Shown one piece after another: positions 1 to 64,000 of a stretch of 64,000 nucleotides of DNA. The stretch is from positions 5,230,101 through 5,294,100 of the forward strand of contig NC_092677.1 of assembly GCF_964355755.1 (NCBI RefSeq). The letters run 5' to 3'. The stretch is from Antedon mediterranea. Lineage: Eukaryota; Animalia; Echinodermata. The position numbers and the translations under genes are program-made. Below the pieces are notes generated by a model. It was not told where the DNA came from. It searched no databases and worked only from the letters and a program-made list of their open reading frames with translations. Within the stretch, counting starts at the first letter, position 1. Every line of letters begins with the position of its first letter.

Positions 1-482
1 TCTATTGTATATCATATTGGTATATCTGTCGTATATAAATATCTACTGCCAAACCTTACTCTTAAAATGCTATGTCAATAATTAATTCTACCATTATTTT
101 GTGGCATTAAATTATGTCTAGTTATTTTGTATGTTGATATACAGTATATTGAATTTTTTTCACTTTCCTACAAATTCTAAAATAGATAAATAAATATAGC
201 ATATGCTTACAACGTTATGCCTAGCTATCTTGCTATTTATTTAAATTTTCTGAATTTTCTATCAATCTCAAAATCATCTTATTTTACAACTGTCAAGGCA
301 AGAAATTACCTACCACATGAAACAACCAACAATTAATAATGTTAGAAAAGAATTGAATTATTCTACGTATTTTACTGTCAATGTGTCATATTGAAAAAAA
401 AAAATTAAATAATTGTGTCAAACATTACAGTATTTTAAAACATTCCTAAATGTAAAATCTGTTTCCTTTTTTTTATTCAAAG

Positions 483-3400
483 ACAAATCCTGTTGATGAA
501 GATAGTGAACTTTTAGCAGAACATCATGAAACATCTGGTGGGTATAAACTTTGCTATTTATTTATTTTCTTGATTACTTGTTTTAGCTTCAGGTGGAACA
601 TGAATAGTTTATTTTTTACTTATTATTCATTCCAAAAAGTCCTGTTTCAAAAGAGTTGAATGTACTCTTACTTCAATCAATCAATCAATCAACTTAATTA
701 TTTTTTTTTGGCTTAAGGGAGTAGTTAATAGGGGGCCAAACTCAATCAAGCAAACTATTCTGTCTCAGAAATTAAATCATTGTATTGTTGAAATTGCTAA
801 TGAAGTACAGGTTTATTTATTTTTTTATTTTTTAGAAGTATTAATATTACAATATCTATGTTTGTTCTATCTTTATTTAAGGAGGACCCTTCAACATCGG
901 TCATACAGTAAGAATCTTTGTTTAAAAACTTTAAAAGCGCAGTAGCATGCACAAAAAAATGTTTGAATATTGTTATAGCTAAGTTATGCAATCACAATTT
1001 CTATGACAATAATTGTGTAGAGATATGCATCAATTCTGAAGCATTTATAGAAAATATAATCTGTGTCTATCTAGATTCCAGTATTAAAATTAAGTTTTTT
1101 TTAAACATGTGAATATAATAATCCAAGCAATGTTGATTCAAGTGGTTATGGGCTGAGTGTAAGGCCGGTGTGCCGCAAAATAAAATATGTTCTTCATTGG
1201 TAAGAATTAGTCTTCTTGGACTGGATGTCCTGTTTACAAACCTGGTTTGTGAGAACCCAGTGCATCCCAGTAGTGGTTACCCCATTGTACTTGGCCATCT
1301 ACCCCTGTTTCACTTGTACACAATTTAGCCCAGTTACGCTGCAAGCTGGTATTTAGCACTTAGAGGTTTCATGACATCAGGCGCTTTATTAGTCCAGGAT
1401 ATTATTAAAATTTATTAAAAAGTCTCCCCAACCAAGATTTGAACCCGGACTACTGGGGCTTTTATGGTATTGTTCAAACCCCATTGGATAGCGACTCTTT
1501 CACTCTTGGTGTGGTACAGCCGAACAGCACTAGTCCTTAAATTGTACTCACCAGAGATCAAATTGATATTCCCTCATCTTTCAGTATTTTAAAGCAGGAA
1601 CAATTTTTCCATTTTTGTTCTATATAATTTTTGAGATCATGCTAATGTGTTTTCTCTTAATTTTCAGCTTTTTACTTTTAAACCTATTTATGTTGTGCAA
1701 GCTGGCTATAGTGATTCATACAGATGAACTAATATTGAATTTGTATTATTATATAGTCTGTTTTAATCATTTGTTTGTGATCAACACTTTCATGAAAACA
1801 TTTACAGTAGTACTCTTTATGGTTCTATATTTTCTAAAGGTTGTTGATTGATTGATTGAACAAAAATGTAACGTTGGTATAGAAGAAGTATAAACATAAA
1901 TTAATATATTTTTATTTATAAATTAAGATTACGTATGTATTAGGTATAGTTAAAACAAAGACAATGACCGCTCAAACTCCCAACTGTACAGTATAGTTTT
2001 GTTTTTTGCTATATACCATCATCACAGCTGTATTCTTTAAGTGTTGTATTATTTTTTATTTCATGTTCTAGCTAAAGACTTGAATGAAAGGTAATGTTTT
2101 CGGTATTTGATATTTATTTATTGGGATTCTTTTATGATAAAGATACACTTCCAGGAAAGCTTTTTTTTGTTCATATTTACCCATTTTTATTCAAAATTAC
2201 ACAAAATTAACCTTTCACTAACATATTCAACTTCATTCATTATATGAAGTACTTCATGCTATGACCAATGATTTACCACAGCCATTTCTATTTCTTTCAC
2301 TGATTTAAAACCTATCTGCTAGTTACAGTATGTACAACACATCTACATTCATGCAAAGCTAGTGAAATGCTTATAGTTTTTTTGCTATATGAGAATTGCC
2401 AAAACCTTACCTTTTATAATTTACAAGCCATGAACAATGGAGGATTTCAGATTCTTCAGATCAGCAAAAAACAAAATAACATAATGTGAATAGGATTCCT
2501 TATGCTTAATTCATGCATGCTTTTTTACAAAACATTTGATGAGCGAATGTTGAAGAACAGCCAGTGAGCAATCTATTTTTTTTCTTCTTTGGCAAACAAT
2601 TGTGTTTAGCTTTTTTGTTGTTTTTGTTTTTTGTGGCAATTTATCTTTATCGGTTTTATGGTTTGCCAGGCTAATTTGGTAGTTTACCTTTTTCCTTTCA
2701 TTATCTGCTGTCCCTACTGTACTATAATAATTTACATACTTTGCATACATCATTTTGGTTGCTTTATTTACCATAGATTATATACTGTCCTTCATTGCCT
2801 GCCTGTGTTCACCTGTTTTGTTCGTACCTTGGTTGCAGTCTTCTACAAAATACACTTAAATACATAGATATGTAGTATATATTCTTGCCATTCACTTCTC
2901 GCTGCATCTGGCCATTTATATTATTTATAATATGACTATATTGACCATATTCAGTATCATGTATCATATACATAACCTTACCAGATTATTTCTTCAATAA
3001 TTTGCCATTATTTGTATCTGTAATATTTGATTAAAAACTCATTACCATAAATTACATTGAATATTATTTTATACATTATATTACATTTTTTTTTTATAAC
3101 TTCAATTGGGTATTTTTAGCTTTGTGCATCTTTATTTTTTGAGTATTTTAAACACAAGCTTGCTTTTATCGTTTATGAATGGGGAGAATGTTTCTTGTAC
3201 CACATATTATACTAAATAGATAATGTTTAAAATATTAACTGTGTGTTTTGTAGAAAATAAATACTTAAATTTTATGTTTCACTTTATTCAATTTAACTTT
3301 TGTATGATTTCATCCATTAATTAAAGGAAACAATTTACATAGAGGAAAGTTGTTGAACGTGTATGTCAAAAGATCAGCTTATAGATTTTATTGTAATTTG

Positions 3401-6400
3401 CATAATAAAAATGCAATTTTGTTATATGAATTTACCACAACTTTTGATTATTAATTGATTAGTTGATTGATTGATAGTAGTCAAATTAGAATTTGTTTTG
3501 AAAAAAAAAGAGTTATATAGATCACATCACTACTTTCACTGTAAGTCCATATCTGGAATGCTACACAATTTTTTTTTTCATAAAATGTTAATATGGTACT
3601 AATATATTTATTATAAATTATTTATAATTATTACAAATATAAATAAATTACATTGTAGAGGGAAAGACCAATGAACTCTGATCATTTCAGCACCATTTGT
3701 AAATCCTATATTCTTTCTTAATTTTTTATAATATATGTATATTTTTTTGTTTTACAGATCTAAAACTTCTTACTCAAGTAAGTAACATGTTTTTTTTTGT
3801 GCAATTTTGTTTAACTATGTACAATAATTTATTTATCTTCTTCCTAGGACATTTATTTACATAACACATTTGCCCAAGGTATATTATTATTAAATACAAA
3901 ACATTAGATGCAAAATGAATTATTTGTTTTTTAGAAAAAAAACTGTTAAAGTAATATTTCTGGAAGCCATTAAATTAATGAATTTAGTTTTAGAAGGAAA
4001 ATTATAAAATGTCAGTGGTAAATGTAGTGATGCATTAGACAATGCCCATGGACAATGCACATTTTTATTTATTTTTACTTTCACAATTAAAAGTTGTAAA
4101 ATAAAGAAATTAAATTTTAGATGATTTCATTTAATGTTATTTTGTGTGTTTTTAAGTGTCTACTAGTGGTAGAGGAAGAATTAGCCTAACGGTTTCAAAT
4201 CCTGTGAGATATGATTCAGGAGAGTACAACTGCAGCATAGAGGACAATAGACAGCAGTATCCAGGTGTAAACAATTTATTTTTTTATTGTAAGTTTTATT
4301 TTCTATTTAAATTAAATCATTTATTAAGATGCTTAATTTTCAAATTTAAAATACTGTATCACTTCGGTAACTGTATATGTTGCTGAGTAGAATGTTTACA
4401 CATATTTTAGGAAACAGAATAGGCCTACCTCATTTATTTCTTTATCGATAGAATTTGTTATATAATTTTAAATGATTGCATTCATTTGATTGATATTTGT
4501 ACTATATTTAAATTTTTATATGAAGGGATTGAGATGATAGATCCCAAGTACTCGGCAGAACAAGGTATCAGTAATTTTGAAATGAAGTGCAGATATGAAC
4601 CAGCAGATATGCCATTAACAGGTTACAAGTGGAAGAAGATTAAGGAAGATGGCACAACAGAGATTGAGGATTGTTCTAAAGATTCTAGATTTGAAGTAAC
4701 AAGTGACCAATATAACATTCTGTCTTTGAAGATAAAGAAAGTAATACTTGGTAATGCTGGCAAGTATCAATGTGAAGTGAAGCCAATTGATGGAGACAAA
4801 ATACTGAAAGATACTACACAGCTAACAGTTAAAAGATGTAATTTTTTTTACAATTTACCTTAGCCTCTGCCCAATTGTTGTGTGATTTAGTTTTTCTTCT
4901 TAAAATGTGAAGAACAACACATTTTTAAATAATCAATCACTGTGTAGAAGACTTTGCATGTGGGTGTCTCAGTCCACCTCCACACAAGGCAGTAAAACTG
5001 ATCATTTTGTTAATCAATAGACAATTTTTTAGAATATTTATTTTGATTAATCAACTTTATGATAAGCAATTGCTTTACAGAATTATTATCTCTGTCTCTT
5101 TTCATAGATGCCATCAAAATTGATATTCCTGATGTTATTACTAATGAAAGTGTGAATGTTAAATTGTTCTTAAATCTAACATATGTTGATGATACTGCTA
5201 AAATATCCAATGTCAAGTGGTATAAGCAGGGTAAAGGTGAAACAAAGATGCTGCTGACATCATTACAACCACCATATTCAACACCAGGCTGTCAAAGCGC
5301 ATATGAGGACAAGAGTAAGGTGTACCTTAAGATCAACAATGTTGAATCGAAAGATGCAGGAAAATACGCATGCGAAGTGCAAGTTGAAGGAAGACAGAAA
5401 ATATACAGTTGTTTTGGGAGGTTAGAAGTTAAAGGTAATTTACTAGAATATTATGCCTATAGACTCCCGTAAAATGAATCAATTAGGCTGCTATAGAATG
5501 ATAAAACTTACACTTCAATAATAACCAATAACCATTTGATATGGTGGGTCTAAAATCAACTTGGTTGGGCAGGTTTGTCCACCATGTGCCCTTTTTTTAT
5601 GGCCAACGGGTGTCCCAAAGATTACACAATATGGCCAGTGAGCATTTGTGTCATTTTGTTTGTGGATGTCGTTAATGAATTATCTATTAATTTTTTATGG
5701 GGATGAAAGGTTTTTTTTTTATAGGAAAATTACCTGTTTATTTTTTTGTTTGAAACACATCCTTTGTTGACCATCTTTTATATGTTGAGATATTGTACAC
5801 TATAATTTTCAGGTTTTTTTCTTATTACAGTTTTAACAATGGAAACGAGTGAATTGCACTGTGTCGTAGGAGGAACTGCTACAATTCCTTTTTATGTGTC
5901 ACCAATACATAAACAAAATAAAGAATTTATCTTTTATAAATTTGAACTTGATAAATGGAAGAAAATTGCTGATAATAGACATACAATTATTAGCAGATTT
6001 AAAGTTAAATATAGTGAGGAAACGCTGACAGGTTTCCTTGAAATTTCTAAAGTTAAATCTTCTGATGCTGGTGACTACCGTTGCCAATGTGTGATAGAAG
6101 GAAAGGATGTTTACTCTACAACAAGCAGGTTGAAAGTTATCAAAGGCTGTAAGTATACAATATTAGGCCTAAAAATATATTTGTTAAAAGAGGAAAGGGA
6201 GTGTAAATTAAGTTACAGCCCCTCATGAAATGTCATAAAATAACAATAACAAATAATTCATCAGTTCAGTCTGTCGTTCTATGCACTCATGGGTAAGAGT
6301 GATGCAGCAATTGCAACCAACGTGTTTGGCGTTTCAGAATCTCAATGTCAGACGCATTACTGAAAATTTCTAATTATGCAATACTTTATAGACCTAATAT

Positions 6401-9400
6401 TATTCTGGCCCTTGATTTTCTATTCTTCCTATGTGTGTGTGTTTTAATAGAAGTGGTTCCAAGGGAGTTATAATAAAGAATTAACATCGCTTGGCTTCAT
6501 CTTGTCTTTAAATATTATTTCCAAAGTAACGCAAAGTATGAAATCTTTATTTCTGTACTAAAGAAACCAGAATGAGTATCCCTATATTTCCAAAATTCAT
6601 AATCAGAAATTCAAAATATTATATACTATATCTTTATTGTTAGTTTGGTTAATTTATAGAACTAGCAGTGCTAAGTTTGTTGAAATGCTGTATTTTAAAT
6701 AATTAAATACAACCGTGATACTGCGTGCAAGATGTACGGTACAAACAAAAATTATTGCCTGATAAACTTTTTTTTTGTCTGACAATAATATTAATCAATA
6801 TATTTTAATCGCCAATAAGAAATACACATTCAAATATTACTTTTATATCAAGATATTTGTTTGTTTTATTTTTTTTTCTGATGAAATGGTACTGTTGTAT
6901 ATTATTATTGTGATAGTAATTTCATCCAAAATATACTATTTTTACTTTTACTAGATATGAAACTCAATGATTGTCTTGTGATAAACGGGGAAAAGGCAGT
7001 TTTAACTTGCAAGTATGGACTTGAGAATCAAGTGAAATATGTCAATTGGTATAAGAAGACAGGGGATGAATCTCAACAGAAGAAGATAGAGAAAGTACCA
7101 GAAAGATGTAAAGTAACTCATAATAGCCTTAATCAAACAAGCCTAGAGTTCCCGGAAGTGACATTGGCTGATGATGGGGAGTACATATGTGAACTTACAA
7201 CTGCTACAGAAATAACCAAAAGCAAACTTTCAGAAATACATAGATCATCTGCACACTTGCATGTACAGTGTAAGTAAATTGTGTATTAAGCTGGTTATTT
7301 ATCAATCAAATTGTGTAAAGGTAGTACAGTAGTTTGAAGAAATATCGTTTTACCTAATAATAGTGTAATAAGATAAGATAAGATAAGATAAGATAACTTT
7401 TATTGATCCTCAAAAAGGAAATTCATTGCTCGTCATAATAACAAAGAAAACACTATAAAAACAATAGCATAAAACCATTCATATAAAAACATCTAAAAAA
7501 TTACAATATAAAATTATCTTCTTGACTTCCTGTTGTACTGGATGATACCGGAGGGAATAAAGGATTTAGCAAATCGATTTGTTTTCACACTGAGGAGCCT
7601 CAATCTACCACTTGGATTAAGTTGGTCTATGATCACTTTGTGGAGAGGATGAGAGGCATCCGACTCAATGCGTTCGAAATCTTTCTGGAGGTGTTCTAGG
7701 TGCACATCGGTAAAGGAAGGCAGTTCCAGACCAATCATTTTACCAGCCCGACGGATGAAAGTTTCAAGGCGTCCTTTATTCCCTCCGGTAACATTACCAG
7801 CCCAACAGGAGAGGCAATACGTCCAAACACTACATATAACGGATCTATAGAACGAAAGTAACATCAAATCACAGGAGTTAAATTTATATAAAGTTCTCAT
7901 ACAATACATTCTGGGACTTAATTTTTTGCTGATGAAGTCTATATGGTCTCCCCAACTCAGTTTATCATTGAAAACAATTCCTAGATACTTGTACTGGTCA
8001 ACAATTTCAATTTCTTTACCTTTGATAGTGATTGGTTGAAAATTAAATTTATGTTTAGTCCTAAAATCAATGATCATCTCCTTTGTTTTTGATGCATTTA
8101 TTTGGAGATAATTATCGTCACAAAATTTAACAAATCTTTGTATTTCGCTACGATAATTTTCATCATTGTTTGAAACTATGAGACCAATAGTACTAGTGTC
8201 ATCAGCGAATTTAACAACGGGGCAAAGCTCATCATTTAAAGATCTGTAATCCGCCGTATACAAGGAATATAATTTAGGTGCGTTGACAGTACCCTGAGGA
8301 ACACCGGTGTCAGAGGTTACGATTTCTGACTTAACACCATTAATATTAACAAATTGTTTTCTATCACAAATGAAATTTAAAACTAAACGAACAATCGGAC
8401 GGGGAAACTCCATATTCAACATTTTGTCTGCTAAGATATGGGGTTGTATGGTATTAAACGCAGATTGAAAATCAAAATACATAATACGTGCCGAGTGGCC
8501 TTTCTTTACATTAACTAGATGTGAATACAATTTATGTAATTTAAAATAAATCGCATCACTGGTACTACGGAGTGATCGGTAAGCAAATTGCAACGGGTCT
8601 AACACTTTTTCAGCATAAGGTTGCATAATTTTTAAAATAATACGTTCCAATATTTTCATCGCGACAGACGTGAGTGCAACGGGTCTCAAATCATTCATGC
8701 TGTTAATCTTAGGTTTCTTAGGTACCGGTATTATGCATGAAAGTTTCCAAATATCCGGGAACGCATGATAAGAAAGACACATATTGAAAATAAATGTAAA
8801 TATGCCATCAAGGTGAGGAGAGCAGACCTTAAGTACTCGTGGTAGGATTCTATCCGGCCCAGCAGCCTTCGATGAATTGAGTTTCATGAATTCGTTATGT
8901 ACATCAGAAATGCTTATACTAAATTTGGGATCATCTTCAGTCACCCGACACAAGCTAAATAGAGCCTCTCTTTCTTTTTTAAAATCATGAACATTAAAAC
9001 GGTTATAAAATTCATTTAACTCATTAACATATTGCACAGTAACATTCGGAATCGAGGTGGGTGTATTACCACCGTTTGTGTAACCACTCATAAGTTTCAT
9101 ACCCTGCCAAACTTGTTTCATATTATTAGACCTGAAGTTATGTTCAACTTTTTTCCTATAAATGTTCTTCTGTTTCATTATTTCAGATTTAATCTCTCTA
9201 GTCAATATTTTCATACGATTAGAGTCGCCCATCTTAAAGGCTTTACGTTTCTCACACAACAGTAATTTAACGCCTTTCGTGATCCATGGCTTGTTGTTAG
9301 GGTAGATTTTCACTTTTTTAACTGGAACGCATTTATCAATACAAAAGTTTATGTACGAGCTCACTGCATAAGTAATACTATTCAAATCTTCATCCTCCGT

Positions 9401-12400
9401 AAAAATATCCCAATCGGTAGATTCAAATTCCGCTATCAGGGCTTCCTCGGCTTCAGGAGACCATTTACGTACATTAATAATTTTTGGTTGGCATGTCTTA
9501 TTTAACGGGCGATATTTAGGACTGATTGGCTTTTCTCTATGCTTTGGTAATATACAGTACTGTATATTCAATTTTCTTAAATACCCAAACAATGGTAGGC
9601 CTACAGGCACTATTTTGTTTGGATATTCCATAATATATATTGTCATATGATTTCAAACGGTTAATAAATTCATTAATATATGTTTATATTGTAAACTGAT
9701 TTCATCAAAATACCTTTAGATATGAAAATGAGTGATTGCCTTGCAACACATGGTGATAAAGCTGTGTTAACTTGCAAGTATGGAAGTGAGAAACCAGTAA
9801 AAGCTGTCAATTGGTACAAGAAGACTGGTGATCAAGACATAATGATATTTACTTCTGATAAGTCTCAAGAGAAAAAGATAAAAAATGTGCCAGAAAGATG
9901 TAAAGCAAATTTTAAGGAAACTGAAACAAGCTTAGAGTTTGAGAAAGTGTCATTGACCAATGCTGGAGAGTACATGTGTAAAGTGAAGGAAGAACTTCCA
10001 TCACATACAGCATCAGCACACTTGCATGTACAGTGTAAGTTGCTTTCTACATATTTCTTGTCTACATGAAAATTGATATTATAATACAATTGATTGACTT
10101 GAGGAATATAGTTAAAAATACCCATTTTGGTCTAAAGGCAATATGATACCTGTCAGATGAATTACTGTAATTGTGGGGTATTGTTTGATAAATTAAATGT
10201 TGTTTCCAACTTTGATGTACTGTACTGTATAATCCACAATTAATTGTAAAGACTTGAAAAAAGTTATCAACCTCCAGATCACTAACCCGGAACTCATACC
10301 TTTCGCTCACATAGCTTACACATAATATAATCATTGTTTATGAGTTATAACAATAATTTTCTTTATTCAAGTAGGGAGTTGTAATTACAATTTAATAATG
10401 ATTTTTGAGATGTTTTCAAGAGGGGGTCGAACATGATTTAATTCCATGTTTCAAGGAAATACATACATTATTTTATTAGATTAAATTGTTATTCAATTAA
10501 TGTTGAAGGCTAGGCTGATGCAACATTTGGTACTCCCTTTTGACTGGTGGAGCAGGAAAATTCAGAACTGGGTTAGTATTGGAATTCATAACAAATTATG
10601 ACACCTAGCTTGTCATTAATTTCCATTCCCTTATTTTTATAGGCGATGTGTTTACTGAACAAGTTAAAACACACAGGTAAATTGATTTCCATTCAAAAAA
10701 ATTATTTTCTAGTCTATTTTATTTTTGAAAGTCAACATCTAGGTTTGAATTTGACTTTAAAATAACTTCTTAATTTAAGAGAATTATCTTGAAATTGTAC
10801 TAAAATTTATACATCTCTACATTTTTCTCCTTTTAGACACCCTGCAGTAGTCTTTATAAATTCTCATTTTATCATCTTTTGTGAGGAAAATAACTCAGAT
10901 GTGATAATGAGAAGAGGAAAATTGAAAGGCAAGAGTTTGATTGAATGGGAAGAAACACAAATCATTTTAAATGAAAAGGAAACAAGGTAATTAGTATTGT
11001 GTTGACCGACATTGGCAAACATTGTTTGCTGGTCATTATATTTCATACATTTAAGAAATCAATTATTAAGTTTCATTTGCTATGTTATTACCAATGACAT
11101 TAATATCTAAGAACATTTGTAAATTTTATTTAGAAACAACTACGGTACAAAAGATGTCTCCAAAAAGTGGACAATATTGATTCTAAAAATGTGAAACATT
11201 TTTTTTAATAATTCTACAAATTTACTATACAGTTTTCAGAATCTAGTACCAATTGTGACAGATAAGAAAAATGGAAAAATGATTCTAATGTGTGTTAGAC
11301 AAAATAACAACACAAAAGAGAGGAAGATAATAAGGATGAAATCTGATGATAATGGAGAGAATTGGAAAGAACCAGAAGATGTACAATTGGATTTGAAAGG
11401 CTTACCCATAGATTTTATAAGTTAGTATAAATTTGTATTGAAGTTGATATTAAATATCTGAGCTGTACATCGTGGTTTTGAATATTAGTAATATTCAAAA
11501 CCATGATTTGTGCCTCTATGTAGGTAAATTTTTTATACTTTTCTAATTTCAGTACTATTATTATTTAGATTATAAACCCATTTACTGATACCATACACAA
11601 GAAGCAACAATTGAAACAACCAGTTTTTCACAAATGTTTTATGTACTTACCAAAATACTGATTTGTTATAGGGGTTTTGTGTATGTTTTTTAAATAACAT
11701 TGTATAAAGAAAATGTTTAATTTTATCTATCTTGTTGCTTGTTGAACAATTTTAATATATATTTTTTTTACTTTATGTAGTAAACAGTATAAATGTTTGC
11801 AATTATATGAAATATGTATAAATTGTTTTTCAGGCCTTGGTCATGGTGTATGCTTACATTCAGGAAAATTGGTTGTTGCAGGAGTATGGATGCTAAAGGA
11901 TAATGAAAGCATAGAAAGTAATTTAATTAAATAATCTTATAAATTAAGGAGGTCCCCAAATATTTATTATGTACATTGGTGATCGTTGTTGAACTGTATA
12001 ATTCCTTAAATGATTATATTTGTTTTAGATATGTCAAAGATCTTTAAACTCCTCCAGTCTGCTCGCTTGAATTGTGTCATCTGTGAACCATGCATTAATT
12101 CTTAATTTGAATTCAATAATAACTCATCACAATGACCCAAGAACAGCAGTTGATCTAAACATTTGTTTCTGTTTATAAAGTCCAGTACTATATCAACCTG
12201 CATGGAGAGATAATAGTTAACACAAATGTTGCTGAGGTTTTCATGTTTATGGTTTGCCTTTTTTTTATTGGAAATTGTTGTTTATTTTTCAGAAAAACTG
12301 TGTGTGATGACAAGTACTGATGATGGTGACACCTGGGATATTGTAACAGCTGTTAAACCACAAGATGCTACTTTAGGAGAACACACACAAGTAAGAAACT

Positions 12401-14412
12401 TGGAAATGCCTAGGGTTTCATTTCTAATGATCATGCCATTTTGTCATATACAGTAATATGTGTGGTGTTCCACAGGGATCCATCCTTGGTCCGCTTTTAT
12501 TTCTGTTATTTATTAATGATTTAAATTATATTAGTGATTGTGCTGAAATTGTTATGTTTGCAGATGATACAAGTTTATTTATTAATCATAAGGACATCTA
12601 CCAAGCTATTATTTTAATGAATCAAGAACTTACTAAAATTGCAAACTGGTTAAAATCAAATAAGCTTTCGTTAAATATTAAAAAAACCAAATTTATTATT
12701 TTTCGTTCAGTTAATAAACTAATCCCCCCCAACATTCCTAAATTATATTACGGCATCAGCGAAATTGAAAGAACTAAAGCAACAACATTTCTTGGCATTT
12801 TTATTGACGAATACTTATCTTTTATTTCTCATATTAATACAATTTCATTAAAACTATCAAGAGTGGTCGGTGTCCTCAATAAACTCAAACATGCCTTGCC
12901 TTCCTCCGTTTTACTATTAATTTATAAATCACTCTTTTTGCCACATTTAATTTATGGTATAACCGTTTGGGGTTTTACTTCAAAAATTAATTTAAACCGT
13001 ATTTATATTTTGCAAAAAAGAGCTTTAAGATCAGTTTATAATGTTCATTACCTCCACCATTCTGCTCCTCTTTTTGTCTTATCTAATACACTTAATATTT
13101 ACGACTTACTTACAAAAAATGTTGCTTTATTTATGTTTAAATTCAAACATAATCAACTGCCCAGAATTTTTGATACTTATTTTCAAACTTTTAGTTCAGT
13201 TCATAATTATAATACCAGAAATAAATTTGATTATGCTTATGATTGTTTTAATACGGAGGTTGGCAAGCATGATATAACTTTTCAAGGACCAAAAATTTGG
13301 AATTCTTTACCAGATGAAATTAAAATTATTAATTTTATATCTTCATTTAAGTTCAAACTACATGAATACCTTGTTTCTACTATTATTATTTAAGTTGATC
13401 ATATATCTGTCTTAAGTCAAATAATAACTGCATTTGTTAAGTTAAATGTCTTTTTATGTTCATTATCATATATTATATTTATTTCTTACCTTACCTTACT
13501 TTTAATTATGTTGCCAGGACCCCACATTTTAAAGCTTAAGCTTCCTGTGGGGTACCCCTTTTTCTCATTTATTATCTATTATTTTTAGAAAATGTTAACT
13601 GTTTTTTTGTGTTTTTATTTGAGAAATAAAAATTATTGATTGATTGATTGATATGATTTGTTTATTAGGTTGTTGAATATGCAAATGATGATGTTTACAT
13701 CAGTTGTTCATTGGAGGAATGTAAACAGCGTTTCCATGTATACAGTGAAGAAGGATTTAAAGCGTTTGATGTCAAGACTGAGGATGCACAATTAGAGGCA
13801 AATCCAGAGTGCCAGGTATACTCTACAATCTTGTTCTATTCTACCTAAGTTATTGCGTTCTACTGCATTTATTAGCGTGTGGACGACAGGTATATAGTAT
13901 CACACGGTTTGCCTTGTGTGTAATTTAACATCGTTTTTATGCTGAAGTGGGAAATTAGTATTATAGAGGATACGCGAAACAAACATACCCCATAGTTATT
14001 TGAACATTATTTAAAGGATTTTTAAATTGCAATACTTGCAATTATTTGCTTTAACATTTATATGATGATAATATAATGTTATGTTATTTTGAATTATATT
14101 ATTATCTAGGGTGGTATTGTACGCTTAACAACAAAGACTAATAAGTTCTACCAAGTAGCAGTGACAAGTCATGGAAACGAGACAAACAAGGAGCTTACAC
14201 TTTACTTAAGTAAAGATGGTTGTAAAACCTGGTGTCAGTTTAACACACTAGGTGCAGTGAATGCAGAAGAATCTGACCTAGCTTACTACAGTGTAAAAGA
14301 AGGAGAAGAACAAGCAAAAGGAATAGTGTGTGTTTACAGTTATGGTTCAGAAACAAAGGGGTATAATATTGGAATGCAGTTGATTCCTAACAAAGAAATT
14401 ATGTTAATGTAA
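483..14412 (+). CDS. Gene L1, 3' portion (5' end lies upstream of the window): multi-Ig receptor with C-terminal degenerate sialidase domain. Exons 483-537, 2072-2090, 3758-3777, 4157-4288, 4526-4837, 5108-5434, 5831-6148, 6955-7269, 9720-10034, 10643-10676, 10837-10986, 11233-11420, 11834-11917, 12293-12390, 13669-13815, 14110-14412
   Basis: All exons are bounded by AG/GT and join in one open frame. Ig hallmarks are present (WYK, DxGxYxC). Exon-by-exon paralogy with L2 (38567-48867), including the 19- and 20-nt micro-exons. Stop TAA at 14410-14412. Confidence 0.85.
7368..9540 (-). mobile_element. 5'-truncated non-LTR retrotransposon (Rex1/Babar-like LINE) in an L1 intron, with an uninterrupted RT ORF (7514 to about 9540)
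   Basis: RT motifs KAAGPD, NDLRPVALTS, LDPLQFAYR, DFQSAFNTIQPH, TGVPQG, KFADD. (TTATC)n 3' tail at 7368-7396. Clade assigned from remembered motif style. 5' boundary approximate. Confidence 0.85.
10643..14412 (+). other. GH33/NEU-like sialidase beta-propeller domain of L1 (7 exons), catalytically degenerate
   Basis: HRHPAV (RIP-like), VIMRRG, Asp-boxes SDDNGENW, STDDGDTW and SKDGCKTW, LGHG..LHSGKLVV, ECQGGIV and ESDL occur in the same order as in vertebrate NEU2/3/4. Confidence 0.8.
12458..13652 (+). mobile_element. 5'-truncated LINE (CR1-group, L2/Crack-like) with RT C-terminal ORF 12458-13393, in an L1 intron
   Basis: CGVPQGSILGPLLF, MFADDT, NKLSLNIKKT. 3' UTR hairpin near 13517-13558, AATAAA at 13625, (TTGA)n tail at 13636-13651. 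Confidence 0.85.
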
Positions 14413-16715
14413 TTATGAATTAAGCTAATTTACATTGCTACACTCGGTTGATGGTTTAATAATTCTGATGTTTTATATATAATAATATGTTGCGCTTGTT
14501 ATTTTTACTTTCACTTTTTCTATGTTTTTGCTTATACAATTTTAAAACACCAACTCAGTTGGAAATTGGCTGAATCATTTGGCAGAATACATAAGAATCG
14601 CAACATAAATTTTAAAAGATAAATTTACAGTTACATTACCTTTACAAAACCTTTATACACAATAAATTTGAATAAACATAATAATACCTTGATTTGGACA
14701 GTAAAATAAAATATTTTAAAGTAAAAGATTAAACAAAAAATTATTGTGTATGCAAAATACCAATTGTACGTGGTTCAGTGCAACAGAATAGCATATAAGA
14801 TGATAGAAAATGTTTCACATTAAACACACCAATTAATATCTTGGATAGTATTAGATATTTATAGAATATCCCACATTACTATACGTCTTTTGCATTTTAG
14901 CCCAAATTTAACAAGAGCCAAATTGGTTTCTTTTATAGTTTTATAGCGCTGAATCTTCTAAGTATCGTTTTATTAAATCTATTAGTAAATAAGGTAGGAT
15001 ATACTAATAGACCATACAATCTGTATAATAAAGTTGCTTAGGTGATTGAATCAGGAATACTAATTAAATACTCGGACGTTTATAAAATAATATAGTTGTT
15101 AAAAGTCATAAAAAATATATGGGTGCATACTATGACATTTCTGATAGTACTGTTATTTTAGACTTTAGATCTACTACTTTTAAAACATTGCAACAAATTT
15201 AATTCTAAATAATACTAGTTTTGAAGTTTTACTGTTATTTTAGAAAAATTAGATATAATATTTTTAAAAGATTTTACCAAAAACTGGATAGAAAAAAAGT
15301 ACTTAAATGAAAAAATGTAATTTAACACAAAAAATACTTAAATGACTGCCGGACAGTGGTATTTTTGTGTGTTTTTATATAAAGTGAAATAATTATTTTT
15401 TTAGAGTTTCCTCTGCTTGTCATACGCATTAACTGTATGTATTTAAAACAATCTTTCAAGTTCTTTATTATTGCAGTAATATAGACATTGTTTTATTTGA
15501 AATCAGCAATGTATAAAACATTTAAATCAATATACTATTGTAAAATTAGCAAACTATGATGTTATCGTTGTTTATAGTATTTAATAATATGTATAAAATT
15601 AAATGTGTTTCCTGCCTGCAAGTGGTGGATGGTAAATCATGTCCACAGTGGTTACAAACTGCAGGTAAATATAATATGTAAGGCCTATATACAGTAGTAG
15701 GATATATGGTGGATAATTTTTTCTATAGCATGATAAAAATAAAACTCTGAAGTCGAATAAAAATACTACAAACGTAAAATTCAAGTTTATTACCTATATT
15801 ATAGTCATCTGATAACATTATTTACCACACTGTTTATTTTTCATAGTTTTTTAAAAATGGCTCTCAATACAACTTTTTTGTGTACAAAAGAATAGAGATT
15901 TACTGTGTAATTTGAACTATCCCCCACTGATAAGAAAGTGCTTATTTTCAAAACGCTCGTGTAACACAAATAAAATCCCAAACATTATGAAACATAGGGG
16001 AAACTATAGATCAATATTTATTGGAATGTATGATCAATAGAAATGTTTTGCCCGCACCTGACCTTTACCATATCGTATCAAAGCAGGGAGTTGTAACTCC
16101 CTGATCAAAGTATCTTCGATAATGGTACACACTATTAACGAAACTTAACTATTGCTATTGTATTGTTTGCATAATATTATTGTTTTCGTGTGACTCTCGT
16201 AAACAGTAAAAACTTTCTATTAGTTTACAGGTTTCTACAATTTTCTCTACCGATTTGCAAACATCTTTATTTGGAAATAAGAAATATTTCCTCTACGATT
16301 ATTACATGATATATGTAATGTAATTGGCAGATCTAAAAACATTTCTCTGCATGTAAATCATCTATAGGCCTACCTAATTACTATGGCCAATTGATGTTTT
16401 CAACTGCTTTCGTTTTACTAGACCTATTTGATTTATCTTGTTGTCTTGCATAATGGATAACTTCACTAAGCATTGTACTACAATTAAACTTTTTGGACAC
16501 CTCGTAATATAGACATTCTTCAAAGGGCACGTTAGTTCTTCCTATCTAATCAGTGCATTTGGTATCGCCGTGACCTCTCGTAAGCGGACATCTGCCAAAG
16601 CCTTTTAACTGCCATTTCCCTTTACTGTACAATTACATTTTTTGTTTGATTTACCTCACGTTGGCGGAAACATGGAAATATGTTCAACTGCTCGATGCAT
16701 ATCTGTTGACCATGA

Positions 16716-19700
16716 CTATATGCCTATCTGTTTACAATAATGCGATTCTGCAACTTTTCCTTTATTGGACGTACTACTAACACCATAATGAGGCTCTTCG
16801 TAAAAGCCTACACTATTTGACGAAATCAGTCCTTGGTACTGGTGGTTTTGGGGTTCCATTTTAATTTCTTCTCTTGTTTCCTGACGAAACAATAATAATA
16901 TGTATCATTGTTTATGAGCAAACTTTCTTTTTTCGATCACTTGATGAAATATTAAATTTAGGTATTCATACCTTAATTAGCCACTAGACTTCGGTTACCG
17001 GGCCTAAATAATTACCTCTCTATTGTGCATAGCTTTATTGTTATTACCAAAAACATCAATATTATTAGTCAAGTAAGTACAGTGCTGAAACCTCAACACA
17101 TTGAATACGGAATGAATTAGAAATGATTCTCATTATCATGTCTTATCATCGCTTCACTAAACAGCTATATTCCTTTGGTACTGAACATTTTGGCATTCAA
17201 TTTATAAGGCTGTATTAAAAGGAGTTAAAGCTAAAATTGGGCGTTGATGAATGTCTTTTGGTAACATGGACTTTCAATTATTTTGTTTAAAATATTTACC
17301 TCTACTTTTGCAATGCATTTTAATGTATTAAACGTAGGCTTGACATATCCGTCGTCACCATCAGAGCTTCCTGAAACTTGCAGATCTTGGTACTGATGAT
17401 CTTGACGTTCGATTTTGTTTACTTCTCTCTGTACAATAATTTATGATTGACAGTTTTTATTATTATAATTTGATTTATCCGGTACTCTCTAGTAAATACC
17501 GAAACCATTTTAAACAAGCTAACGAAACCGTTCAATATAGGCCTACACATCTACTATAGCAACTGTTTATGTTATTCCATGTTGCAACTATGGCGAATTA
17601 GGTTAAACTTTTCCATGCTACAATTATTTGAATTAGTTTACAATTGTATAACAGAATATTTATTATTTTGAGTTGTATTATTAATCCGTGGCCATATAAT
17701 GTTGTTGAGAAAGTGTACCTGTATTTTTGGCCTGTATCTTGCTTCATTTGAAGCCAGATAACCCTCTTTGTAATCTCCAGCTTTTGAAGGAAATTGCAAT
17801 CCTTGATGGGGAATGTGAAATGTAAAATTGTTTTCTTTTATTCTTCTTACCTTAAAAAACAATAACGGAAAACATATCATATATGAAACGTTTATTTGTA
17901 CTTCGAATATTTCATAATTATATCCAATAAAGTCATATACGAATTAAAAGTACTTACATATATATAACGGGCTATTATAAACGTCAAGACGGAGCCGAGA
18001 ATAAGTGATAATGTTATCACTGTACCTTTAGGATATGACGGACCTATAGAAATATCAGTGTAAATAATATTGAGATAGGCCTATACATCTTTTTTTAGAA
18101 AAATCTACAAAGAAAATGTTTGCTTGACTGCTGGATAAATGGGTGCACTGTCGTGTTGTATTCATTTGTGTAAACCCGCATTGCTATTGTTATTGCAAGT
18201 GGGAGATCATGTGCTTTTCAACATTAATTTGTATTCCTTTTTTTCACCTCAGTTTTAGGTCTCTGTATAATATACAGGGTTTTAATATATAGCGATTGCA
18301 TAATATTGAAATTAATAATGTTGCCTTATGAGAAACATAAGTCATCAAAATATATTATTATAATTATTGGGCGTAACATTTTTATACAGCATGTTCGATA
18401 GGTTATCTAAGCTATCTACAAAGGTTTAACAATAACAGAATGTTTTCATGGTCAGAAAATAACAATTATTATTAAAATAGGGTATACTGAAAAAAGACTA
18501 GGAGCTGGCCTACCTGCGTTACAGTTCTGCAGCGGGACTGTATTGTTGCACTTTTCATTCTCAGCATAACACGTAAGACTTGACTGGCATATCTTGTTGT
18601 TAGTCTCTAAAGTAACTGAATTGTAACCTTCTTCAATCACTTCTTCATCTTGCAATATCAATACTGATGATAGTTTGGGATAACCCTCTGCAGTACAGGT
18701 TGCAAAACCATGTTTAGGTTTGAATGTTACAATGATGTCTATATAAGAAAGTGCAATAGAAGCTACATTATTTACAGTAATTTTGGAAGACTTTATGCAT
18801 TTTGGGATTGAAAACAAGTTCAGTATGTTTTTGTATTTATTACAAGACTGCTTATTTAAACCACAAAACACCAATCAATATATATCAATATTTTCCTCGA
18901 CGATTTTGAAAGAAATTCATTGAATCCTCATCAAATGGAAACACATGTTTAAAAATGAAATTACTAAAAGTTGCAAAATTTTAAATACGATATATATTCA
19001 GTTGTCTTCCTTCACTTGTTTTAGCATCCTCTCCTTTAAACTGATCACTTTCTGCTTTACATGTATATCTCCCACCATCTTCTTCAGTAGCTGATTTAAT
19101 CTTAAGAACTGACTCTGTACTGTTATTTGCAATCTTATATCTAGAAGGGTTGATATCTATTTTGCGCCCATCTTTATACCATGTTATGTAAGGAATAGGG
19201 TCTCCGCCAGGTTTGCTGCATGTAAATGTTACCGTTTCACCTTTGAATGTAGTGCTTGCTGAAGCTCCGAGAAGAGGTTGATCCAAGTCTGGGAAAACAT
19301 AAGAGAATAAAATATCAAAATAGTGCAGTATATCAAAGCTAATAGACAATGACTTGGGGGCACCTCTATACTAAAGGAGAGAAATACACAAAATAGAAAA
19401 TAATTACTGTATAGGCCTATTAATGTCAGATCATGTGTACTATATTATATTATTTTTTATATATTATTTTAATGTTAATAGCGTACTTTCCATAATTTTT
19501 ACAAATTCGTATTTCATTATTGAAATCGACAACAAACTTTAAATGTAAATATATAAAAATAATAACTCTACCATGGTTGTACACAAGCAGTACTTGAATG
19601 GTCCCTTTAGAATCCCATTAAACAATGTTTTACATAGACAGGGAAATATTGTTAATTTCTAAATGAACGTGTAGGTGGTAGCTACAACAAGTCTATTGTA

Positions 19701-20716
19701 AATTCACTCAATTGAGTCACGGTGATATTGGATAATGGTCATTCATAACTTTTGTTTATGAAGTACTGTATACTCTAACGAAACGTTTTAGATTGTCAGG
19801 ACAATCGCCAAAACAAACAATGGATAGAATTCATCGCGGGAATGGACTGTGAAGAACAGGCCAAGCAAGATAAAAAACAGATGGAAGGATGATGAGCATT
19901 TTCTGGAATGTTCTGGATGAGAGCTACTGCACAGGACAGGGAGGAGTTCCAATGCTGGAAATGTATTGAAATGATGATGTCAAAAGTCTAGGTTACTTAC
20001 AATAAACAGTAAGAGTAGATGGATCTGATAATTTAACAGCTCCATTTGCCTGTTGTATCTGACATTGATAACATCTTTGAGAATCATTTCTCAATGGCTT
20101 TACCATTACCAGGTCAGCTCTCCCATGCGTTATCTTCAACCTGAAACGGCCGTTTTCTTTCTTTTTATAATTCACAAAACCAATTTCAATAACCACTCCA
20201 TCTTCATTTAGTTCATTCCATTGTACTGCATTAGGTGTTGTAGAAGTAAATTGTGAATAATCACAAGTTATCACCACTTCAGCATCACCTTCTTTAGCTA
20301 TCTGGTGAGATGATGAAGTTTCTGTAAATTAAACGTGCTTGGGTTTAACTCTTTTTTTTAAAATAATAACTTTATACTTGAAAGGCAAACGTGAAACCTT
20401 TACTTATTATCACCCGATGCCAATCCGCAGCAGTTTTCAGATACAAAACGTAATGACGTCATGAATCTGCATCCTAAAAACCACTAAAAACATTATAGGA
20501 CTCGACGCTTGGCAGCACATTGATAAATATGTGCCTTGATACAATACATCCATACATTTTAGTACATTAATAAAATTAAACAAAAGTAGGCCCTATACAC
20601 TGTAGGCAAAAGCTGACAGAATGTATTTACTCAGATAATGAATTTTAAATAAAGTTGCGCTTACCGACAAGACAATGTACAACAAATAGTAGGCCTAGTA
20701 CCAAGTGTAAAGCCAT
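16716..20716 (-). CDS. Gene A: type-I membrane Ig receptor (signal-V-I-short Ig-TM-Tyr-motif tail). Exons 20716-20665, 20321-20001, 19288-18989, 18738-18514, 18043-17958, 17850-17719, 17428-17300, 16880-16716
   Basis: Signal MALHLVLGLLFVVHCLV. TM exon GTVITLSLILGSVLTFIIARYIY. Three phase-0 cytoplasmic exons (44, 43, 54 aa) with YQDL, YVKP, YQGL and YEEP. All splice phases are consistent, and the last exon is paralogous to the last exon of gene B. Confidence 0.8.
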
Positions 20717-22028
20717 TAATCTGAAAGACTTAAAGGGTATTAAGTCAATTATTATCTTTATCTAGCTACTGTGATACTTTCTGTAGTCATTATGGAATAA
20801 ATACTTTCATAGCAACAATAACATTAGTTGTACGGTGTTTGTTTCGTTTTCGATTGAATTTGGTATCAAATAATAATAATTGTCGTTTTGGTATAGTGTG
20901 ATATTAGGCCTATCTAAAAGAAATTGAAATGAGAAAATCACATTTGATCATTTTTATTTTTATACTGAGAATTAATTAATACAGCTAAACCATGAATTTA
21001 TCAATGGGTGAATGAATAATATTAGAGATACAGTACACTAGATTACTATTTATTTTGGCATTTGTGGCGCAGCATATACGTCCCTGGGCATTGTGACGTA
21101 ATGTTAAAGAGGCCCCTAGGAGGAGTTGAGCTGCTCTCTTCGCACATGGATTAAAGAATAGAAGGATATGCATCGACGGTGACATCAAACGATTTTACAA
21201 CGCGCTTTCCTATACTAAAGCACTGCTGCCAATCAAACAAACACGCTCATTGAACTCCGTGTCTCTAACCGCGGCCCTCTCTAAAACGCTGCGAATCAAC
21301 TGTTACATTTTTTTAGACCAAAACGTAACCATGTAGAAATCGTATGCGCAGTCTGAATGTTCTATTGACATGTCTACGTCGATGATTAATTGACAACAAA
21401 AATATATTGCTGAATAATTCTGTTTTAGTTTAATCACAATCGGACTATGAAAAGTTCACTTTCTTACGACTGGTAATTTTAAGTAGTTGGTAATATTAAT
21501 AAAATATGCAATTTTTATATTTGAATTATCATTATTTGCCTGCCATCTTCTGTCATTAAAAATTGCGTTAATCTATAGAATATTAAATTATGCACTTGAC
21601 CATGTATGTTGTTAGCGTGGCCGGTTTTCACCCATACAACAATCGTGTTTTTAATATATGGCTAAGCAGTGGTTTCTTCATAAATCTCCTTAATTATCGA
21701 TGTGATTATATTTAAATTGTAGTGCCTGGTGATTGGCTAGTGGTTATGTCATCCACATCACATCCAATCACCGGGTCTAATTGAATGAAAACAGCGATCC
21801 CTGATCCGGGATTGGCTGGCTATGTATAGTTGCGATTCGTTACCTAGCGGTCGTTTTGAAAAGTACACGCAGGGCAAACTAATCACGAACAAACGAAGTA
21901 CCTATTATTATTCACACAAGAAGTAAGACAACGGTGAGTATATAGATCATGATTACACGTATGGAACGCCTCCTCTGCCTTCAGTTCACAATGGTCATGC
22001 AGTACACACCAATCGTCATGCAGTACAC

Positions 22029-23188
22029 TATGGAACGCCTCCTCTGCCTTCAGTTCACATTTATCATGCAGTACACACCAATCGTCATGCAGTACACACC
22101 AATCGTCATGCAGTACACACCAATGGTCATGCAGTACACACCAATCGTCATGCAGTACACACCAATCGTCATGCAGTACACACCAAACATCATGCAGTAC
22201 ACACCAATCGTCATGCAGTACACACCAATCGTCATGCAGTACACACCAATCGTCATGCAGTACACACCAATGGTCATGCAGTACACACCAATTGTCATGC
22301 AGTACACACCAATCGTCGTTCACATTTATCATGCAGTACACACCAATCGTCATGCAGTACACACCAATCGTCATGCAGTACACACCAATCATCATGCAGT
22401 ACACACCAATTGTCATGCAGTACACACCAATCGTCATGCAGTACACACCAATCGTCATGCAGTCAAATATTGCGTAATTTATACCGCCACCTATCGACAA
22501 AATCGAATATCACGTGAGGTTTATTAGACGGCTGTAAAACTAAGACTATTTAAACTTCTTTTATGGAATTCAATAATTGCAATGGCCTCCTAGCCGCGCC
22601 TGTGTCTCGCATAATAAATTATTGTATATATAAAAAACAGAGCATTCACAGAGATGTGTAGCGGTTAAAATAAGTACAGTATGTCAAACATAAAAGAAAT
22701 CTTAGAGTCGATGGCCTAGTTTTACAGCCGTCTAATAAAGGTCACGTGATATTCGATTTTGTCGATAGGTGGCGGTATAAATTAGGCAATATTTCACTGC
22801 ATGACGATTGGTGTGTACTGCATGACAATTGATGTGTACTGCATGACCATTGGTGTGTACTGCATGATGTTTGGTGTGTACTGCATGACGATTGGTGTGT
22901 ACTGCATGATGTTTGGTGTGTACTGCATGACGATTGATGTGTACTGCATGACCATTGGTGTGTACTGCATGACGATTGGTGTGTACTGCATGACGATTGG
23001 TGTGTACTGCATGACCATTGGTGTGTACTGCATGATAAATGTGAACGACGATTGGTGTGTACTGCATGACCATTGGTGTGTACTGCATGACCATTGGTGT
23101 GTACTGCATGATCATTGGTGTGTACTGCATGACGACTGGTGTGTACTGCATGACCATTGTGAACTGAAGGCAGAGGAGGCGTTCCATA
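22029..23188. mobile_element. Foldback-type non-autonomous element, copy 1 (about 0.5-kb minisatellite-containing TIRs), preceded by a 69-bp arm fragment at 21960-22028
   Basis: Ends TATGGAACGCCTCCTCTGCCTTCAGTTCAC and its reverse complement, with a unique core of about 175 bp. No TSD found for this copy. Confidence 0.75.
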
Positions 23189-23210
23189 AAGGCCTACCTA
23201 GGCAGTATCA

Positions 23211-24307
23211 TATGGAACGCCTCCTCTGCCTTCAGTTCACAATGGTCATGCAGTACACACCAATCGTCATGCAGTACACACCAATGGTCATGCAGTACAC
23301 ACCAATGGTCATGCAGTACACACCAATCGTCGTTCACATTTATCATGCAGTACACACCAATGGTCATGCAGTACACACCAATGGTCATGCAGTACACACC
23401 AATAATCATGCAGTACACACCAAACATCATGCAGTACACACCAATCGTCATGCAGTACACACCAAACATCATGCAGTACACACCAATGGTCATGCAGTAC
23501 ACACCAATTGTCATGCAGTACACACCAATCGTCATGCAGTACACACCAATCGTCATGCAGTGAAATATTGCGTAATTTATACCGCCACCTATCGACAAAA
23601 TCGAATATCACGTGACGTTTATTAGACGGCTGTAAAACTAGGCCATCGTCTCTAAGATTTCTTTTATGTTTGACATACTGTACTTATTTTAACCGCTACA
23701 CATCTCTGTGAATGCTCTGTTTTTTATATATACAATAATTTATTATGCGAGACACAGGCGCGGCTAGGAGGTCATTGCAATTATTGAATTCCATAAAAGA
23801 AGTTTAAATAGTCTTAGTTTTACAGCCGTCTAATAAACCTCACGTGATATTCGATTTTGTCGATAGGTGGCGGTATAAATTACGCAATATTTGACTGCAT
23901 GACGATTGGTGTGTACTGCATGACGATTGGTGTGTACTGCATGACAATTGGTGTGTACTGCATAATGTTTGGTGTGTACTGCATGACGATTGGTGTGTAC
24001 TGCATGACGATTGGTGTGTACTGCATGATAAATGTGAACGACGATTGGTGTGTACTGCATGACAATTGGTGTGTACTGCATGACCATTGGTGTGTACTGC
24101 ATGACGATTGGTGTGTACTGCATGACGATTGGTGTGTACTGCATGATGTTTGGTGTGTACTGCATGACGATTGGTGTGTACTGCATGACGATTGGTGTGT
24201 ACTGCATGACCATTGGTGTGTACTGCATGACGATTGGTGTGTACTGCATGACGATTGGTGTGTACTGCATAATAAATGTGAACTGAAGGCAGAGGAGGCG
24301 TTCCATA
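23211..24307. mobile_element. Foldback-type non-autonomous element, copy 2 (inverted relative to copy 1), IS3EU-like
   Basis: Same TIRs. Core is the reverse complement of the copy 1 core. 6-bp TSD GTATCA (23205-23210 and 24308-24313). TAT..ATA termini with a 6-bp TSD match my recollection of the IS3EU superfamily. Confidence 0.7.
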
Positions 24308-24662
24308 GTATCAATGTCGGCAAATCATATGGTTTACTAGTAAGCCTAGAAGGCATAGGCCTAGTATCCTTGCTGATTTTGTAATTTTACATGTATGTAG
24401 GCTGAGACAATAAATAAATAGTTATTGTCTCAGATGTAGGGCTACTACAGGTCATAAAATGCTACTTTAATGTCATAAAAACATTAGCGTAGATCAATCG
24501 CGGCAGAAACATATACTAATTACAATTATAGCATCTACAATTCTAAGCCAATAACAATATAGTATTGTTTTTATTTGGTATATTGATGAAGTAGGCCTAC
24601 ACTAGGGTCTTCACAATAACATACAATGTAATTTAACAACTGTTTTCAATAAACATTATACT

Positions 24663-24845
24663 CAGTGGCGTGAGGCACAGGCCTGAAGCCACTTGTTTGT
24701 TTAGGAAACCTAAGTGGCCCTCCAAGTTTCAAAGATCGAGGCCTCGGACGTTTTTAGCATTTTCCACATATTTTATGCCTGTTCCTCTGGGCCCCAAGCT
24801 TCGGTTTAGCCAGTGAGCGCACATAGCCGTTACGCCGCGCCACTG
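24663..24845. mobile_element. hAT-type MITE
   Basis: CAGTGGCG...CGCCACTG termini with a perfect 8-bp TSD ATTATACT (24655-24662 and 24846-24853). Confidence 0.8.
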
Positions 24846-25120
24846 ATTATACTGTTCAAATATGTATGAATACATACAGTGCAACAAAGAACGCGCGAAA
24901 GAAGCGTAGTCAACAAGGTTAAATGTCGTTGCACATGTGCAGTAAACAATATATTAGGCACGCGACCGTTTCGTTGTTACCATGCAGTTAATTAAACTGT
25001 AACATTTTGGGCGGTCCGCGGTCTGTCGGCGAGAGTCAAGGAACCCTTGATCTCACGTCGATGCATATCCTTCTATTCTTTAATCCATGCTTCGCACCAC
25101 CGCCAGAGTCGAGGCAAAGA

Positions 25121-27730
25121 TTGTTTACTTGTTTACTTGTTTACTTGTTTACTTGTTTCCGGAGCTCAGCAATGCTGGTCCGGAGTCGAGGCTAGGCTAT
25201 GCCTATAAGCCCCTCTTGATAATTACATCAACTCTTGAATATGGCGCAAATTTAAGAGGGTGGTTGGACCATGCCCGTTCAAGACCGGACTTAAATTGAT
25301 TGGTTGATCTTGAAGCTACTACATCCTCCGATAACGAATTCCATAATATAATAGCTTTTCGACCAAATGAGTCCCTCATCCAATTTGTGCGTGAGAACTT
25401 AAATTTTAATTTAAAAGAATGACCACGTGTTCTAACATCTTCATCACGCTCAAAAAAAGAATCAGCAGAAATACTATCCACTCCATGTAAAATTTTCAAA
25501 ATCTGTATCAAATGAGCTCTTTGCCTTCTGTATGCGAGAGTAGGTAGGTTGAGAATTTTCAGCCTTTCTGAATAAGGTAAATGACGAATGGAAAAAATAA
25601 GCTTGGTGGCACGTTCTTGGACTTTTTCCAATAGGTCTTCCTCCTTACAATGTAGCGAGTTAAAAACAACGTTGCAGTATTCCAAGGTCGGACGAATAAT
25701 AGCTTTATATAAACGAAGAAACCCATCCATATTTAAAAACTTGAAAGCTCGATATACCATGCCCAACTTCCGATTTGCTCTCATTGCTACATCTGCCACA
25801 TGTACATTAAAAACAAGTTTAGAGTCAATAGTAACACCGAGGTCTTTTTCATGATCAACTTCATTCAATAAGAAACCACGCATGGCATACAGATGTTTGT
25901 TGTTTTTCTTCCCAAAGTGCATTACTTTGCACTTACCCTCGTTAAAAGGTAATTGCCATTTGTCAGACCAGTCACATGCTTTCTCTAAATCTTCTTGTAG
26001 AACTTGAGCATCATTCACAGTGTTAACTACTCTATACAATTTAGTATCATCTGCAAACATGCGTACAGAGGAGGAAATAACAGAAGGTAAATCATTTATA
26101 AACATAATGAAAAGAACAGGTCCAACGACGCTTCCACTACGAACATCAGCCCAATCTGAAACACATCCATTGACACTAACCCGTTGTTGTCTATCGTTAA
26201 GAAATACTTGAAACCAGTTTAGAAGTTTACCTCTAATACCCAATGCACTCATTTTCAGAAGGAGTCTATGATGAGGCACACTATCGAAAGCCTTCTTGTA
26301 GTCAAGGTAGATACAATCAAAACAATCCTGATTATCAAAATAAGAAAACCAGTTTTCAAGAACATCAAGTAATTGTAAAGCACAGGAACGACCTTGCCGG
26401 AAACCAAATTGCTCATAACAAATAAGTGAGTGATGTTCAAGAAAGTCCAATAATTCCTTCCTGATAATTCTCTCCATAATTTTACCAACTACCGAAGTTA
26501 AACTCACAGGTCTATAGTTGCTTGGGTCAGACTTCACTCCTTTTTTAAAAATCGGTACCACTGTAGCCCGTTTCCAACTATTAGGGACGGCTCCTTCTTG
26601 AAACAATTTCGTAAAAATAATATGGAGGGGATAGCAAATGATATCCTTTAGTTCGACTAAGATGCGTGGGTGAATACCATCAGGTCCAGCTGTTTTAGTA
26701 ATATTCAACGTTGATAAAATATTTAAGATTTCGTCACAAGGAAAGTCAACTTGAGATAAAAAATCCTCTGAAATGTCATCAATAGCCGGTACATTCGAAA
26801 AATTTTCATCGACAAATACACTACTAAAAAACGTGTTTAGCAACTCAGCCTTATCCTTGTCATCAGACACATGCCTTCCATTACTATCAGTTAAGTTGGG
26901 TATACCAGACTTTATATTGATCTGAGAACTGAGATACCTCCAAAAAGACTTTTCATTAGATTTGATCTCAATTGCTATTTTATTTTCGAAGTCAGATTTA
27001 CTACATCGAATCAGATCTACTGTTTGATTTCTTACTTGGACAAACTTCGACCATTTTGCTGACACACATACTTTTTGTTTTCTCTTGGCCTTTACATACT
27101 GTTTCCAACATTTATTCTTTTTGGCAATCTGCTTTTCAATTTTTTTGTTCATCCAAAGAGGTTTTCTTCCGTGGCAAACCTTCCTCATCGGGATACACTC
27201 ATCAATATTCTTCGCAAGAATATGCTCGAATTCGTCCCACGATTGAATACCTGATTTGTCATTGAAAACCACATCCCAATCTACCAAACCAATTTTCTCG
27301 CGCAGCAAATCATAGTTACCATGCCTGTAACTTCGAATATTTGGTTCAATTCTGTCATCTCTTACAAGATCCAATGAAAATTGTAACACCATATGGTCGC
27401 TTTTACCCAGTGGTGGAGACTGCATAATGCCATTTATAGTATTCTCTTTGTCTGTAAAAACCAGATCCAAAACATTGGGTGTTTCGCCTTCTCTGTATCT
27501 AGAGGTTCCATAACGTGTTGAATTAAAAATAGATCGTTGATGGTGTCAAAGAAACTTCTGCTGGAATCTCCATCTTCCGAAGACACACAATTTAATTCCC
27601 AGTTAATACTTTTATAGTTAAAATCGCCGACAACGATTAAATCAGAAAAAGATGATTTATATACTTCACGGAACAATGAGTTCAGCTTGATATTATTATC
27701 CATACTACAAGTCGGGCTACGGTAAACGCC
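25121..27730 (-). mobile_element. 5'-truncated CR1 LINE with ORF2 (partial APE endonuclease + RT), frameshifted near 27470-27500
   Basis: GVYRSP, VVGDFN, LGKSDH, PSNYRPVSLTS, YLDYKKAFDSVPH, MFADDTK, LEKVQERATK. (GTAAACAA)n 3' tail at 25121-25158. Confidence 0.9.
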
Positions 27731-28448
27731 GCGCCGCGCGCCACAAATGCCAAAAATAAATAGTAATCTAGTGTACTGTATCTCTAATATTATTCATTCA
27801 CCATTCTTTGGTGGTCGAGGTGGTGTGTACGTACTTTAGTCCTTTTATCTTCAAATTAGTTTAGTGACAATATAATGATTGGAATAAATGGGAGTAAGCA
27901 TAAAGTAAGCATTATTTTAATTTTATATATTATTGAAATAAAAAATCGCCAAAATAATATTATTCTCGCACAATTAAGCTAGGCCTAGGCGCGGCCTAGA
28001 TAGTTAGTGATAGGGAGGCTAGTGAAGTAGGTGCAAGAAGTGTACTGTAGAGTAGTAGAGAGGGAGGAGGCCGGCTACTAACTTTACTAGCTAGGCCTAC
28101 TACTGCTAGGCATAGGCCTAGGTTGTTGGGTAAGCCTACTAGAAGCCTACACTAGACTAGTAGTAGTAGGCCTAGCTGATCGTTTATAGTAGTACTTTAG
28201 TAGTAGGAGAAAGCCTGAGGAGGCAGAAAAGTCTAAAGTTCAGATTCACAGTGAATTAACAACGTATAATGTTAACTATATAGTCTATAGATAGGTTAGA
28301 TAGGGTAGATATTAACTGACGGATAATAATTCAAAAGTATCATTCGTCGTGAGGTGGTTTCCCGAATGATCGTAAAATCAAAACGGTACTGCATGACCAA
28401 CTAGCGTTCTTGTCACCAACTAGTCATCCATTCATAGAAGTACTGATG

Positions 28449-29899
28449 TAGTAGCCTATCTGTACGGTGACCATAGAATGTGACCCGAGACATGACTTAT
28501 GTACTCCTATCGATCACCAAGATGTCTATAAAATTCAAATATGCTTAGGTCAATAGTTCAAAGGTCAGAAGGTTTCTAAAGGAATTGAGTATTTTTCTTT
28601 CATTAGAGTGAATAGAAAGTTGGGCATTCTGAATAATTTGGGACAATTTTGAACTCTCTACGGCCAGTCGTTGATGAGATATTGAGATAATCCAAATTTA
28701 TGGTCAAAGGTCAAAACAGGCATTTCCGGTCATTTTTTTAAAAACTTCTCCATTACAGTGAATATAAATATTGGTCTTCTGAGTATTTTGACACCAAAAT
28801 TGTTTACTTATGTTATGCGCGATTTGAACGATTTGCGCAATTTGAAATTGCGCAAAAAAATCCTTGCGCAATTTGAAATTGCGCAAAGAATTCTTGCGCA
28901 ATTTAAAATTGCGCAAGGATTTTTTTGCGCAATTTCAAATTGCGCAATCAACTTGCGAAATTTCAAATTGCGCAAGAAAATCTTTGCGCAACTTTAAATT
29001 GCGCTGCACAATTTGTAAATTGCGCAAGATAGTTCTTGCGCAATATGACACCTTTGCGCAATTTGAAAACGAACTGTAAATTTTCAAATTGCGCAACAAA
29101 ATTCTACCAGACAATCGGTATTATAATAATTTATTGGAAACTAAATAACTCAAAATAAAACATAATAAATGCGAAGATAACATGTGTATAATAAATACAT
29201 AACATTTATTATTACAATTAAATAATATTATCACTGTAACTTGAAATAAATCAAAATAAATGTAAAAATTAAGTTTTTAATATTAGTTTAAGCTAGGCCA
29301 TGTAACCTAGTCGGTATCAGTAGTCCAGACCCTAGCTAGGCTAGAGTAGTATAGCCGGCCGCCCGCGCCGCGCCCGCCTGGTGGAACACCACCGCTTCGT
29401 TTTCCTTCGTCGGTTCTTCGACGGTATGCTAACTTATAACAATATTTGCACTAATAAAATAAGGAAATGCGATATTTATCTTTAATTTTGAATCATTCTT
29501 AGAAATTACTATATAAATATGGGTGTGCATGATTTCACAATCTGTCGAAAAACCTTGCGCAGTTTGCAGATTACTTGCGCAATTTAATACGTTGCTTGCG
29601 CAATTTGAAACACATGTTTCAATTCAAATTGCGCAAGGATTTTTTTTGCGCAATTTCAAATTGCGCAAATTGTTCAAATCGCGCATAACACTTACACCTA
29701 CTGGTTGTCAAAATATGGTAAATAATGTTAAGATGGCTGCCATTTTGAAAAATGGCCCAATCAGGTTGAAGCACAACGGGGAAACCATACTTTTAGTATG
29801 TTGTTCCAGACAACATTGGGGACCTATCCTGAAAAATTGAGCTTTAGCATATTTATTTCTACCTTTGGCCCTTTTTTTGTCTAATACTCCTGGACTACT
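28449..29899. mobile_element. Probable non-autonomous DNA element interrupted by the Ginger-like insert
   Basis: TAGTAG..CTACTA candidate ends. AAGATGGCTGCC motif like the nearby Academ subterminal repeats. No TSD confirmed, and the boundaries are uncertain. Confidence 0.3.
28811..29690. mobile_element. Ginger-like non-autonomous DNA transposon with TTGCGCAA-rich TIRs
   Basis: TGTTATGCGCGATTTGAAC...GTTCAAATCGCGCATAACA termini (TGT..ACA) with a 4-bp TSD CTTA (28807-28810 and 29691-29694). Confidence 0.7.
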
Positions 29900-29921
29900 A
29901 AGTATCGTAGTTTTAAATTAT

Positions 29922-30145
29922 AAATTTTAGGCGATCTTGTCAAAGGTCAAGCGCCTATAGCCTGCCACGTTTCGATATTCAATATTGAACTTGACCTGAC
30001 GTGGTTCCATGGTATCTTTATATGAAAATGGTAGAGTGGATATAAACAAATTTAGTTTAAAAGACTCTTATGTTCGATACTAGTACGTGTGCGTAATTAC
30101 GCACACGTACTAATAGAATGAAATGCTTGCGTACGATGTGCGTGA
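29922..30145 (+). repeat. Dispersed repeat, second copy at about 43525-43748
   Basis: Shared blocks ATCTTGTCAAAGGTC, GTTTCGATAT, AATATTGAACTTGACC, TCTTTATATGAAAATGGTAGAGT and AAATGCTTGCGT in the same order. Confidence 0.6.
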
Positions 30146-30390
30146 TGTAGAGTTGTGTGAATTATTTATAAACGTGAGGTATAAGATAACAAAGACGTAT
30201 GCTAACTCAGTGTTAACTAGGTGCCGTGCCCGTGATGCAATAAAATTACTATGGATAACCAAATTATAATTATTAAAAACTTAACATTTTGCATAAGATA
30301 AAGTCATATGATTCATGGTTTTGTAGTGGAATTGCATGAAAATTACTGATAAAATGACAACAACTCAGCTTCACCATCGCGTTGCACATT

Positions 30391-33300
30391 TAGTCAGGTG
30401 GCTTAGCAATTTTAACGTTACCGGCCGGACAAAAGTACCAAAATTGGTATGGAGTTTCCTTTTGACCTATCTATTGATTTTATCCGTGGAACCCACTTGA
30501 TCGGGTCCGATTTTCCAAGATGGCTGCCAAAATCCAAGATGGCCGCCAGAAAAAAGGAAATGCCATATATCTGGCTGTAAAACTCGTAAATCAACAAATG
30601 GGGTGTCAATTTAAGGGTTTCTGGGGTCAATGAAACAGATGCTGGTTATGCCATATTGCTCAGACCACCTATTTCCAAGATGGCGGCCAAATTTCAAAAT
30701 GGCCGCCTAAAAAAGGAAATGTTGTGTATGTCACTCTAAAAATCGGAAATGAACAAATGAGGTATTAATTCAGGGGTTTCTGGGGTCACCGAAACAGATG
30801 CTGGTCAAGCCATTTTGCTCAGGTCACCCATTTCCAAAATGGCGGCCAAATTTCCAAATGGCTTCCAAAAAAACCCCAAAAACTTAGAAATTAACAAAAA
30901 CAATGTATGAAAAAGGTTTACTTGGCTCGACTTGTTAATGGTTATTGGACTTATATAATAGCTACATTACAGTTTACAGTTAATTACAGTTGATTTACCC
31001 TATTTGTATGAACATGTGCACCGGCAAAGAGCATTTGCAGACTGTACAGGCCCTTTTGCAGCCACATTTCACAAAGTCTCTGCAAGCTTTAGATGCCACT
31101 GGAATGGTAGACCAGACAGGTTCCCATGAGTTCCCAACTTTCACTCATGCATAGTCGGTTGGACACGGATTTGTTTGTTGAGATAACATGCATGTTGTCC
31201 AGATGCCAGCTTGGTATACGGCCCTCCTAGTGTGCTGGAGTTATAGTGCATTCTGAGTAGGTGGTATCTTGTCAACAGCTTGCCGTTTCTGGCTGAACCA
31301 GTTCCATCCGAGCACTGTTAACATTCATGGCGTTACTTGTTTTGTCATAAACTACGACAACTAGTCTCTCAGAATGTAAGTGAAGATGCTCAAACGGATG
31401 TGCGGCAAGATGAAGAAAGGAGGCATCCGTAACTTCGTCATAAGCATTCCATGCCTGCCAAAACGATTTCTTCCCATTACCTCTAAACGCTGAGGTAGTA
31501 TCACATCCTGACAGGGAGTGGAACATTGGCAGGGAACGTGATTTACGTTCACCGAGATGTGCACAAATGGCGTTGATACTGTAATGAGTGTAGTTCTTTC
31601 CAGTTCCAAATGCTATCCAGAGATCAAGATCAGCATTTATCTGAGAGAGGTCATGAAACACACCGATAAGAACAACGACAACATCTGTATCCACAGTTTG
31701 CACCTGGATGGATTTTGCTCCATTTTCCAACGCGTGTTTCACGTGAACCACAATCCTAGTGTCTGATTCCTCTTGACTACAGCTGGACATTTTGAACTGC
31801 GTTCTAACACATGTAACATGCTCTCCAGCTGTGATATATACCGAACACTCAGGAGGGATGCTGCAATCCGCAACTTTTGATGAAAGGAATTCAAAAAAGT
31901 TCTTTCTTGTTGATTGGATCACGGAGGAAGTCATTCCAGTTGCCCGGCAGCTTGGTATCACCTGATACTTGTCTACGCACACCTTTGCCTCGTTTCTCTC
32001 TGGTTCCCTCCTTAAGGCTATCTGGTCGGTATTCGTCCCACACAACATCCACTCGCTTTGTGTCACGTAGCTGACGTTTCAGATGGGGTATAAACACGTT
32101 GTCAGCATATTCTTGGAATGTTGAGACATTTATTACAGGTAATGCATGTACTGTCACCGCACCATCCAGAACTTTGCAGTCATATAATACAGGTGCCTCT
32201 GTGTGGTTTGATTCGATACATTGTAACAGATGACATTTGGTACCAGACAGATTAAGCTTTCCAAACTCAGACAGGGATGGAGGATACGACTGTACTTCGT
32301 GTGCAAAGAATTCACTGATGTCACCATCTCTATTTTGTAAGGAAATGTATAACTGGCCGAAGAGTGCCACATTGTTCTCAAGCACCTTTACTTTCTTGCA
32401 ATCCTTTGATTTGACTTTGAGCTTTGTTGAGAGCAAGGGTGGTGAATTCTTTGAGATTGTATCATGTATGGTAACGACTACGATTCACGAGCACGGTCTT
32501 CACATACTCTTGATACTTCTTTGTGCCTGTATCTTCTAGTGTACGGATTGTATCCACTACTGCCTCATTCGTGCAGTTACGACTATCAAGAGTTACTAAC
32601 TCAGGGAAGTCATCTAGGAAGGGATTTCCCATCTTGCGTATTGTGTTAGATAGACTATCAACCTGTCGCTGGAAGGTTTTCTGTGCTGCAAGTCCCTGTT
32701 CATGGTGTTCAAAGTTAGCTGGGTTTTCCGGATCATTGTCATGAATATATTCATTCTCATACTGTCTCAGAAGTCTGGCAATCTCGGGTCCAGCAGTCAT
32801 CCAGCGTCTGAAGGCAACTGTTCTCTGTAAGTCCTACTACACCACCGGATGCTTTCACCACTTTATTCTCTTGCTCATGCACTTGGTCTATTGGAATCGC
32901 AGAGTATCTGTGTAACGACTTTGCGATTGTCCAGTGATTCCGAATTTCAAACTCATATTTGATCTCTTGTGGCAATGCCTTCATGTCTCTAATGTGTACA
33001 GGCAGCCACCGAGAATAGTTCACATGATCTAACGCAACGAACAATGGCACGAGTGCCTCCAATACAGAAATAGGAAGCAATAGGAAGTCTCTCCCGATGG
33101 GCTCTAACAAATATGAGAATCAGAATCTCATGGTGTGCGATCATGTTCCAGAACTTGAACGTGGGGGATTTCTTAGACAATTGTTCAAACTCTCATCAAC
33201 ATTAGATCTCTGGTTAAATGCTTCATTCAGTAGCCGCTGAAGAACAAGAACAGTGACTTGATGGGCATGTCGAGTTCTGGTAATGTGTGATACTTTCAGC

Positions 33301-34103
33301 AATGAATCAGCTGTTCCAGATGAAGCAACGTCAGATTCAGTGAGAGCCGTTGTCCAAACTGACTCATCTAATAAATCGCCAACAGTGTTCCATAGCTCCT
33401 TCTCAATGTGCAGTCCGCCCATCATAACTACGTAGACTTTCTCACCATAGAGATCTGGCCATTTCCATTTTTAAATTTGACCGTCATCTTGGAAATGAGT
33501 AACCTGAGCAAAATGGCTTGACCAGTATCTGTTTCAGTAACCTCAGATACCTCTGAATTGACACCTTATTTGTTCATTTATGATTTTTACAGCCTTATAT
33601 AATATTTCCTTTTTTTGGCAGCCATTTTGAAATTTGGCCGCCATCTTGGAATTGGGTGACCTGAGCAAAATGGCTTGACCAGCATCTATTACAGTGACCT
33701 CAGAAACCCCTGAATTGACACCTCATTTGTTAATTTCTGATTTTTACAGTCTGATATATGACATTTGATTTTTTTGGCGGCCATTTTAAAATTTGACCGC
33801 CATCTTGGAAATTGGTGGTCTGAGGAACATGACATGACCAGCTTCTGTATCAGTGACCCCCAGAAACCCTGACATTGACACCCCATTTGTTGATTTATGA
33901 GTCTTACAGCCAGATATATGGCATTTCCTTTTTTCTGGCTGCCATCTTAGATTTTGGCCGCCATCTTGGAAAATTGGACCCGATCAAGTGGGTTCCACGG
34001 AAAAAATCAATAGATAGGTCGAAAGGAAACTCCATGCCAAATTTGGTACTTTTGTCCGGCCGGTAACGTTAATCCTGAAAATTGTTGCTAAGCCACCTGA
34101 CTA
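30391..34103 (-). mobile_element. Academ DNA transposon (internally deleted) with long TIRs
   Basis: TIR TAGTCAGGTGGCTTAGCAA...ACGTTACCGGCCGGACAAAAGTACCAAA at both ends, about 0.5 kb of inverted subterminal repeats, and a 3-bp TSD ATT (30388-30390 and 34104-34106). Confidence 0.85.
31010..33470 (-). pseudogene. Frameshifted Academ transposase with XPG-like nuclease domain and C-terminal Cys cluster
   Basis: Fragments in successive frames: GGLHIE, DHVNYSRWLPVHIRDM, DQVHEQEN, GNPF, VDVVWDEY..SLKEGTREKRG, EESDTRIVVH, TVDTDV, HSLSGCDTTSAFRGNGKK, VKCGCK. Confidence 0.8.
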
Positions 34104-34619
34104 ATTGCACTACATACTGTATGGATAAATTGTGCAAATGTTAAAATACGATCCATAAATTGCAGTCCACCTATCTCATAAATTATGTGCCCTGACGACT
34201 GAGAATTAGACTCTTCCTGAGTAGGCAGCCTATTTATTAAATTAATAATGTTAAGGGCGGGCCAGGAGAAGTACAAGTTTAAATGCTTTTTTTTTTAATT
34301 AGCAAATTATGGTGCAGGATTTTAGTAAAAATAACACCAGGTAGTGGTAGGCCTATTTTAATAGTTATAATGGTACAAACACCCAACAACATATACTTAA
34401 GTGCGTGGCAACAAGCAAGCAATGCCTAGGTTAGGTAAGCGTTGGCCTGGGTAAGCGTAGTTAAGGGTTGGGTAGCAAGTCACCCCATACAAAGTCGCCG
34501 ATTTTGCGATGGACCGACTTGTATAATAGACCAACTTTGCAATTTAAATACCATCTGTCTAGCACATGTTATGTTTTCTTAGTGTACCATAATTATCTAG
34601 GCCTCTAAATTTACTAGGA

Positions 34620-37600
34620 ATGGGATTCATCCCATTTCTGTTCTTTTTCAGTACTTTGTATGGTGTGTAAATCTACTAGTACGAATCATATTTTTGAAAA
34701 TTTTGAAAAATGGTAAGTTGCTTTTGGTCTTTTTTAAACGTACACACCTGTGGTTCAATTGTTTTCAAATCTTTATTACTGAAAGGAATAAATAATAAAA
34801 TAAAATATTCCAATTTACTGAGGAATACAATTTGAAAGGCTATTTCAGAAAAAAATACGTAAATTAGTGCAAATCACATCAATTTTACACTAAAAGTGTT
34901 ACGTAACAATTGTGTTGCTTAATTTGTATAGGAGTACATGGTGAATTAGTGACATCATTTGACCAGACAGCCAAGGAAGGTGATGCTGAAGTGGTGATAA
35001 CTTGTGATTATTCACAATTTACTTCTGCACCTGATGCAATACTTTGGGATGAACTAAATGAAGATGGAGTAAGCATTGATCCTGGTTTTGTTAATTATAA
35101 GAGGATTGAAAATAGACGTTTTACATTAAATATAACACAGTTTGGGAGAGCTGATTTGGTGATGTCATGGCCAATGAAAAATGATTCTCAACGGATATTT
35201 CGGTGCCAGATACAAAAAACAAATGGAGATACTGAAATATCAAATCCATCTATTCTTACTGTTTATTGTGAGTAACAGATTAAATTTTAACTTTGTCATT
35301 AATGATTATTTAACTACTAAAACATAGATTCTGTCAGAGAGCTAGTAAGATGATCATAGGACACACGGATCTCCAATCCACAACCTCTGGATCACTAGCC
35401 AAGGCTTCTAGAGGTATATTATAGGTTCTAGCCCATTCTAGACTATAATGACCAACAGGTAGATATGCTACAAACAACTACAGTAATTCATGCACTGTAT
35501 ATTTTTTATTTTTCTCAGACTTAGATCAACCACTTCTTGAGGCCTCAGCAAGTACTGTCTACGAAGGTCAATCTGTGACCTTTACCTGTAGTAAACCTGG
35601 AGATCCTATTCCTCACATTACTTGGTATAGAGATGGACAGACAGTCAACACCAACAATCCTAGATATGAAATTGCAAATAACAGTACAGAGTCCGTTCTT
35701 AAGATTAAATCAGCTACTAAAGGAGATGATGGGAGATATACATGTAAATCAGAAAGTGATCAGTTTATAGGAGAGGATGCTAAAACAAGTGTAAAACAGT
35801 TGATTGTATTTTGTAAGTATAATTACTTCAATTTGCATTGCTATTAACAGTTAGGGTTTTTAGTTTAGCATTATCGCCTTATTTTTTTAATATTCATTTT
35901 TGATACTAGAAACGCATACCCTTCTAAGTACCCATCCTCAATTGTTCTTTCTGTTTCTGCAACAACATTTATTTCACCTACTACATGTTAGACTAATTTT
36001 GGATTTGTCAAGATTGCTTAAAAATCTGCATGAACACTACAGGTATTTTAGAAATGTAACCATTCAGTATTATTATGGGATGGTGTGTGGAAACCTCGTT
36101 GAAAAAAGAAGAAAATGTCCTGTGCTTACAAAATATCAGCTTTTCATTTATTTTATGTTAAAATATTATCAAATCAAGTTAAGATAAGTGTTATTGTGTT
36201 TGATTTGTTTGGGTCCAGGTCAAAGTACTCCCTTTTGTTTGTTGGTTGGTGTGGCAACTTCTGTTTAATTGATGGCTATGTTTACATGACATGTCTGTAA
36301 ACACTACCAAACATTGTGGTAGCTAGAAAAATGTGTATGCCTCACTATTATTAGCAAACAGACAAGATTGTGTTTATCTGGGTTTAGATTTTAAGAACTG
36401 AAAACTCAGATAAAGAATATATTTAAAATTGTTCCTCTTTGTAACCATCCTCTTCCCCATCCCTCAACTCTAATGTTATATACAAAACACAAATTGGGTT
36501 TGTTTAAATGAGTCTAAATCAAAAACTTGGACTCATTTTGAGACAAGTTTCTCTTTTGGAAGTAATTCTCAGGGTGCTAATTTTAGTTGACTGCATAAAT
36601 CATCATGTCTATTTATTCACATCTGTAAACAACAATGTATTATAGTCCTGCGGTACGTAAATTTAAAAAAAAAAACAGTTTTTTACGCTGAAATTACTGT
36701 GTATTCGAAAACCATATGTGGGCACGACCTAGATGGTACGCGTCTACTACAATTAATGAGTAAAATGTTTATAATTAATTTAAGAAGCAATTCAAGTTAA
36801 GTCAACCTAATGTTCTACAAACAAATTCTATTACGACAATAATGCTAAATTAATTTACATCTTCTTTAGATATTGCTGTTACATTTACATCAAAAGATAG
36901 TTTAGCAACATGTACAGCAGAGGGCCATCCCAAGCCATCATCAGTATTGATATTACAAAATGGAGAAGTGGTTAAGGAAGGAGAAAATACAGCAACTATA
37001 GAAATTAATGATGAGATGTGTCAATCAAATCTTACATGTTATGCAGAAAATGGAAAGCTTAATGGCACAACAACATTAGAGAAGTGTAATACAGGTAATA
37101 CTGTACTAATTTTATTCACTGGTAGAAGAATGTAACACTCATGTACAGGATATTAGATTTCCAATTTAGCTGGAAAAGAATGACAATAAAAATCTTTCTT
37201 GCTAGTTTCTTTATCATTCCTATAAATCCCCAATTTCATTAATTGTGTAAATAAATGTTAATTTGTTTTATTTTATATTATCCATAATCAAGTACTGTAT
37301 TACTTACATTTTAGACATGGTTGTATGTTTCAGTTAAATTTTATTTTTTAATGTAAGTCAGTTGTTGTCAATTCTTACTTTTTAGTAATAATGATGATAA
37401 TAGAAATAATAACTTATTTTTTAGCTTTAGCGTCATTGTACATTGTTCTGATTGTTGTTGGTTTGTTGTTGACATGGTTACTGCTTCTTGTCTGTAAGTA
37501 AAATATCTTGGTCCAAAATTAAAATTACGTTTCTTAAATTCTCCAATTTACTTTTGTTTTATATGTATGAATAGGATGTTACAATGATTGTACAAATTAA

Positions 37601-40600
37601 TTAATATTTTTAATGTATGGATTTTTTCATGTATGATTTTCTAATATATTTTTAATGTCTGCTTTTTTAGATTTTATTCTTTACAAGAATATTGAGTGGA
37701 GCAATACAGATATTGATACAGTGACAGTTGAAGGTGGTAAACCAGTTGAAATGGGTTTTAAATACCGTCCAAGTATTGCAAGGTTCAAGAGTTTTGAAAT
37801 AAAGAAAGACAACAAAGTGCTTGGTTCAAATCAAAAGCAATTCAGTAGTTGTAAAACAGTCTGTCAGTTTGTCTGTTATTGCTGTTTTTACTTTTGTGGA
37901 TTTTTTTGCATTGAATACTGCATCAAATCATGTAAGTAATATTTTTTCAGTCTAATGAAGTTACCATATAATTATTTTTGTATGTTGATTCTGTTTTCTT
38001 TATTATTTATACAAAGTTAAATTGCACTTTTTTATTTTATAGAAGACAAAAATTGCAAAAAAACAACAACAGCAAAGAGATAATAATAATACATTAGATG
38101 AATGTTTTTTTTTATTTAATAGATCATTATAACAAAATGAAACATGGACCAAGGTGAGTTTTATTTTGTAAAATTTGGTTAATATTAATAAAATAAGTAT
38201 TTTTTTAAGGTATAGTAATTGATGACTGAAAGTTTACAAACTAGTTTACAGTAATATTATAATTTTTTTATCTTGAACACTACAGGTGTGTTGAAGAGAA
38301 TCAGATGATGGTCAGAGAAAGAGAATGGCCCGATAGTTCAGATGATCGTTTTGTTATAATCAAATCAAATAAGGATGCAGAAACTGAAGACTGGCGAAAG
38401 GTTGTTTTTTGAGCATTTTTGTTCTCAATTCTCAAAATATATTTTTTAATTTTACTCATTACTAGTAAGAATTCAACGAAATCCAACATGCTTTAAATGT
38501 TGTTGGTAATGGATAAATGAAAATTAACTACAGTATATAATATGTGTGTCTTGCTTTATTTCAAAGATAAGTCCTGAGGATGAAGATATTAAACTTTTAT
38601 CAGAACATCAAGGAACATCAGGTTAGAGCAATTTTAATATACTAAAAATAGAACAAAATACAAATTTTTGAATACCGTATAAGCCTAATATTTTAATGTT
38701 ATGTTTGTTCAGATTGTTCTTCTGAAAGAATAAACAATTATCAGTTATGCAATCGGTTGTGTGTTGGTGGTTACATTGGATTATCCTCTAATTGTGAGGT
38801 TTAATTTCTTGCTTTCAAAGGTGTCCTACTGATATTTTTATTTATATCTTGAAGTCTAAATTTGTACTGTTTATGTGTTGTATTTTGTATGTTTATTGTT
38901 TTAGCAAAAGACTCAAATGAAAGGTAAAACATTTTAATATTTTATAATCAAGCTTTCAATTAATATGCAGTTCACTTCTTTCTTAAAATATTGACAACTA
39001 TGCTTACGATTCTCTGTTGTGAACATTATCTACAAAGTACAAAAATATGTTAGAACCATGTACGATAAAAATTGGGAGTTGGATAGCCGAGTGGTTAGGA
39101 GAATTGACTGTCATACAGATAGACCCGGGTTCAATTCCCGACAACTCCCAGTCCACTCAGCTGTAAATGCTAGGGAGAAAAAAGGCGACGTGGAAAGAAA
39201 CTGGCCACTCTACCACATAATGCCAAGGCTTAGTACAATGAGTTCCTAACAGCTCATTCCCCTACGTTCAGAGAACACGGGACTCACCTCACGATGAAAA
39301 TTGAATTTCATTTCTAATTTGGGTCAGTGTTTAAATTACTTTAACTCGCAAAATCAGTTTCAGTGGCCCCAATGTAGTTTCGTACCCAACCCTTCAAATT
39401 ACTCAAAATTGTTTCAATTATATAATCATCAAACCGTCTCACGGTCTACAACATCCTGCAAGCATACAATTGTAAAAAATTGATATTTAAAAAAAATTTA
39501 TAACCCTTTTTAGTCAATAATTGAGCACCTTCATAAATCCATCGACAGCTTAGCTACGTGAAAATCATTGCTACGCTACAATATGGCGGCCGGATAACAT
39601 GTACAGTGGCGTGGGCTCGTTCACCTAGTTGTATTGTGTGGAATAGTGTAAAATTTATTTTATCAAAAAAAATTAAACCGCTTTAAAATCTAAATCAAAA
39701 ATATTCATTTACTACTACATGTAATACACTTAACAGTGATATTTATTAGGGCGTTTTACAACAACAACCCATTTTTCCCTTACTTAAATTACTCTATAGA
39801 TAGAAATTAAGTTAAAATTTCATCTCACAGTATTGTTAGATACACTTGTGAAAAACGTAATATAACAATTCTTTGTGTGTCGGCTCATTGATCAGATATT
39901 TTGCCCCACTAAGAAAAGACACCATTTTACTAGATACTCTGTACATTATGGATACTTAATTCAAAATGAATTCTTAGTTGGGACTCAAAACCACAACCTG
40001 CAATTAGTTTGCCCTCCAGATCACTAGCTTGGCATACATCTAAACCATCAACAGTCAAATGTTGTAAGATCGAAACTGGCTCTACCAAACGCTGGGCCAC
40101 ATTCAAGCTTACAACATTTTACTGTTGATACTCGCGTCTTGCCTATGTTGGTTCTTGTTATCTTTTACAAAAAAATGTTATTATTTAATTGTGTGATGTT
40201 ATTTTTTTTTCCTGTTCTTTTTAATTGCTATCTCTTACCATATAGGTATCTTCATGCTCTTACCATATATATTATATTGTTTTTAGAATCTCATATATTA
40301 TACGATTATATTATTACATATTGATCATTACAGATGTATTTGAATTTATTCATCAACATCAGTGTGAGTTATTTCAGTGGTGAGACTATAGTACAATTAC
40401 AAATATTTTGTTTTTTATGTAGTTTTAAACAGACAGACTTAATTGATATACTGTATGTAAGATATCATTTCAAAACTACTGTAGAAATCCACTCCAGGAG
40501 TGCATACCTCCACCTACTGTAAAATTCACCTACATAAGATTTCTCTGGGGAAAAAATATATATATATATTTGTGTGTCTTAATGCTGTGTGCGATTTAGG

Positions 40601-43600
40601 CTAATTTCACTACAAGAATGTGTATGCGAATTTGGTGTAAAGTTCAGTTGAGTATTAACAATAGAAGAGGAACGGCAAAGACAAACAGATGAATTTGAAA
40701 AGAAATAAAATTTAAAACTGCTCGTATCAAAAAAGCTGTAAATTAAATCAAATTATGTTTTAACATTACAAATCACAAATTATACTTGGTGCCTCTTGTA
40801 CAAAAATGACGGTTTTTGGACAAGTAGTTCTTGAGAAAAGGCAAATTCAGTTTACTTATTACTTTAAGACTGCTCGCCAGCTTTTGAAAATTCTGTCCTA
40901 TCTTTTAACACTAGCAGATCTGAAAATAATACAAAAAAGTGGTCCAGAATTGGGACTGTGGTCTTTGACTTAAATATTTTGCAATAACTTCTTGAGTAAT
41001 CCTGCTAACAAACAAACAGACAAATGTGATCGATTACATATTCCTCCTTAGTGGAGGTAAATAACATTTATCTTTTTTATCTTTTAAATTAAATGTATAA
41101 TCATAGAAAACACTTTTTTTTTAGCACTGTTTTTTAAATCCCAGATATTTCCCTGATACACTGTATTTATATAAAGTTTACTATTTTTATTTTTATTTTA
41201 GATCTAAAACTTCATACTCAAGTAAGTAATAACAGAAATATTTTCAATTTTGAATTACAGTTAATTAAGCATAATTCACACAACATACATGTTTTTTTTT
41301 TTTAATTGTGCGTTTAAGTGTCTACAAATGGTAGAGGAAGAGTCCTCCTAACAATTACAAATACTGTGAGATCTGATTCAGGGGAGTTCAACTGCAGTAT
41401 AAAAGGCAGTAGACAACAGCATCCAGGTGTCAACAATATATTTGTTTGTTGTGAGTGTAATTTTTTCCTTACAGTATTGGAACATATTATTATATTATCA
41501 CATTTTGTTTCTCTTTATACATTTTATAGTTCATTTTATTACTAAAATGTTTAATTTTTGTAATTCTATGTATAATCCCAAAAGTAAAAGTCTAATATAA
41601 TTGTAAGAAGCAAATTCCATAAATTGCATAATATTTGTATATATCATTTTATTATTTAGGGATTGAGATGACAAAACCAAAGTACTCAACAGAACATGGT
41701 ACCAGTAATTTTGAAATGAAGTGCAGATATGGACCATCAGATATGCCATTAACAGGTTACAAGTGGAAGAAGATTAAGGAAGATGGCACAACAGAGATTG
41801 TGGATTGTTCTAAAGATTCTAGATTTGAAGTAACAAGTTACCAAAAAGACAATATTCTGTCTTTGAAGATAAAGAATGTTGTACTTGGTGATGCTGGGAT
41901 GTATCAATGTGAAGTGAAGCCAGTTGATGGAGAAAACATGCTGAAAGATACTAAACAGCTAACAGTGAAGATAGGTAATTGTTATATTACTATAAATTAT
42001 GGCTTTAACATGATAATTATATTTTTAGAGTTGATGATTCACAAGATACAATAGCATCTGAATTTAATGGTTATTAATTTTGAACGAGCTTGATTGTACA
42101 ACAAAAATATTTCACCAACAAAATAGAACATTATTGTTCTTTGAATAATCAACATGTTGTTTGTAAGCACCCTGTGGTACACATTTATAATTTAACATTT
42201 ATTTGCATGGTAAAGAGAACCTGTTTTTTTAATGATGGTATAACAATTTATTTATAATTTAAGTCCAGTTGAATTAGCCTAGTAAAATATGGGAGATTAT
42301 TATTTATTATTTTTTTTATTGACTTTACACATTTGTTCTGCTTGTTGGTGGACTATTTTCTCTGTGCAATAACCATTGCCATCTGTCATCTTTTTGCTAA
42401 GTGCATGATATTTATGTCACGTCTCCTCTTGCTGGAAAAGTTGGCTAGATGCACATGTGTATTCTCGTCTCATCATTCCAAACAAGCCACATTTTGAAGA
42501 CTCTGAAAAAATATTTGTATAATATTTTTGGAACTTAAATCTATTTTTTCGATTTTTTTTCCATTCATCCTTTTTTTTTTTTTGCAATTTACATTAAAGT
42601 AAATAGAAAAGGTTTGTAATTATAGCTATCCCCCAGATGACTTTTTTTATGTTTTTCATAATAACCATAAAGCATACAGTAAGAAATTAAAAAAATACTT
42701 GAATATAGGTGAAAGTAATGTTTATTATGATCTGAATAAAATAAAAATGTAAGATGATGTTTTTTTTAGATCCTATCATAATGAATATTCCAGATGTTAC
42801 TACCAATGAGGGTGTGAATTATGTTAAATTGTTCCTAAATCTCATGTCGTTTGATAATCCTATTAAAATATCCAATATCAAATGGTATAAGCATGAAGAT
42901 GGAGCAAAGAAGCGGCTGACATCATTGCAGTCACCTGATCCAACATCACGCTATCATGTTGGAGATGTGGATGAAAGCACATGGTGTCTTGTAATTTCAA
43001 ATGTTAAATCTGAAGATGAAGGAGAATACACATGTGAAGTAGAAATTGAAGGAAAACAGAAAATGTACAGTGTTTCTGGAAGTTTAATAGTTCAAAGTAT
43101 TATGTTTAAAAGCATGATAATAATTCTTAGACCTATCAACTCTTTATCTTAAGATATTAGTGGAAGTCTGCCATTATGTTGTATATTGATATTATTTATT
43201 TTATTTATTTCTCCATGAAGTAAATTCTTGAATGATAGCAATCAAAAACTGCACAGAAGATTGAAATATTTGTTAGAGATAGAGTATACAATGTTTGATT
43301 ATATTAGTGTAGATGTGTGTATGTTTAAATGATAGCATATAGTAGATAAGAATTAGGTGAAGGTGGTAGGTGGATGTAATGATCTTGTATATCAATTAGA
43401 CTATCATGCAATAAATTGGTTAATCAATATTATATATATATTAATAAAAAATGATATTTGTTAGTATAAATTTCATAATATAAAATATTGATATAAGAAT
43501 ACTAAGTATCATAAGTTTAAATTTTAAAATTTTAGCCAATCTTGTCAAAGGTCGAGCGCCGCGTTTCGATATTTAATATTGAACTTGACCGGACGTGCTT

Positions 43601-46600
43601 TGACAATATCTTTATATGAAAATGGTAGAGTAGATAGAACATAATAAATAATTTAATATTTACCGTAAAGTGGGGTTCAACTGAATCGGTTAAAGTATGT
43701 TTGATAAAAGTGCGTATAGAATGGAAATGCTTGCGTTTCGATGTGCGTGTGTAACAAAGCGTGTAATACTATGTATATCGTATAATAGATTAAGAAGAAA
43801 ATATGATAAGTATGATGGTCAAATATGAAAAAGTAGTTTAAGATGTAGAAATAGGACATTTGCTATATATAACGTTGTGAGGTAAATTCCCATATAATCG
43901 CAATCAAAAACGATATTAGGTTTGGTTTTTTCTTTTGTTTGGTTTTTTAAATGTGTCGTTTTTCCAAAAGGATTATTAGATTATTATACAATCGATTTTA
44001 CATTTTTTCACATTATTAGGCGTATAGTAAATAAAAAAATCCAGGTGAAAATTAATTACAGTACGTTATTTAATTATTACATTTTTTCCGTTACAGTTCC
44101 AATCTTGAAAATGGAAGATAGTGTGAACTGTGTTGCAAGAGGAGATGCTATGATTCCTTTTTATGTGTCACAACCAGACCAATTTCAAAACTTTGTGTTT
44201 TATAAATATGAATCTGATGAATGGAAGAAACTTGCTGATAGTTTTACAATGTTTGGAAGATATCAAGTTAAATTTAGAAAGGAAGATCAGTCAGGTTATC
44301 TTGAAATTTCTAAAGTTAAAACTTCTGATGATGGTGAGTACCTTTGCCAATGTGTGACAGAGGAAAAGGATAGTGTAACTTACTCAGCAAGAAGCAAACT
44401 AAATGTTATTGAAGGCTGTAAGTCACTTCATGTTTTAATTCAATTCAACATTTATTTTGACCAAAACTATTGTTAATTTCTTTTCTACTGGATGGGATGA
44501 AGATTTAAACATCAAATGATGTCAAAATTTAGCCTCTATCTTGTAGATTGGAGATTGAGGTTTGTGTACGATTACGATTTTAAAATGTCATGTTTATTCA
44601 TAGCCAAATTTGTGAATGTAAGAAAGAGGTGTTGAAATTTACATACATACTGTAACTTAGTAGAACATATGCATCACTTTTGTGAATTTTCTCAGATCTG
44701 TACCTTAAGTTGGCTTTGCTGTTCCACAGAACCTATTCTGATTTTTTGTTTTAGCATGACAAATTGAAGTGTTAGTAATCTTTCAATGTTTACACATGCT
44801 CATAAAACTTCTGGAATAACTGCTTTTCAACCACATGCTGCACTAACAATTGACATTGTAAACTGTAGTTCAATTTTATTGTTATGATGGTATAGGTGGG
44901 TTATTACTTGAATTTCTCCAAGGCTCAATTTTTACACCTTTCAAGAAATGTACTAAGGTATGCAAGTGACATACTTATATGTGTATTGTGAACTGTAATT
45001 TCATCAAATTTATTCATATTTCAGATATGAAACTGAATGATTGTCATGTGATACACAAAGATAAAGCTGTTTTAACTTGCAAGTATGAAATTAAGAATGT
45101 AGTGAAAGCTGTCCATTGGTATAAGAAGACTGCTGATGGAATGCCAATAGAAAAAATGCCAGAAAGATGTAAAGCAACTTGTAAGCCTAATGAAGCAAGC
45201 TTAGAGTTTGAAAAAGTGGAATTTACTGATGCAGGAGAGTACATGTGTGAACTAAAAACAAAGAGAGATAACCTCAAAGGAAAACTTAAAGAAACAATGG
45301 AATTTTTTTTATTTTCAGGATATAAATCACAAGCACACTTGAGTGTACAATGTAAGTAAATGTACATCTATTAGGAAAAACAGTATTGACAAAAGTTAAA
45401 TGGGTTCAGCTTGTAACTAAAAACTATCAAATTTTGTAAATTGTGTAAACATGTGGTACAGAGTATAATTAAACAGTTTACACTGAAATAGTCATACAGT
45501 CTAGGTTATCATTCTTTGAACACCCGATTAAAGTTAATTATTTTGTGTATTTTGCATCTTTAACAAAATTCCAATTTTTTATCACATACATAATAGGGTA
45601 TCAATTTTTCAAATTTTGTTATAGTTGATGTGTTTACTCAAACTAGTGATAATGAAAAATGCAGCTACAGGTATTCTTTTGTTTTTATTACCAGAATGTT
45701 TTTCAAAATCTATATACAGTATAGCCAATTCTTTGTAATGTATAATTTCATTTCATTATTTGAGTATATACATAACAAATAAAACTGAAATTGGGGAGAC
45801 CAGGGTCAACCTAAGTGAACTTAATCACTGTAGCTGAGCCGGTTTACCCAACCCCAAAGTCAGTTTACACATAAAAGACAAAGACAAAATACAGTTACAG
45901 CGAATCAAAATGAATGTGAACTTTTTTAATGAAGGCTGATGGGCTTTCTAGGACTGCAGCATCTGTCAACGGTCTGGGAACCTGGTCCTGGTCCATCATT
46001 GTGATGGGTATTTATTAAAATACAGTCATGATTGCTGCAGTCCAGAACCTTAAAACAAAATATAATAAGAAATTTATGTCTTCTAACGGACAAAGATGAA
46101 ACCAGTTTAACCAGTTATATGCACATTCTGTAGTACAGTGCAATGTATCACATGTGATGTCTGTTATAAGCCATTGAGAAACACATTCACCACATGTGAT
46201 ACTTGTGAAACTAACATATAGAATTTGTTTATGATACTGGCCATATGAAGAGACACAGTACAGATTATCTGGTATGGTGTAAATCCTTTTGTGTAGGAAT
46301 GGTTTTATTTATGTGGTTTTGTTGTGCCTGTTTTTGCCATACAACTATTTTTTTTAAATAGATGCAAGGTTTGTCTTAGAAATAAATAATTTGAGATATA
46401 GTATATATTTAAAGCTATTTCAAGCATTAAATCTTTTTATACTGTAAGTTGTGTTAGAATGTGCAATTATTGTGTATAGATACTTTATAACTTTTTAAGT
46501 TTCACTCTGTGTAATCAAATCATATATTTTTATTTCATAGACATCCTGCAGTGATCTTCATAAATTCTCATTTTATCATATTTTGTGAGAAAAACAACTC

Positions 46601-48867
46601 AGATGTGATAATGAGAAGAGGAAAATTGAATGGAAAGAGTATGATTGAATGGGAAGAACCAAGAATGATTTTGCAAGAAAAGGATACAAGGTATGAATTA
46701 AAGATATAGCAATAGTAATCTAATCTGACCTCGATTATTAATCTGCAATGACGTCCACTAGTTTTACTATCAAAAAAATAAGAAAATGGGTAAACTAGAA
46801 TTAAATTGTCACTTTCACGAGTTTAGATTAATCTCGCAAATGCAATGTGCACATACGTTGAAATATGAACACAAAAAGTAAATGTTTACAATGATGAATG
46901 TGTGTCTATTTTGTATCCTAGAGTATACATTATAAAATAGTATTTTATGTCTAAAGGGTTTAGTCGATTTTTAAGTTTGTTAATGTAAAAAATTCAGATT
47001 AAAAATTCAATTCAATACAATGTTTTAAAAAATGTATTTGTTTTCAAAGTGGAAAACATTTACAAATCTCACATAATAATAATAATTATTTTAAAACAAT
47101 AATCATTATAATAATTACCATGACGGTTTTTGCACGTTTCTGTTTGCTTCTGTACAGCTATCATAATATAGTACCAATTGTAACAAATAATGGAAAGGTG
47201 ATTCTAATGTGTGTTAAGCAAAACAACAAAACCAGTGAAAGGAAGATAATAAGGATGAAAACTTATGACAATGGAGACAATTGGATTGGACCATTTGACA
47301 TACAACTTGATTTGACAGACTTTCAAATGGATAGTCTAAGTAAGTTAGTATAATCTGAATCTGACTGACTATTCATATTCCAATGTTACCTTCTGCGATT
47401 AACGTAACAATCAAACCATTACACAGGTATTTTTATTGAGTTGTAAATTTTTCTTTATCAGAGGGGGGAAATGGCAAAATCACTGTGGTCATGTTACAAA
47501 GATATCGAAATGATATAGACTATCTTAACCAAATAAAACTCTTAGAAAGTAGGAATCCTTTTAATTTGCCATTCTTCCCCTGACTGTTATCAAACTGAGT
47601 GTTGATTATTTTTTGTGCAACTTACAAAAATCAAAATTAATAATCTTATCTCTAAAATGCTATTTTAATATTCTTGCCCCTTTTTTTTTATTATAATAAA
47701 AAAAATAAATAAATTGTATTATTATTATTTGTAATTTTTAGTTTATAATATATTGTACTGCTGTAAATTTGTAACAATACAGTACCTTTTAAATACTAAA
47801 ACATTACAATGTGTGCTTCCCAGGCATTGGTGATGGAAAATGCTTAAAAACAAAAAAATTGGTTGTTGCAGGAGTTTGCAAAATGGACAGTAATGCAAGT
47901 AAGAAAGTACCTTATAAACTTTCCTGTAATTAAGGTGCTCAAACAAAAGTACCGTAGTTACTTGCATTGAACTAATATTTGCATCACTTTGAACTTAATA
48001 TGATAACTGTTTGTCATTGTACTTTTTGTCTGTTATCTTGTAATTATTTTTTTATTAGTCGCAATAATTATTTAAATGATCAATGGTGTTATTTTGCAGA
48101 AAAACTAATTGTAATTATAAGTGACAATGAAGACATTTGGAATATTTTACCCCCTGTTACACCACCAGATGCTACTTTAGGAGAGCATACACAAGTAAGA
48201 TTTACTAGTGTTTACTTTTTAAGTACCTATTTTTATTTATAGTTTCTATGCTGTAAATGTCACTTTGTCATTATGGTAATTGTTTTAGATTATTGAATAT
48301 GCAAATGACCAAGTTTACATCAGCTGTTCATTGGAGGGCTGTCATCAAGTTTACGTTTCCTGCAGCAATGATAGATGTGAAACATTTGATGGCTGGGTTC
48401 AGGACGCATTTTTAGAGACAAGCCCAGAATGCCAGGTACCCTAAAACATGCCTGTTTTTAGGATTGTTTCATTCATTCATTACCATTTAAAGGGTAGATA
48501 ATATTTATATAATTTATTGTCATTTGCATTTTGTTCCATCTAGGGTGGTATTGTACGCTTACCAACAAAGTCAGGTAACTTCTACCAAATAGCAATGGCA
48601 AGTCATGGAAATGAAACAAACAAGGATCTTACACTTCACTTAAGCAAAGATGGTTGTAAAACTTGGTGTCAGTTTTACACACTAGGTGCAGTGAATGCAG
48701 AAGAATCTGACCTAGCTTACTACAGTGTAAAAGAAGGGAAAGAAGAAGCAGAGGGAATAGTGTGTGTTTACTGTTATAATTCCGAAACAGAGGGTTATAA
48801 TATTGGAATGCAGTTGATTTCTACCAAAGAAATTAACTCAAATTATAAGTGGCATTACTACATATAG
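34620..48867 (+). CDS. Gene L2 (complete, 23 coding exons, 1302 aa): signal-V-I-short Ig-TM-split Ig with Cys-rich insert-4 Ig-degenerate sialidase. Exons 34620-34662, 34932-35267, 35519-35812, 36870-37094, 37425-37493, 37671-37931, 38123-38153, 38286-38400, 38567-38621, 38905-38923, 41202-41221, 41319-41450, 41660-41974, 42770-43096, 44097-44417, 45025-45351, 45625-45670, 46541-46690, 47158-47339, 47824-47898, 48100-48194, 48289-48435, 48544-48867
   Basis: Exon lengths sum to 3909 nt in one frame with AG/GT boundaries. Signal MGFIPFLFFFSTLYGVHG and TM LYIVLIVVGLLLTWLLLLVYFILY. The 5' half is paralogous to L3 and the 3' half to L1. The signal exon is the least certain part. Confidence 0.85.
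36414..36583. repeat. Dispersed repeat, with an inverted copy at about 49780-49946
   Basis: TACAAAACACAAATTGGGTTTGTTTAAATGAGTC and GAAGTAATTCTCAGGGTGCTAATTTT appear as reverse complements near 49780-49880. Confidence 0.65.
39074..39290 (+). mobile_element. tRNA-derived SINE in an L2 intron
   Basis: tRNA-like head 39074-39149 (GGGAGTTG/CAACTCCC stem, A box TAGCCGAGTGG, B box GGTTCAATTCC), followed directly by a SINE-like body beginning GTCCACTCAGCTGTAAATG. Confidence 0.7.
39290..39830. mobile_element. Possible MITE with degenerate TIRs
   Basis: GATGAAAATTGAATTTCATTTCTA versus the reverse complement of TAGAAATTAAGTTAAAATTTCATC. No TSD verified. Confidence 0.35.
45625..48867 (+). other. GH33/NEU-like sialidase propeller domain of L2, catalytically degenerate
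   Basis: YRHPAV, VIMRRG, TYDNGDNW, SKDGCKTW, ECQGGIV, EESDL. Same 7-exon structure as in L1. Confidence 0.8.
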
Positions 48868-51800
48868 CAACATCAATGACAAATTTACTTTTTGTTATAG
48901 AATTGTTTAGTTATATTGTAGGAATAGGAACCTACTAAAATGTAGTTATAGTTTCTTTTATCATAGCTATGCTGTTGATTGGATTCAATCGCAGTCAGCG
49001 GATTTTGTGATTTCTATGTTGATATAAAGAGCTGTTAGTAATTGTCTTGTTGGTTTTTTTTTTTCATTTGCTTTAATACTACATTATCTATTGCATTGCT
49101 CAGTATTCATTATTTATATAAATGTCTTGACAGGTTATGTACAATAAAAAAAAATCAATAGATTTGTTACAGTTGGGAATTACATTGCCACAATAATACA
49201 TGTCCTTCTATGATCTGGTGTATTATGCTGCCACTATACAGAATGTCATTCATTAGTACTGTAAAATAATTAAAATAATGTCTGTATACGTGAAATCAAA
49301 AGTAAATCTGAAATTCTTTGTATGTTTGAAACAATATTATATTTGCAGTACTTCTTATGTAATATTTTATAAATGTAAACACAGGTCTGTTCAGTAAACT
49401 CTACCTGGTTTGGGTCTGATGAACAATTTAAAATTGAATTGAATAACTAAAGAATTGATGTTTAGAAATGTCGCATGTTAAACGTTATAAATTGTCCAGT
49501 CTGTTTGAACATTCAAACTATTTACAACCGCAAGGCTTTCGTCGAACACTTTGCATCAGAAATCCATGTCTCTAGTAGTCGTTAAGTGAATTGTGTACTA
49601 CTAGATGGCACGCTCGCTTCGCTCGCGTACCATCTAGGTCGTGCCCACAGATGGTTCTCGAATACACAGTATTTCCAGCGAGAAAAAAATGGAGATTTCA
49701 AATGTACGTACCGCAGGACTATAATACATTGTCGTTTACAGAAACGAGTAAATATACACAATGATTTATGTAGTCAACCAAAATTAGCACCCTGAGAATT
49801 ACTTCCGAGAGAGAAACAAAATGAGTCAAATTTTTTTATTTGGACTCATTTAAACAAACCCAATTTGTGTTTTGTATGTAACATTAAGGGTTGAGGGATG
49901 GGGGAAGAAGATAGGTACAAAGAGGAAACATTTTAAAATATATTCTTATCCACTCAGTAACGAAATATTGTTTTTAATGTGTTATAGGCCTATAAATAAT
50001 ATACCCCTAAATACAGTAAAACATTAAAACATTCACTGTCATAGTCGATTGAAATAGTAAAGTACATGTAACGATACACCACTACGACGTTTATATATTT
50101 TTAAATTATTAATTAATACAAACGTTGAGAAGCAACTGTCAGTAATAACGTTTATTTATTTGTATATTATATGTTTATAATCTAACAGTAGGGCCTACCC
50201 ACACTCACAGTAATAAAGTTTATTTGTATATATTTTTATATTACATCTAACAGTACCAACACTCACAGTAAGAAATTTGCGATTCAAATTGCGATCAAAA
50301 GTGGTTAATACCTTAACAGTATTGTACAGCATTGCAATACTATTTATGTTTATTCTCCAAGGGGGCCCATAAATCTAAATCTATACCTCTATGGTTAAAC
50401 CAAATAATTTGGAATGTTCCATTCATCACAAATCAATACATTTGTAAAAACGTATATTACATGTATCAAAATAGCATTTTTTAAAGAAAATCGGCCTGTC
50501 TTCAACATCATGATGCTGTACTCGAACTGTTCAACCGGTTTTCAGCTATTAAAAACAATTATCGTAGGAGGAGATAGGAAAATGCGAAGCGTCCTCGTAT
50601 TATTGTGTGCGGGTATTTTTCAAATTGACATCCATTAGACAGTGTATACCACGATCGGAAAACACCCCTATTTGGGGCAAATCTTTGAACCTAAATTCGT
50701 TTTAATCGTCAATAACTAATTATCGAACTCAATTTAATTAGTAAACAGGGTTACATCAGGTGGTTAAAATTAGTACCGAAAGTAAGAACCAACTTTATAT
50801 ACCATCGCGTAAAAATTCTAGAAATAACGCACGATTTACCGATTTTTGCCCTTACGTAAATTTATATATAGATTATACTATACTGTATTTGTTTTCATTT
50901 TGCATTAATAAATTATACTACACAGTCATTGTCTTGTTATTGTATTAGTTTATTTATCTGAAAGAATGTTTTACGTTGGTTTGTATGCCACAGTACTGTA
51001 CACTAATGTAAAAAATGCTGCAGTTTAAAGTAATGCATTGCTTATAAAATTGAACAAGAAATATGAATAATTAACGACGAAATTGGATGTTCATTGAAGT
51101 TTTTTTTCCCATTTTTATATCAATATTTTTTTAATTGCGGATTGTTTTGTCAGATTTTTTCCGGGGCTCATTTTTGGTTAGCCTTTGACATTTTGTTTAC
51201 ACATATGATTCAGAAACAAAGAGTATAATAATGGAAAGCTATTGATTTCTAAAAAAAATTGATATACTAATAAAATTCCTGAAAAATACGGTACTTTTTA
51301 TTACATTTAAACAACTCACCCTTTTTTGCCATTTGTTGCCTGTACAACAACACATACTTTTTCATACAGTTTATATTAAGAAAACAAGTATAGTTTTGTT
51401 TGCATAGTCGATCGTTTTCGGTGTGACTTTTCGTCGTTTGTTTCGTTTATTTGACCAGTATCAACATAATGCAATACCGTACAATATAACATAAAAAGGC
51501 CGGACACGAGCAGCTTTTCAAATTAGCCAGATGGGCCTATAAGTAGGTTAATCAATCAGTAACATTTTATTAAATTGCAATAATAGTTTCATGTGTCTAC
51601 ACATTTTATTAACAAAGTAAAATTAAGCATGTAAGATGCGAGAGAAAGTTTAAAGTTACTATCTACTCTACTTTCTATTATTTTACACTTTTCTAATCTT
51701 CCTCAACTTGTTTTATGTTGCAGCAGTAACGTAATTGCTATCAAAGCACCGTATTTGTCACAGAATGTTAAACCGCGCTGAAACCTTGGTAACTTGCAAG

Positions 51801-52324
51801 CAGCGTTCATCACTGTTTTACAGTATTTCAAATGTTATTGGTTGTTATATGTATTAACAACGAACTTTTAAATGAGTCGTCTGTACGACACAGAGTAGAC
51901 CTCGTATCTTGTATCATCATTAAGGTACGATAAACAAAACAATGATTGTTTTCATTTGCATAAGATGTTTTCAGTGTGACTTTCTATACTGTTTGCAGTA
52001 TACTTTCTATTTCTACTTTCTATTGTTTTACATTTACATAAGTTGTTTTAAACTTTATCAATTAACAGATCTTAATTTGAAAATTTGTTCTCATTAATTA
52101 ACTACTTGTAAAAATAATGCAGTAATTATCGATAATAATCAGTCTGTTCGAAATAAACATAGGCCTAACAGATAAGATGGTATCGCTCACCTCTTCCAAA
52201 TTACAAATTACAAATTATTTCTATGTGTACCAACCATACTTAATCATGGTTATCTTATCTTATCTTAGGCCCTAATTTTACTATTCATTACTTTATAACT
52301 TAAACACTAATTCGGGATGAACGT

Positions 52325-55300
52325 TTAGTCGTATAACTGTTCACAATAATGTGGTTCTGCAACCTTTTCTTTCTGTGACGTAATACAATCACGAGGCTCT
52401 TCATAAATGACCTCTTGACTTGAAGAAATAGGACTTTCAGGAGTTTGACATTCGATTTCAATCTCTTTTCTTTCCTAAAAAAACAAACAATAGCAATAAT
52501 AATTGATTGTTTCTATTGAATATATTTTAACAAAATATTATTGTTAATGATGTGTTAAAATGTTATCAATGTATGTGCCATGTCGTAGAAAAGATGGTTT
52601 ATTAGTCATTAACAAATTCATGGTACTTAAAAACAAGTTTCGATTGCTTATGATATAAATAAATATACTGGGTATATTTATTAATGTCAACACAATCTTT
52701 CCTACACTGAACGTTATTTTTTGTTAAGCTTAATTCCCTCTTGCATGCAACGTGTTGTTTTTTCCCGCTGTTCACTCCGTCAAATCGAAAAAAACTTCGG
52801 TGTAAGAGTACAACCATAGAGGAATTTATACAATAGAATATTGGAAAATTATGATTTCAGTCTCCCATTGATTCTGTTTTGTTGGAATACTTCAACAGCG
52901 TCAAACCACAGAGTTGTCAGAATTAATTGTAAATCTGTTCAGTATTAATTAATGTATTTAGGTTTTTTTACCTGTGTTCTTGTTCTGAATTGCCCTCTGT
53001 TGATTTTGCTGTAAACGTCAACATTGGATTGAGTTTTCACTTGGCCTTGACGATTTTGATATTTTGAATGGACTTCTCTTAATCGTCTTTGCTAAAGAAA
53101 CAATTTCAATAAAAAGTATTAGTTTGTTCGTTGGGTGCTTAAAGGAATGTTTATTCATCACCTTGACTTAAAACTGTAAACAAAAAGTACTTACATCAAT
53201 ACAACGTGTAAGAACAGAACCAAGAATGAATGCAATGATGATAGCCACAGTTAGTAGGCCTACCGTACCCATTTGAAACGAATCATCTAAAACTGTAGAA
53301 AAGAATTAACCGTTAGTTAAGTTTGGTTGTGAAATTATTGCAAATATTTATTTTCAATACTGGTCTAAAGTGGTGAATGATTAACAAGTTGAAATGTAAT
53401 CATTCAGACACTAACACATATTGGTAAATACAGTATGGTGACATACCTTTCAAATTTTCTGTAGGCCCATCTGTAGACATATCTGCTTTGGGCCTACAGT
53501 TCTCAAGTGATGTGGAGGCATTAAATTTTTCATTCTCTGCATAACATGTAAGATTTGATGAACATATCTCATCATTGATTTCTATAGTTGCTGTATTTTC
53601 TCCTTTCTTAACCACTTCTCCATCTTGTAATATCAATACTGATGATGGCTTGGGATGGCCCTCTGCTGTACAGGTTGCAAAACAATCTTCATGATTGAAT
53701 GTTGCGATCATATCTAATGAGGGAAGATAAAGCTTAAAGCTTAAGAAAATGAATATTCATTTGGAATCGATATAGGCCTAACAGCAAGAAAATTAAGCTT
53801 GTTATTACAGATTCAGTTCATCACACCTTTATTTAGTTATGAATATATCTGGGCCCTTACAGAAGAGGACCCACCACAGGACTCTAAATGAAAGAAAAAG
53901 AAACGAAAGAAAGAAAACTTTTAATAAACAAAGCAAATTCAAAAAGTTATTTTTAATTATGGGACCCTTTCTAAAGTACAGTACAATATATGGTAAATGA
54001 TGAACAAGAAAACTATTAATAAACAAAGCAAATTCTAAAAGTAAATGAAACATTCAGTAGGGTGGGGAGTAGGGGCAGAAAAAATAATAAGGATATTCAA
54101 AATTTAAGTATTCAGAATATAGATATAGAAAGTTTATTTTTACAAGAAAACAAAACAAAGGAAAACCAAATAGTGATATTTTTTCTAATTCAACTTATCG
54201 AAACTTCAGATTACTACAGTATATTACATAAAAACTATATTTTTGATCGGCTCATATCTTTAATAGTAGGCTATCATTAGATACAAACAAATGTACCACA
54301 ACATTGTCTACGTACAAAATATTTCAAACTGTTTTCCGGCACTAATTTTAGCATCAAGTCCCTTAAAAGGATCACTTTCTGCTTTACATGTGTATATACC
54401 ACTGTCTTCCATAGTGGCTGCTTCAATCTTAAGGGCATTGCCGTTGGTATTTATCTTCTGTCCATCTTTATACCAAGTAATGTAAGGAATAGGATCACCA
54501 TCAGGTTTACTACAAGTAAATGTGACTGTTTCACCTTCATAGACAGTGCTTGCTGAGGCATTAAGACGTGGTTGATCCATGTCTGAGAAAAACAATACAA
54601 AAAAACAACGAAAATAATGGTATACAAATAAAACAATTTACAAATTAAAGAATGAAAGACATTTATAGAGTAGACATAGTATTAATGAGGCATTAAGACG
54701 TGGCTGATCCAAGTCTGAGAAAAAGTATAAAACAAATTAGACAGCAGACAAATAAAGATGTAGTCAACACAAATTACAACAAAAAGAAGTGTATATAGTA
54801 TTATGCCTATTATTGATACTCAAGAAAATGTAGGCCTAACTCTAATTCCGGAGTTATACTATTGGCGTGACGTGGGAACATTTACAATTATAGGCCTACT
54901 ATTTAGTAAACAAATATTAAGGATGTCGGTTTATGATGTGTTTATTTTTCAGGCTACATCATGATTATCTGTTATACTCACAATATACAGTTAGCATAGA
55001 TGGACTTAATAATTTAACCAATCCATCTGCGGTTTGTATCTGGCATCTAAATATTCTCTGAGAATCGTTTCTTAAAGGATGTAAGATCACCAGGCTAGCT
55101 TCACCAGGAGCAGTGTGTAATCGGAAACGTCCATTTTCCATCTTTTTATCATTCACAATTCCTGGGTTGATGACTACTTCATCTTCATTTAGTTCATCCC
55201 ATTGTAGTGAAGTAGGAGTAGAAGTAAATTGTGAATAATCACAAGTTATCACCACTTCTGCATCGCCTTCTTTAGCTGTCTGGTTAAAGGTCGTTTGACC

Positions 55301-55622
55301 ATGTGCTTTAAAATATCAAGCATATCCTATTGTTTATATTTAACCAATGATAATTCAAAATTTAACTGTCTCAACCTAAAAATATATATATTCTACGAAG
55401 TCATGCAAACAAGTAAAAGAATAAAACTGCTCTCAATCAGCATCAGCTGTTTTTAGTTTTACGCGTTCGTAATCTGGTTATTGAAAAATAGTTCAATATT
55501 AACTGACTGACTAAAAAGTGTATGGTCGTTTAGTTGTTGATTATCATATTTAATTATATTTTAATTATCTTACCGACTAAGGATTGTATATATACAATAA
55601 ATAAAATTCGCTTCAAACCCAT
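52325..55622 (-). CDS. Gene B: type-I membrane Ig receptor (signal-V-I-short Ig-TM-Tyr-motif tail). Exons 55622-55574, 55305-54982, 54582-54316, 53713-53447, 53286-53195, 53091-52972, 52474-52325
   Basis: Signal MGLKRILFIVYIQSLVAHG. TM GTVGLLTVAIIIAFILGSVL. Tail with YQNR, VYSKI, VIYEEP and HYCEQLYD*. Splice phases are consistent, and the gene is paralogous to gene A. Confidence 0.85.
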
Positions 55623-55804
55623 CTGAAAAAAAAAATAGAGAAAAAAACTTTTTATTAATATTGGTTTACAGCATGGAGGAAATCTATGTTATTTCGTCCA
55701 TGAATATATAAAGTTTATATTATCTATAATGAAATCCTCATCGTAAATAATCGTTAACAACTAACAAACTAGAACAGAAGGATAGTATATTTCAAAAGAA
55801 TAAA

Positions 55805-55942
55805 AGCTATTTACATTCACGCTGGTTTCGTTTCACGGAACCGGAGACGGTGCCGTTCAATTCTGTATACATTTTCCATTGTTTTAATAACAATACGGCG
55901 CCGTGTTCCTTTCCCTGAAACGGAACAAGTGTGAATTTAGCT
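55805..55942. repeat. Short imperfect palindrome (MITE-like) just upstream of gene B
   Basis: AGCTA..ATTCAC..GTTTCA..GGAA..ACGGTGCCGT mirrored by ACGGCGCCGT..TTCC..TGAAAC..GTGAATTTAGCT. Confidence 0.45.
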
Positions 55943-57590
55943 TTTTCATTGCCCAGCATAAAGTTATATATCTCTTACAAGATTCTTCTTCGATATCTGT
56001 AATCAGTCTATTATGAGTTTTGTTTTTGTCGCTGTCGGCCAGTTTCATTTAGTTATCTTTATTATCATAATAGTCATCTTCACAATCAATGAAAAAATTA
56101 TATAATATTTGTTCAATCTTTCCTTCGTCTTCTTTTATATTTATAAGTAGTTATGGTTAAGCTACTTACCTTTGTCTTCTCTGTCAAGAATTTAACACTG
56201 TCAATTATTTGTATTCATTATTATTTTAATAAAATTGTACTTTTTTGTTTCATTTTCGATCGCATTCAAGGACGTAATCAACCATGACATTGATATTTAA
56301 ACTGATGATTGGTTGATTTTTGATATAATACGCCTTTATTTATAGATTAATCAATTACATGTTCTGTTAATAATACCACCGGTATTACATGCCGCTGGTC
56401 ACTACAGCGATCTTGTGTCAACTCATGTATTCAATTTAGGCTTACATTTGTCATCACTCTCGGCTTATTCTTTATTAAACTCAATTAATTATATTATTGC
56501 TATAGTAGGTTATAGATATAGATTACGTCGGCATAAACTGCAGGCCTAATTCCCGTTAAATGTTATAATACAAAATATCATCTTCTAGAAAATAGTGTAC
56601 ATCTTCATAGCGAACACCGTTAAAGATGTATTGTCTCCTTTTTTTTGTTGACTATGCCATTTTAATTTTAATGTTCCATAATACTTATTCACTTTGACCA
56701 AAAATTTGATCGGAAAAAAAAATTATTTACCTGCAGAGCTTGTTATTTAAAGCAAGAAAGTAGTGAATTTGGCTACCAGACAATAATAGGTTTTGAGTTG
56801 AATTTAACCGCGTTATGTCGTCTTTATATAATATAAGTGAAAACATTATTTGTTTCGTTTTTTTCATGCGGGTGACTAATTTATCAAAACTACAAAATGG
56901 CCTATTCAAAATTTGATTTTATTAATCTTAATTTGTCATGTTTTTTGGGGGACTATACATCTTATTATTACGGTGTATCCATTATTAATGATAAGAACAA
57001 TCTACACTGTATATGCTAACAAATATATAAAAAACAAGAGTCACGTAATTACCCTTTTTGGCACTTCAGGCGTTCCATAACATTTTATTTTTGCAGTTCA
57101 GAGATGTTTAAAAAAAGTGGGCGTATCCGATTTCCCACATGAAGCTCCAGTTTATTTTAGCAGAAGGAATTGAACATGTTTGGAAGAGGAGGTAACTATA
57201 GCCCCATTCTACTTAATTTTAAGGAGATTAGATTTTGCCTTTACAACCAGCAGCTAACGAAATGGGGGCCAGTAGTGCTTTTTTGGCCTAGTTTTTAGTG
57301 GGTTTTATTTAGTTAGAGAGTTAGGCTACTGTAGCTAAGGCTAAGCGTCTACCACCCACGCTAATTTTGTCGGGGGAAAACCCAGAAACAGTGATTTTCA
57401 TTTGTGTGGGGTTTATTATTGATTTGTCCAAAATTATTTTGTTTTGCAAATTGTGTTTAGCCAGACAGGGATTTCCCATAATTTTATTCTCAACTTGAAA
57501 AAATTAAATATCGGGAGGTTTAAAAAACTATAGAGGGCGCTAAAATAATATAGCAAACCATAGAGGGTGCTATGGAAAACCTAAAAATAT

Positions 57591-57805
57591 TTGTCGTATT
57601 CGAGTGAACCGTTGAGTAGTTTTTCCATTGAGTACTTATTTAACGGAGATTTTGAGCGTTGAGATTGTTCTTAACGAAAAAGCTTTCGTTGTCAACGTTT
57701 TCTATTCCAATGACTTTCTGTTGAGCACAAATTTACAATTCGAATACTAAAAGTACTCAACGAATCTTTACGTTAACAACGAAAGTTCCCAATCGAATAC
57801 GACAA
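57591..57805. mobile_element. Small MITE in the B/L3 intergenic region
   Basis: 13-bp TIR TTGTCGTATTCGA / TCGAATACGACAA with internal GTTGAGTAC-type inverted motifs. Confidence 0.5.
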
Positions 57806-59018
57806 TTGTCATGTGCAATTGTTAATGTGTGTATTTCAGGCTTCTAGAAGGCGGAAAATAGGGTGCCAGCTCATTATTTCAATTCATATATATAAACTCA
57901 TGAATGGATTAGGCTATATAAATATCTTATATCGAATGATAGTGATTAGTATCTTTTATATTCTTTTATCAATATCTAAAGTAATATAAATCATTGCTAC
58001 ATACATATCGGGAGAATTTTTTGGTTTATCCAAAATTTGAGAAAGACTACGAATTGCATTTTAACAGGAGACTTGAAATATATCGTGAGACTCCCATCAT
58101 CCCTATTGGGAAAGTTGAGAGGTCATGCTAGTACTGTATAAATTATGTATATTTTTATATGATTGATACCGAATATATATTTATATCTTTAATTTCTGTA
58201 GTAATTAAGAATGTTTCATAGTACAAAACACTCTCATGTGCAATGTACACATTGTTTTTTTTTTTGGTAAAAAATATGCTACAATTATATACTGTAAAAT
58301 GAAAAACAACTAGCAACTACACTGATTGCTTTTGAAATGTAAATCAAATTTCATTGCATTTTCACATGACTGAACACCAGTAGGCCTAACTAACTGTTCA
58401 AACAACAATCGTAGGAAGGCCTCTGTAGTTTGGAAGCTTAATAGTCAATTTACACAGACATGGGGTAATAGTAGGGAGTTGTTAATCGCTGGTAACAGTA
58501 AGCTGAAAACCATGTAGGTTGTCTCACGTAGAATCTTACTGAATCTATCCTGAAAACCGCCTGTTTGCTCTGTGTTGTGTGTAAGTGGTCATAAGTAATG
58601 ACATAGATTCTATATTTGTATTACCGTTACCGCTCTTCTGTGTAAATTGGCCTGTAGTACTACAGTAGTGTGTTTACTATTGTGGAATTTAGTTTCGCTT
58701 TTCATTGACATTTTCATTCCAAAGAATAGAACAATACAGAGCAAAACTGGGAAAATGGAATGGGATACAATTAAAGCTTTGTTTGTCAATCAGAAAACCG
58801 TTTTTGTCAGTACAGTAAATGGGCCATTTCTAATCTCAAAGACAAAATATATTTTTAAGATCAGTTTTTCTTGCCAGCAGAAACATACTGTGAACCCTAA
58901 CGAATAAATAACAGTTATAAAATCACAAGAATTTTGCCAATGTCAGAATACCCAGGGTACATAAATATGTATCTCTTGACATGATTAAATCAATTTTTTA
59001 TATTATTTTAATACAGAG

Positions 59019-62000
59019 ATGCATTTACTAGTAGGTGTAGTCATATTCCTGGTTTTTACTAATGGTAAGTACCTTGTATTTCATTTCAATACAGTTTTAT
59101 ACTTCATGCTTATTATGCGATTGAAAGTATCATTTTCTGTGATAGTTTCTAAGCAATATTCAAAATCCTGAAGGATGAAAGCCACACAAAAAGACAAATA
59201 AAAAAGCATAAATATATTTTCTTTACTTTAGACCTAATAATATATTCTTTCATTTCTAGAGGCCCATTGCCAGTTGGTGACAACATCTGACCAGGAAGCC
59301 AATGAAGGTGATGCTGAAGTGGGGATAACTTGTGATTATTCACAATTTACTTCAACTGCACCTTATGCAATACAATGGGATGAACTAAATGATGGTGGAG
59401 TAATTATCAACCCAGGAATTGTGAATACTAATAAGGTGCAAAGTGAACGTTTCAGGTTAGAAACTTCTCCTGGTAAAGCTAATCTGGTGATGTCACAACC
59501 GCTGAGAAAAGATTCTCAAAGAATATTTCAATGTCAGATAAAAACACTAAGTGGAGATATTCAGTTATCAAATCCATCTATTCTAACTGTATATTGTGAG
59601 TAAAGTAGATTTAATATTCTGTTGTTATACCACTATTTCTGATGTAATACAATATTGCACCTCTGTAGAAGTTAACCTTTTTAGTAGATAGAGTCCTGGA
59701 GCATCAGTTTGGTAGTAGGGGTGTGAGAGACTGAGGTGAACACATTTTAGACAATAGACCTTTAGCTGCACCTAGAAATTTCATTTAAACTTGGAATTTA
59801 TTGACTTTATTTATTATTATTTTTCTGTTCTATCAATGTTTTATCTGAAAAATATAGAACACTAACAATGAAAGTGCTAAAAGTATAATGAATAAAAATA
59901 TCCAATCTGCAGACAGTACTATTTTGATCTTAGATCTTGTCAGTGCAGCTCAGGTTTCACAATTATTATATAGCTTAAGCTAGTTATGTTGGACATGGTA
60001 CACTGATTATGAACACAAAGAGTGCAGAAACTCAAGGAGCGAGCGTGCAATGAAAAATTCTATTAAATAATAAATTATTCTAACAAAAATGCATGGTGTG
60101 GATTTGAAGAGTGCTAGTCTAGAAAACAACATGCTTTTGTATAAAGCAGAATATAGAGAAGTGTAATATCTTATCTGCATAAAGAATAAATATAAATAAA
60201 AAAAATTATTTAACAACATTAATGATCTTTACTCTAGAAAATGTATTCTTAAAAAATACATTTATATTTTCTTTCTTTTGATAATCAGACTTAAATCAAC
60301 CACTTCTTGATGCCTCAGCAAGTACTGTCTATGAAGGTCAATCAGTGACCTTTACCTGTAGTAAACCTGATGGTGATCCTATTCCTGACATTATTTGGTA
60401 TAGAGATGGACAGACAGTCAACACCGACAACCCTTCTAGATATGAGATTGCAAATAGCAGTACAGAGTTAGTTCTTAAAATTAGATCAGCTACTGATGAA
60501 GATGGTGGGAGATATACATGTAAAGCAGAAAGTGATCAGTTTAAAGGAGATGATGCTAAGACAAGTGTTGAAAAACGGTTGATTGTAATTGGATATTGTA
60601 TGTACACATTACTTTTAACATTACTATTAATAATTGTCTTGTTAAAAGTATGATTTATGTGATTTAAATTTGATTTTAGTTTTAGTTTAAATCTAGAGAT
60701 AGACAGCATTAACATGAGCTAAATTTGTCTTTTTAGATATTTCCATTAATTTTACATCTGATGGTAGTTTTGCAACCTGTTCAGCAGATGGCTATCCCAG
60801 ACCATTATCAGTATTGATATTACAAGATGGAGAAGTGGTTAAGAAAAGAGAAAATACAGCAACTATAGAAATTAATGATGAGATATGTCAATCAAGTCTT
60901 ACCTGTGATGCAGAAAATGGAAAACTTAATCAAACAGCAGCATTAGAGAACTGTGGTCCAGGTCATACAGTATTCAGTAAATACAATTATTACAAAGCTA
61001 TACATACAAGTTTTAAAACAATATTTTAAGAAATTTAAAAATGTTGTTATAAAATAGGTCTTCCTGGTTGATAGTATATACCATTCACCAGAAAGAATAA
61101 TACATTGCTTGAATGTTAGACCTACAGATAAAATTAATTTACATTGACATCTGAGCTGATCTTGTACCCCTTTTTCAGATATCACTGTTGAGTTTACATC
61201 TGAAGATGGTTTTGCAACATGTACAGCGGAGGGCCATCCCAAGCCATCATCAGTATTGATATTAAAAGATGGAGAAGTGGTTGAGAAAGGAGAAAATACA
61301 GCAACTATAAAAATAGATGACGAGATATGTCAATCAAGTCTTACATGTTATGCAGAGAATGGAAACCTTAATGACACAGCCACACTGGAGAACTGTAGGC
61401 CCAAAGCAGGCAGGCCTACAGATGGGCCTACAGGCAATTTGAAAGGTATGTCACCATACTGTATTTACCAAGTTAGGTTAGTGACTGAGCAATACATGTT
61501 GGTGGTATTTAGTTTAATGTAAAATGCAACCAACCATTGTTAAAAGATGATTTAATCATCGTAGTGATGTCTCAAAAGAGAAAGAAAGTTAAGAGAAAAA
61601 ACAAAATGATTAAACAAATGTGTCAATATGAGTTAACAAATTAGAAAATAGTATAAAACAATGTTAATGTGTAGAAGAAAATGAATGTTAAAAGAAAATT
61701 TTTTTTGATTTTATTTATTACGTGCAATGTATTTCAATATTTTAAAAGATGATAAAATAAAAGTGGGATATACCAAGTAGATCACCAAAATACATTGCTC
61801 TTTAAACACTCCTTTTTGTTAAAACACAATTTGAAACAATGCAACTGTCAGACATTAATAACATGATGATTAACATCGCATATTTGTATTGCTTTATTTC
61901 ATGTTCATCAAGACAACAACTACTAAAGTAACTACCATATCACAACATATTCTGCCTTTTCCATCTTCCCCATGAAACATCCAACCTTCCTCATTAGCAG

Positions 62001-64000
62001 TTAACACAATATCGCAAAACAGAACACCAATAAGACTGGAAATTGGCACAGCCATTCTTCTTAACCAGAAATAGAAAACATTTTTATAAAATTGTGGTCA
62101 GTTGAAGAATTCACTAATTGCATTTTTAAAAATCACAGTAAATACTGCTGCAGGATATTTAACTGTAATGTATATTCATTTAAAACATTGATAGAGGTTT
62201 TTCAACGATAAGATGTATTTCCATTGAAATAACTTTGTTTTGATAATTGTTTATAATTGATAATAAATTTGTTGTTAACAGTTATTTCAGAAGATTCAGG
62301 ATCATCATATGCCATAATTCTGATTATTTTGTTTGTTGGTTTATTGACATGGTTTCTTCTTCTTGTTTGTAAGTATCATGTACTGTATTACTTAATGTCA
62401 CTTTGGAATATCATAAGCCCTTTTTATTTCAGTGAATTTTAATAACAGTATTCACAAATTTGAAACCCTCAACTATGTTAGGGTTACATGGAGTACTATT
62501 AGAATGTTTTTATTTAGAATTTTTTATTTAGAATTTTTTATTTTTGGGATTTTGATTATTAATTGTAGTTTGATGAGTAATGAAACGAAATAAATACTGC
62601 ATGGACATAGATTACATAATATTTCATAATGATATTGATACAAAGATTGCTTTTACAGTATATTGGTAGACCAATAGGATTTATTTTAATTTAAAAAAAT
62701 TTATTTTGTTTTAGATTTTATTTTTTACAAGAACATTGAGTGGAGCAATCAAGATAATGATATAGTGAGAGTTGAAGGTGGTAATCCAGTTGTGATGAGT
62801 TTTAAATACCGTCCAAGTATTGCAAGGTTCAAGACTTTTGAAATAAAGAAAGACAACAAGGTGCTTGGTTCAAATCAAAAGCAATTCATTAGTTGTAAAA
62901 CAGTCTGTCAGTTTGTCTGTTATTGCTGTCTTTACTTTTTTGGATTTTTTTGTATTGAATACTGCATAAATAAAGGTAAGTTACATATTTTAATTTTGTT
63001 AGTAGGTCATTGTTTCTCAAGTCATCATTTCTGACAGTTCTAAAAGTTAGTAGTCTGATGTTGTTATTATTGATATATAAAAGTTTTTAAATACAGCACT
63101 TTTTTAGTTTATTCTGCTGGGAGAATGATACATTGTTTGTATATCATTTCTGTTCATTATACCTGTACATTAGATGAATATTTTCTTATTTTTATTTAAT
63201 AGTTAAATACAACAATAAAGATAAAAAGAAACATGGAAGGAGGTGAGTTGAGTTTGTAACATTGGTGGGATTTATTTTGATTATTATATTTTAGCTAATT
63301 ACAAATTTTATTGAAAGGTTATGGTTAATAAAAGAGAATGTCCTGGTGATGCATAGGTCTTCTTTGTAGTTTAATATTATTATCTTGTATTGTGTTCCTT
63401 ATAGCAGTGGCAATAGAGGTGGTGAAGAGTATCAGATGATGGTCAATGAAAGACAAGGTCCTGATGGTGCAGAGTTACCTGCTGTTGTAATACAATTACC
63501 TAACAAGGATACAACAACTGACGAAACTGCTGTACAACAACCAACAGCAGCCACTGAATCTGAACAAAGTTCAGAGGTATTGTGAAAATACTAAATCCTT
63601 CATTCCTTGAATTGAAAGTACAAAGATACAAAAAGAAAAAAGACATGTTTGTTTAATAAAGTATTGTGTGTTTTGTGGTGTTTCAAAAAGGAAATTTTGA
63701 CTCCTCCAATTTGATTCCTCTTTGGTACTTAAATTCTGTTTTTTACAATAAAATGTTATCCTTTTTTTTCTAATTAGAGTAAAACCTATTCTTTGGGACA
63801 CCTCTATTCAAGGGCCACCCCAATTAAGGGGATACTTATCTGTGAAATGAATGAGACGCAATTTATTATATTGTAGCACTATGGCCAACCTTATTGTGAG
63901 CCAAATGTGACCCTTATGGGTTTTACTATATTAACAAAATATAATTGTTTTTTTCAAAGACAAATCCTGATGACGAAGATACTGAACTTTTAGCACAACA
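59019..64000 (+). CDS. Gene L3, 5' portion (continues beyond the window). Exons 59019-59064, 59260-59595, 60289-60597, 60737-60961, 61179-61445, 62291-62368, 62715-62975, 63203-63242, 63405-63576, 63960->64000
   Basis: Signal MHLLVGVVIFLVFTNEAHC, then V, I and two short Ig exons. TM YAIILIILFVGLLTWFLLLVYFIFY. The 261-nt post-TM exon is nearly identical to that of L2. The last exon matches L1 483-537 and L2 38567-38621. Confidence 0.85.

What the first reader, a model, noticed from the sequence alone, without database searches (positions are those of the whole stretch)
10643..14412. The sialidase domain looks like a conserved pseudo-enzyme (both L1 and L2)
By-eye alignment to human NEU2 from memory: the first triad Arg is kept (YRIP to HRHP/YRHP) and a Glu near the E218 position is kept (GEHTQ). 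The AEQR Arg becomes CEEN/CEKN with a shortened acid/base loop, the second triad Arg (NAR) becomes SCS, the third (QRADL) becomes TNKEL/TNKDL, the nucleophile Tyr (AYSDL) becomes EESDL, and LYE becomes VYS/VYC. The same positions are lost in both paralogs while the frames remain open and the last exon is highly similar. Inference: a non-catalytic propeller retained as a binding or scaffold module, or an enzyme of altered chemistry.
Basis: partly seen in the sequence, partly recalled or inferred. Interest (0 to 1): 0.75.

Follow-up and report, generated by a model that had tools for sequence, protein, structure and literature searches.

The report
Dead sialidase inside feather-star Ig receptors
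Feather stars carry a family of genes for predicted cell-surface Ig receptors that end in a copy of a sugar-cutting enzyme (sialidase) lacking five of its six catalytic residues; the copy is kept in two species, so it likely no longer cuts sugar and likely works as a docking module inside the cell.

Summary
Confirmed, with corrections. Seven exons at 10643-14412 (L1) and 45625-48867 (L2) encode an open 334/339-aa propeller. The L1 model matches human NEU2 (Z 38.5, rmsd 2.5 A). Of the six essential sialidase residues only Arg21 is kept. The 'kept Glu' is not the catalytic one: His occupies the E218 column in 11 of 11 family domains that cover it. The genes belong to an Antedon mediterranea family (at least nine propeller-bearing proteins) with equally dead orthologues in Anneissia japonica. 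Antedon also has an intact sialidase, so the loss predates the species split. Selection between L1 and L2 is purifying but weak (omega 0.56, p 0.005). The last exon's similarity is mostly low dS, not strong constraint. New context: the propeller ends a predicted type-I receptor (signal peptide, three Ig, TM, split Ig with Cys-rich insert, four or five Ig, propeller), and is likely cytosolic. Best reading: a non-catalytic protein-docking module, not a sialic-acid lectin. Partner, activity and topology are untested. I found no description in eight paper searches.

The parts
10643..10676 (+). L1 propeller exon 1 (the Arg21-equivalent codon is split across this exon and the next)
   Evidence: identical to RefSeq model P0001
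10837..10986 (+). L1 propeller exon 2; Glu39-equivalent kept (10883-10885), Arg41 position is Asn (10889-10891), acid/base loop deleted
11233..11420 (+). L1 propeller exon 3; Asp-box; substrate loop 3 about 10 residues shorter than in intact enzymes
   Evidence: (BNR_2 E 1.2e-5); spliced join 11420-11834 in run X4
11834..11917 (+). L1 propeller exon 4
   Evidence: spliced join 11917-12293 in X1 and X4
12293..12390 (+). L1 propeller exon 5; His at the catalytic Glu218 position (12382-12384)
13669..13815 (+). L1 propeller exon 6; Ser at the Arg237 position (13708-13710)
14110..14412 (+). L1 propeller last exon with stop; Asn at Arg304 (14185-14187), Glu at nucleophile Tyr334 (14269-14271), Ser at the LYE Glu (14338-14340)
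483..10034 (+). L1 upstream exons: linker micro-exons, second half of a split Ig (4157-4264) and five Ig exons (4526-4837, 5108-5434, 5831-6148, 6955-7269, 9720-10034); L1's ectodomain and TM lie before the window
34620..37094 (+). L2 predicted signal peptide exon and three ectodomain Ig exons (V, I, C2-like)
   Evidence: the join to the rest of L2 is inferred from open, phase-compatible frames and from paralog models
37425..37493 (+). L2 predicted transmembrane exon
37671..37931 (+). L2 first half of the split Ig plus Cys-rich hydrophobic segment (likely palmitoylated anchor)
38123..45351 (+). L2 linker exons, second half of the split Ig (41319-41426) and four Ig exons
   Evidence: joins 41972/4-44095/7 (skips Ig2) and 44417-45025 in X4
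45625..48867 (+). L2 dead sialidase propeller, seven exons, same positions lost
   Evidence: GT..AG joins 47339-47824, 47898-48100 and 48194-48289 in X4
59262..64000 (+). L3, third paralog: ectodomain, TM and Cys-rich exon, cut by the window end; its Cys-rich exon translation matches RefSeq P0011/P0155, and P0155 ends in the same dead propeller

Best explanation
The region encodes a sialidase-fold six-bladed propeller that has lost five of its six essential catalytic residues, ends a predicted single-pass Ig receptor of feather stars, and likely works as a non-catalytic docking module on the cytosolic side of the membrane. Shown: the fold (as a model), the residue losses, open spliced exons, purifying selection, and conservation in two crinoids. 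Inferred steps: (1) a cytosolic NEU5-type crinoid sialidase gene was captured at the 3' end of an Ig receptor gene and inactivated before Antedon and Anneissia split; (2) the three-Ig ectodomain engages a ligand on another cell; (3) a Cys-rich loop inserted in the first cytoplasmic Ig is palmitoylated rather than crossing the membrane; (4) the chain of cytoplasmic Ig domains holds the propeller away from the membrane, where its remodelled top face binds a protein partner. Short-tailed paralogs with tyrosine motifs share the ectodomain, so the two tail types would give different outputs from similar inputs.
For: Fold: pLDDT 90.8, pTM 0.91; NEU2 top match, E 7.7e-17, Z 38.5, rmsd 2.5 A over 320 residues. 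Residues: only Arg21 of six is kept in all 12 family rows scored, against 52 of 66 others with all six. Two substrate loops are shortened. Kept under selection: omega 0.56, p 0.005. L1 against Anneissia P0013 is 45% identical, more than the four whole Ig domains compared (29-38%) and not far below the intact enzymes of the two species (51-58%). Spliced GT..AG joins fall at the predicted exon ends. Architecture: five RefSeq models join TM and propeller (P0001, P0002, P0006, P0009, P0155), and L2 builds to 1294 aa without stops. Cytosolic side: one strong TM (crude dG -5 to -8 against +0.7 to +1.8 for the Cys segment); N-glycan sequons 45 observed against 23.5 expected in ectodomains, but 32 against 28 in post-TM Igs and 21 against 20.8 in propellers; the Cys segment lies between two complementary Ig halves (HMM positions 4-42 and 63-94); P0009 lacks the segment. 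The intact Antedon relative P0016 starts without an evident signal peptide. Origin: the dead family groups with crinoid intact sialidases, 96/92.
Against: No partner is identified and nothing was assayed. The fold model used an alignment that included active sialidases, so the NEU2 match is partly circular, and I could not see side-chain positions. AlphaFold did not fold the split Ig (pLDDT under 50), so that argument rests on weak HMM scores from a profile built from the family's own Igs (N-halves E 5e-4 to 0.05). The Cys segment has 19 uncharged residues, long enough to cross a membrane. Sequon counts come from paralogs and are not independent. RefSeq's L2 model (P0004) starts after the TM, and no TM-to-tail join appeared among the joins shown (6 rows not shown). 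No Anneissia fragment reaches a TM. Selection is weak, and the last exon alone is not distinguishable from neutral. An AU test does not reject grouping the family with the five unnamed outgroup rows (p 0.21), so the crinoid origin is not proven.
Confidence: 0.58

Rival explanations
1. The propeller is non-catalytic and cytosolic but still binds a small ligand or glycan (free sugar, oligosaccharide, or microbial glycan reaching the cytosol) in the remodelled pocket, acting as a sensor.
For: The inner-pocket positions R12, E28, N65, H183, S199 and Q234 are conserved in at least 90% of family rows in both species. Inactive T. cruzi trans-sialidase keeps lectin-like binding (PMC5632715, passages).
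Against: Two of three carboxylate-binding Args and two substrate loops are lost, and Antedon has an acid at the Tyr site. The trypanosome protein is described as differing by the single Tyr-to-His change. Propeller-core positions are conserved anyway (42 of 308 positions invariant).
Confidence: 0.14
2. The Cys-rich segment is a second transmembrane helix, so the Ig chain and propeller face outwards and act as an adhesion or lectin module.
For: 19 uncharged residues, Kyte-Doolittle about 1.8; 9-18 Cys per propeller could form disulfides; the split Ig was not folded by AlphaFold.
Against: Unfavourable crude insertion energy, basic residues on both sides, no sequon enrichment after the TM, complementary Ig halves flanking the segment, and one paralog model without it. 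The B-strand Cys is absent from several post-TM Igs (read from the sequences).
Confidence: 0.12
3. The pocket was rebuilt into an enzyme of different chemistry, for example a His/Ser/acid relay using the fixed His at E218, Ser at R237 and Glu (Antedon) or Cys/Ser (Anneissia) at Y334.
For: His is invariant in 11 of 11 and Ser in 10 of 11 rows, across two species. These columns are neighbours in sialidase active sites (established knowledge, recalled).
Against: The third residue is not shared between species; geometry could not be inspected; small polar replacements in a propeller core may be structural.
Confidence: 0.09
4. The domain is a decaying relic carried along by recent duplication and gene conversion.
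For: Omega is high (0.56-0.68); the last exon looks homogenised; some RefSeq models are truncated (P0007, P0010, P0011) or lack the propeller (P0157-P0159); the Antedon stem branch is long (0.88).
Against: Omega differs from 1 (p 0.005); 45% identity to the Anneissia orthologue exceeds that of adjacent Ig domains; seven exons stay open and spliced.
Confidence: 0.05

Closest known systems
GH33 animal sialidases, NEU5/NEU2-4 branch (human NEU2, PDB 1VCU/2F0Z; Antedon XP_071940874; Anneissia XP_033099279 and XP_033120946)
   Same: Six-bladed propeller with Asp-boxes, first Arg motif, BNR_2 above cut-off (70.3 bits), best structural match, nearest group in the tree.
   Different: Five of six essential residues lost, two pocket loops shortened, 26% identity to the intact Antedon enzyme, fused to an Ig receptor. 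PMC3431349 (sections read) reports complete conservation of the six residues in its metazoan set and does not mention crinoids or Ig fusions.
Inactive trans-sialidases of Trypanosoma cruzi (Tyr342His)
   Same: Sialidase fold kept in a multigene family without normal catalysis, with a binding role (PMC5632715, passages).
   Different: Described as a single substitution with lectin-like binding and residual hydrolysis, on the cell surface. Here the clamp, acid/base, Glu and Tyr are all gone, and the domain is likely cytosolic.
Receptors with dead-enzyme domains: pseudokinase receptors (PTK7, ROR), neuroligin/neurotactin dead cholinesterase, paramyxovirus H/G 'dead neuraminidase' propellers (all recalled, not checked in a call)
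   Same: An enzyme fold reused as a protein-binding module in a membrane protein.
   Different: None known to me has a sialidase fold on the cytoplasmic side behind an Ig chain; no homology beyond the general idea was tested.
Paired, clustered Ig-superfamily receptor families (SIRP, Siglec, Hydractinia Alr; recalled)
   Same: Tandem paralogs share a three-Ig ectodomain with different tails: short tails with YxxL-type motifs in the window, and ITIM-like motifs in isoform P0158.
   Different: The long tail of Ig repeats plus propeller. The V domain is more constrained (omega 0.20-0.33) than the tail (0.56-0.64), though these values come from different pairs. An immune role is untested.

Membership tests
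GH33 exo-alpha-sialidase (active) | Six-bladed beta-propeller superposable on known sialidases | tested here: met
   Model pLDDT 90.8; NEU2 Z 38.5, rmsd 2.5 A, 320 aligned; the alignment used for folding included active sialidases
GH33 exo-alpha-sialidase (active) | Asp-box/BNR repeats and first-Arg (Y/F-R-I-P) motif | tested here: met
   BNR_2 70.3 bits against a cut-off of 31.4; Arg kept in 11 of 11 covering rows
GH33 exo-alpha-sialidase (active) | Arginine triad R21/R237/R304 | tested here: not met
   R237 is Ser/Thr; R304 is Asn/Asp/Lys/Glu/Phe or a gap
GH33 exo-alpha-sialidase (active) | Tyr/Glu nucleophile pair Y334/E218 | tested here: not met
   Glu, Cys or Ser at Y334; His at E218
GH33 exo-alpha-sialidase (active) | Acid/base Asp46 | tested here: not met
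   Loop deleted in Antedon, Thr/Ser in Anneissia
GH33 exo-alpha-sialidase (active) | Hydrolysis of sialosides | not testable with these tools
   needs an assay
NEU5-type lineage (by descent) | Groups with crinoid/ambulacrarian NEU5-like sialidases | tested here: inconclusive
   Branch with crinoid intact enzymes 96/92, and these are the top non-family HMM hits; the AU test does not reject an alternative (p 0.21); NEU1 and the paper's named NEU5 sequences were not in the tree
Lectin-like inactive trans-sialidase type | Substrate pocket intact apart from the nucleophile | tested here: not met
   Five of six residues and two loops altered
Type-I Ig-superfamily receptor | Signal peptide, extracellular Ig domains, single TM | tested here: met
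   L2 model, five RefSeq models, hydropathy and sequon pattern; prediction only
Type-I Ig-superfamily receptor | C-terminal region in the cytosol (no second TM) | tested here: inconclusive
   Four indirect lines favour it; AlphaFold left the split Ig unfolded
Pseudo-enzyme (conserved, expressed) | Catalytic residues lost, domain under purifying selection and spliced | tested here: met
   the runs are not on record as RNA, and L1 joins at 90% likeness may come from close paralogs

The most novel reading that the evidence does not exclude
Crinoids evolved a receptor class whose intracellular effector is a sialidase propeller with a rebuilt, functional pocket (kept Arg, Glu, Asn, Gln plus newly fixed His and Ser) that senses a cytosolic ligand or carries out new chemistry, or serves as an integrated decoy for microbial effectors aimed at host sialidases, switched by a paired three-Ig ectodomain.
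Probability: 0.17. Interest if true: 0.85.

Novelty: new variant of a known kind. Interest (0 to 1): 0.56.

Why it matters
The metazoan survey I read (PMC3431349) reports the six catalytic residues as completely conserved, and databases still label one dead orthologue 'sialidase-3-like' (XP_033114277). A conserved, expanded pseudo-sialidase fused into the tail of an Ig receptor would be a new receptor architecture in echinoderms, the group where sialic-acid diversity rises sharply according to that paper. It gives a natural test of what a sialidase fold can do without catalysis, and of whether animal NEU enzymes have non-catalytic docking surfaces. Pseudo-enzymes as such are common, the family was found only in two feather stars, and no function is shown, which limits the score.

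Tried and rejected
No whole genome is held for this window, so paralogs are known only as proteins, and dN/dS is limited to pairs inside the window. Single-exon searches were too weak: last exon against PDB best E 0.067, Pfam BNR_2 E 0.12. The word-indexed search with the family alignment found only 4 Antedon proteins; the full HMM search was needed. Sequencing runs: no RNA holder listed. AlphaFold of P0157 to test the split Ig gave no verdict. The ITIM-like insert of P0158 was not found in the window. Two L2-versus-L3 rows were out of frame and were redone. The codon labels printed used provisional offsets; one search gives the final columns. The 76-row tree finished only as a quick tree; a 24-row subset was run carefully. 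In the direct pairwise alignment of P0013 to NEU2 the register around E218-R237 is shifted by 1-2 residues for want of a gap. I preferred the multiple alignment; in L1 no Arg or Lys lies within 3 residues of that column in either register. Rejected: the Glu of GEHTQ as the catalytic Glu; last-exon similarity as proof of selection. ESM Atlas returned only ordinary sialidase clusters (small clusters cannot appear). Earlier findings: nothing relevant. Paper searches showed no description of this family; subscription journals are not covered and no supplements were read.
Full report
What is there. The window is AT-rich animal DNA. A search with the last L1 exon returned 8 proteins, all from the feather star Antedon mediterranea, one identical over the exon. 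I built exon models from the sequence. L1's seven exons at 10643-14412 give 334 aa and L2's at 45625-48867 give 339 aa, both open and identical to the propeller parts of RefSeq XP_071958844 (P0001) and XP_071958848 (P0004). Contigs of public runs bridge GT..AG introns at the predicted ends: 11420-11834 and 11917-12293 for L1 (90% likeness, so close paralogs may contribute), and 44417-45025, 47339-47824, 47898-48100 and 48194-48289 for L2. These runs are not on record as RNA, but such joins are what spliced transcripts give.

Fold. An HMM of 9 Antedon domains hits 20 distinct PDB sequences at E up to 0.01, all sialidases, sialidase fusions or BNR proteins; the best is C. perfringens NanI at 2.6e-7. 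AlphaFold on a 73-row alignment gave pLDDT 90.8 and pTM 0.91. Foldseek ranks human NEU2 first (E 7.7e-17) and VIA-align gives Z 38.5, rmsd 2.5 A over 320 residues, with bacterial enzymes at 36-37.

Catalytic residues. PMC3431349 (outline, sections 13, 14, 21, the first part of 22 and passages) names R21, R237, R304, Y334, E218 and D46 of NEU2 as essential and completely conserved in its set. The other NEU2 numbers used here (E39, R41, N86, Q270, E355) are recalled labels. I aligned 13 family domains with 66 of the 139 non-family proteins among the top 150 hits, chosen as single-domain-sized. Columns were anchored on the intact Antedon enzyme P0016, which aligns to NEU2 at E 2.7e-30. Of the 66, 52 keep all six residues, 6 keep every site they cover, 7 lose one and 1 keeps only one. 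Every family row keeps at most R21. R237 is Ser or Thr; R304 varies; Y334 is Glu in Antedon and Cys or Ser in Anneissia; the D46 loop is deleted or altered; loop 3 is about 10 residues shorter.

Age and selection. The HMM search of 1.84 billion representatives found three Anneissia japonica proteins with the same dead pocket (P0012, P0013, P0018), two of them fused to Ig domains. Antedon also has an intact sialidase on another contig (P0016), and Anneissia has two partial ones with the covered residues intact (P0014, P0022). The dead domains form one clade (100/100), which joins the crinoid intact enzymes at 96/92 in a 24-row tree (same shape in a 76-row quick tree). An AU test does not reject placing them with the five unnamed outgroup rows (p 0.21), so descent from a crinoid NEU5-like gene is likely, not proven. 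L1 is 45% identical to P0013, against 29-38% for four whole Ig domains (46% for the 41-residue Ig half) and 51-58% for intact enzymes across the same species. Between L1 and L2, omega is 0.68 by counting (95% CI 0.47-0.96) and 0.56 by likelihood (p 0.005 against 1). The exon holding blade 1 gives 0.23, the middle exons 0.56, and the last exon 0.68 (not significant) with dS only 0.18, which points to homogenisation. Flanking introns are not clearly more alike there (40 of 60 upstream, 27 of 60 downstream, against 29-37 elsewhere), so conversion is inferred from dS alone.

Context. L2 can be built inside the window as one 1294-aa frame: signal peptide, V, I and C2-like Ig, TM, a split Ig, four Ig, propeller. 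RefSeq starts L2 after the TM, but five paralog models, including L1 itself and L3, contain both TM and propeller. After the TM come the first half of an Ig, a Cys-rich hydrophobic segment, a variable linker and the second half of the Ig. The halves match complementary parts of a family Ig HMM (positions 4-42 and 63-94), weakly for the first half. If that domain folds, the Cys segment cannot cross the membrane. The segment also has an unfavourable crude insertion energy, basic flanks on both sides, and is missing from P0009. N-glycan sequons are about twice the expected number in ectodomains (45 against 23.5 over 7 sequences) but at chance level after the TM (32 against 28; propellers 21 against 20.8 over 6) (paralogs are not independent). 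AlphaFold left the split Ig unfolded, so topology is likely, not shown. Two minus-strand paralogs in the window share the three-Ig ectodomain and TM but have short tails with tyrosine motifs, and other paralog models lack the propeller.

Mechanism. A pocket with one Arg of three, no nucleophile and an acid in the Tyr position should neither cut nor clamp sialic acid, and a cytosolic location offers few sialoglycans (established knowledge). I therefore favour a protein-docking propeller at the end of a cytoplasmic Ig arm (0.58). Rivals are a small-ligand sensor (0.14), an outward-facing adhesion module (0.12), new chemistry from the fixed His and Ser (0.09) and a relic (0.05). Loss of normal sialidase activity on its own I put near 0.92.

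Comparison and novelty. The domain fails membership of active GH33 sialidases on the triad, the nucleophile pair and the acid/base. It works, by inference, like other dead-enzyme modules in receptors (recalled examples: pseudokinase receptors, neuroligin). It differs from inactive T. cruzi trans-sialidase, which passages of PMC5632715 describe as a single Tyr-to-His change with lectin-like binding. Eight full-text searches (listings only, apart from the two papers named) found no description of a crinoid pseudo-sialidase or an Ig-sialidase receptor; subscription literature and supplements were not seen. Verdict: a real, conserved pseudo-enzyme in an apparently undescribed crinoid receptor architecture; new variant of a known kind; interest 0.56.

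Noticed in passing
P0139 (XP_015815384, Nothobranchius furzeri 'sialidase-3'): Keeps only one of the six essential residues in my alignment and groups with vertebrate NEUs: a possible independent fish pseudo-sialidase.
   Followed up: partly
window 16716-20321 (-) and about 52300-55622 (-): Two inverted paralogs with the same three-Ig ectodomain, a TM containing Arg, and short tails with YxxL and YEEP-type tyrosine motifs; they look like paired receptors.
   Followed up: partly
P0158 (Antedon paralog, isoform X2), residues 505 and 536: An optional insert inside the split Ig carries two ITIM-like motifs; not found in this window.
   Followed up: partly
window 37671-37931 and 62715-62975: A conserved Cys-rich hydrophobic segment (about 7-8 Cys in 26 residues) inserted in an Ig domain right after the TM; found only in Antedon proteins (7 hits).
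   Followed up: partly
window 7514-9652 (-), 12431-13393 (+), 25203-27545 (-): Reverse-transcriptase-like LINE ORFs (by motif), two inside L1 introns, one of them between propeller exons 5 and 6.
   Followed up: no
window about 21900-24400: Array of short tandem repeats open in several frames.
   Followed up: no
window 28800-34100: Nested inverted repeats around fragmented transposase-like ORFs on the minus strand.
   Followed up: no
window 41974-44097 and 45180-45319: Run X4 shows skipping of the L2 Ig2 exon (as in RefSeq P0004) and a 138-base GT..AG skip inside Ig4: alternative splicing changes the arm length.
   Followed up: no
window 5831-6148 against 44097-44417: Cytoplasmic Ig3 has dN/dS 1.34 (CI 0.69-3.0) while ectodomain V exons give 0.20-0.33: the tail seems to diverge faster than the ligand-binding end.
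   Followed up: partly
window 51194-51260: Short orphan copy of the end of the propeller's last exon (79-83% identity).
   Followed up: no
P0012 (XP_033114275, Anneissia): Contains an internal duplication of about 27 residues in blade 4 of the propeller; may be a model artefact.
   Followed up: no

Follow-up and report, generated by a model that had tools for sequence, protein, structure and literature searches.

A crinoid Ig receptor gene cluster with short-tailed and long-tailed members encoded head to head

Why should receptor genes with a common ectodomain and two very different tails alternate along a chromosome, each short gene back to back with a long one? A 64,000-nucleotide stretch from the crinoid Antedon mediterranea (the window) raises this question with five genes of a short (S) and a long (L) type, in the order L1(+), A(-), L2(+), B(-), L3(+). 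An earlier note on this DNA had claimed this order, with A/L2 and B/L3 divergent and L1/A and L2/B convergent, and exon models built from coordinates bear it out, all five genes being open end to end. The window holds a cluster of one Ig receptor family in which S and L genes lie head to head, as both S genes (2/2) do. Gene structures, gene order, the shared ectodomain, the tail motifs and the loss of sialidase catalytic positions are direct observations. For five independent genes, simple arithmetic gives a chance of 1/16 that strand matches type, 1/10 for strict alternation of three L and two S genes and 1/160 for both together. As this independence does not hold, a single inversion with later duplication accounts for the alternation without selection.

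483-14412, plus strand: 3' part of L1; 16 exons, 938 aa (loop exons, second half of a split Ig, five Ig exons, pseudo-sialidase exons)
20716-16716, minus strand: gene A, S-type; 8 exons, 469 aa (leader, V, I, short Ig, TM, three tail exons)
20665-20716, minus strand: leader exon of A, top-scoring candidate, absent from the public model
20001-20321, minus strand: V exon of A; V-set match with E 3e-4, under the curated cut-off
34620-48867, plus strand: L2; 23 exons, 1302 aa (leader, V, I, short Ig, TM, split Ig, four Ig, pseudo-sialidase)
37425-37493, plus strand: TM exon of L2
37671-37931, plus strand: first post-TM exon of L2, with a Cys-rich hydrophobic segment
45625-48867, plus strand: pseudo-sialidase exons of L2
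55622-52325, minus strand: gene B, S-type; 7 exons, 425 aa (leader, V, I, short Ig, TM, two tail exons)
59019 to the window end (64000), plus strand: 5' part of L3; 10 exons, 587 aa so far, running off the window (leader, V, I, two short-Ig exons, TM, Cys-rich exon, loop exons)

The 5' part of L1 lies before position 1, and its ectodomain is known only from the public protein P0005 (XP_071958844), of which our L1 model is an exact suffix. Similarly, P0017 (XP_071958847) is an exact suffix of the A model that lacks the leader exon. The leader scan that found this exon also ranks the leaders of B and L3 first in their gaps, and the finding ruled out A as a 5'-broken pseudogene. The exact leader exon of L2 is uncertain, its split Ig holds a Cys-rich insert, and a candidate exon at 38713-38798 was dropped because it breaks the reading frame. 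Gene B has no counterpart among the public proteins in the collection searched; splicing of a B-type transcript is inferred from a B-type RNA contig. Among the contigs assembled from bulk run X8, one covers the last exon and 3' flank of A and another is intronic.

V, I and short-Ig exons with phase-1 introns had been proposed for the whole array. They are present in A, B, L2 and L3, all phase 1-1, while those of L1 lie outside the window. Among these four genes the exons are 69-91% identical in DNA, and amino-acid identity is 59-68% for V, 65-84% for I and 54-74% for the short Ig. Separate genes therefore share significant ectodomain homology, and their TM and cytoplasmic regions differ. As also claimed, gene models and Pfam matches give the S genes tyrosine-motif tails (YQDL, YVKP, YQGL and YEEP in A; YSKI and YEEP in B) and the L genes an Ig/pseudo-sialidase tail. 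A pattern search of A and B found no ITAM, no ITIM and no charged residue in the TM core, such as the activating member of a receptor pair would carry, so opposite signalling of the partners is not established.

The wider family offers more tails than two. Family searches matched 7 of 68, 9 of 85 and 15 of 3272 candidates, all named A. mediterranea, and the family includes at least six S-type genes. Among six S-type tails, YEEP, which we take to be a Nck/Crk-type site, occurs in five, and the ITAM-like YxxL-x9-YxxL occurs in two (P0019 and P0022), both encoded outside the window and the only paralogues with this spacing. Tyrosines in the tails of P0016, P0019 and P0022 also match the ITIM pattern, which makes the direction of signalling ambiguous. 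One L paralogue carries two ITIM-pattern motifs in isoforms P0012/P0015 and none in isoform P0013; the ITIM exon of P0012 has no counterpart within the window, and in L1-L3 such matches fall at the TM or within folded domains, while the loop has none. Altogether there are at least four tail types, of which one resembles death-effector domains, as a lead only. In a tree, the S-tailed P0019 and P0022 nest among L ectodomains.

The L tail ends in a domain that resembles NEU2/3/4-type sialidases in its full BNR_2 match (P0005 residues 1106-1364, E 2e-19). Unlike these enzymes, it follows an Ig array and a receptor in one fused protein, and in L2 it keeps 1 of the 7 catalytic positions checked. The arginine triad, catalytic Tyr/Glu pair and acid-base Asp of an active GH33 sialidase are not retained as a set; a literature search on sialidase catalytic residues found no paper. 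The nearest relatives, from crinoids and hemichordates, bear the name sialidase-2/3/4-like. The same arrangement, an Ig array followed by a dead sialidase, occurs in a second crinoid, Anneissia japonica (P0026, P0028), and a literature search for such a tail gave no match.

Could each L "gene" instead be two neighbours, a tail-less receptor and a cytosolic Ig/pseudo-sialidase protein, with the two-tail contrast an annotation artefact? Public models do divide L2 and L3: P0014 (XP_071958850), which is the L3 ectodomain, ends after the TM, and P0001 (XP_071958848), the C-terminal half of L2, begins in the tail. Moreover, among the assembled contigs examined no RNA contig covers the TM-to-tail junction. 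Against this, frames and phases of L2 and L3 join without a stop, public proteins P0002, P0005, P0006 and P0023 extend from V to sialidase, and the isoform-annotated P0167/P0024 extend from short Ig through TM into the tail. We consider the split very improbable.

Two paralogues bear the same Ig tail, P0023 without the Cys-rich segment and P0009 with a basic run directly after the TM, and sequons are sparse beyond the TM (5 per 1381 residues, vs 19 per 1314 ectodomain residues). These features suggest a cytoplasmic tail, which the Cys-rich segment may hold at the membrane, with ITIMs as a putative option in one paralogue. In AlphaFold models of eight sequences the V, I and short-Ig domains and the TM helix were resolved, the split Ig and the Cys-rich segment were not, and pLDDT was below 50 over 330-565 in the post-TM region.

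Paired receptors are defined by homologous ectodomains, overlapping expression and opposite signalling (PMC5701461). The earlier note had read the array as an invertebrate paired-receptor system, which finds partial support. In favor of this are the same ectodomain and different tails within one cluster, the six or more S-type genes with ITAM-like motifs in two, the L paralogue with optional ITIMs, the spliced B-type contig and, as set out below, the V sites that group partners, the intron tract common to B and L3 and the hints of their joint duplication. More than two tail types, the lack of ITAM, ITIM and a charged TM residue in A and B, V exons that are not homogenised and the unequal divergence of A-B and L2-L3 speak against it. 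On balance, we put the probability that this real cluster works as a paired-receptor-like innate recognition system at about one in two. The short type is predicted to signal by tyrosine phosphorylation, and the long type, as its counterpart, is predicted to damp or to scaffold.

Ig receptors that are paired and signal through tyrosines have been described in vertebrates, Botryllus and Hydractinia; none of the papers listed by literature searches deals, by title or opening of abstract, with a crinoid cluster of this kind. Head-to-head IgSF pairs are already known from Botryllus FF/FcoR and Siglec-11/16; new here are the occurrence in a crinoid and a dead-sialidase tail on one partner. The closest known system, absent from the earlier note's list, is the fester family/fester co-receptor (FF/FcoR) of Botryllus schlosseri. 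According to PMC12582321 and PMC12065747, these are head-to-head pairs drawn from two Ig- and sushi-domain families; partners are co-expressed, and whole pairs vary in copy number. The Antedon partners are likewise encoded head to head, but they belong to one V-I-short-Ig family, the long partner has the Ig/pseudo-sialidase tail, and Pfam scans of 22 exons and four proteins gave no sushi match. SIGLEC11 and SIGLEC16 (PMC5701461) lie head to head about 9 kb apart with similar ectodomains and different tails; gene conversion spans the V-set exon and leaves the converted regions highly similar, and functions are opposite, with Siglec-16 acting via an ITAM adaptor. Antedon shares the head-to-head genes, the similar ectodomains and the differing tails. 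It differs in the lack of a charged TM residue, in signalling that is predicted from sequence and in partner V domains that are 64-66% identical, no higher than several non-partners; the ligand-binding exons of partners are not homogenised and carry a partial signal only. The Hydractinia Alr cluster is a large invertebrate cluster of V/I-set single-pass proteins with one domain per exon, an Fn3-like ECS and a demonstrated allorecognition role, whose tails diverge more than the ectodomains and carry ITAMs in some members and ITIMs in others (PMC9546547). Antedon resembles it in its invertebrate cluster, V/I-set single-pass proteins, one domain per exon and divergent tails; neither a two-gene cassette nor an enzyme-derived tail appears in the portion of PMC9546547 at hand.

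Partners show signs of sequence exchange, and B and L3 of one recent joint duplication. Informative sites in the V exon group 14 by partner, 6 by type and 5 otherwise, those of the I exon 3, 12 and 1 (Fisher p 0.006). By the AU test the other V trees are rejected at 0.04; the KH test gives a borderline result for the V quartet (p 0.053), and for the I exon the partner tree is not rejected (AU 0.25). In a 14-sequence V tree the partners are not sisters. One tract is common to both members of a pair:

53404-53691, minus strand, in B and 61201-61488 in L3: 88.5% identity, comprising the short-Ig exon, an extension at its 3' end and 43 bases of intron

The B/L3 intron tract scores 61, vs a shuffled maximum of 29, the only clear match in 24 comparisons. 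For duplication as a two-gene cassette, the second part of the earlier proposal, there are hints that B and L3 were duplicated together: L3 has a second copy, 96-97% identical (P0008, P0024), and single-contig depth in run X1, which does not equal copy number, is 24-28 over B and the B/L3 gap vs 13.6-14.2 over the L2 tail. The divergence of the pairs is at odds with it. A-B synonymous distances (0.63-0.96 for V, I and short Ig, 0.64 for the last exon) exceed those of L2-L3 (0.50 for V; 0.12-0.27 for I, the short Ig and the first tail exon), a pattern that one simultaneous cassette duplication would not produce.

This inequality would also suit an ordinary birth-and-death cluster of adhesion-type IgSF genes, in which alternation is a by-product of one inversion plus tandem duplication and carries no functional pairing. 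Ectodomain folds are as close to adhesion proteins (nectin-like, CEACAM, IgLON) as to immune receptors, the closest V relatives of partners are not each other, there are at least four tail types, and public accession order, if positional, puts S beside S and L beside L. The paralogues with ITAM-like and ITIM motifs, the partner-specific V sites and the B/L3 tract point the other way, and we regard such a cluster as rather unlikely, though less so than the other alternatives. Database searches returned generic Ig receptors for P0017 and no PDB sequence match for P0003.

For the paired-receptor-like reading, we propose that an old inverted duplication first brought an S and an L gene into head-to-head position. 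The array would then have grown by birth-and-death duplication, at least once of a head-to-head unit (B and L3), while patchy exchange between genes, partners included, may have reshuffled the ectodomain exons. The S tails would recruit SH2 proteins. An echinoderm case of this kind would mean that head-to-head IgSF pairs arose independently once more, and would make the array a candidate, open to test, for self/non-self recognition among feather stars.

The gaps between partners bear on how pairs might be regulated. Bidirectional promoter pairs have divergent start sites within about 1 kb. The start codons of A/L2 and B/L3 are separated by 13,904 and 3,397 bases, and there is hardly any sequence in common between the gaps, which lends no support to the bidirectional promoter suggested earlier. 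The 13.9-kb A/L2 gap is mostly transposons, and each head-to-head gap holds a copy of a 13-base element:

21007-27802, no strand assigned: insertion bounded by 65-bp terminal inverted repeats; inside are an inverted satellite array and a LINE reverse transcriptase
28811-29690, no strand assigned: short inverted satellite block
30387-34107, no strand assigned: insertion bounded by terminal inverted repeats of about 500 bp; its ORFs are broken and without a Pfam match
20841-20853, minus strand: 13-base element upstream of A, common to the region upstream of B
56247-56259, minus strand: 13-base element upstream of B, with the gap's strongest splice donor (56170) ~80 bases downstream of it

With 11.4 kb of insertions in between, a shared promoter of A/L2 is very unlikely, and partners are probably driven by separate promoters. 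The best matches between the two head-to-head gaps reach E 0.049; one is the stretch adjoining the S genes and nothing else is conserved. The CpG profile of the B/L3 gap has no island. The convergent gaps have only L last-exon sequence and short S 3'-flank pieces in common.

The same insertions, the conservation confined to the S-proximal stretch and trees without partner concordance weigh against obligate S/L heterodimeric co-receptors that would be expressed together and passed on as pairs in the manner of Botryllus FF/FcoR, with S signalling and L as scaffold or decoy. This precedent (PMC12582321), the head-to-head position of both S genes, the hints from depth and paralogues that B+L3 were duplicated, an S protein (P0021) and an L tail (P0025) on the same second, 39-Mb contig, and B-type and L-type exon-bounded contigs among those assembled from bulk run X9 argue for it; we judge it unlikely. 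More doubtful still is an analogy with plant sensor/helper NLR pairs, which are encoded head to head with integrated domains. Here S and L would assemble as a sensor-helper pair whose head-to-head unit is duplicated and moved together, the dead sialidase and Ig array of L being an intracellular decoy or bait and S giving the tyrosine signal. If true, this would be an animal IgSF counterpart of the plant pairs.

Finally, the 13-base pattern, derived from the two sites listed, has two matches, both upstream of S genes, vs 0.29 expected. It resembles an IRF/ISRE site, and its place upstream of both S genes counts against an ordinary adhesion-gene cluster.

Models built by coordinates bore out the order and alternating strands described in the earlier note, L1(+), A(-), L2(+), B(-) and L3(+), orientation being read for five genes, all within the window. 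Each model is open throughout:

L1, plus strand, 938 aa counted from the window start; XP_071958844
A, minus strand, 469 aa; XP_071958847
L2, plus strand, 1302 aa; C-terminal half is XP_071958848
B, minus strand, 425 aa
L3, plus strand, 587 aa up to the window end; ectodomain is XP_071958850

The window has zero N and a G+C content of 26-42% (2-kb bins), and its exons gave 100% matches to public Antedon mediterranea proteins. Self-comparison of the window placed four V, four I and five short-Ig exons on alternating strands, and every ectodomain exon is phase 1-1, confirming for A, L2, B and L3 the shared exons and phase-1 introns claimed earlier. Pfam assigns the I and tail exons to Ig families and the V exon of A, weakly, to V-set; AlphaFold yielded three beta-strand domains (V, I, short Ig) followed by a transmembrane (TM) helix. 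That the L-type genes (L1-L3, as opposed to the S-type A and B) are each two separate genes is very improbable, given the full-length L-type public models P0002, P0005, P0006 and P0023. Minor features of the gene models are:

34620-34712, plus strand: ambiguous L2 leader, the stronger donor (34712) being without an in-frame ATG among scanned candidates
42770-43096: open Ig exon of L2, left out of public model P0001
51194-51256: 64-base piece between L2 and B, 83% identical to the L last exon, perhaps left over from a further L gene
54641-54736, minus strand: partial copy of B's I-exon acceptor and opening codons, directly upstream of the true exon

After the TM helix, the L tail opens with half an Ig-like domain, whose other half follows only after a hydrophobic, Cys-rich segment and a loop of low complexity; then come Ig domains, four or five in number, and a domain resembling sialidases (Pfam BNR_2 at the end of P0005). 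The second half gave Ig matches at E 0.005-0.08. We read the two halves as one Ig domain split by the segment and loop, which the AlphaFold model did not resolve. The tail is predicted to be cytoplasmic because the L-type P0023 lacks the Cys-rich segment, P0009 (another family member) has a basic run after the TM, tail Ig domains have lost the B-strand cysteine (2/4 intact domains of L2, 2/5 of L1), and sequons are sparser after the TM than in the ectodomain. Among outside sequences (147 matches, 10 of them looked up), those closest to the sialidase part come from Anneissia japonica and from hemichordates and bear the name sialidase-2/3/4-like. Compared with these and NEU2, L2 keeps the RIP-motif arginine and lacks the six other checked positions. 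The A. japonica proteins P0026 and P0028 likewise lack the second arginine, glutamate and tyrosine; this second crinoid also has the dead sialidase, preceded by an Ig domain in one of the two proteins. Two of the family searches returned no A. japonica ectodomain relative.

Three family searches returned 7/68, 9/85 and 15/3272 candidates, all from A. mediterranea and all except one on a single 28.6-Mb contig; B was not among the returned proteins, its best match being 61%. S-type tails, carried by A, B, P0016, P0019, P0022 and P0021, align as a single group (B compared separately), with YEEP in five of six, an ITIM-pattern match in three and YxxL-x9-YxxL in two. One L gene has isoforms with a segment bearing two ITIM-pattern motifs (P0012, P0015) and one without it (P0013). 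P0009 and P0020 have Ig repeats directly after the TM and the short tail of P0011 is free of tyrosine; counting S and L, the family has at least four tail types. Residues 960-1285 of P0009, outside the window, have death-effector proteins as best Atlas matches (0.85) behind the family ectodomain, a lead only. This variety of tails favors an unpaired adhesion cluster, a rather unlikely reading against which the ITAM-like and ITIM motifs of paralogues count.

Of the 25 informative sites in the V alignment of the four genes, 14 unite head-to-head partners (A/L2, B/L3), 6 unite genes of one tail type and 5 fit neither grouping. The I exon gave 3, 12 and 1 of 16 (Fisher p 0.006 for V against I), and the short exon 5/9/4 or 4/8/5. 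Non-partner V trees were rejected by AU (0.04) but not by KH (0.053). B and L3 have in common a short-exon extension, which P0016 and P0023 carry too, together with 43 intron bases; no other clear match came from 24 intron comparisons, the A-B upstream match being marginal (34 vs 32). Partner V sites and the B/L3 tract speak against unpaired adhesion genes; the 14-sequence V tree, midpoint-rooted and mostly weakly supported, speaks for them, as partners are not sisters. The V of A is 68% identical to both L2 and B, that of B 69% to P0009 and 64% to L3, and that of L3 100% to P0008, and two S-tailed proteins have L-like ectodomains. By sequence, the picture is one of patchy exchange, in part between partners, not tight homogenisation.

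The proposed two-gene cassette duplication may hold in part. A-B distances exceed L2-L3 distances in most exons, so the window's pairs are not a simple recent copy; this inequality also suits unpaired adhesion genes. A more recent duplication of B and L3 is hinted at by a public paralogue 96-97% identical to L3 (P0008, P0024) and by sequencing run X1, possibly the source sample, whose depth, not equal to copy number, was 23.8-28 over B and the B/L3 gap (three contigs among those listed), 13.6-14.2 over L2's tail (five among those listed) and 7.7-8 in heterozygous pairs near A. These hints, and a second contig that encodes an S protein as well as an L tail, would suit obligate heterodimers, an unlikely alternative in view of the discordant V tree and of about 11.4 kb of insertions between A and L2.

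Start codons lie 13,904 (A/L2) and 3,397 bases (B/L3) apart; three insertions make up that 11.4 kb, leaving about 2.5 kb. The B and L3 leader exons are preceded by splice acceptors and therefore follow untranslated first exons within the gap. The gaps have one interpretable stretch in common (33 bases, 82%), immediately upstream of each S gene. Because it adjoins the S genes, separate S promoters would fit better than the bidirectional promoter suggested earlier, which the gap lengths also disfavor. It includes an ISRE-like motif, a further point against unpaired adhesion genes; a looser version occurs 13 times vs 5.6 expected.

In run X9, a 659-base contig (depth 8.28) covers the last exon of B, starting at that exon's first base. 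Equal depth, together with an end at the exon boundary, indicates that it takes in the exon before as well. The 321 bases that remain are too few for the 497-base intron, and we therefore read the contig as a spliced B-type transcript; run X5, of the same organism code, retains the intron. Run X8 has a paralogue's I-to-short-Ig joint, whose six bases are precisely those that splicing should leave. The X9 and X8 contigs represent presence in bulk data, not co-expression.

The cluster is real and more than chance. Botryllus FF/FcoR are head-to-head IgSF genes, co-expressed and varying as pairs (PMC12582321); SIGLEC11/16, some 9 kb apart in head-to-head orientation, have undergone V-set conversion repeatedly (PMC5701461); and in Hydractinia Alr, 14 proteins carry ITAMs and 2 carry ITIMs (PMC9546547). 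The crinoid cluster resembles these systems in its layout and its motifs, but its partner ectodomains are not matched and opposite signalling would be at most putative, and it is therefore not assigned as a member. Of the paired-receptor system proposed earlier, the layout and the shared ectodomain with different tails stand; by pattern the tails of A and B contain neither ITAM nor ITIM. We put a paired-receptor-like function at about even odds (roughly 0.5).

Three LINE-type reverse transcriptase ORFs (Pfam RVT_1), two of them within L1 introns, and further repeats occur in the window:

7514-9652, minus strand: reverse transcriptase ORF
12431-13393, plus strand: reverse transcriptase ORF
25203-27545, minus strand: reverse transcriptase ORF
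21960-24307: minisatellite array whose blocks alternate in orientation, the inverted arms reaching 928 bases at 97%
30387-34107: probable decayed DNA transposon with terminal inverted repeats of ~500 bp; its ORFs are frameshifted and gave no Pfam match
36413-36742 (L2 intron) and 49624-49947 (after L2, inverted): one repeat, at very high depth in all runs

Follow-up and report, generated by a model that had tools for sequence, protein, structure and literature searches.

Activating and inhibitory immunoglobulin (Ig) receptors coupled by gene conversion have been described in vertebrates. In SIGLEC11 and SIGLEC16, as reported (PMC5701461), identity of 97 to 99% extends over about 2 kb including introns, and glycan binding is similar. 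The 64,000-nt window of the Antedon mediterranea genome that was analyzed here contains a receptor cluster that is like SIGLEC11/16, as that source describes the pair, in having head-to-head genes a few kilobases apart, an N-terminal V-set domain followed by more Ig domains, and differing tails, and also in that the front domains group by species or, in the four-gene comparison, by neighbor rather than by tail type (PMC5701461). A preliminary description of the window had proposed that the V domains cluster by head-to-head pair and that the two genes of a pair stay alike in ligand specificity through conversion between inverted copies. The reading to which we assign a probability of roughly 0.6 is instead that V exons were exchanged across the family, long ago and patchily, without pair-locked matching of specificity, and that the four genes are predicted V-I-C2 receptors with two types of tail.

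Exons in the window match RefSeq proteins at 100% identity, and the surface receptors predicted for the cluster are of two kinds: some have a Tyr-rich tail, and the others a long one with a sialidase-like end. The genes form two head-to-head pairs of V-I-C2-TM receptors, A/L2 and B/L3, whose start codons are separated by 13.9 kb and 3.4 kb, respectively. Gene A (16717..20716, minus strand; 469 aa) has a signal exon (20665-20716), a V-set exon (20001..20321) with AG/GT ends, phase 1/1, and a weak Pfam V-set match (E = 3e-4), an I-set exon (18989-19288), a C2-like exon (18514-18738), a TM exon (17958-18043), and Tyr-motif tail exons (17719-17850, 17300-17428, and 16717-16880). RefSeq XP_071958847 (P0015) corresponds to gene A from mid-V on. 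Inclusion of a 15-nt candidate exon (18248-18262) broke the frame, and RefSeq skips it too. Gene B (52325..55622, minus strand; 424 aa), whose spliced frame is open, has signal (55574-55622), V-set (54982..55305), I-set (54316-54582), C2-like (53447-53713), and TM (53195-53292) exons followed by Tyr-motif tail exons (52972-53091 and 52325-52474); protein searches returned no RefSeq model with its V.

Gene L2 as modeled (34620..48867, plus strand) has 23 exons, with inner ends that are all AG/GT, in a single open frame of 1302 aa. A candidate signal exon with a weak donor (34620-34662) precedes the V-set exon (34932..35267; no Pfam match at E 0.05) and the I-set (35519-35812), C2-like (36870-37094), and TM (37425-37493) exons; an earlier candidate for the signal exon (34667-34712) had no in-frame ATG. 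The tail continues through a half-Ig and Cys-rich exon (37671-37931), linker exons, a second half-Ig exon (41319-41450), four Ig exons (41660-45351), and the sialidase-like exons (45625-48867). This architecture is the same as in RefSeq P0006, P0007, and P0008, and the join between the front and the 3' part is a predicted one, the RefSeq model (P0048) covering the 3' part alone. When contigs of four sequencing runs, one of which (X5) may be DNA, were compared with L2, no spliced joint was found among the 15 of 82 joints listed. Summed contig depth was high over the V exons, a value that is not usable as copy number.

Gene L3 is represented by its 5' part (59019..64000, plus strand), with signal, V-set (59260..59595; AlphaFold2 pLDDT 90, V fold), I-set (60289-60597), C2-like (60737-60961 and 61179-61445), and TM (62291-62368) exons, up to which RefSeq XP_071958850 (P0010) extends, and then a half-Ig and Cys-rich exon (62715-62975) and linker exons up to the window end. 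The 3' part of another gene, L1 (477..14409, plus strand), encodes an array of Ig domains and a sialidase-like domain (Pfam BNR_2, E = 2e-19); its exons match RefSeq XP_071958844 (P0008, 1411 aa), and its V is beyond the left end of the window. The spacer between A and L2 contains repeats and mobile DNA (21940..34107), namely a palindromic 21-bp array (21940-24390), a LINE ORF (25206-27545), and an element with 498-bp inverted ends (30387-34107); at E 1e-8 it did not match the spacer between B and L3.

As the preliminary description had noted along with the head-to-head layout, the tails go by type: the last exons of A and B are 75% identical in DNA, and the first tail exons of L2 and L3 are 91.6% identical. 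Full ITAMs are present in the paralogues P0046, P0027, and P0028; A and B carry degenerate ones only. A-type tails may signal through phosphotyrosine. The L tails are predicted to run in frame from the TM into the Ig domains and the sialidase-like domain. In L2 and L3, the only match to the ITIM pattern lies at the edge of the TM; two ITIM-pattern motifs are present in an alternative stretch of the L-type P0009, a stretch not found in the 64-kb window. The L tail may be cytoplasmic, tethered by its Cys-rich stretch, with a noncatalytic sialidase fold; the P0008 tail has 10 sequons compared to 8.4 expected, counts that leave the membrane side of the L tail undecided.

The sialidase-like domain matched Pfam BNR_2 above the cutoff and has the Asp-boxes of a beta-propeller. 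An Atlas model of the paralogue P0049 reached TM values of 0.76 to 0.79 to sialidases (our own model, with a pLDDT of 47, was too poor to use), and the best sialidase match among solved structures was human NEU2 (E = 9e-7). The active residues reported for NEU sialidases are R21, D46, E218, R237, R304, and Y334 (PMC3431349). In the alignment to NEU2, R21 is kept, the D46 loop is gapped, R237 is replaced, and E218 is ambiguous. In a bacterial sialidase alignment, the R304 position, which we assume partly from motif position, as we do that of Y334, is Asn, Thr, Lys, or Phe, and the Y334 position is Glu or Ser. Thus, four of the six catalytic positions appear to be lost, and the sialidase of the L tail is likely to be catalytically dead, as judged from these alignments.

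The V exons encode V-set domains. The AlphaFold2 model of the L3 V domain (pLDDT 90) has strands A', B, C, C', C'', D, E, F, and G, of which C'' is a two-residue bridge only, with the B-F Cys pair (C24 and C91) and the C-strand Trp (W39) in place; Pfam V-set was below the cutoff in two of the four V exons and absent in the other two. The closest structure matches of the model were antibody light-chain V domains (TM 0.7). Among the rows listed of the best 50 structure matches, as among the hits listed by a further search, there was no Siglec entry. Among the named hits of the other searches there was no Alr match, most weak hits of one of them being unnamed. In all four V domains Gln directly follows the F-strand Cys, at the residue where, by our assumption from an unaligned position, the essential Arg of Siglecs is expected. 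All motifs named in the preliminary description are present, and among those presented as pair specific the Arg of GRADL alone is restricted to A and L2 (found in 0 of 17 other V domains). Of the nine remaining Antedon V domains, all have N50 of INPG and eight have the Pro of TxPG, and GFVN is also present in P0001 and P0002. The variation described for the loops is real but moderate, with an entropy of 1.31 in distal loops versus 0.85 in strands (13 domains; p = 0.019). In the CDR-like loops dN was 0.45 and dS 0.42, compared to 0.19 and 0.52 in the rest of V, and dN in the FG loop was 0.62 versus an exon-wide dS of 0.50; this comparison, based on four sequences and on a BC range chosen in part after the variation was seen, did not show positive selection on the loops.

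The V-exon DNA tree of the four genes groups them by pair (bootstrap 98, 200 replicates), as had been claimed, and not as A+B versus L2+L3. The type tree was less favored than the pair tree (AU, p = 0.038; KH/SH, p = 0.056). Among 25 informative V sites, 14 support the pair tree, 6 the type tree, and 5 the cross tree (the binomial test against a star tree gives p = 0.016, or about 0.05 with the three topologies allowed for), and the pair:type ratio of 14:6 in V compares to 3:12 in D2 (Fisher p = 0.006). D2 and D3 quartets gave the type tree at bootstrap 64 to 85, with the pair tree not rejected. Pair-supporting V sites are clustered (permutation p = 0.034), and in a longest-run test on V one of six pairs reached p = 0.039, uncorrected. 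Within-pair identity in V is 78.4% and 78.5% in DNA. Clustering by pair was not confirmed in the proteins, which share 67.6% (A-B), 65.7% (A-L2), 65.4% (L2-B), 63.6% (B-L3), 63.6% (L2-L3), and 59.4% (A-L3) of V residues.

Synonymous divergence differs along the genes. The dS between L2 and L3 is 0.50 in V and 0.15, 0.16, and 0.12 in D2, D3, and the tail exon, respectively (Fisher p = 0.0004), and that of the A and B tails ranges from 0.78 to saturated. In V, dS is 0.39 for A-L2 and 0.37 for B-L3, though the tails within each pair are unrelated, and all six V pairs fall between 0.37 and 0.70. Chance homoplasy among four sequences of a fast-evolving, AT-rich exon could produce a pair signal that hangs on 14 sites, with p values of 0.02 to 0.06, for a hypothesis drawn from the same data; it would not account for the independent dS contrast, the grouping of V by species, or the intron shared by B and L3 described below, and it seems very improbable.

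The pair signal in V is modest and confined to C'-E (codons 49 to 75; 28 codons), a tract chosen after the data were seen; outside it no topology was rejected. The tract lies at 55091..55174 in B and 20110..20193 in A (both minus strand) and at 59403..59486 in L3 and 35072..35158 in L2 (both plus strand). Only B and L3 are silently close within it, with a pS of 0.21 and 16 of 17 same-residue codons identical, compared to 39 of 50 outside, a difference that itself has p = 0.27. For A-L2, pS is 0.58 and 10 of 17 such codons are identical; the remaining pairs have pS values of 0.61 to 0.72. All five pairs other than B-L3 are less alike within the tract than outside. A second segment, the extension of the C2-like exon with the start of the next intron (53404..53495, minus strand, in B), is common only to L3 (61397-61488), with 88.5% identity over 288 nt and an intron flank at z = 18.2, compared to z = 4.2 for the next best of 44 flank comparisons.

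Conversion between inverted partners that keeps specificity matched in each pair, as in SIGLEC11/16, would be consistent with the head-to-head layout, the quartet tree, the B-L3 tract and D3 intron, the GRADL Arg, and the fact that A has the tract nearest to that of L2 among 12 (68%). However, protein identity within pairs is only 64 to 66%, there is no intron homology at V (none of 12 V-flank comparisons reached z = 2), and B and L3 have just two of eight residues alike in the C'-C''-D stretch despite a pS of 0 there. The CDR-like loops are closest between A and B (12/18 residues, compared to 8/18 for A-L2 and 6/18 for B-L3), and in a wider loop set the nearest to A is again B (71%). Matching of ligand specificity within pairs was not supported, and we consider this explanation improbable.

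Of the paralogues outside the window, some may be arranged head-to-head with one another; P0046/P0006 and P0019/P0008, putative pairs on the strength of adjacent accession numbers only, are about 55% identical in V, and no lower value occurs for these genes. The V domains nearest to that of L3 are outside the window (P0005, 100%; P0011, 84%, with a 100/98 branch joining L3 and P0011), which argues against conversion confined to the pair. B and L3 fall within a five-gene V clade (94/89), and an exclusive B+L3 clade was rejected (p = 0.029); neither an A+L2 (p = 0.30) nor an A+B clade (p = 0.22) was. The follow-up trees and tests used 17, 13, 13 or 9, and 11 of 24 V rows, with near-duplicates and some Anneissia rows omitted, and no tree includes P0027 or P0028, whose V domains are divergent.

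In the V tree all 16 Antedon rows lie on one side of a 100/98 branch and 8 Anneissia rows on the other. Anneissia has an A-type TM/tail (P0020 versus P0046, E = 1e-8), an Ig-sialidase protein (P0052), and a weak match to the L-type tail (P0021, E = 5e-4), and a cross-species clade of A-type V domains was rejected (p = 0.0067). Exchange between receptor types is likely because V groups by species though the tail types are common to Anneissia, and because the dS of L2-L3 is 0.50 in V versus 0.12 to 0.16 in flanking exons. The A-type P0046 and the L-type P0007 share 88% in the C'-E tract and 68% elsewhere.

An alternative that we regard as unlikely is escape from homogenization, in which old, nearly star-like V paralogues have diverged beyond what conversion can bridge and the L genes homogenize only their D2, D3, and tail exons among themselves, the pair signal being V-subfamily ancestry (B, L3, P0011, and P0012) plus homoplasy. 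The five-gene clade, the dS range of the six V pairs, and the ancestral INPG and TxPG states agree with it, as does the absence of a recombination signal in V proteins at the family level (PHI-like test, p = 0.17 to 0.37). Conflict between tract and rest was likewise no stronger than with random columns (24 of 60 random sets reached it, and 45 of 60 for nine outside genes); AU tests of the tract tree on the rest of V and the reverse, which had seemed significant, were dropped as random column sets did equally well. However, grouping by species still requires some past transfer of V between tail types, and the near-identical B-L3 tract codons, the lower likeness of the other five pairs in the tract, and the shared B/L3 intron are left unexplained.

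Old, patchy exchange across the family is thus preferred. Short DNA tracts would once, long ago, have been exchanged between V exons across tail types, with neighboring genes among the likely donors, and the V loops would have diverged again afterwards. Nonallelic conversion or unequal exchange may have been the cause. The family may recognize variable non-self or self ligands, and with exchange both receptor types would go on using a common pool of V scaffolds, a pair not thereby gaining equal specificity. From the conversion proposed earlier, exchange between receptor types survives as the likeliest cause of the discord between V and tail; its confinement to the inverted pair and its ongoing action were not supported. 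More tentatively, and with the odds against it, crinoids might have independently built vertebrate-style paired receptors, with head-to-head genes, an exchangeable V pool, ITAM-type tails versus long tails with dead-sialidase, ITIM, and death-fold elements, and a C'-E cassette moving between partners; the sialidase-derived domain would then serve an immune receptor as a module for scaffolding or for binding sialic acid.

No description of this crinoid receptor family was found in the literature searched, supplements of which could list such genes, nor was a V-Ig receptor that carries a likely pseudo-sialidase found described, and the phylum is reported to be rich in sialic acids (PMC3431349); the family, which resembles paired receptors, appears to be undescribed. 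As in the Hydractinia Alr complex, in the features given for it (PMC9546547), the cluster is an invertebrate one of single-pass V-set/I-set proteins with poor Pfam matches and, in some paralogues, ITAM/ITIM tails; Alr V domains are reported to lack the canonical Cys-Trp-Cys pin, which the crinoid V keeps, and the third Alr domain is Fn3-like (PMC9546547). The BNR/Asp-box domain at the end of the L tail is like metazoan NEU2/3/4/5 as described (PMC3431349), but in the crinoid it is fused behind a TM and an Ig array. CEACAM and CD300 are reported as multigene clusters in which ligand-binding domains undergo conversion between activating and inhibitory receptors and can also escape it (PMC2832619, PMC7042247, PMC12447643), a pattern that the crinoid cluster resembles. 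Those are vertebrate families, unlike the crinoid one. To our knowledge, no Ig-array, sialidase-like, or death-fold tails are known in them. In contrast to SIGLEC11/16 as reported, the crinoid pairs are 78% identical in one exon, with nonhomologous introns, unmatched loops, and more than two donors, and the near-identical ligand-binding region, introns included, that marks SIGLEC11/16 is not seen in them. The claim of pair-locked matching is thus weak, and the receptor family is the more interesting object. If confirmed, it would offer a test in an invertebrate deuterostome of whether conversion between receptor types serves to match specificity or just leaves scaffolds interchangeable; the current data favor interchangeable scaffolds over matched specificity.

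Exons in the window, which is AT-rich animal DNA, are 100% identical to the Antedon mediterranea RefSeq proteins P0008 (XP_071958844, from L1), P0010 (XP_071958850, from L3), P0015 (XP_071958847, from A) and P0048 (the 3′ part of L2). In the repeated unit an L gene (plus strand) is followed by an A-type gene (minus strand), which is in head-to-head orientation with the L gene after it, forming the pairs A/L2 and B/L3. All four V-bearing genes have signal, V, I-set, one or two C2-like and transmembrane exons with agreeing splice phases; the I-set domain of B (54316-54582) lacks about 12 residues found in the other three genes. The spliced L2 model has 23 exons with AG/GT at all inner ends and a single frame of 1302 amino acids, with Ig domains and a BNR domain at the end. 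As the RefSeq annotation of L2 is limited to its 3′ part, we infer the join of its two parts from the sequence. The Ig plus BNR architecture is also present in RefSeq for L1 and two other paralogues. An L tail ending near 38.6 kb was ruled out for L2 by the open frame spliced onward to the BNR domain.

The window also contains repeats and mobile DNA. LINE reverse-transcriptase frames lie at 7517-9652 (minus strand), 12431-13390 (plus) and 25206-27545 (minus), two of the three in L1 introns, and a short interspersed element of high copy number is found at 36413-36742, 49624-49947 and 15579-15647. At 21940-24390, 21-bp repeats alternate among four orientations in an array whose arms of 928 nt are 97% complementary. 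A 3.7-kb element (30387-34107) with 498-bp inverted ends and internal 157-159-bp repeats lies 500 bp upstream of L2; its broken transposase-like frames had no Pfam match.

The motifs from which the preliminary description concluded that V domains cluster by pair were all found in the V exons of A (20001-20321), L2 (34932-35267), B (54982-55305) and L3 (59260-59595), and the clustering held for DNA but not for protein. Pair grouping was favored by 14 of 25 informative DNA sites (bootstrap, 98), and no well-supported A+B tree, which would have contradicted this grouping, was obtained; the tree grouping by type (A+B versus L2+L3) had P values of 0.038 (AU) and 0.056 (KH). In contrast, the I-set exon leaned toward type, which was supported by 12 sites compared with 3 for pair and 1 for the cross grouping (V versus I-set, P = 0.006 by Fisher's test), with a tree bootstrap of only 70. 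Among the six possible protein comparisons of V, A-B was the closest (67.6%) and no pair clustering was detected.

Codons 49 to 75 (strands C′ to E on an AlphaFold2 model) hold 10 of the 14 pair sites (clustering P = 0.034), and outside them no tree topology was rejected. Within this tract, B and L3 had a pS of 0.21, with identical codons at 16 of the 17 positions where the residue agrees, whereas the pS of A and L2 (0.58) resembled that of nonpartners (0.61 to 0.72). Support for A-L2 consists of a small number of residues, including one that is absent from 17 other domains. A lengthened C2-like exon and the beginning of the intron after it are further features common to B and L3 (z = 18.2; next best among 44 flank comparisons, 4.2). 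None of 12 flank comparisons of the V exons reached z = 2 for shared intron sequence, which rules out a recent long tract. In the first half of the V exon (e.g., 34976-35026), the B-strand Cys is surrounded by about 50 nt that are near-identical in the four genes, silent sites included, and 60-nt windows there are 88 to 96% alike.

The V tree was extended with another 12 domains from Antedon and 8 from Anneissia, two divergent domains being left out. Named full-length matches were all from crinoids, a count that excludes 17 weaker partial matches. The sister of L3 was P0011 (XP_071958835, encoded outside the window), with an 84% similar V (branch, 100/98) on a different tail with Ig domains; its C-terminal region resembles TRADD-N/DED proteins (Atlas score, 0.85), which we treat as a lead, and had no Pfam match. 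B fell within the same five-gene clade as L3 (94/89), an exclusive B+L3 clade was rejected (P = 0.029), and an A+L2 clade was neither supported nor rejected. The INPG and TxPG motifs represent the ancestral condition. The L-type proteins P0006 and P0008 agree at 99% in V and at 74 to 92% past the first 200 residues; thus, the closest V matches join genes of one type. P0005 (XP_071958912) has a signal peptide and V identical to those of L3 and a slightly different following domain, and could reflect recent duplication, conversion or a haplotype in the assembly. In a second sample, X5, two contigs show no difference from the B V exon (54985-55246), and sample S1 has several V-like contigs at about half single-copy depth; V variants specific to a haplotype are possible.

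The distal loops were more variable than the strands of V (entropy, 1.31 versus 0.85; P = 0.019), with a dN of 0.45 and a dS of 0.42, compared to 0.19 and 0.52 elsewhere. Variation near the silent rate fits either relaxed or diversifying selection, without proving the second. Loop matches were most frequent between A and B (12/18), followed by A-L2 (8/18) and B-L3 (6/18). Because the loops do not follow pairs, the earlier proposal that conversion keeps ligand specificity matched within a pair was not supported. The interpretation held in part, in that V exons and tails have different histories and exchange between the two receptor types is the likeliest cause.

Several results speak for movement of V exons between the two types. 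For L2 and L3, dS was 0.50 in V versus 0.12 to 0.16 in the I-set, C2-like and first tail exons (P = 0.0004). A-B tails had a dS of 0.78 to saturation, versus 0.37 to 0.39 for partner V exons. All V domains from Antedon, whichever their tail type, group apart from those of Anneissia (100/98), although Anneissia has an A-type transmembrane/tail region (E = 1e-8), an Ig-sialidase protein (P0052) and an L-type tail with a weak match (E = 5e-4); a cross-species A-type clade was rejected (P = 0.0067). A contig of 241,123 bases is listed for both P0052 and the Anneissia ITAM receptor P0028, a hint that their linkage is conserved. Counting against movement between types, no recombination signal was detected in the family at the protein level (P = 0.17 to 0.37), and conflict between the tract and the rest of V did not exceed that of random columns (24/60). 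It is possible that both tail types captured one V early, once, and that the other exons were then homogenized. We favor occasional nonallelic exchange of V, in which neighbors would be preferred and other genes also involved; under such exchange the loops would diverge, yet the front domains of the two types would stay interchangeable.

The tails of A and B are Tyr rich, with a degenerate ITAM and further YxxL and YxxP motifs, and full ITAMs, by the consensus in PMC9546547, were found in P0046, P0027 and P0028. On sequence grounds, A-type receptors would signal via phosphotyrosines. Outside the window, the A-type receptors P0046 and P0019 combine a full ITAM with a YQxL ... DDEGYxxP unit repeated about four times. 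A cytoplasmic location is likely for the L-type tails, because an Ig domain is split around a Cys-rich hydrophobic stretch and its halves need the same membrane side to fold. In one L paralogue, two ITIM-pattern motifs lie in an alternative tail stretch that was not found within the window. Annotated isoforms P0004/P0009 and P0003 differ by this stretch, and splicing may switch inhibitory signaling on and off.

Beyond the split Ig domain and Cys-rich stretch, the L receptors (477-14409 and 37671-48867) have four or five Ig domains and a sialidase-like domain without most catalytic residues. Human NEU2 is a match for this terminal domain (E = 9e-7), but of the six catalytic residues set out in PMC3431349 only R21 is surely kept, which makes a pseudo-sialidase likely. 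Two of the six positions were located by the expected position of their motifs. Although most catalytic residues are missing, the last exon has stayed conserved in L1 and L2 (dN, 0.09; dS, 0.17).

No account of this crinoid receptor family was found in the literature searched, mainly listings together with passages of PMC9546547 and PMC11999971. According to PMC5701461, SIGLEC11 and SIGLEC16 are 97 to 99% alike over about 2 kb. Partners in converted paired receptors are near-identical, unlike the feather-star pairs; for this reason, and because opposite signaling is putative, we do not class the two together. As proposed here, the feather-star family would work much as converted paired receptors do, only more loosely.

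Follow-up and report, generated by a model that had tools for sequence, protein, structure and literature searches.

Several described protein systems share a part of the architecture reported here. Human NEU2 and the metazoan NEU2/3/4/5 sialidases (GH33) share with the C-terminal domain described below a six-blade propeller, an RxP motif with R21 and remnants of Asp-boxes. We took the six residues essential for sialidases from a 2012 survey (PMC3431349), according to which all six are conserved, but only the sequences having them were retained there. The Alr family of Hydractinia, as far as covered by the excerpt of PMC9546547, comprises tandem V-/I-set receptors with ITIM-like tyrosine-motif tails and both long and short members, a likeness to the family below that is architectural only; the same excerpt mentions neither a folded cytoplasmic Ig array nor a propeller. 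Integrin beta4, in the excerpts of PMC8394641 and PMC2173954, is a single-pass protein with a tail of ~1000 aa, a membrane-proximal palmitoylated Cys cluster, tyrosine phosphorylation and four cytoplasmic beta-sandwich domains. Thus, a long cytoplasmic beta-sandwich tail is not unprecedented, albeit integrin beta4 is an analogy only: it has FN3 repeats and the ectodomain of an integrin, and lacks both an Ig array and a sialidase fold. CYSTM segments are palmitoylated and not transmembrane in the excerpt of PMC10840359, and the CYSTM/CYSPD type thus offers a likeness for a Cys-rich helix of transmembrane appearance held by a palmitoyl anchor; those motifs are C-terminal in proteins of 60-150 aa, whereas the segment discussed below is internal in a protein of 1302 aa. 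Titin-type intracellular Ig tandems also include several domains without the canonical disulfide, but titin is not a membrane receptor.

Here we analyzed a 64-kb stretch of a chromosome of the crinoid Antedon mediterranea (hereafter designated as the window), in which a gene of unusual architecture at positions 34620..48867 had been noticed in a sequence-only reading. The architecture of this gene, an IgSF receptor combined with an animal pseudo-sialidase, is real and apparently undescribed so far. The domain combination had not been recognised in that reading either, and our literature searches found no described family, although the supplements of genome papers could list such genes. We regard the gene, with a probability of roughly 55%, as a copy of a tandemly expanded crinoid IgSF family, in which a V-I-Ig ectodomain and a transmembrane (TM) helix are fused to a likely cytoplasmic and likely non-enzymatic signalling-scaffold tail. 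The features are summarized in Table 1.

Table 1. Features of the gene and of its family members, in positions of the window.
Feature	Position	Strand	Evidence or remark
Paralog L1, 3' part	477..14412	+	RefSeq XP_071958844.1 (P0005), 1411 aa, one extra Ig
Short member S1, head-to-head with this gene	18455..20716	-	Signal exon candidate and ectodomain exons only
Exon 1 of the sequence-only reading, in-frame hydrophobic leader, uncertain	34620..34662	+	Upstream ATG, non-homologous GTGTGT donor
Exon homologous to the L3 signal-peptide exon	34652..34712	+	Alignment to 59017-59064
Exon 2, V-like Ig, two canonical Cys and Trp	34932..35267	+	Sequence; ig E 0.086; paralog alignment
Exon 3, I-set Ig	35519..35812	+	Pfam E 4e-17
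Exon 4, short membrane-proximal Ig-like domain	36870..37094	+	Ig_2 E 0.0015, below cut-off
Exon 5, TM helix running on into exon 6	37425..37493	+	Hydropathy; helix in low-confidence paralog model
Exon 6, N-terminal half of split Ig and 21-aa segment with 7 Cys (37863-37931)	37671..37931	+	
Exons 7-11, charged linker inside split Ig	38123-38153, 38286-38400, 38567-38621, 38905-38923, 41202-41221	+	
Exon 12, C-terminal half of split Ig	41319..41450	+	Profile match (sub-threshold in Pfam); paralog joint 41450->41660
Exons 13-16, four V/I-like Ig domains	41660-41974, 42770-43096, 44097-44417, 45025-45351	+	Pfam; two without B-strand Cys
Exons 17-23, GH33-fold pseudo-sialidase propeller	45625-45670, 46541-46690, 47158-47339, 47824-47898, 48100-48194, 48289-48435, 48544-48867	+	
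Short member S2, head-to-head with L3	52300..55622 (3' end approximate)	-	Same ectodomain, TM, short Tyr-motif tail
Paralog L3, 5' part	59017..64000	+	Intact signal exon, duplicated third Ig, TM, half-Ig, Cys segment, YxxM linker

The 23 exons, rebuilt by their coordinates, gave 3909 nt and a protein of 1302 aa with a single stop at the end and GT-AG borders in all 22 introns, in agreement with the in-frame structure proposed earlier. The reading frame depends on micro-exons of 31, 19 and 20 nt, which had been taken as conserved between paralogs. This stands for the 19- and 20-nt exons, both with counterparts of equal length in L1 (2072-2090 and 3758-3777), but the counterpart of the 31-nt exon in L3 (63203-63242) is of 40 nt with the phase unchanged. 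The statement that three copies retain intact frames likewise applies to the stretches checked, as L1 and L3 run off the window and each was checked in part. Under neutral simulation, the frame and splice sites survived together in 1 of 300 copies at 2% random substitutions per site and in none of 300 at 5%. Thus, the open frame and the intact splice sites are more than expected by chance. The dN/dS values against the paralogs were 0.48 for the ectodomain, 0.66 for the post-TM Ig domains and 0.59 for the propeller, with bootstrap intervals below 1 in these three large pooled regions. The private pN/pS of this copy was 0.53, not significantly below neutral (p 0.08), and the private synonymous change in its ectodomain amounted to ~6% (10/169 sites). 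No diversifying selection was seen in the V domains (pairwise dN/dS of 0.35-0.69 in 6 pairs).

As in a type I IgSF receptor, an Ig ectodomain lies ahead of one TM helix. Eight Ig domains had been claimed in total; in the Pfam profile search of 16 exon translations with the curated Ig cut-offs, exons 3 and 13-16 passed, the matches of exons 2, 4 and 12 were all sub-threshold, and exon 6 had no match. The sole strong TM is at about residues 300-327 (KD 2.98), as noticed earlier, but a second hydrophobic stretch at about residues 385-405, marginal and rich in Cys, had been missed. Among the five Ig domains proposed behind the TM, those of exons 13-16 are sound, while the first one is divided into two halves by an insert of 109 aa in this copy. 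The halves matched profile positions 6-51 and 68-105 in all of the seven proteins compared, the match of the first half being weak (6.8-10.8 bits vs 11.3 for the best of 140 shuffles), and generic Ig matches were obtained for the split-Ig region in the ESM Atlas. As one Ig half sits on either side of the micro-exons, the two halves of the gene are interlocked. The B-strand Cys is missing in three of the five post-TM Ig domains and both canonical Cys are kept in the other two; exon 14 is skipped in RefSeq model P0001.

The hydrophobic Cys segment in exon 6 spans 21 residues and is present in 6 of the 7 proteins tested (KD 1.75-1.89), with 6-7 Cys per 21 aa, 2-4 Lys/Arg before and 4-6 after it in 6/6 proteins. 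Its insertion energy is only marginal, and it was modelled in a paralog as a helix with low confidence. Use of a GT donor inside the exon, at 37863, would allow the segment to be removed in frame, and RefSeq model P0008 is devoid of it with the same architecture otherwise. By analogy to the palmitoyl-anchored helices mentioned above, the Cys cluster with basic flanks looks palmitoylated rather than membrane-spanning. The AlphaFold model of P0011 on a 7-sequence alignment was uninformative here (mean pLDDT of 42; split Ig and propeller unfolded). In the linker, YxxM was found at the homologous site in 6/8 proteins, and the conserved Tyr is lost in this copy, of which the linker contains no ITIM motif of the form (I/L/V/S)xYxx(I/L/V). 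P0155 has two strict ITIM matches and a third YxxL within its 81-aa insert; no exon resembling this ITIM exon was found in the 64-kb window.

The NEU2/3/4-like GH33 fold assigned earlier to the C-terminal part was confirmed by a BNR_2 match (E 1.7e-15) and by a model (mean pLDDT of 82) aligned by Foldseek to human NEU2 with a TM(target) of 0.71-0.79 and an rmsd of 3.5-4.1 A. Of the six catalytic residues, R21 alone survives in the ten family proteins, two of which are from Anneissia japonica. In the Arg triad, R21 is kept, R237 is replaced by Ser/Thr and R304 is absent in 10/10; as for the nucleophile pair and the acid, E218 is replaced by His in 10/10, Y334 by Glu, Cys or Ser, and D46 by a gap or Thr. 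The propeller thus differs from metazoan NEUs by the loss of D46, E218, R237, R304 and Y334, as well as by its fusion to a receptor end, whereas the stand-alone Anneissia NEUs retain the four catalytic residues covered by their records. Judged from these residues, the domain is NEU2/3/4-like, of the NEU5 type, and predicted to be catalytically dead. In a quick tree of 16 named rows and 50 unnamed matches of 330-420 aa (other lengths excluded and no named NEU1 included), it was sister to the Anneissia stand-alone NEUs with an SH-aLRT of 96 on a long branch and fell within the ambulacrarian NEU group with an SH-aLRT of 99. A bacterial transfer of the propeller was not favoured by this tree. For the Ig and propeller parts together, the ESM Atlas returned only sialidase clusters by structure and no usable feature match.

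The family comprises at least 12 RefSeq models with a propeller or a post-TM half-Ig on one chromosome and one on another, as drawn from protein databases. Four RefSeq paralogs (P0002, P0005, P0006 and P0008; P0006 under two accessions) run from the ectodomain to the propeller in one model, the isoforms P0009/P0011 cover the TM through the propeller, and P0154/P0155 (isoforms X3/X2) cover the leader through the post-TM Ig. Transcript data underlie the isoform sets of RefSeq. Contigs of the probable RNA run X5 are joined GT..AG at 41450->41660 and 41221->41319 (the short side of the latter being of 22 letters only), as well as over the TM exon into exon 6; they differ by ~8-21% from the window, i.e., stem from paralogs, cover introns too, and are RNA by guess. 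Of the junctions named for checking in the sequence-only reading, 41221->41319 is therefore joined in paralog contigs, while the X5 matches listed contained no joint across 38400-41202 or 45351->45625. The X5 contigs yielded no transcript of this copy, and none of 2099 shorter protein candidates corresponded to its TM and split-Ig region. A full-length fusion was found in Antedon only, the Anneissia records containing Ig plus propeller. Based on the RefSeq paralog models, the multi-isoform models and the spliced paralog contigs, the receptor-to-propeller fusion is real at the family level.

The first exon of this copy needs a separate account. The in-frame hydrophobic leader proposed earlier as a signal peptide does exist, but the exon drawn for it and the signal exon of L3 are not homologous. 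Its donor scored 5.3 against 8.8 for the homologous exon (3.4-11.0 for the other 21 donors), and it runs into the polypyrimidine tract and the acceptor belonging to that exon. The homologous exon has its ATG (34660) out of frame, and if it is read in frame, Arg/Lys fall within the hydrophobic core. The signal exon is intact in L3 and S2 and doubtful here; it was probably mis-drawn or secondarily re-invented in this copy. The gene is preceded by approximately 13 kb of repeats and transposon remnants.

The tail of ~980 aa is likely on the cytoplasmic side, as suggested by the post-TM sequons at the expected level, the missing Ig Cys, the YxxM/ITIM-like motifs and the palmitoylated-looking Cys cluster. 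N-glycan sequons in five proteins, which are paralogs and not independent, numbered 39 before the TM against 19.1 expected and 44 after it against 42.0; the numbers in this copy were 6 against 3.2 and 4 against 7.2. In some paralogs, such as P0002 (12 against 8.1), the post-TM sequons exceed the expectation. The first TM bears no positive-inside signature, the next 15 residues containing 1-2 Lys/Arg vs 2-3 acidic residues, and the topology hinges on the second hydrophobic, Cys-rich segment. In the preferred reading, a ligand on a cell surface or of microbial origin would be bound by the ectodomain, as by that of the paired short members, and the Cys-rich helix would be S-acylated and clip the tail to the inner leaflet without crossing the membrane, leaving both split-Ig halves on the same side and able to pair. 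Tyrosines for phosphorylation would lie in the disordered insert, as YxxM in most of the paralogs and as ITIM-like motifs in one isoform, and the Ig array may be a spacer keeping the propeller off the membrane. The propeller would descend from a NEU5-type sialidase of crinoids and may serve in binding and not in hydrolysis, its pocket being remodelled with conserved Arg, His and Ser/Thr.

The chaining of a short receptor gene and a downstream Ig-sialidase gene by gene prediction could mimic such a fusion. Short receptors with the same ectodomain do occur in the window, the TM-less 3' models P0001, P0004, P0012 and P0156 exist, and micro-exons are needed for the bridge; nevertheless, we regard this artefact as highly improbable, as the micro-exons are conserved in phase and, the 31-nt exon apart, in length, the gene halves are interlocked by the split Ig, several RefSeq models independently span the bridge, spliced contigs cover three bridge junctions, and neither a stop nor an alternative last exon was found in the modelled frame between the TM and the half-Ig. 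It is doubtful, but with a real chance, that this particular copy makes no full receptor, being a soluble cytosolic Ig-array plus pseudo-sialidase or nothing at all because of a broken signal exon, with the fusion supplied by its paralogs. The RefSeq model of the locus is indeed a 3' part of 657 aa starting in exon 13, and TM-less models starting at the half-Ig exon are known (P0012, with three accessions, and P0156); the out-of-frame ATG and charged residues of the homologous signal exon, the repeat-rich upstream flank and the lost linker Tyr fit with the same idea. On the other hand, exons 2-23 stay open despite the private synonymous change, a state never retained in the 5% simulations, the leader at 34620-34662 is in frame with a usable donor, and a replacement of the old signal exon is consistent with its decay.

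It is unlikely that the Cys-rich segment is a second TM helix placing the Ig array and dead sialidase outside as a glycan-binding arm. Its length, hydropathy and low-confidence helix would permit it, and outside is the usual place of Ig arrays and glycan-binding propellers. Inactive trypanosome trans-sialidases are used as lectins, and IGSF1 has a two-pass layout. Cell-surface sialic acids are plentiful in echinoderms, according to PMC3431349. Nevertheless, basic residues flank the segment on both sides with more after it, P0008 does without it, and sequons are not enriched beyond it; the second crossing would separate the Ig halves across the membrane and expose the YxxM/ITIM-like motifs outside, and the loss of two of three carboxylate-binding Arg is against sialic-acid binding. 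Quite unlikely in our view is a diversified immune-type receptor family, evolved in crinoids, with an integrated pseudo-enzyme sensor, in which the dead sialidase on a cytoplasmic Ig stalk would detect an intracellular ligand, be it leaked glycans or a sialidase-targeting factor of a pathogen, couple outside and inside sensing, and have its output switched by optional Cys-anchor/ITIM splicing. The pocket would then have been re-tuned to Arg/His/Ser in both crinoid genera. Plant NLRs carry integrated decoy domains, of which such a sensor would be the animal counterpart.

If the scaffold-tailed receptor that we prefer is true, the gene represents an animal receptor whose cytoplasmic part carries Ig domains in tandem, an animal pseudo-sialidase, and a natural Ig domain split by a signalling insert of 107-197 aa, in an expanded family paired with short receptors and in the echinoderm class with the least-studied immune receptors. 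The pocket residues of the propeller are specific enough to be testable. For the post-TM Ig array, the best PDB match in both sequence and fold was titin I65-I70, weak and generic, and the Robo and contactin ectodomains scored close to titin.

The 1302-aa protein that the sequence-only reading had assembled from 23 exons could be rebuilt from splice signals (GT-AG introns, 3909 nt), with the reading frame carried across three small exons of 31, 19, and 20 nt. The latter two retain their lengths in the paralog L1 as had been claimed, but the counterpart of the 31-nt exon in the paralog L3 is 40 nt long, in the same phase. When random substitutions were simulated, a single trial out of 300 left the frame and splice sites intact at 2%, and 0 of 300 did so at 5%. 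Against the in-window paralogs, the pooled dN/dS was 0.48 for the ectodomain (CI 0.32-0.69), 0.66 for the post-TM Ig domains (CI 0.50-0.89), and 0.59 for the propeller (CI 0.39-0.86), while the intervals include 1 for most single exons and also for the half-Ig and Cys segment. Thus, the frame is real and under moderate constraint.

Contigs of the sequencing run X5 (contigs only, RNA only by guess) carry predicted junctions in part. Joints were found at the predicted sites from 41450 to 41660 (GT..AG, shorter side 108 letters), from 41221 to 41319 (GT..AG, weak, shorter side 22 letters), and from the TM exon to exon 6, but none for linker exons 8-10 or for the transition from Ig to propeller among the matches listed. 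As these contigs diverge from the window by ~8-21%, they come from paralogs.

The signal-peptide exon proposed earlier offers an in-frame start via an upstream ATG, but it differs from the exon aligning with the L3 signal exon, crosses the polypyrimidine tract of the acceptor of the latter, and has a weaker GTGTGT donor. In the L3-homologous exon, the spacing between ATG 34660 and the donor is 53 nt rather than 46, which puts this ATG out of frame, and the in-frame reading places Arg and Lys within the core. Either the leader was re-invented, via the proposed exon 1 or an unseen upstream exon, or the 5' end is broken. Since the remaining 22 exons are intact despite ~6% private synonymous change in this copy, a rescue of the leader seems favoured over a broken 5' end; the private pN/pS is 0.53 (p 0.08). 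Fragmented ORFs 1.2 kb upstream, resembling a decayed transposon or an uncharacterised mobile gene, may influence the promoter.

The NEU2/3/4-like fold recognized earlier was borne out by BNR_2 in Pfam at the C-terminus and by the structural model of P0001, the RefSeq protein of this locus (63-row alignment, mean pLDDT 82), which matches human NEU2 with TM 0.71-0.79 by target. PMC3431349 gives R21, D46, E218, R237, R304, and Y334 as the essential sialidase residues and NEU5 as the name for the ambulacrarian NEU2/3/4-like group. We transferred these residues to the family via a hemichordate sialidase aligned to NEU2. R21 was kept and the other five were lost in 10 of 10 family rows; in this copy, R979 represents R21, and H1144, S1160, and E1249 stand in place of E218, R237, and Y334. 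By these residues, the propeller is a predicted pseudo-enzyme. The His at the E218 site and Ser/Thr at the R237 site are invariant across both crinoid genera, Antedon and Anneissia, suggesting that the pocket may have been remodelled. Stand-alone Anneissia NEUs, which the family adjoins in a quick tree (SH-aLRT 96, the family on a long branch), keep the catalytic residues wherever records cover them.

Pfam confirmed the Ig domains of exon 3 and exons 13-16, but the first post-TM Ig, previously counted as an ordinary domain, is split in two. In 7 of 7 proteins, exon 6 covers positions 6-51 and exon 12 positions 68-105 on a profile made from 28 intact Ig domains of the family; the first half scores just 6.8-10.8 bits (shuffles: mean 1.0, maximum 11.3). 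The insert, 109 aa in this copy and 107-197 aa in paralogs, includes a Cys segment (6-7 Cys in 21 aa) and a charged linker. In P0008/P0011, another tail Ig has an 8-aa tandem repeat inserted at this same loop, and the linker of P0006 contains a Gly-Pro repeat, so the loops of the tail Ig domains appear to tolerate large inserts.

We regard the tail as probably cytoplasmic (about 0.75). Sequons are twice as frequent as expected ahead of the TM but only as frequent as expected beyond it, and the B-strand Cys is missing in 3 of the 5 post-TM Ig domains. YxxM occurs at one linker site in 6 of 8 proteins, and the isoform P0155 has an extra 81 aa in which two motifs match ITIM strictly and a third is YxxL. 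The Cys segment bears basic residues on both flanks and is missing from the model P0008, where splicing at an internal donor in frame would remove it; such a donor in exon 6 is possibly a splice switch for membrane anchoring. Cys-rich segments of yeast CYSTM proteins, once deemed transmembrane, are palmitoylated anchors according to PMC10840359, a precedent favouring the same location. On the other hand, TM1 has no positive-inside flank, the Cys segment is as long as a TM helix, and both Cys are retained in two post-TM Ig domains; a two-pass layout is nonetheless improbable.

A type I receptor with its tail as a scaffold is the most likely reading, of which only the anatomy and the missing catalytic residues are demonstrated. 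The ectodomain would bind a ligand outside the cell, an acylated anchor would hold the tail, Tyr motifs in the insert would signal, the Ig array would act as a spacer, and the non-catalytic propeller would be the terminal binding module. The clustering, the paired short receptors, and the motifs hint at a ligand, partners, and an immune role. Integrin beta4 is the closest working analogue of the proposed tail, as its own tail of ~1000 aa includes four FN3 repeats together with a palmitoylated Cys cluster (PMC8394641, PMC2173954).

Of 68 candidate proteins, 7 matched the last exon, all from Antedon mediterranea; the RefSeq models of the family are all automatic and labelled 'uncharacterized'. 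A search of 1.84 billion representatives returned 147 matches, 10 of them at E up to 1e-30, and those of the 10 that lie beyond the cluster are P0012, an Antedon protein from another chromosome, and P0015 and P0013, two Anneissia japonica proteins on a single scaffold, one of which has a V-set Ig ahead of the propeller. Ig plus a dead propeller is therefore common to the two crinoid genera; the full receptor fusion was found in 4 of 1183 long candidates, all Antedon, and not outside this genus. Because the short minus-strand receptors S1 and S2 each lie head-to-head with a long fusion gene and the tail of S2 has Tyr motifs, the cluster looks like one of paired receptors.

No published account of the family was found in the literature searched (crinoid/echinoderm IgSF, sialidase with Ig, intracellular Ig receptors, and the Antedon genome; few subscription journals covered), and 'sialidase' is absent from the available parts of two IgSF reviews (PMC13262535 and PMC11999971). 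As each component is known and unnamed models already exist in RefSeq, we rate the family as a variant of the clustered IgSF receptors of invertebrates, set apart by an unusual tail, which is surprising to IgSF and sialidase specialists, testable, and narrow in range.

Family proteins and features of the window
Feature	Position (strand)	Size or accession	Description
P0001		XP_071958848.1, 657 aa	RefSeq model of studied locus; begins in exon 13, omits exon 14
P0002		1435 aa	Ectodomain through propeller
P0005		1411 aa	Locus L1
P0006		1166 aa, two accessions	Ectodomain through propeller
P0008		1454 aa	Ectodomain through propeller
P0009/P0011			Isoforms; TM through propeller
P0154/P0155			Isoforms; leader through first intact post-TM Ig
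S1	20716-17000 (-)		Short conventional receptor
S2	55622-52300 (-)		Short conventional receptor; same ectodomain, TM, short tail with DVYSKI, VIYEEP
Partial copy of S2 I-set exon start	~54717-54690 (-)		Lies in intron preceding that exon
L3 third ectodomain Ig	60739-60963, 61181-61396		Present twice
L1 last tail Ig	6957-7268, 9725-10033		Present twice
L3-homologous signal exon	34652-34712		Donor GTAAGT
Internal GT donor, exon 6	37862-37863		In frame; counterpart 62906-62907
Fragmented ORFs	31275-33470 (-)		Upstream of gene
Long ORFs	7517-9652 (-), 12431-13390 (+)		Inside L1 introns
Long ORF	25206-27545 (-)
Repeat blocks	21900-24400	21-nt unit	Inverted tandem repeats between S1 and gene

Exon-level duplications in L1 and L3 make the domain number differ between paralogs. 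The repeat blocks hold open repetitive frames on both strands, and the three long ORFs read like LINE reverse transcriptases by their motifs.
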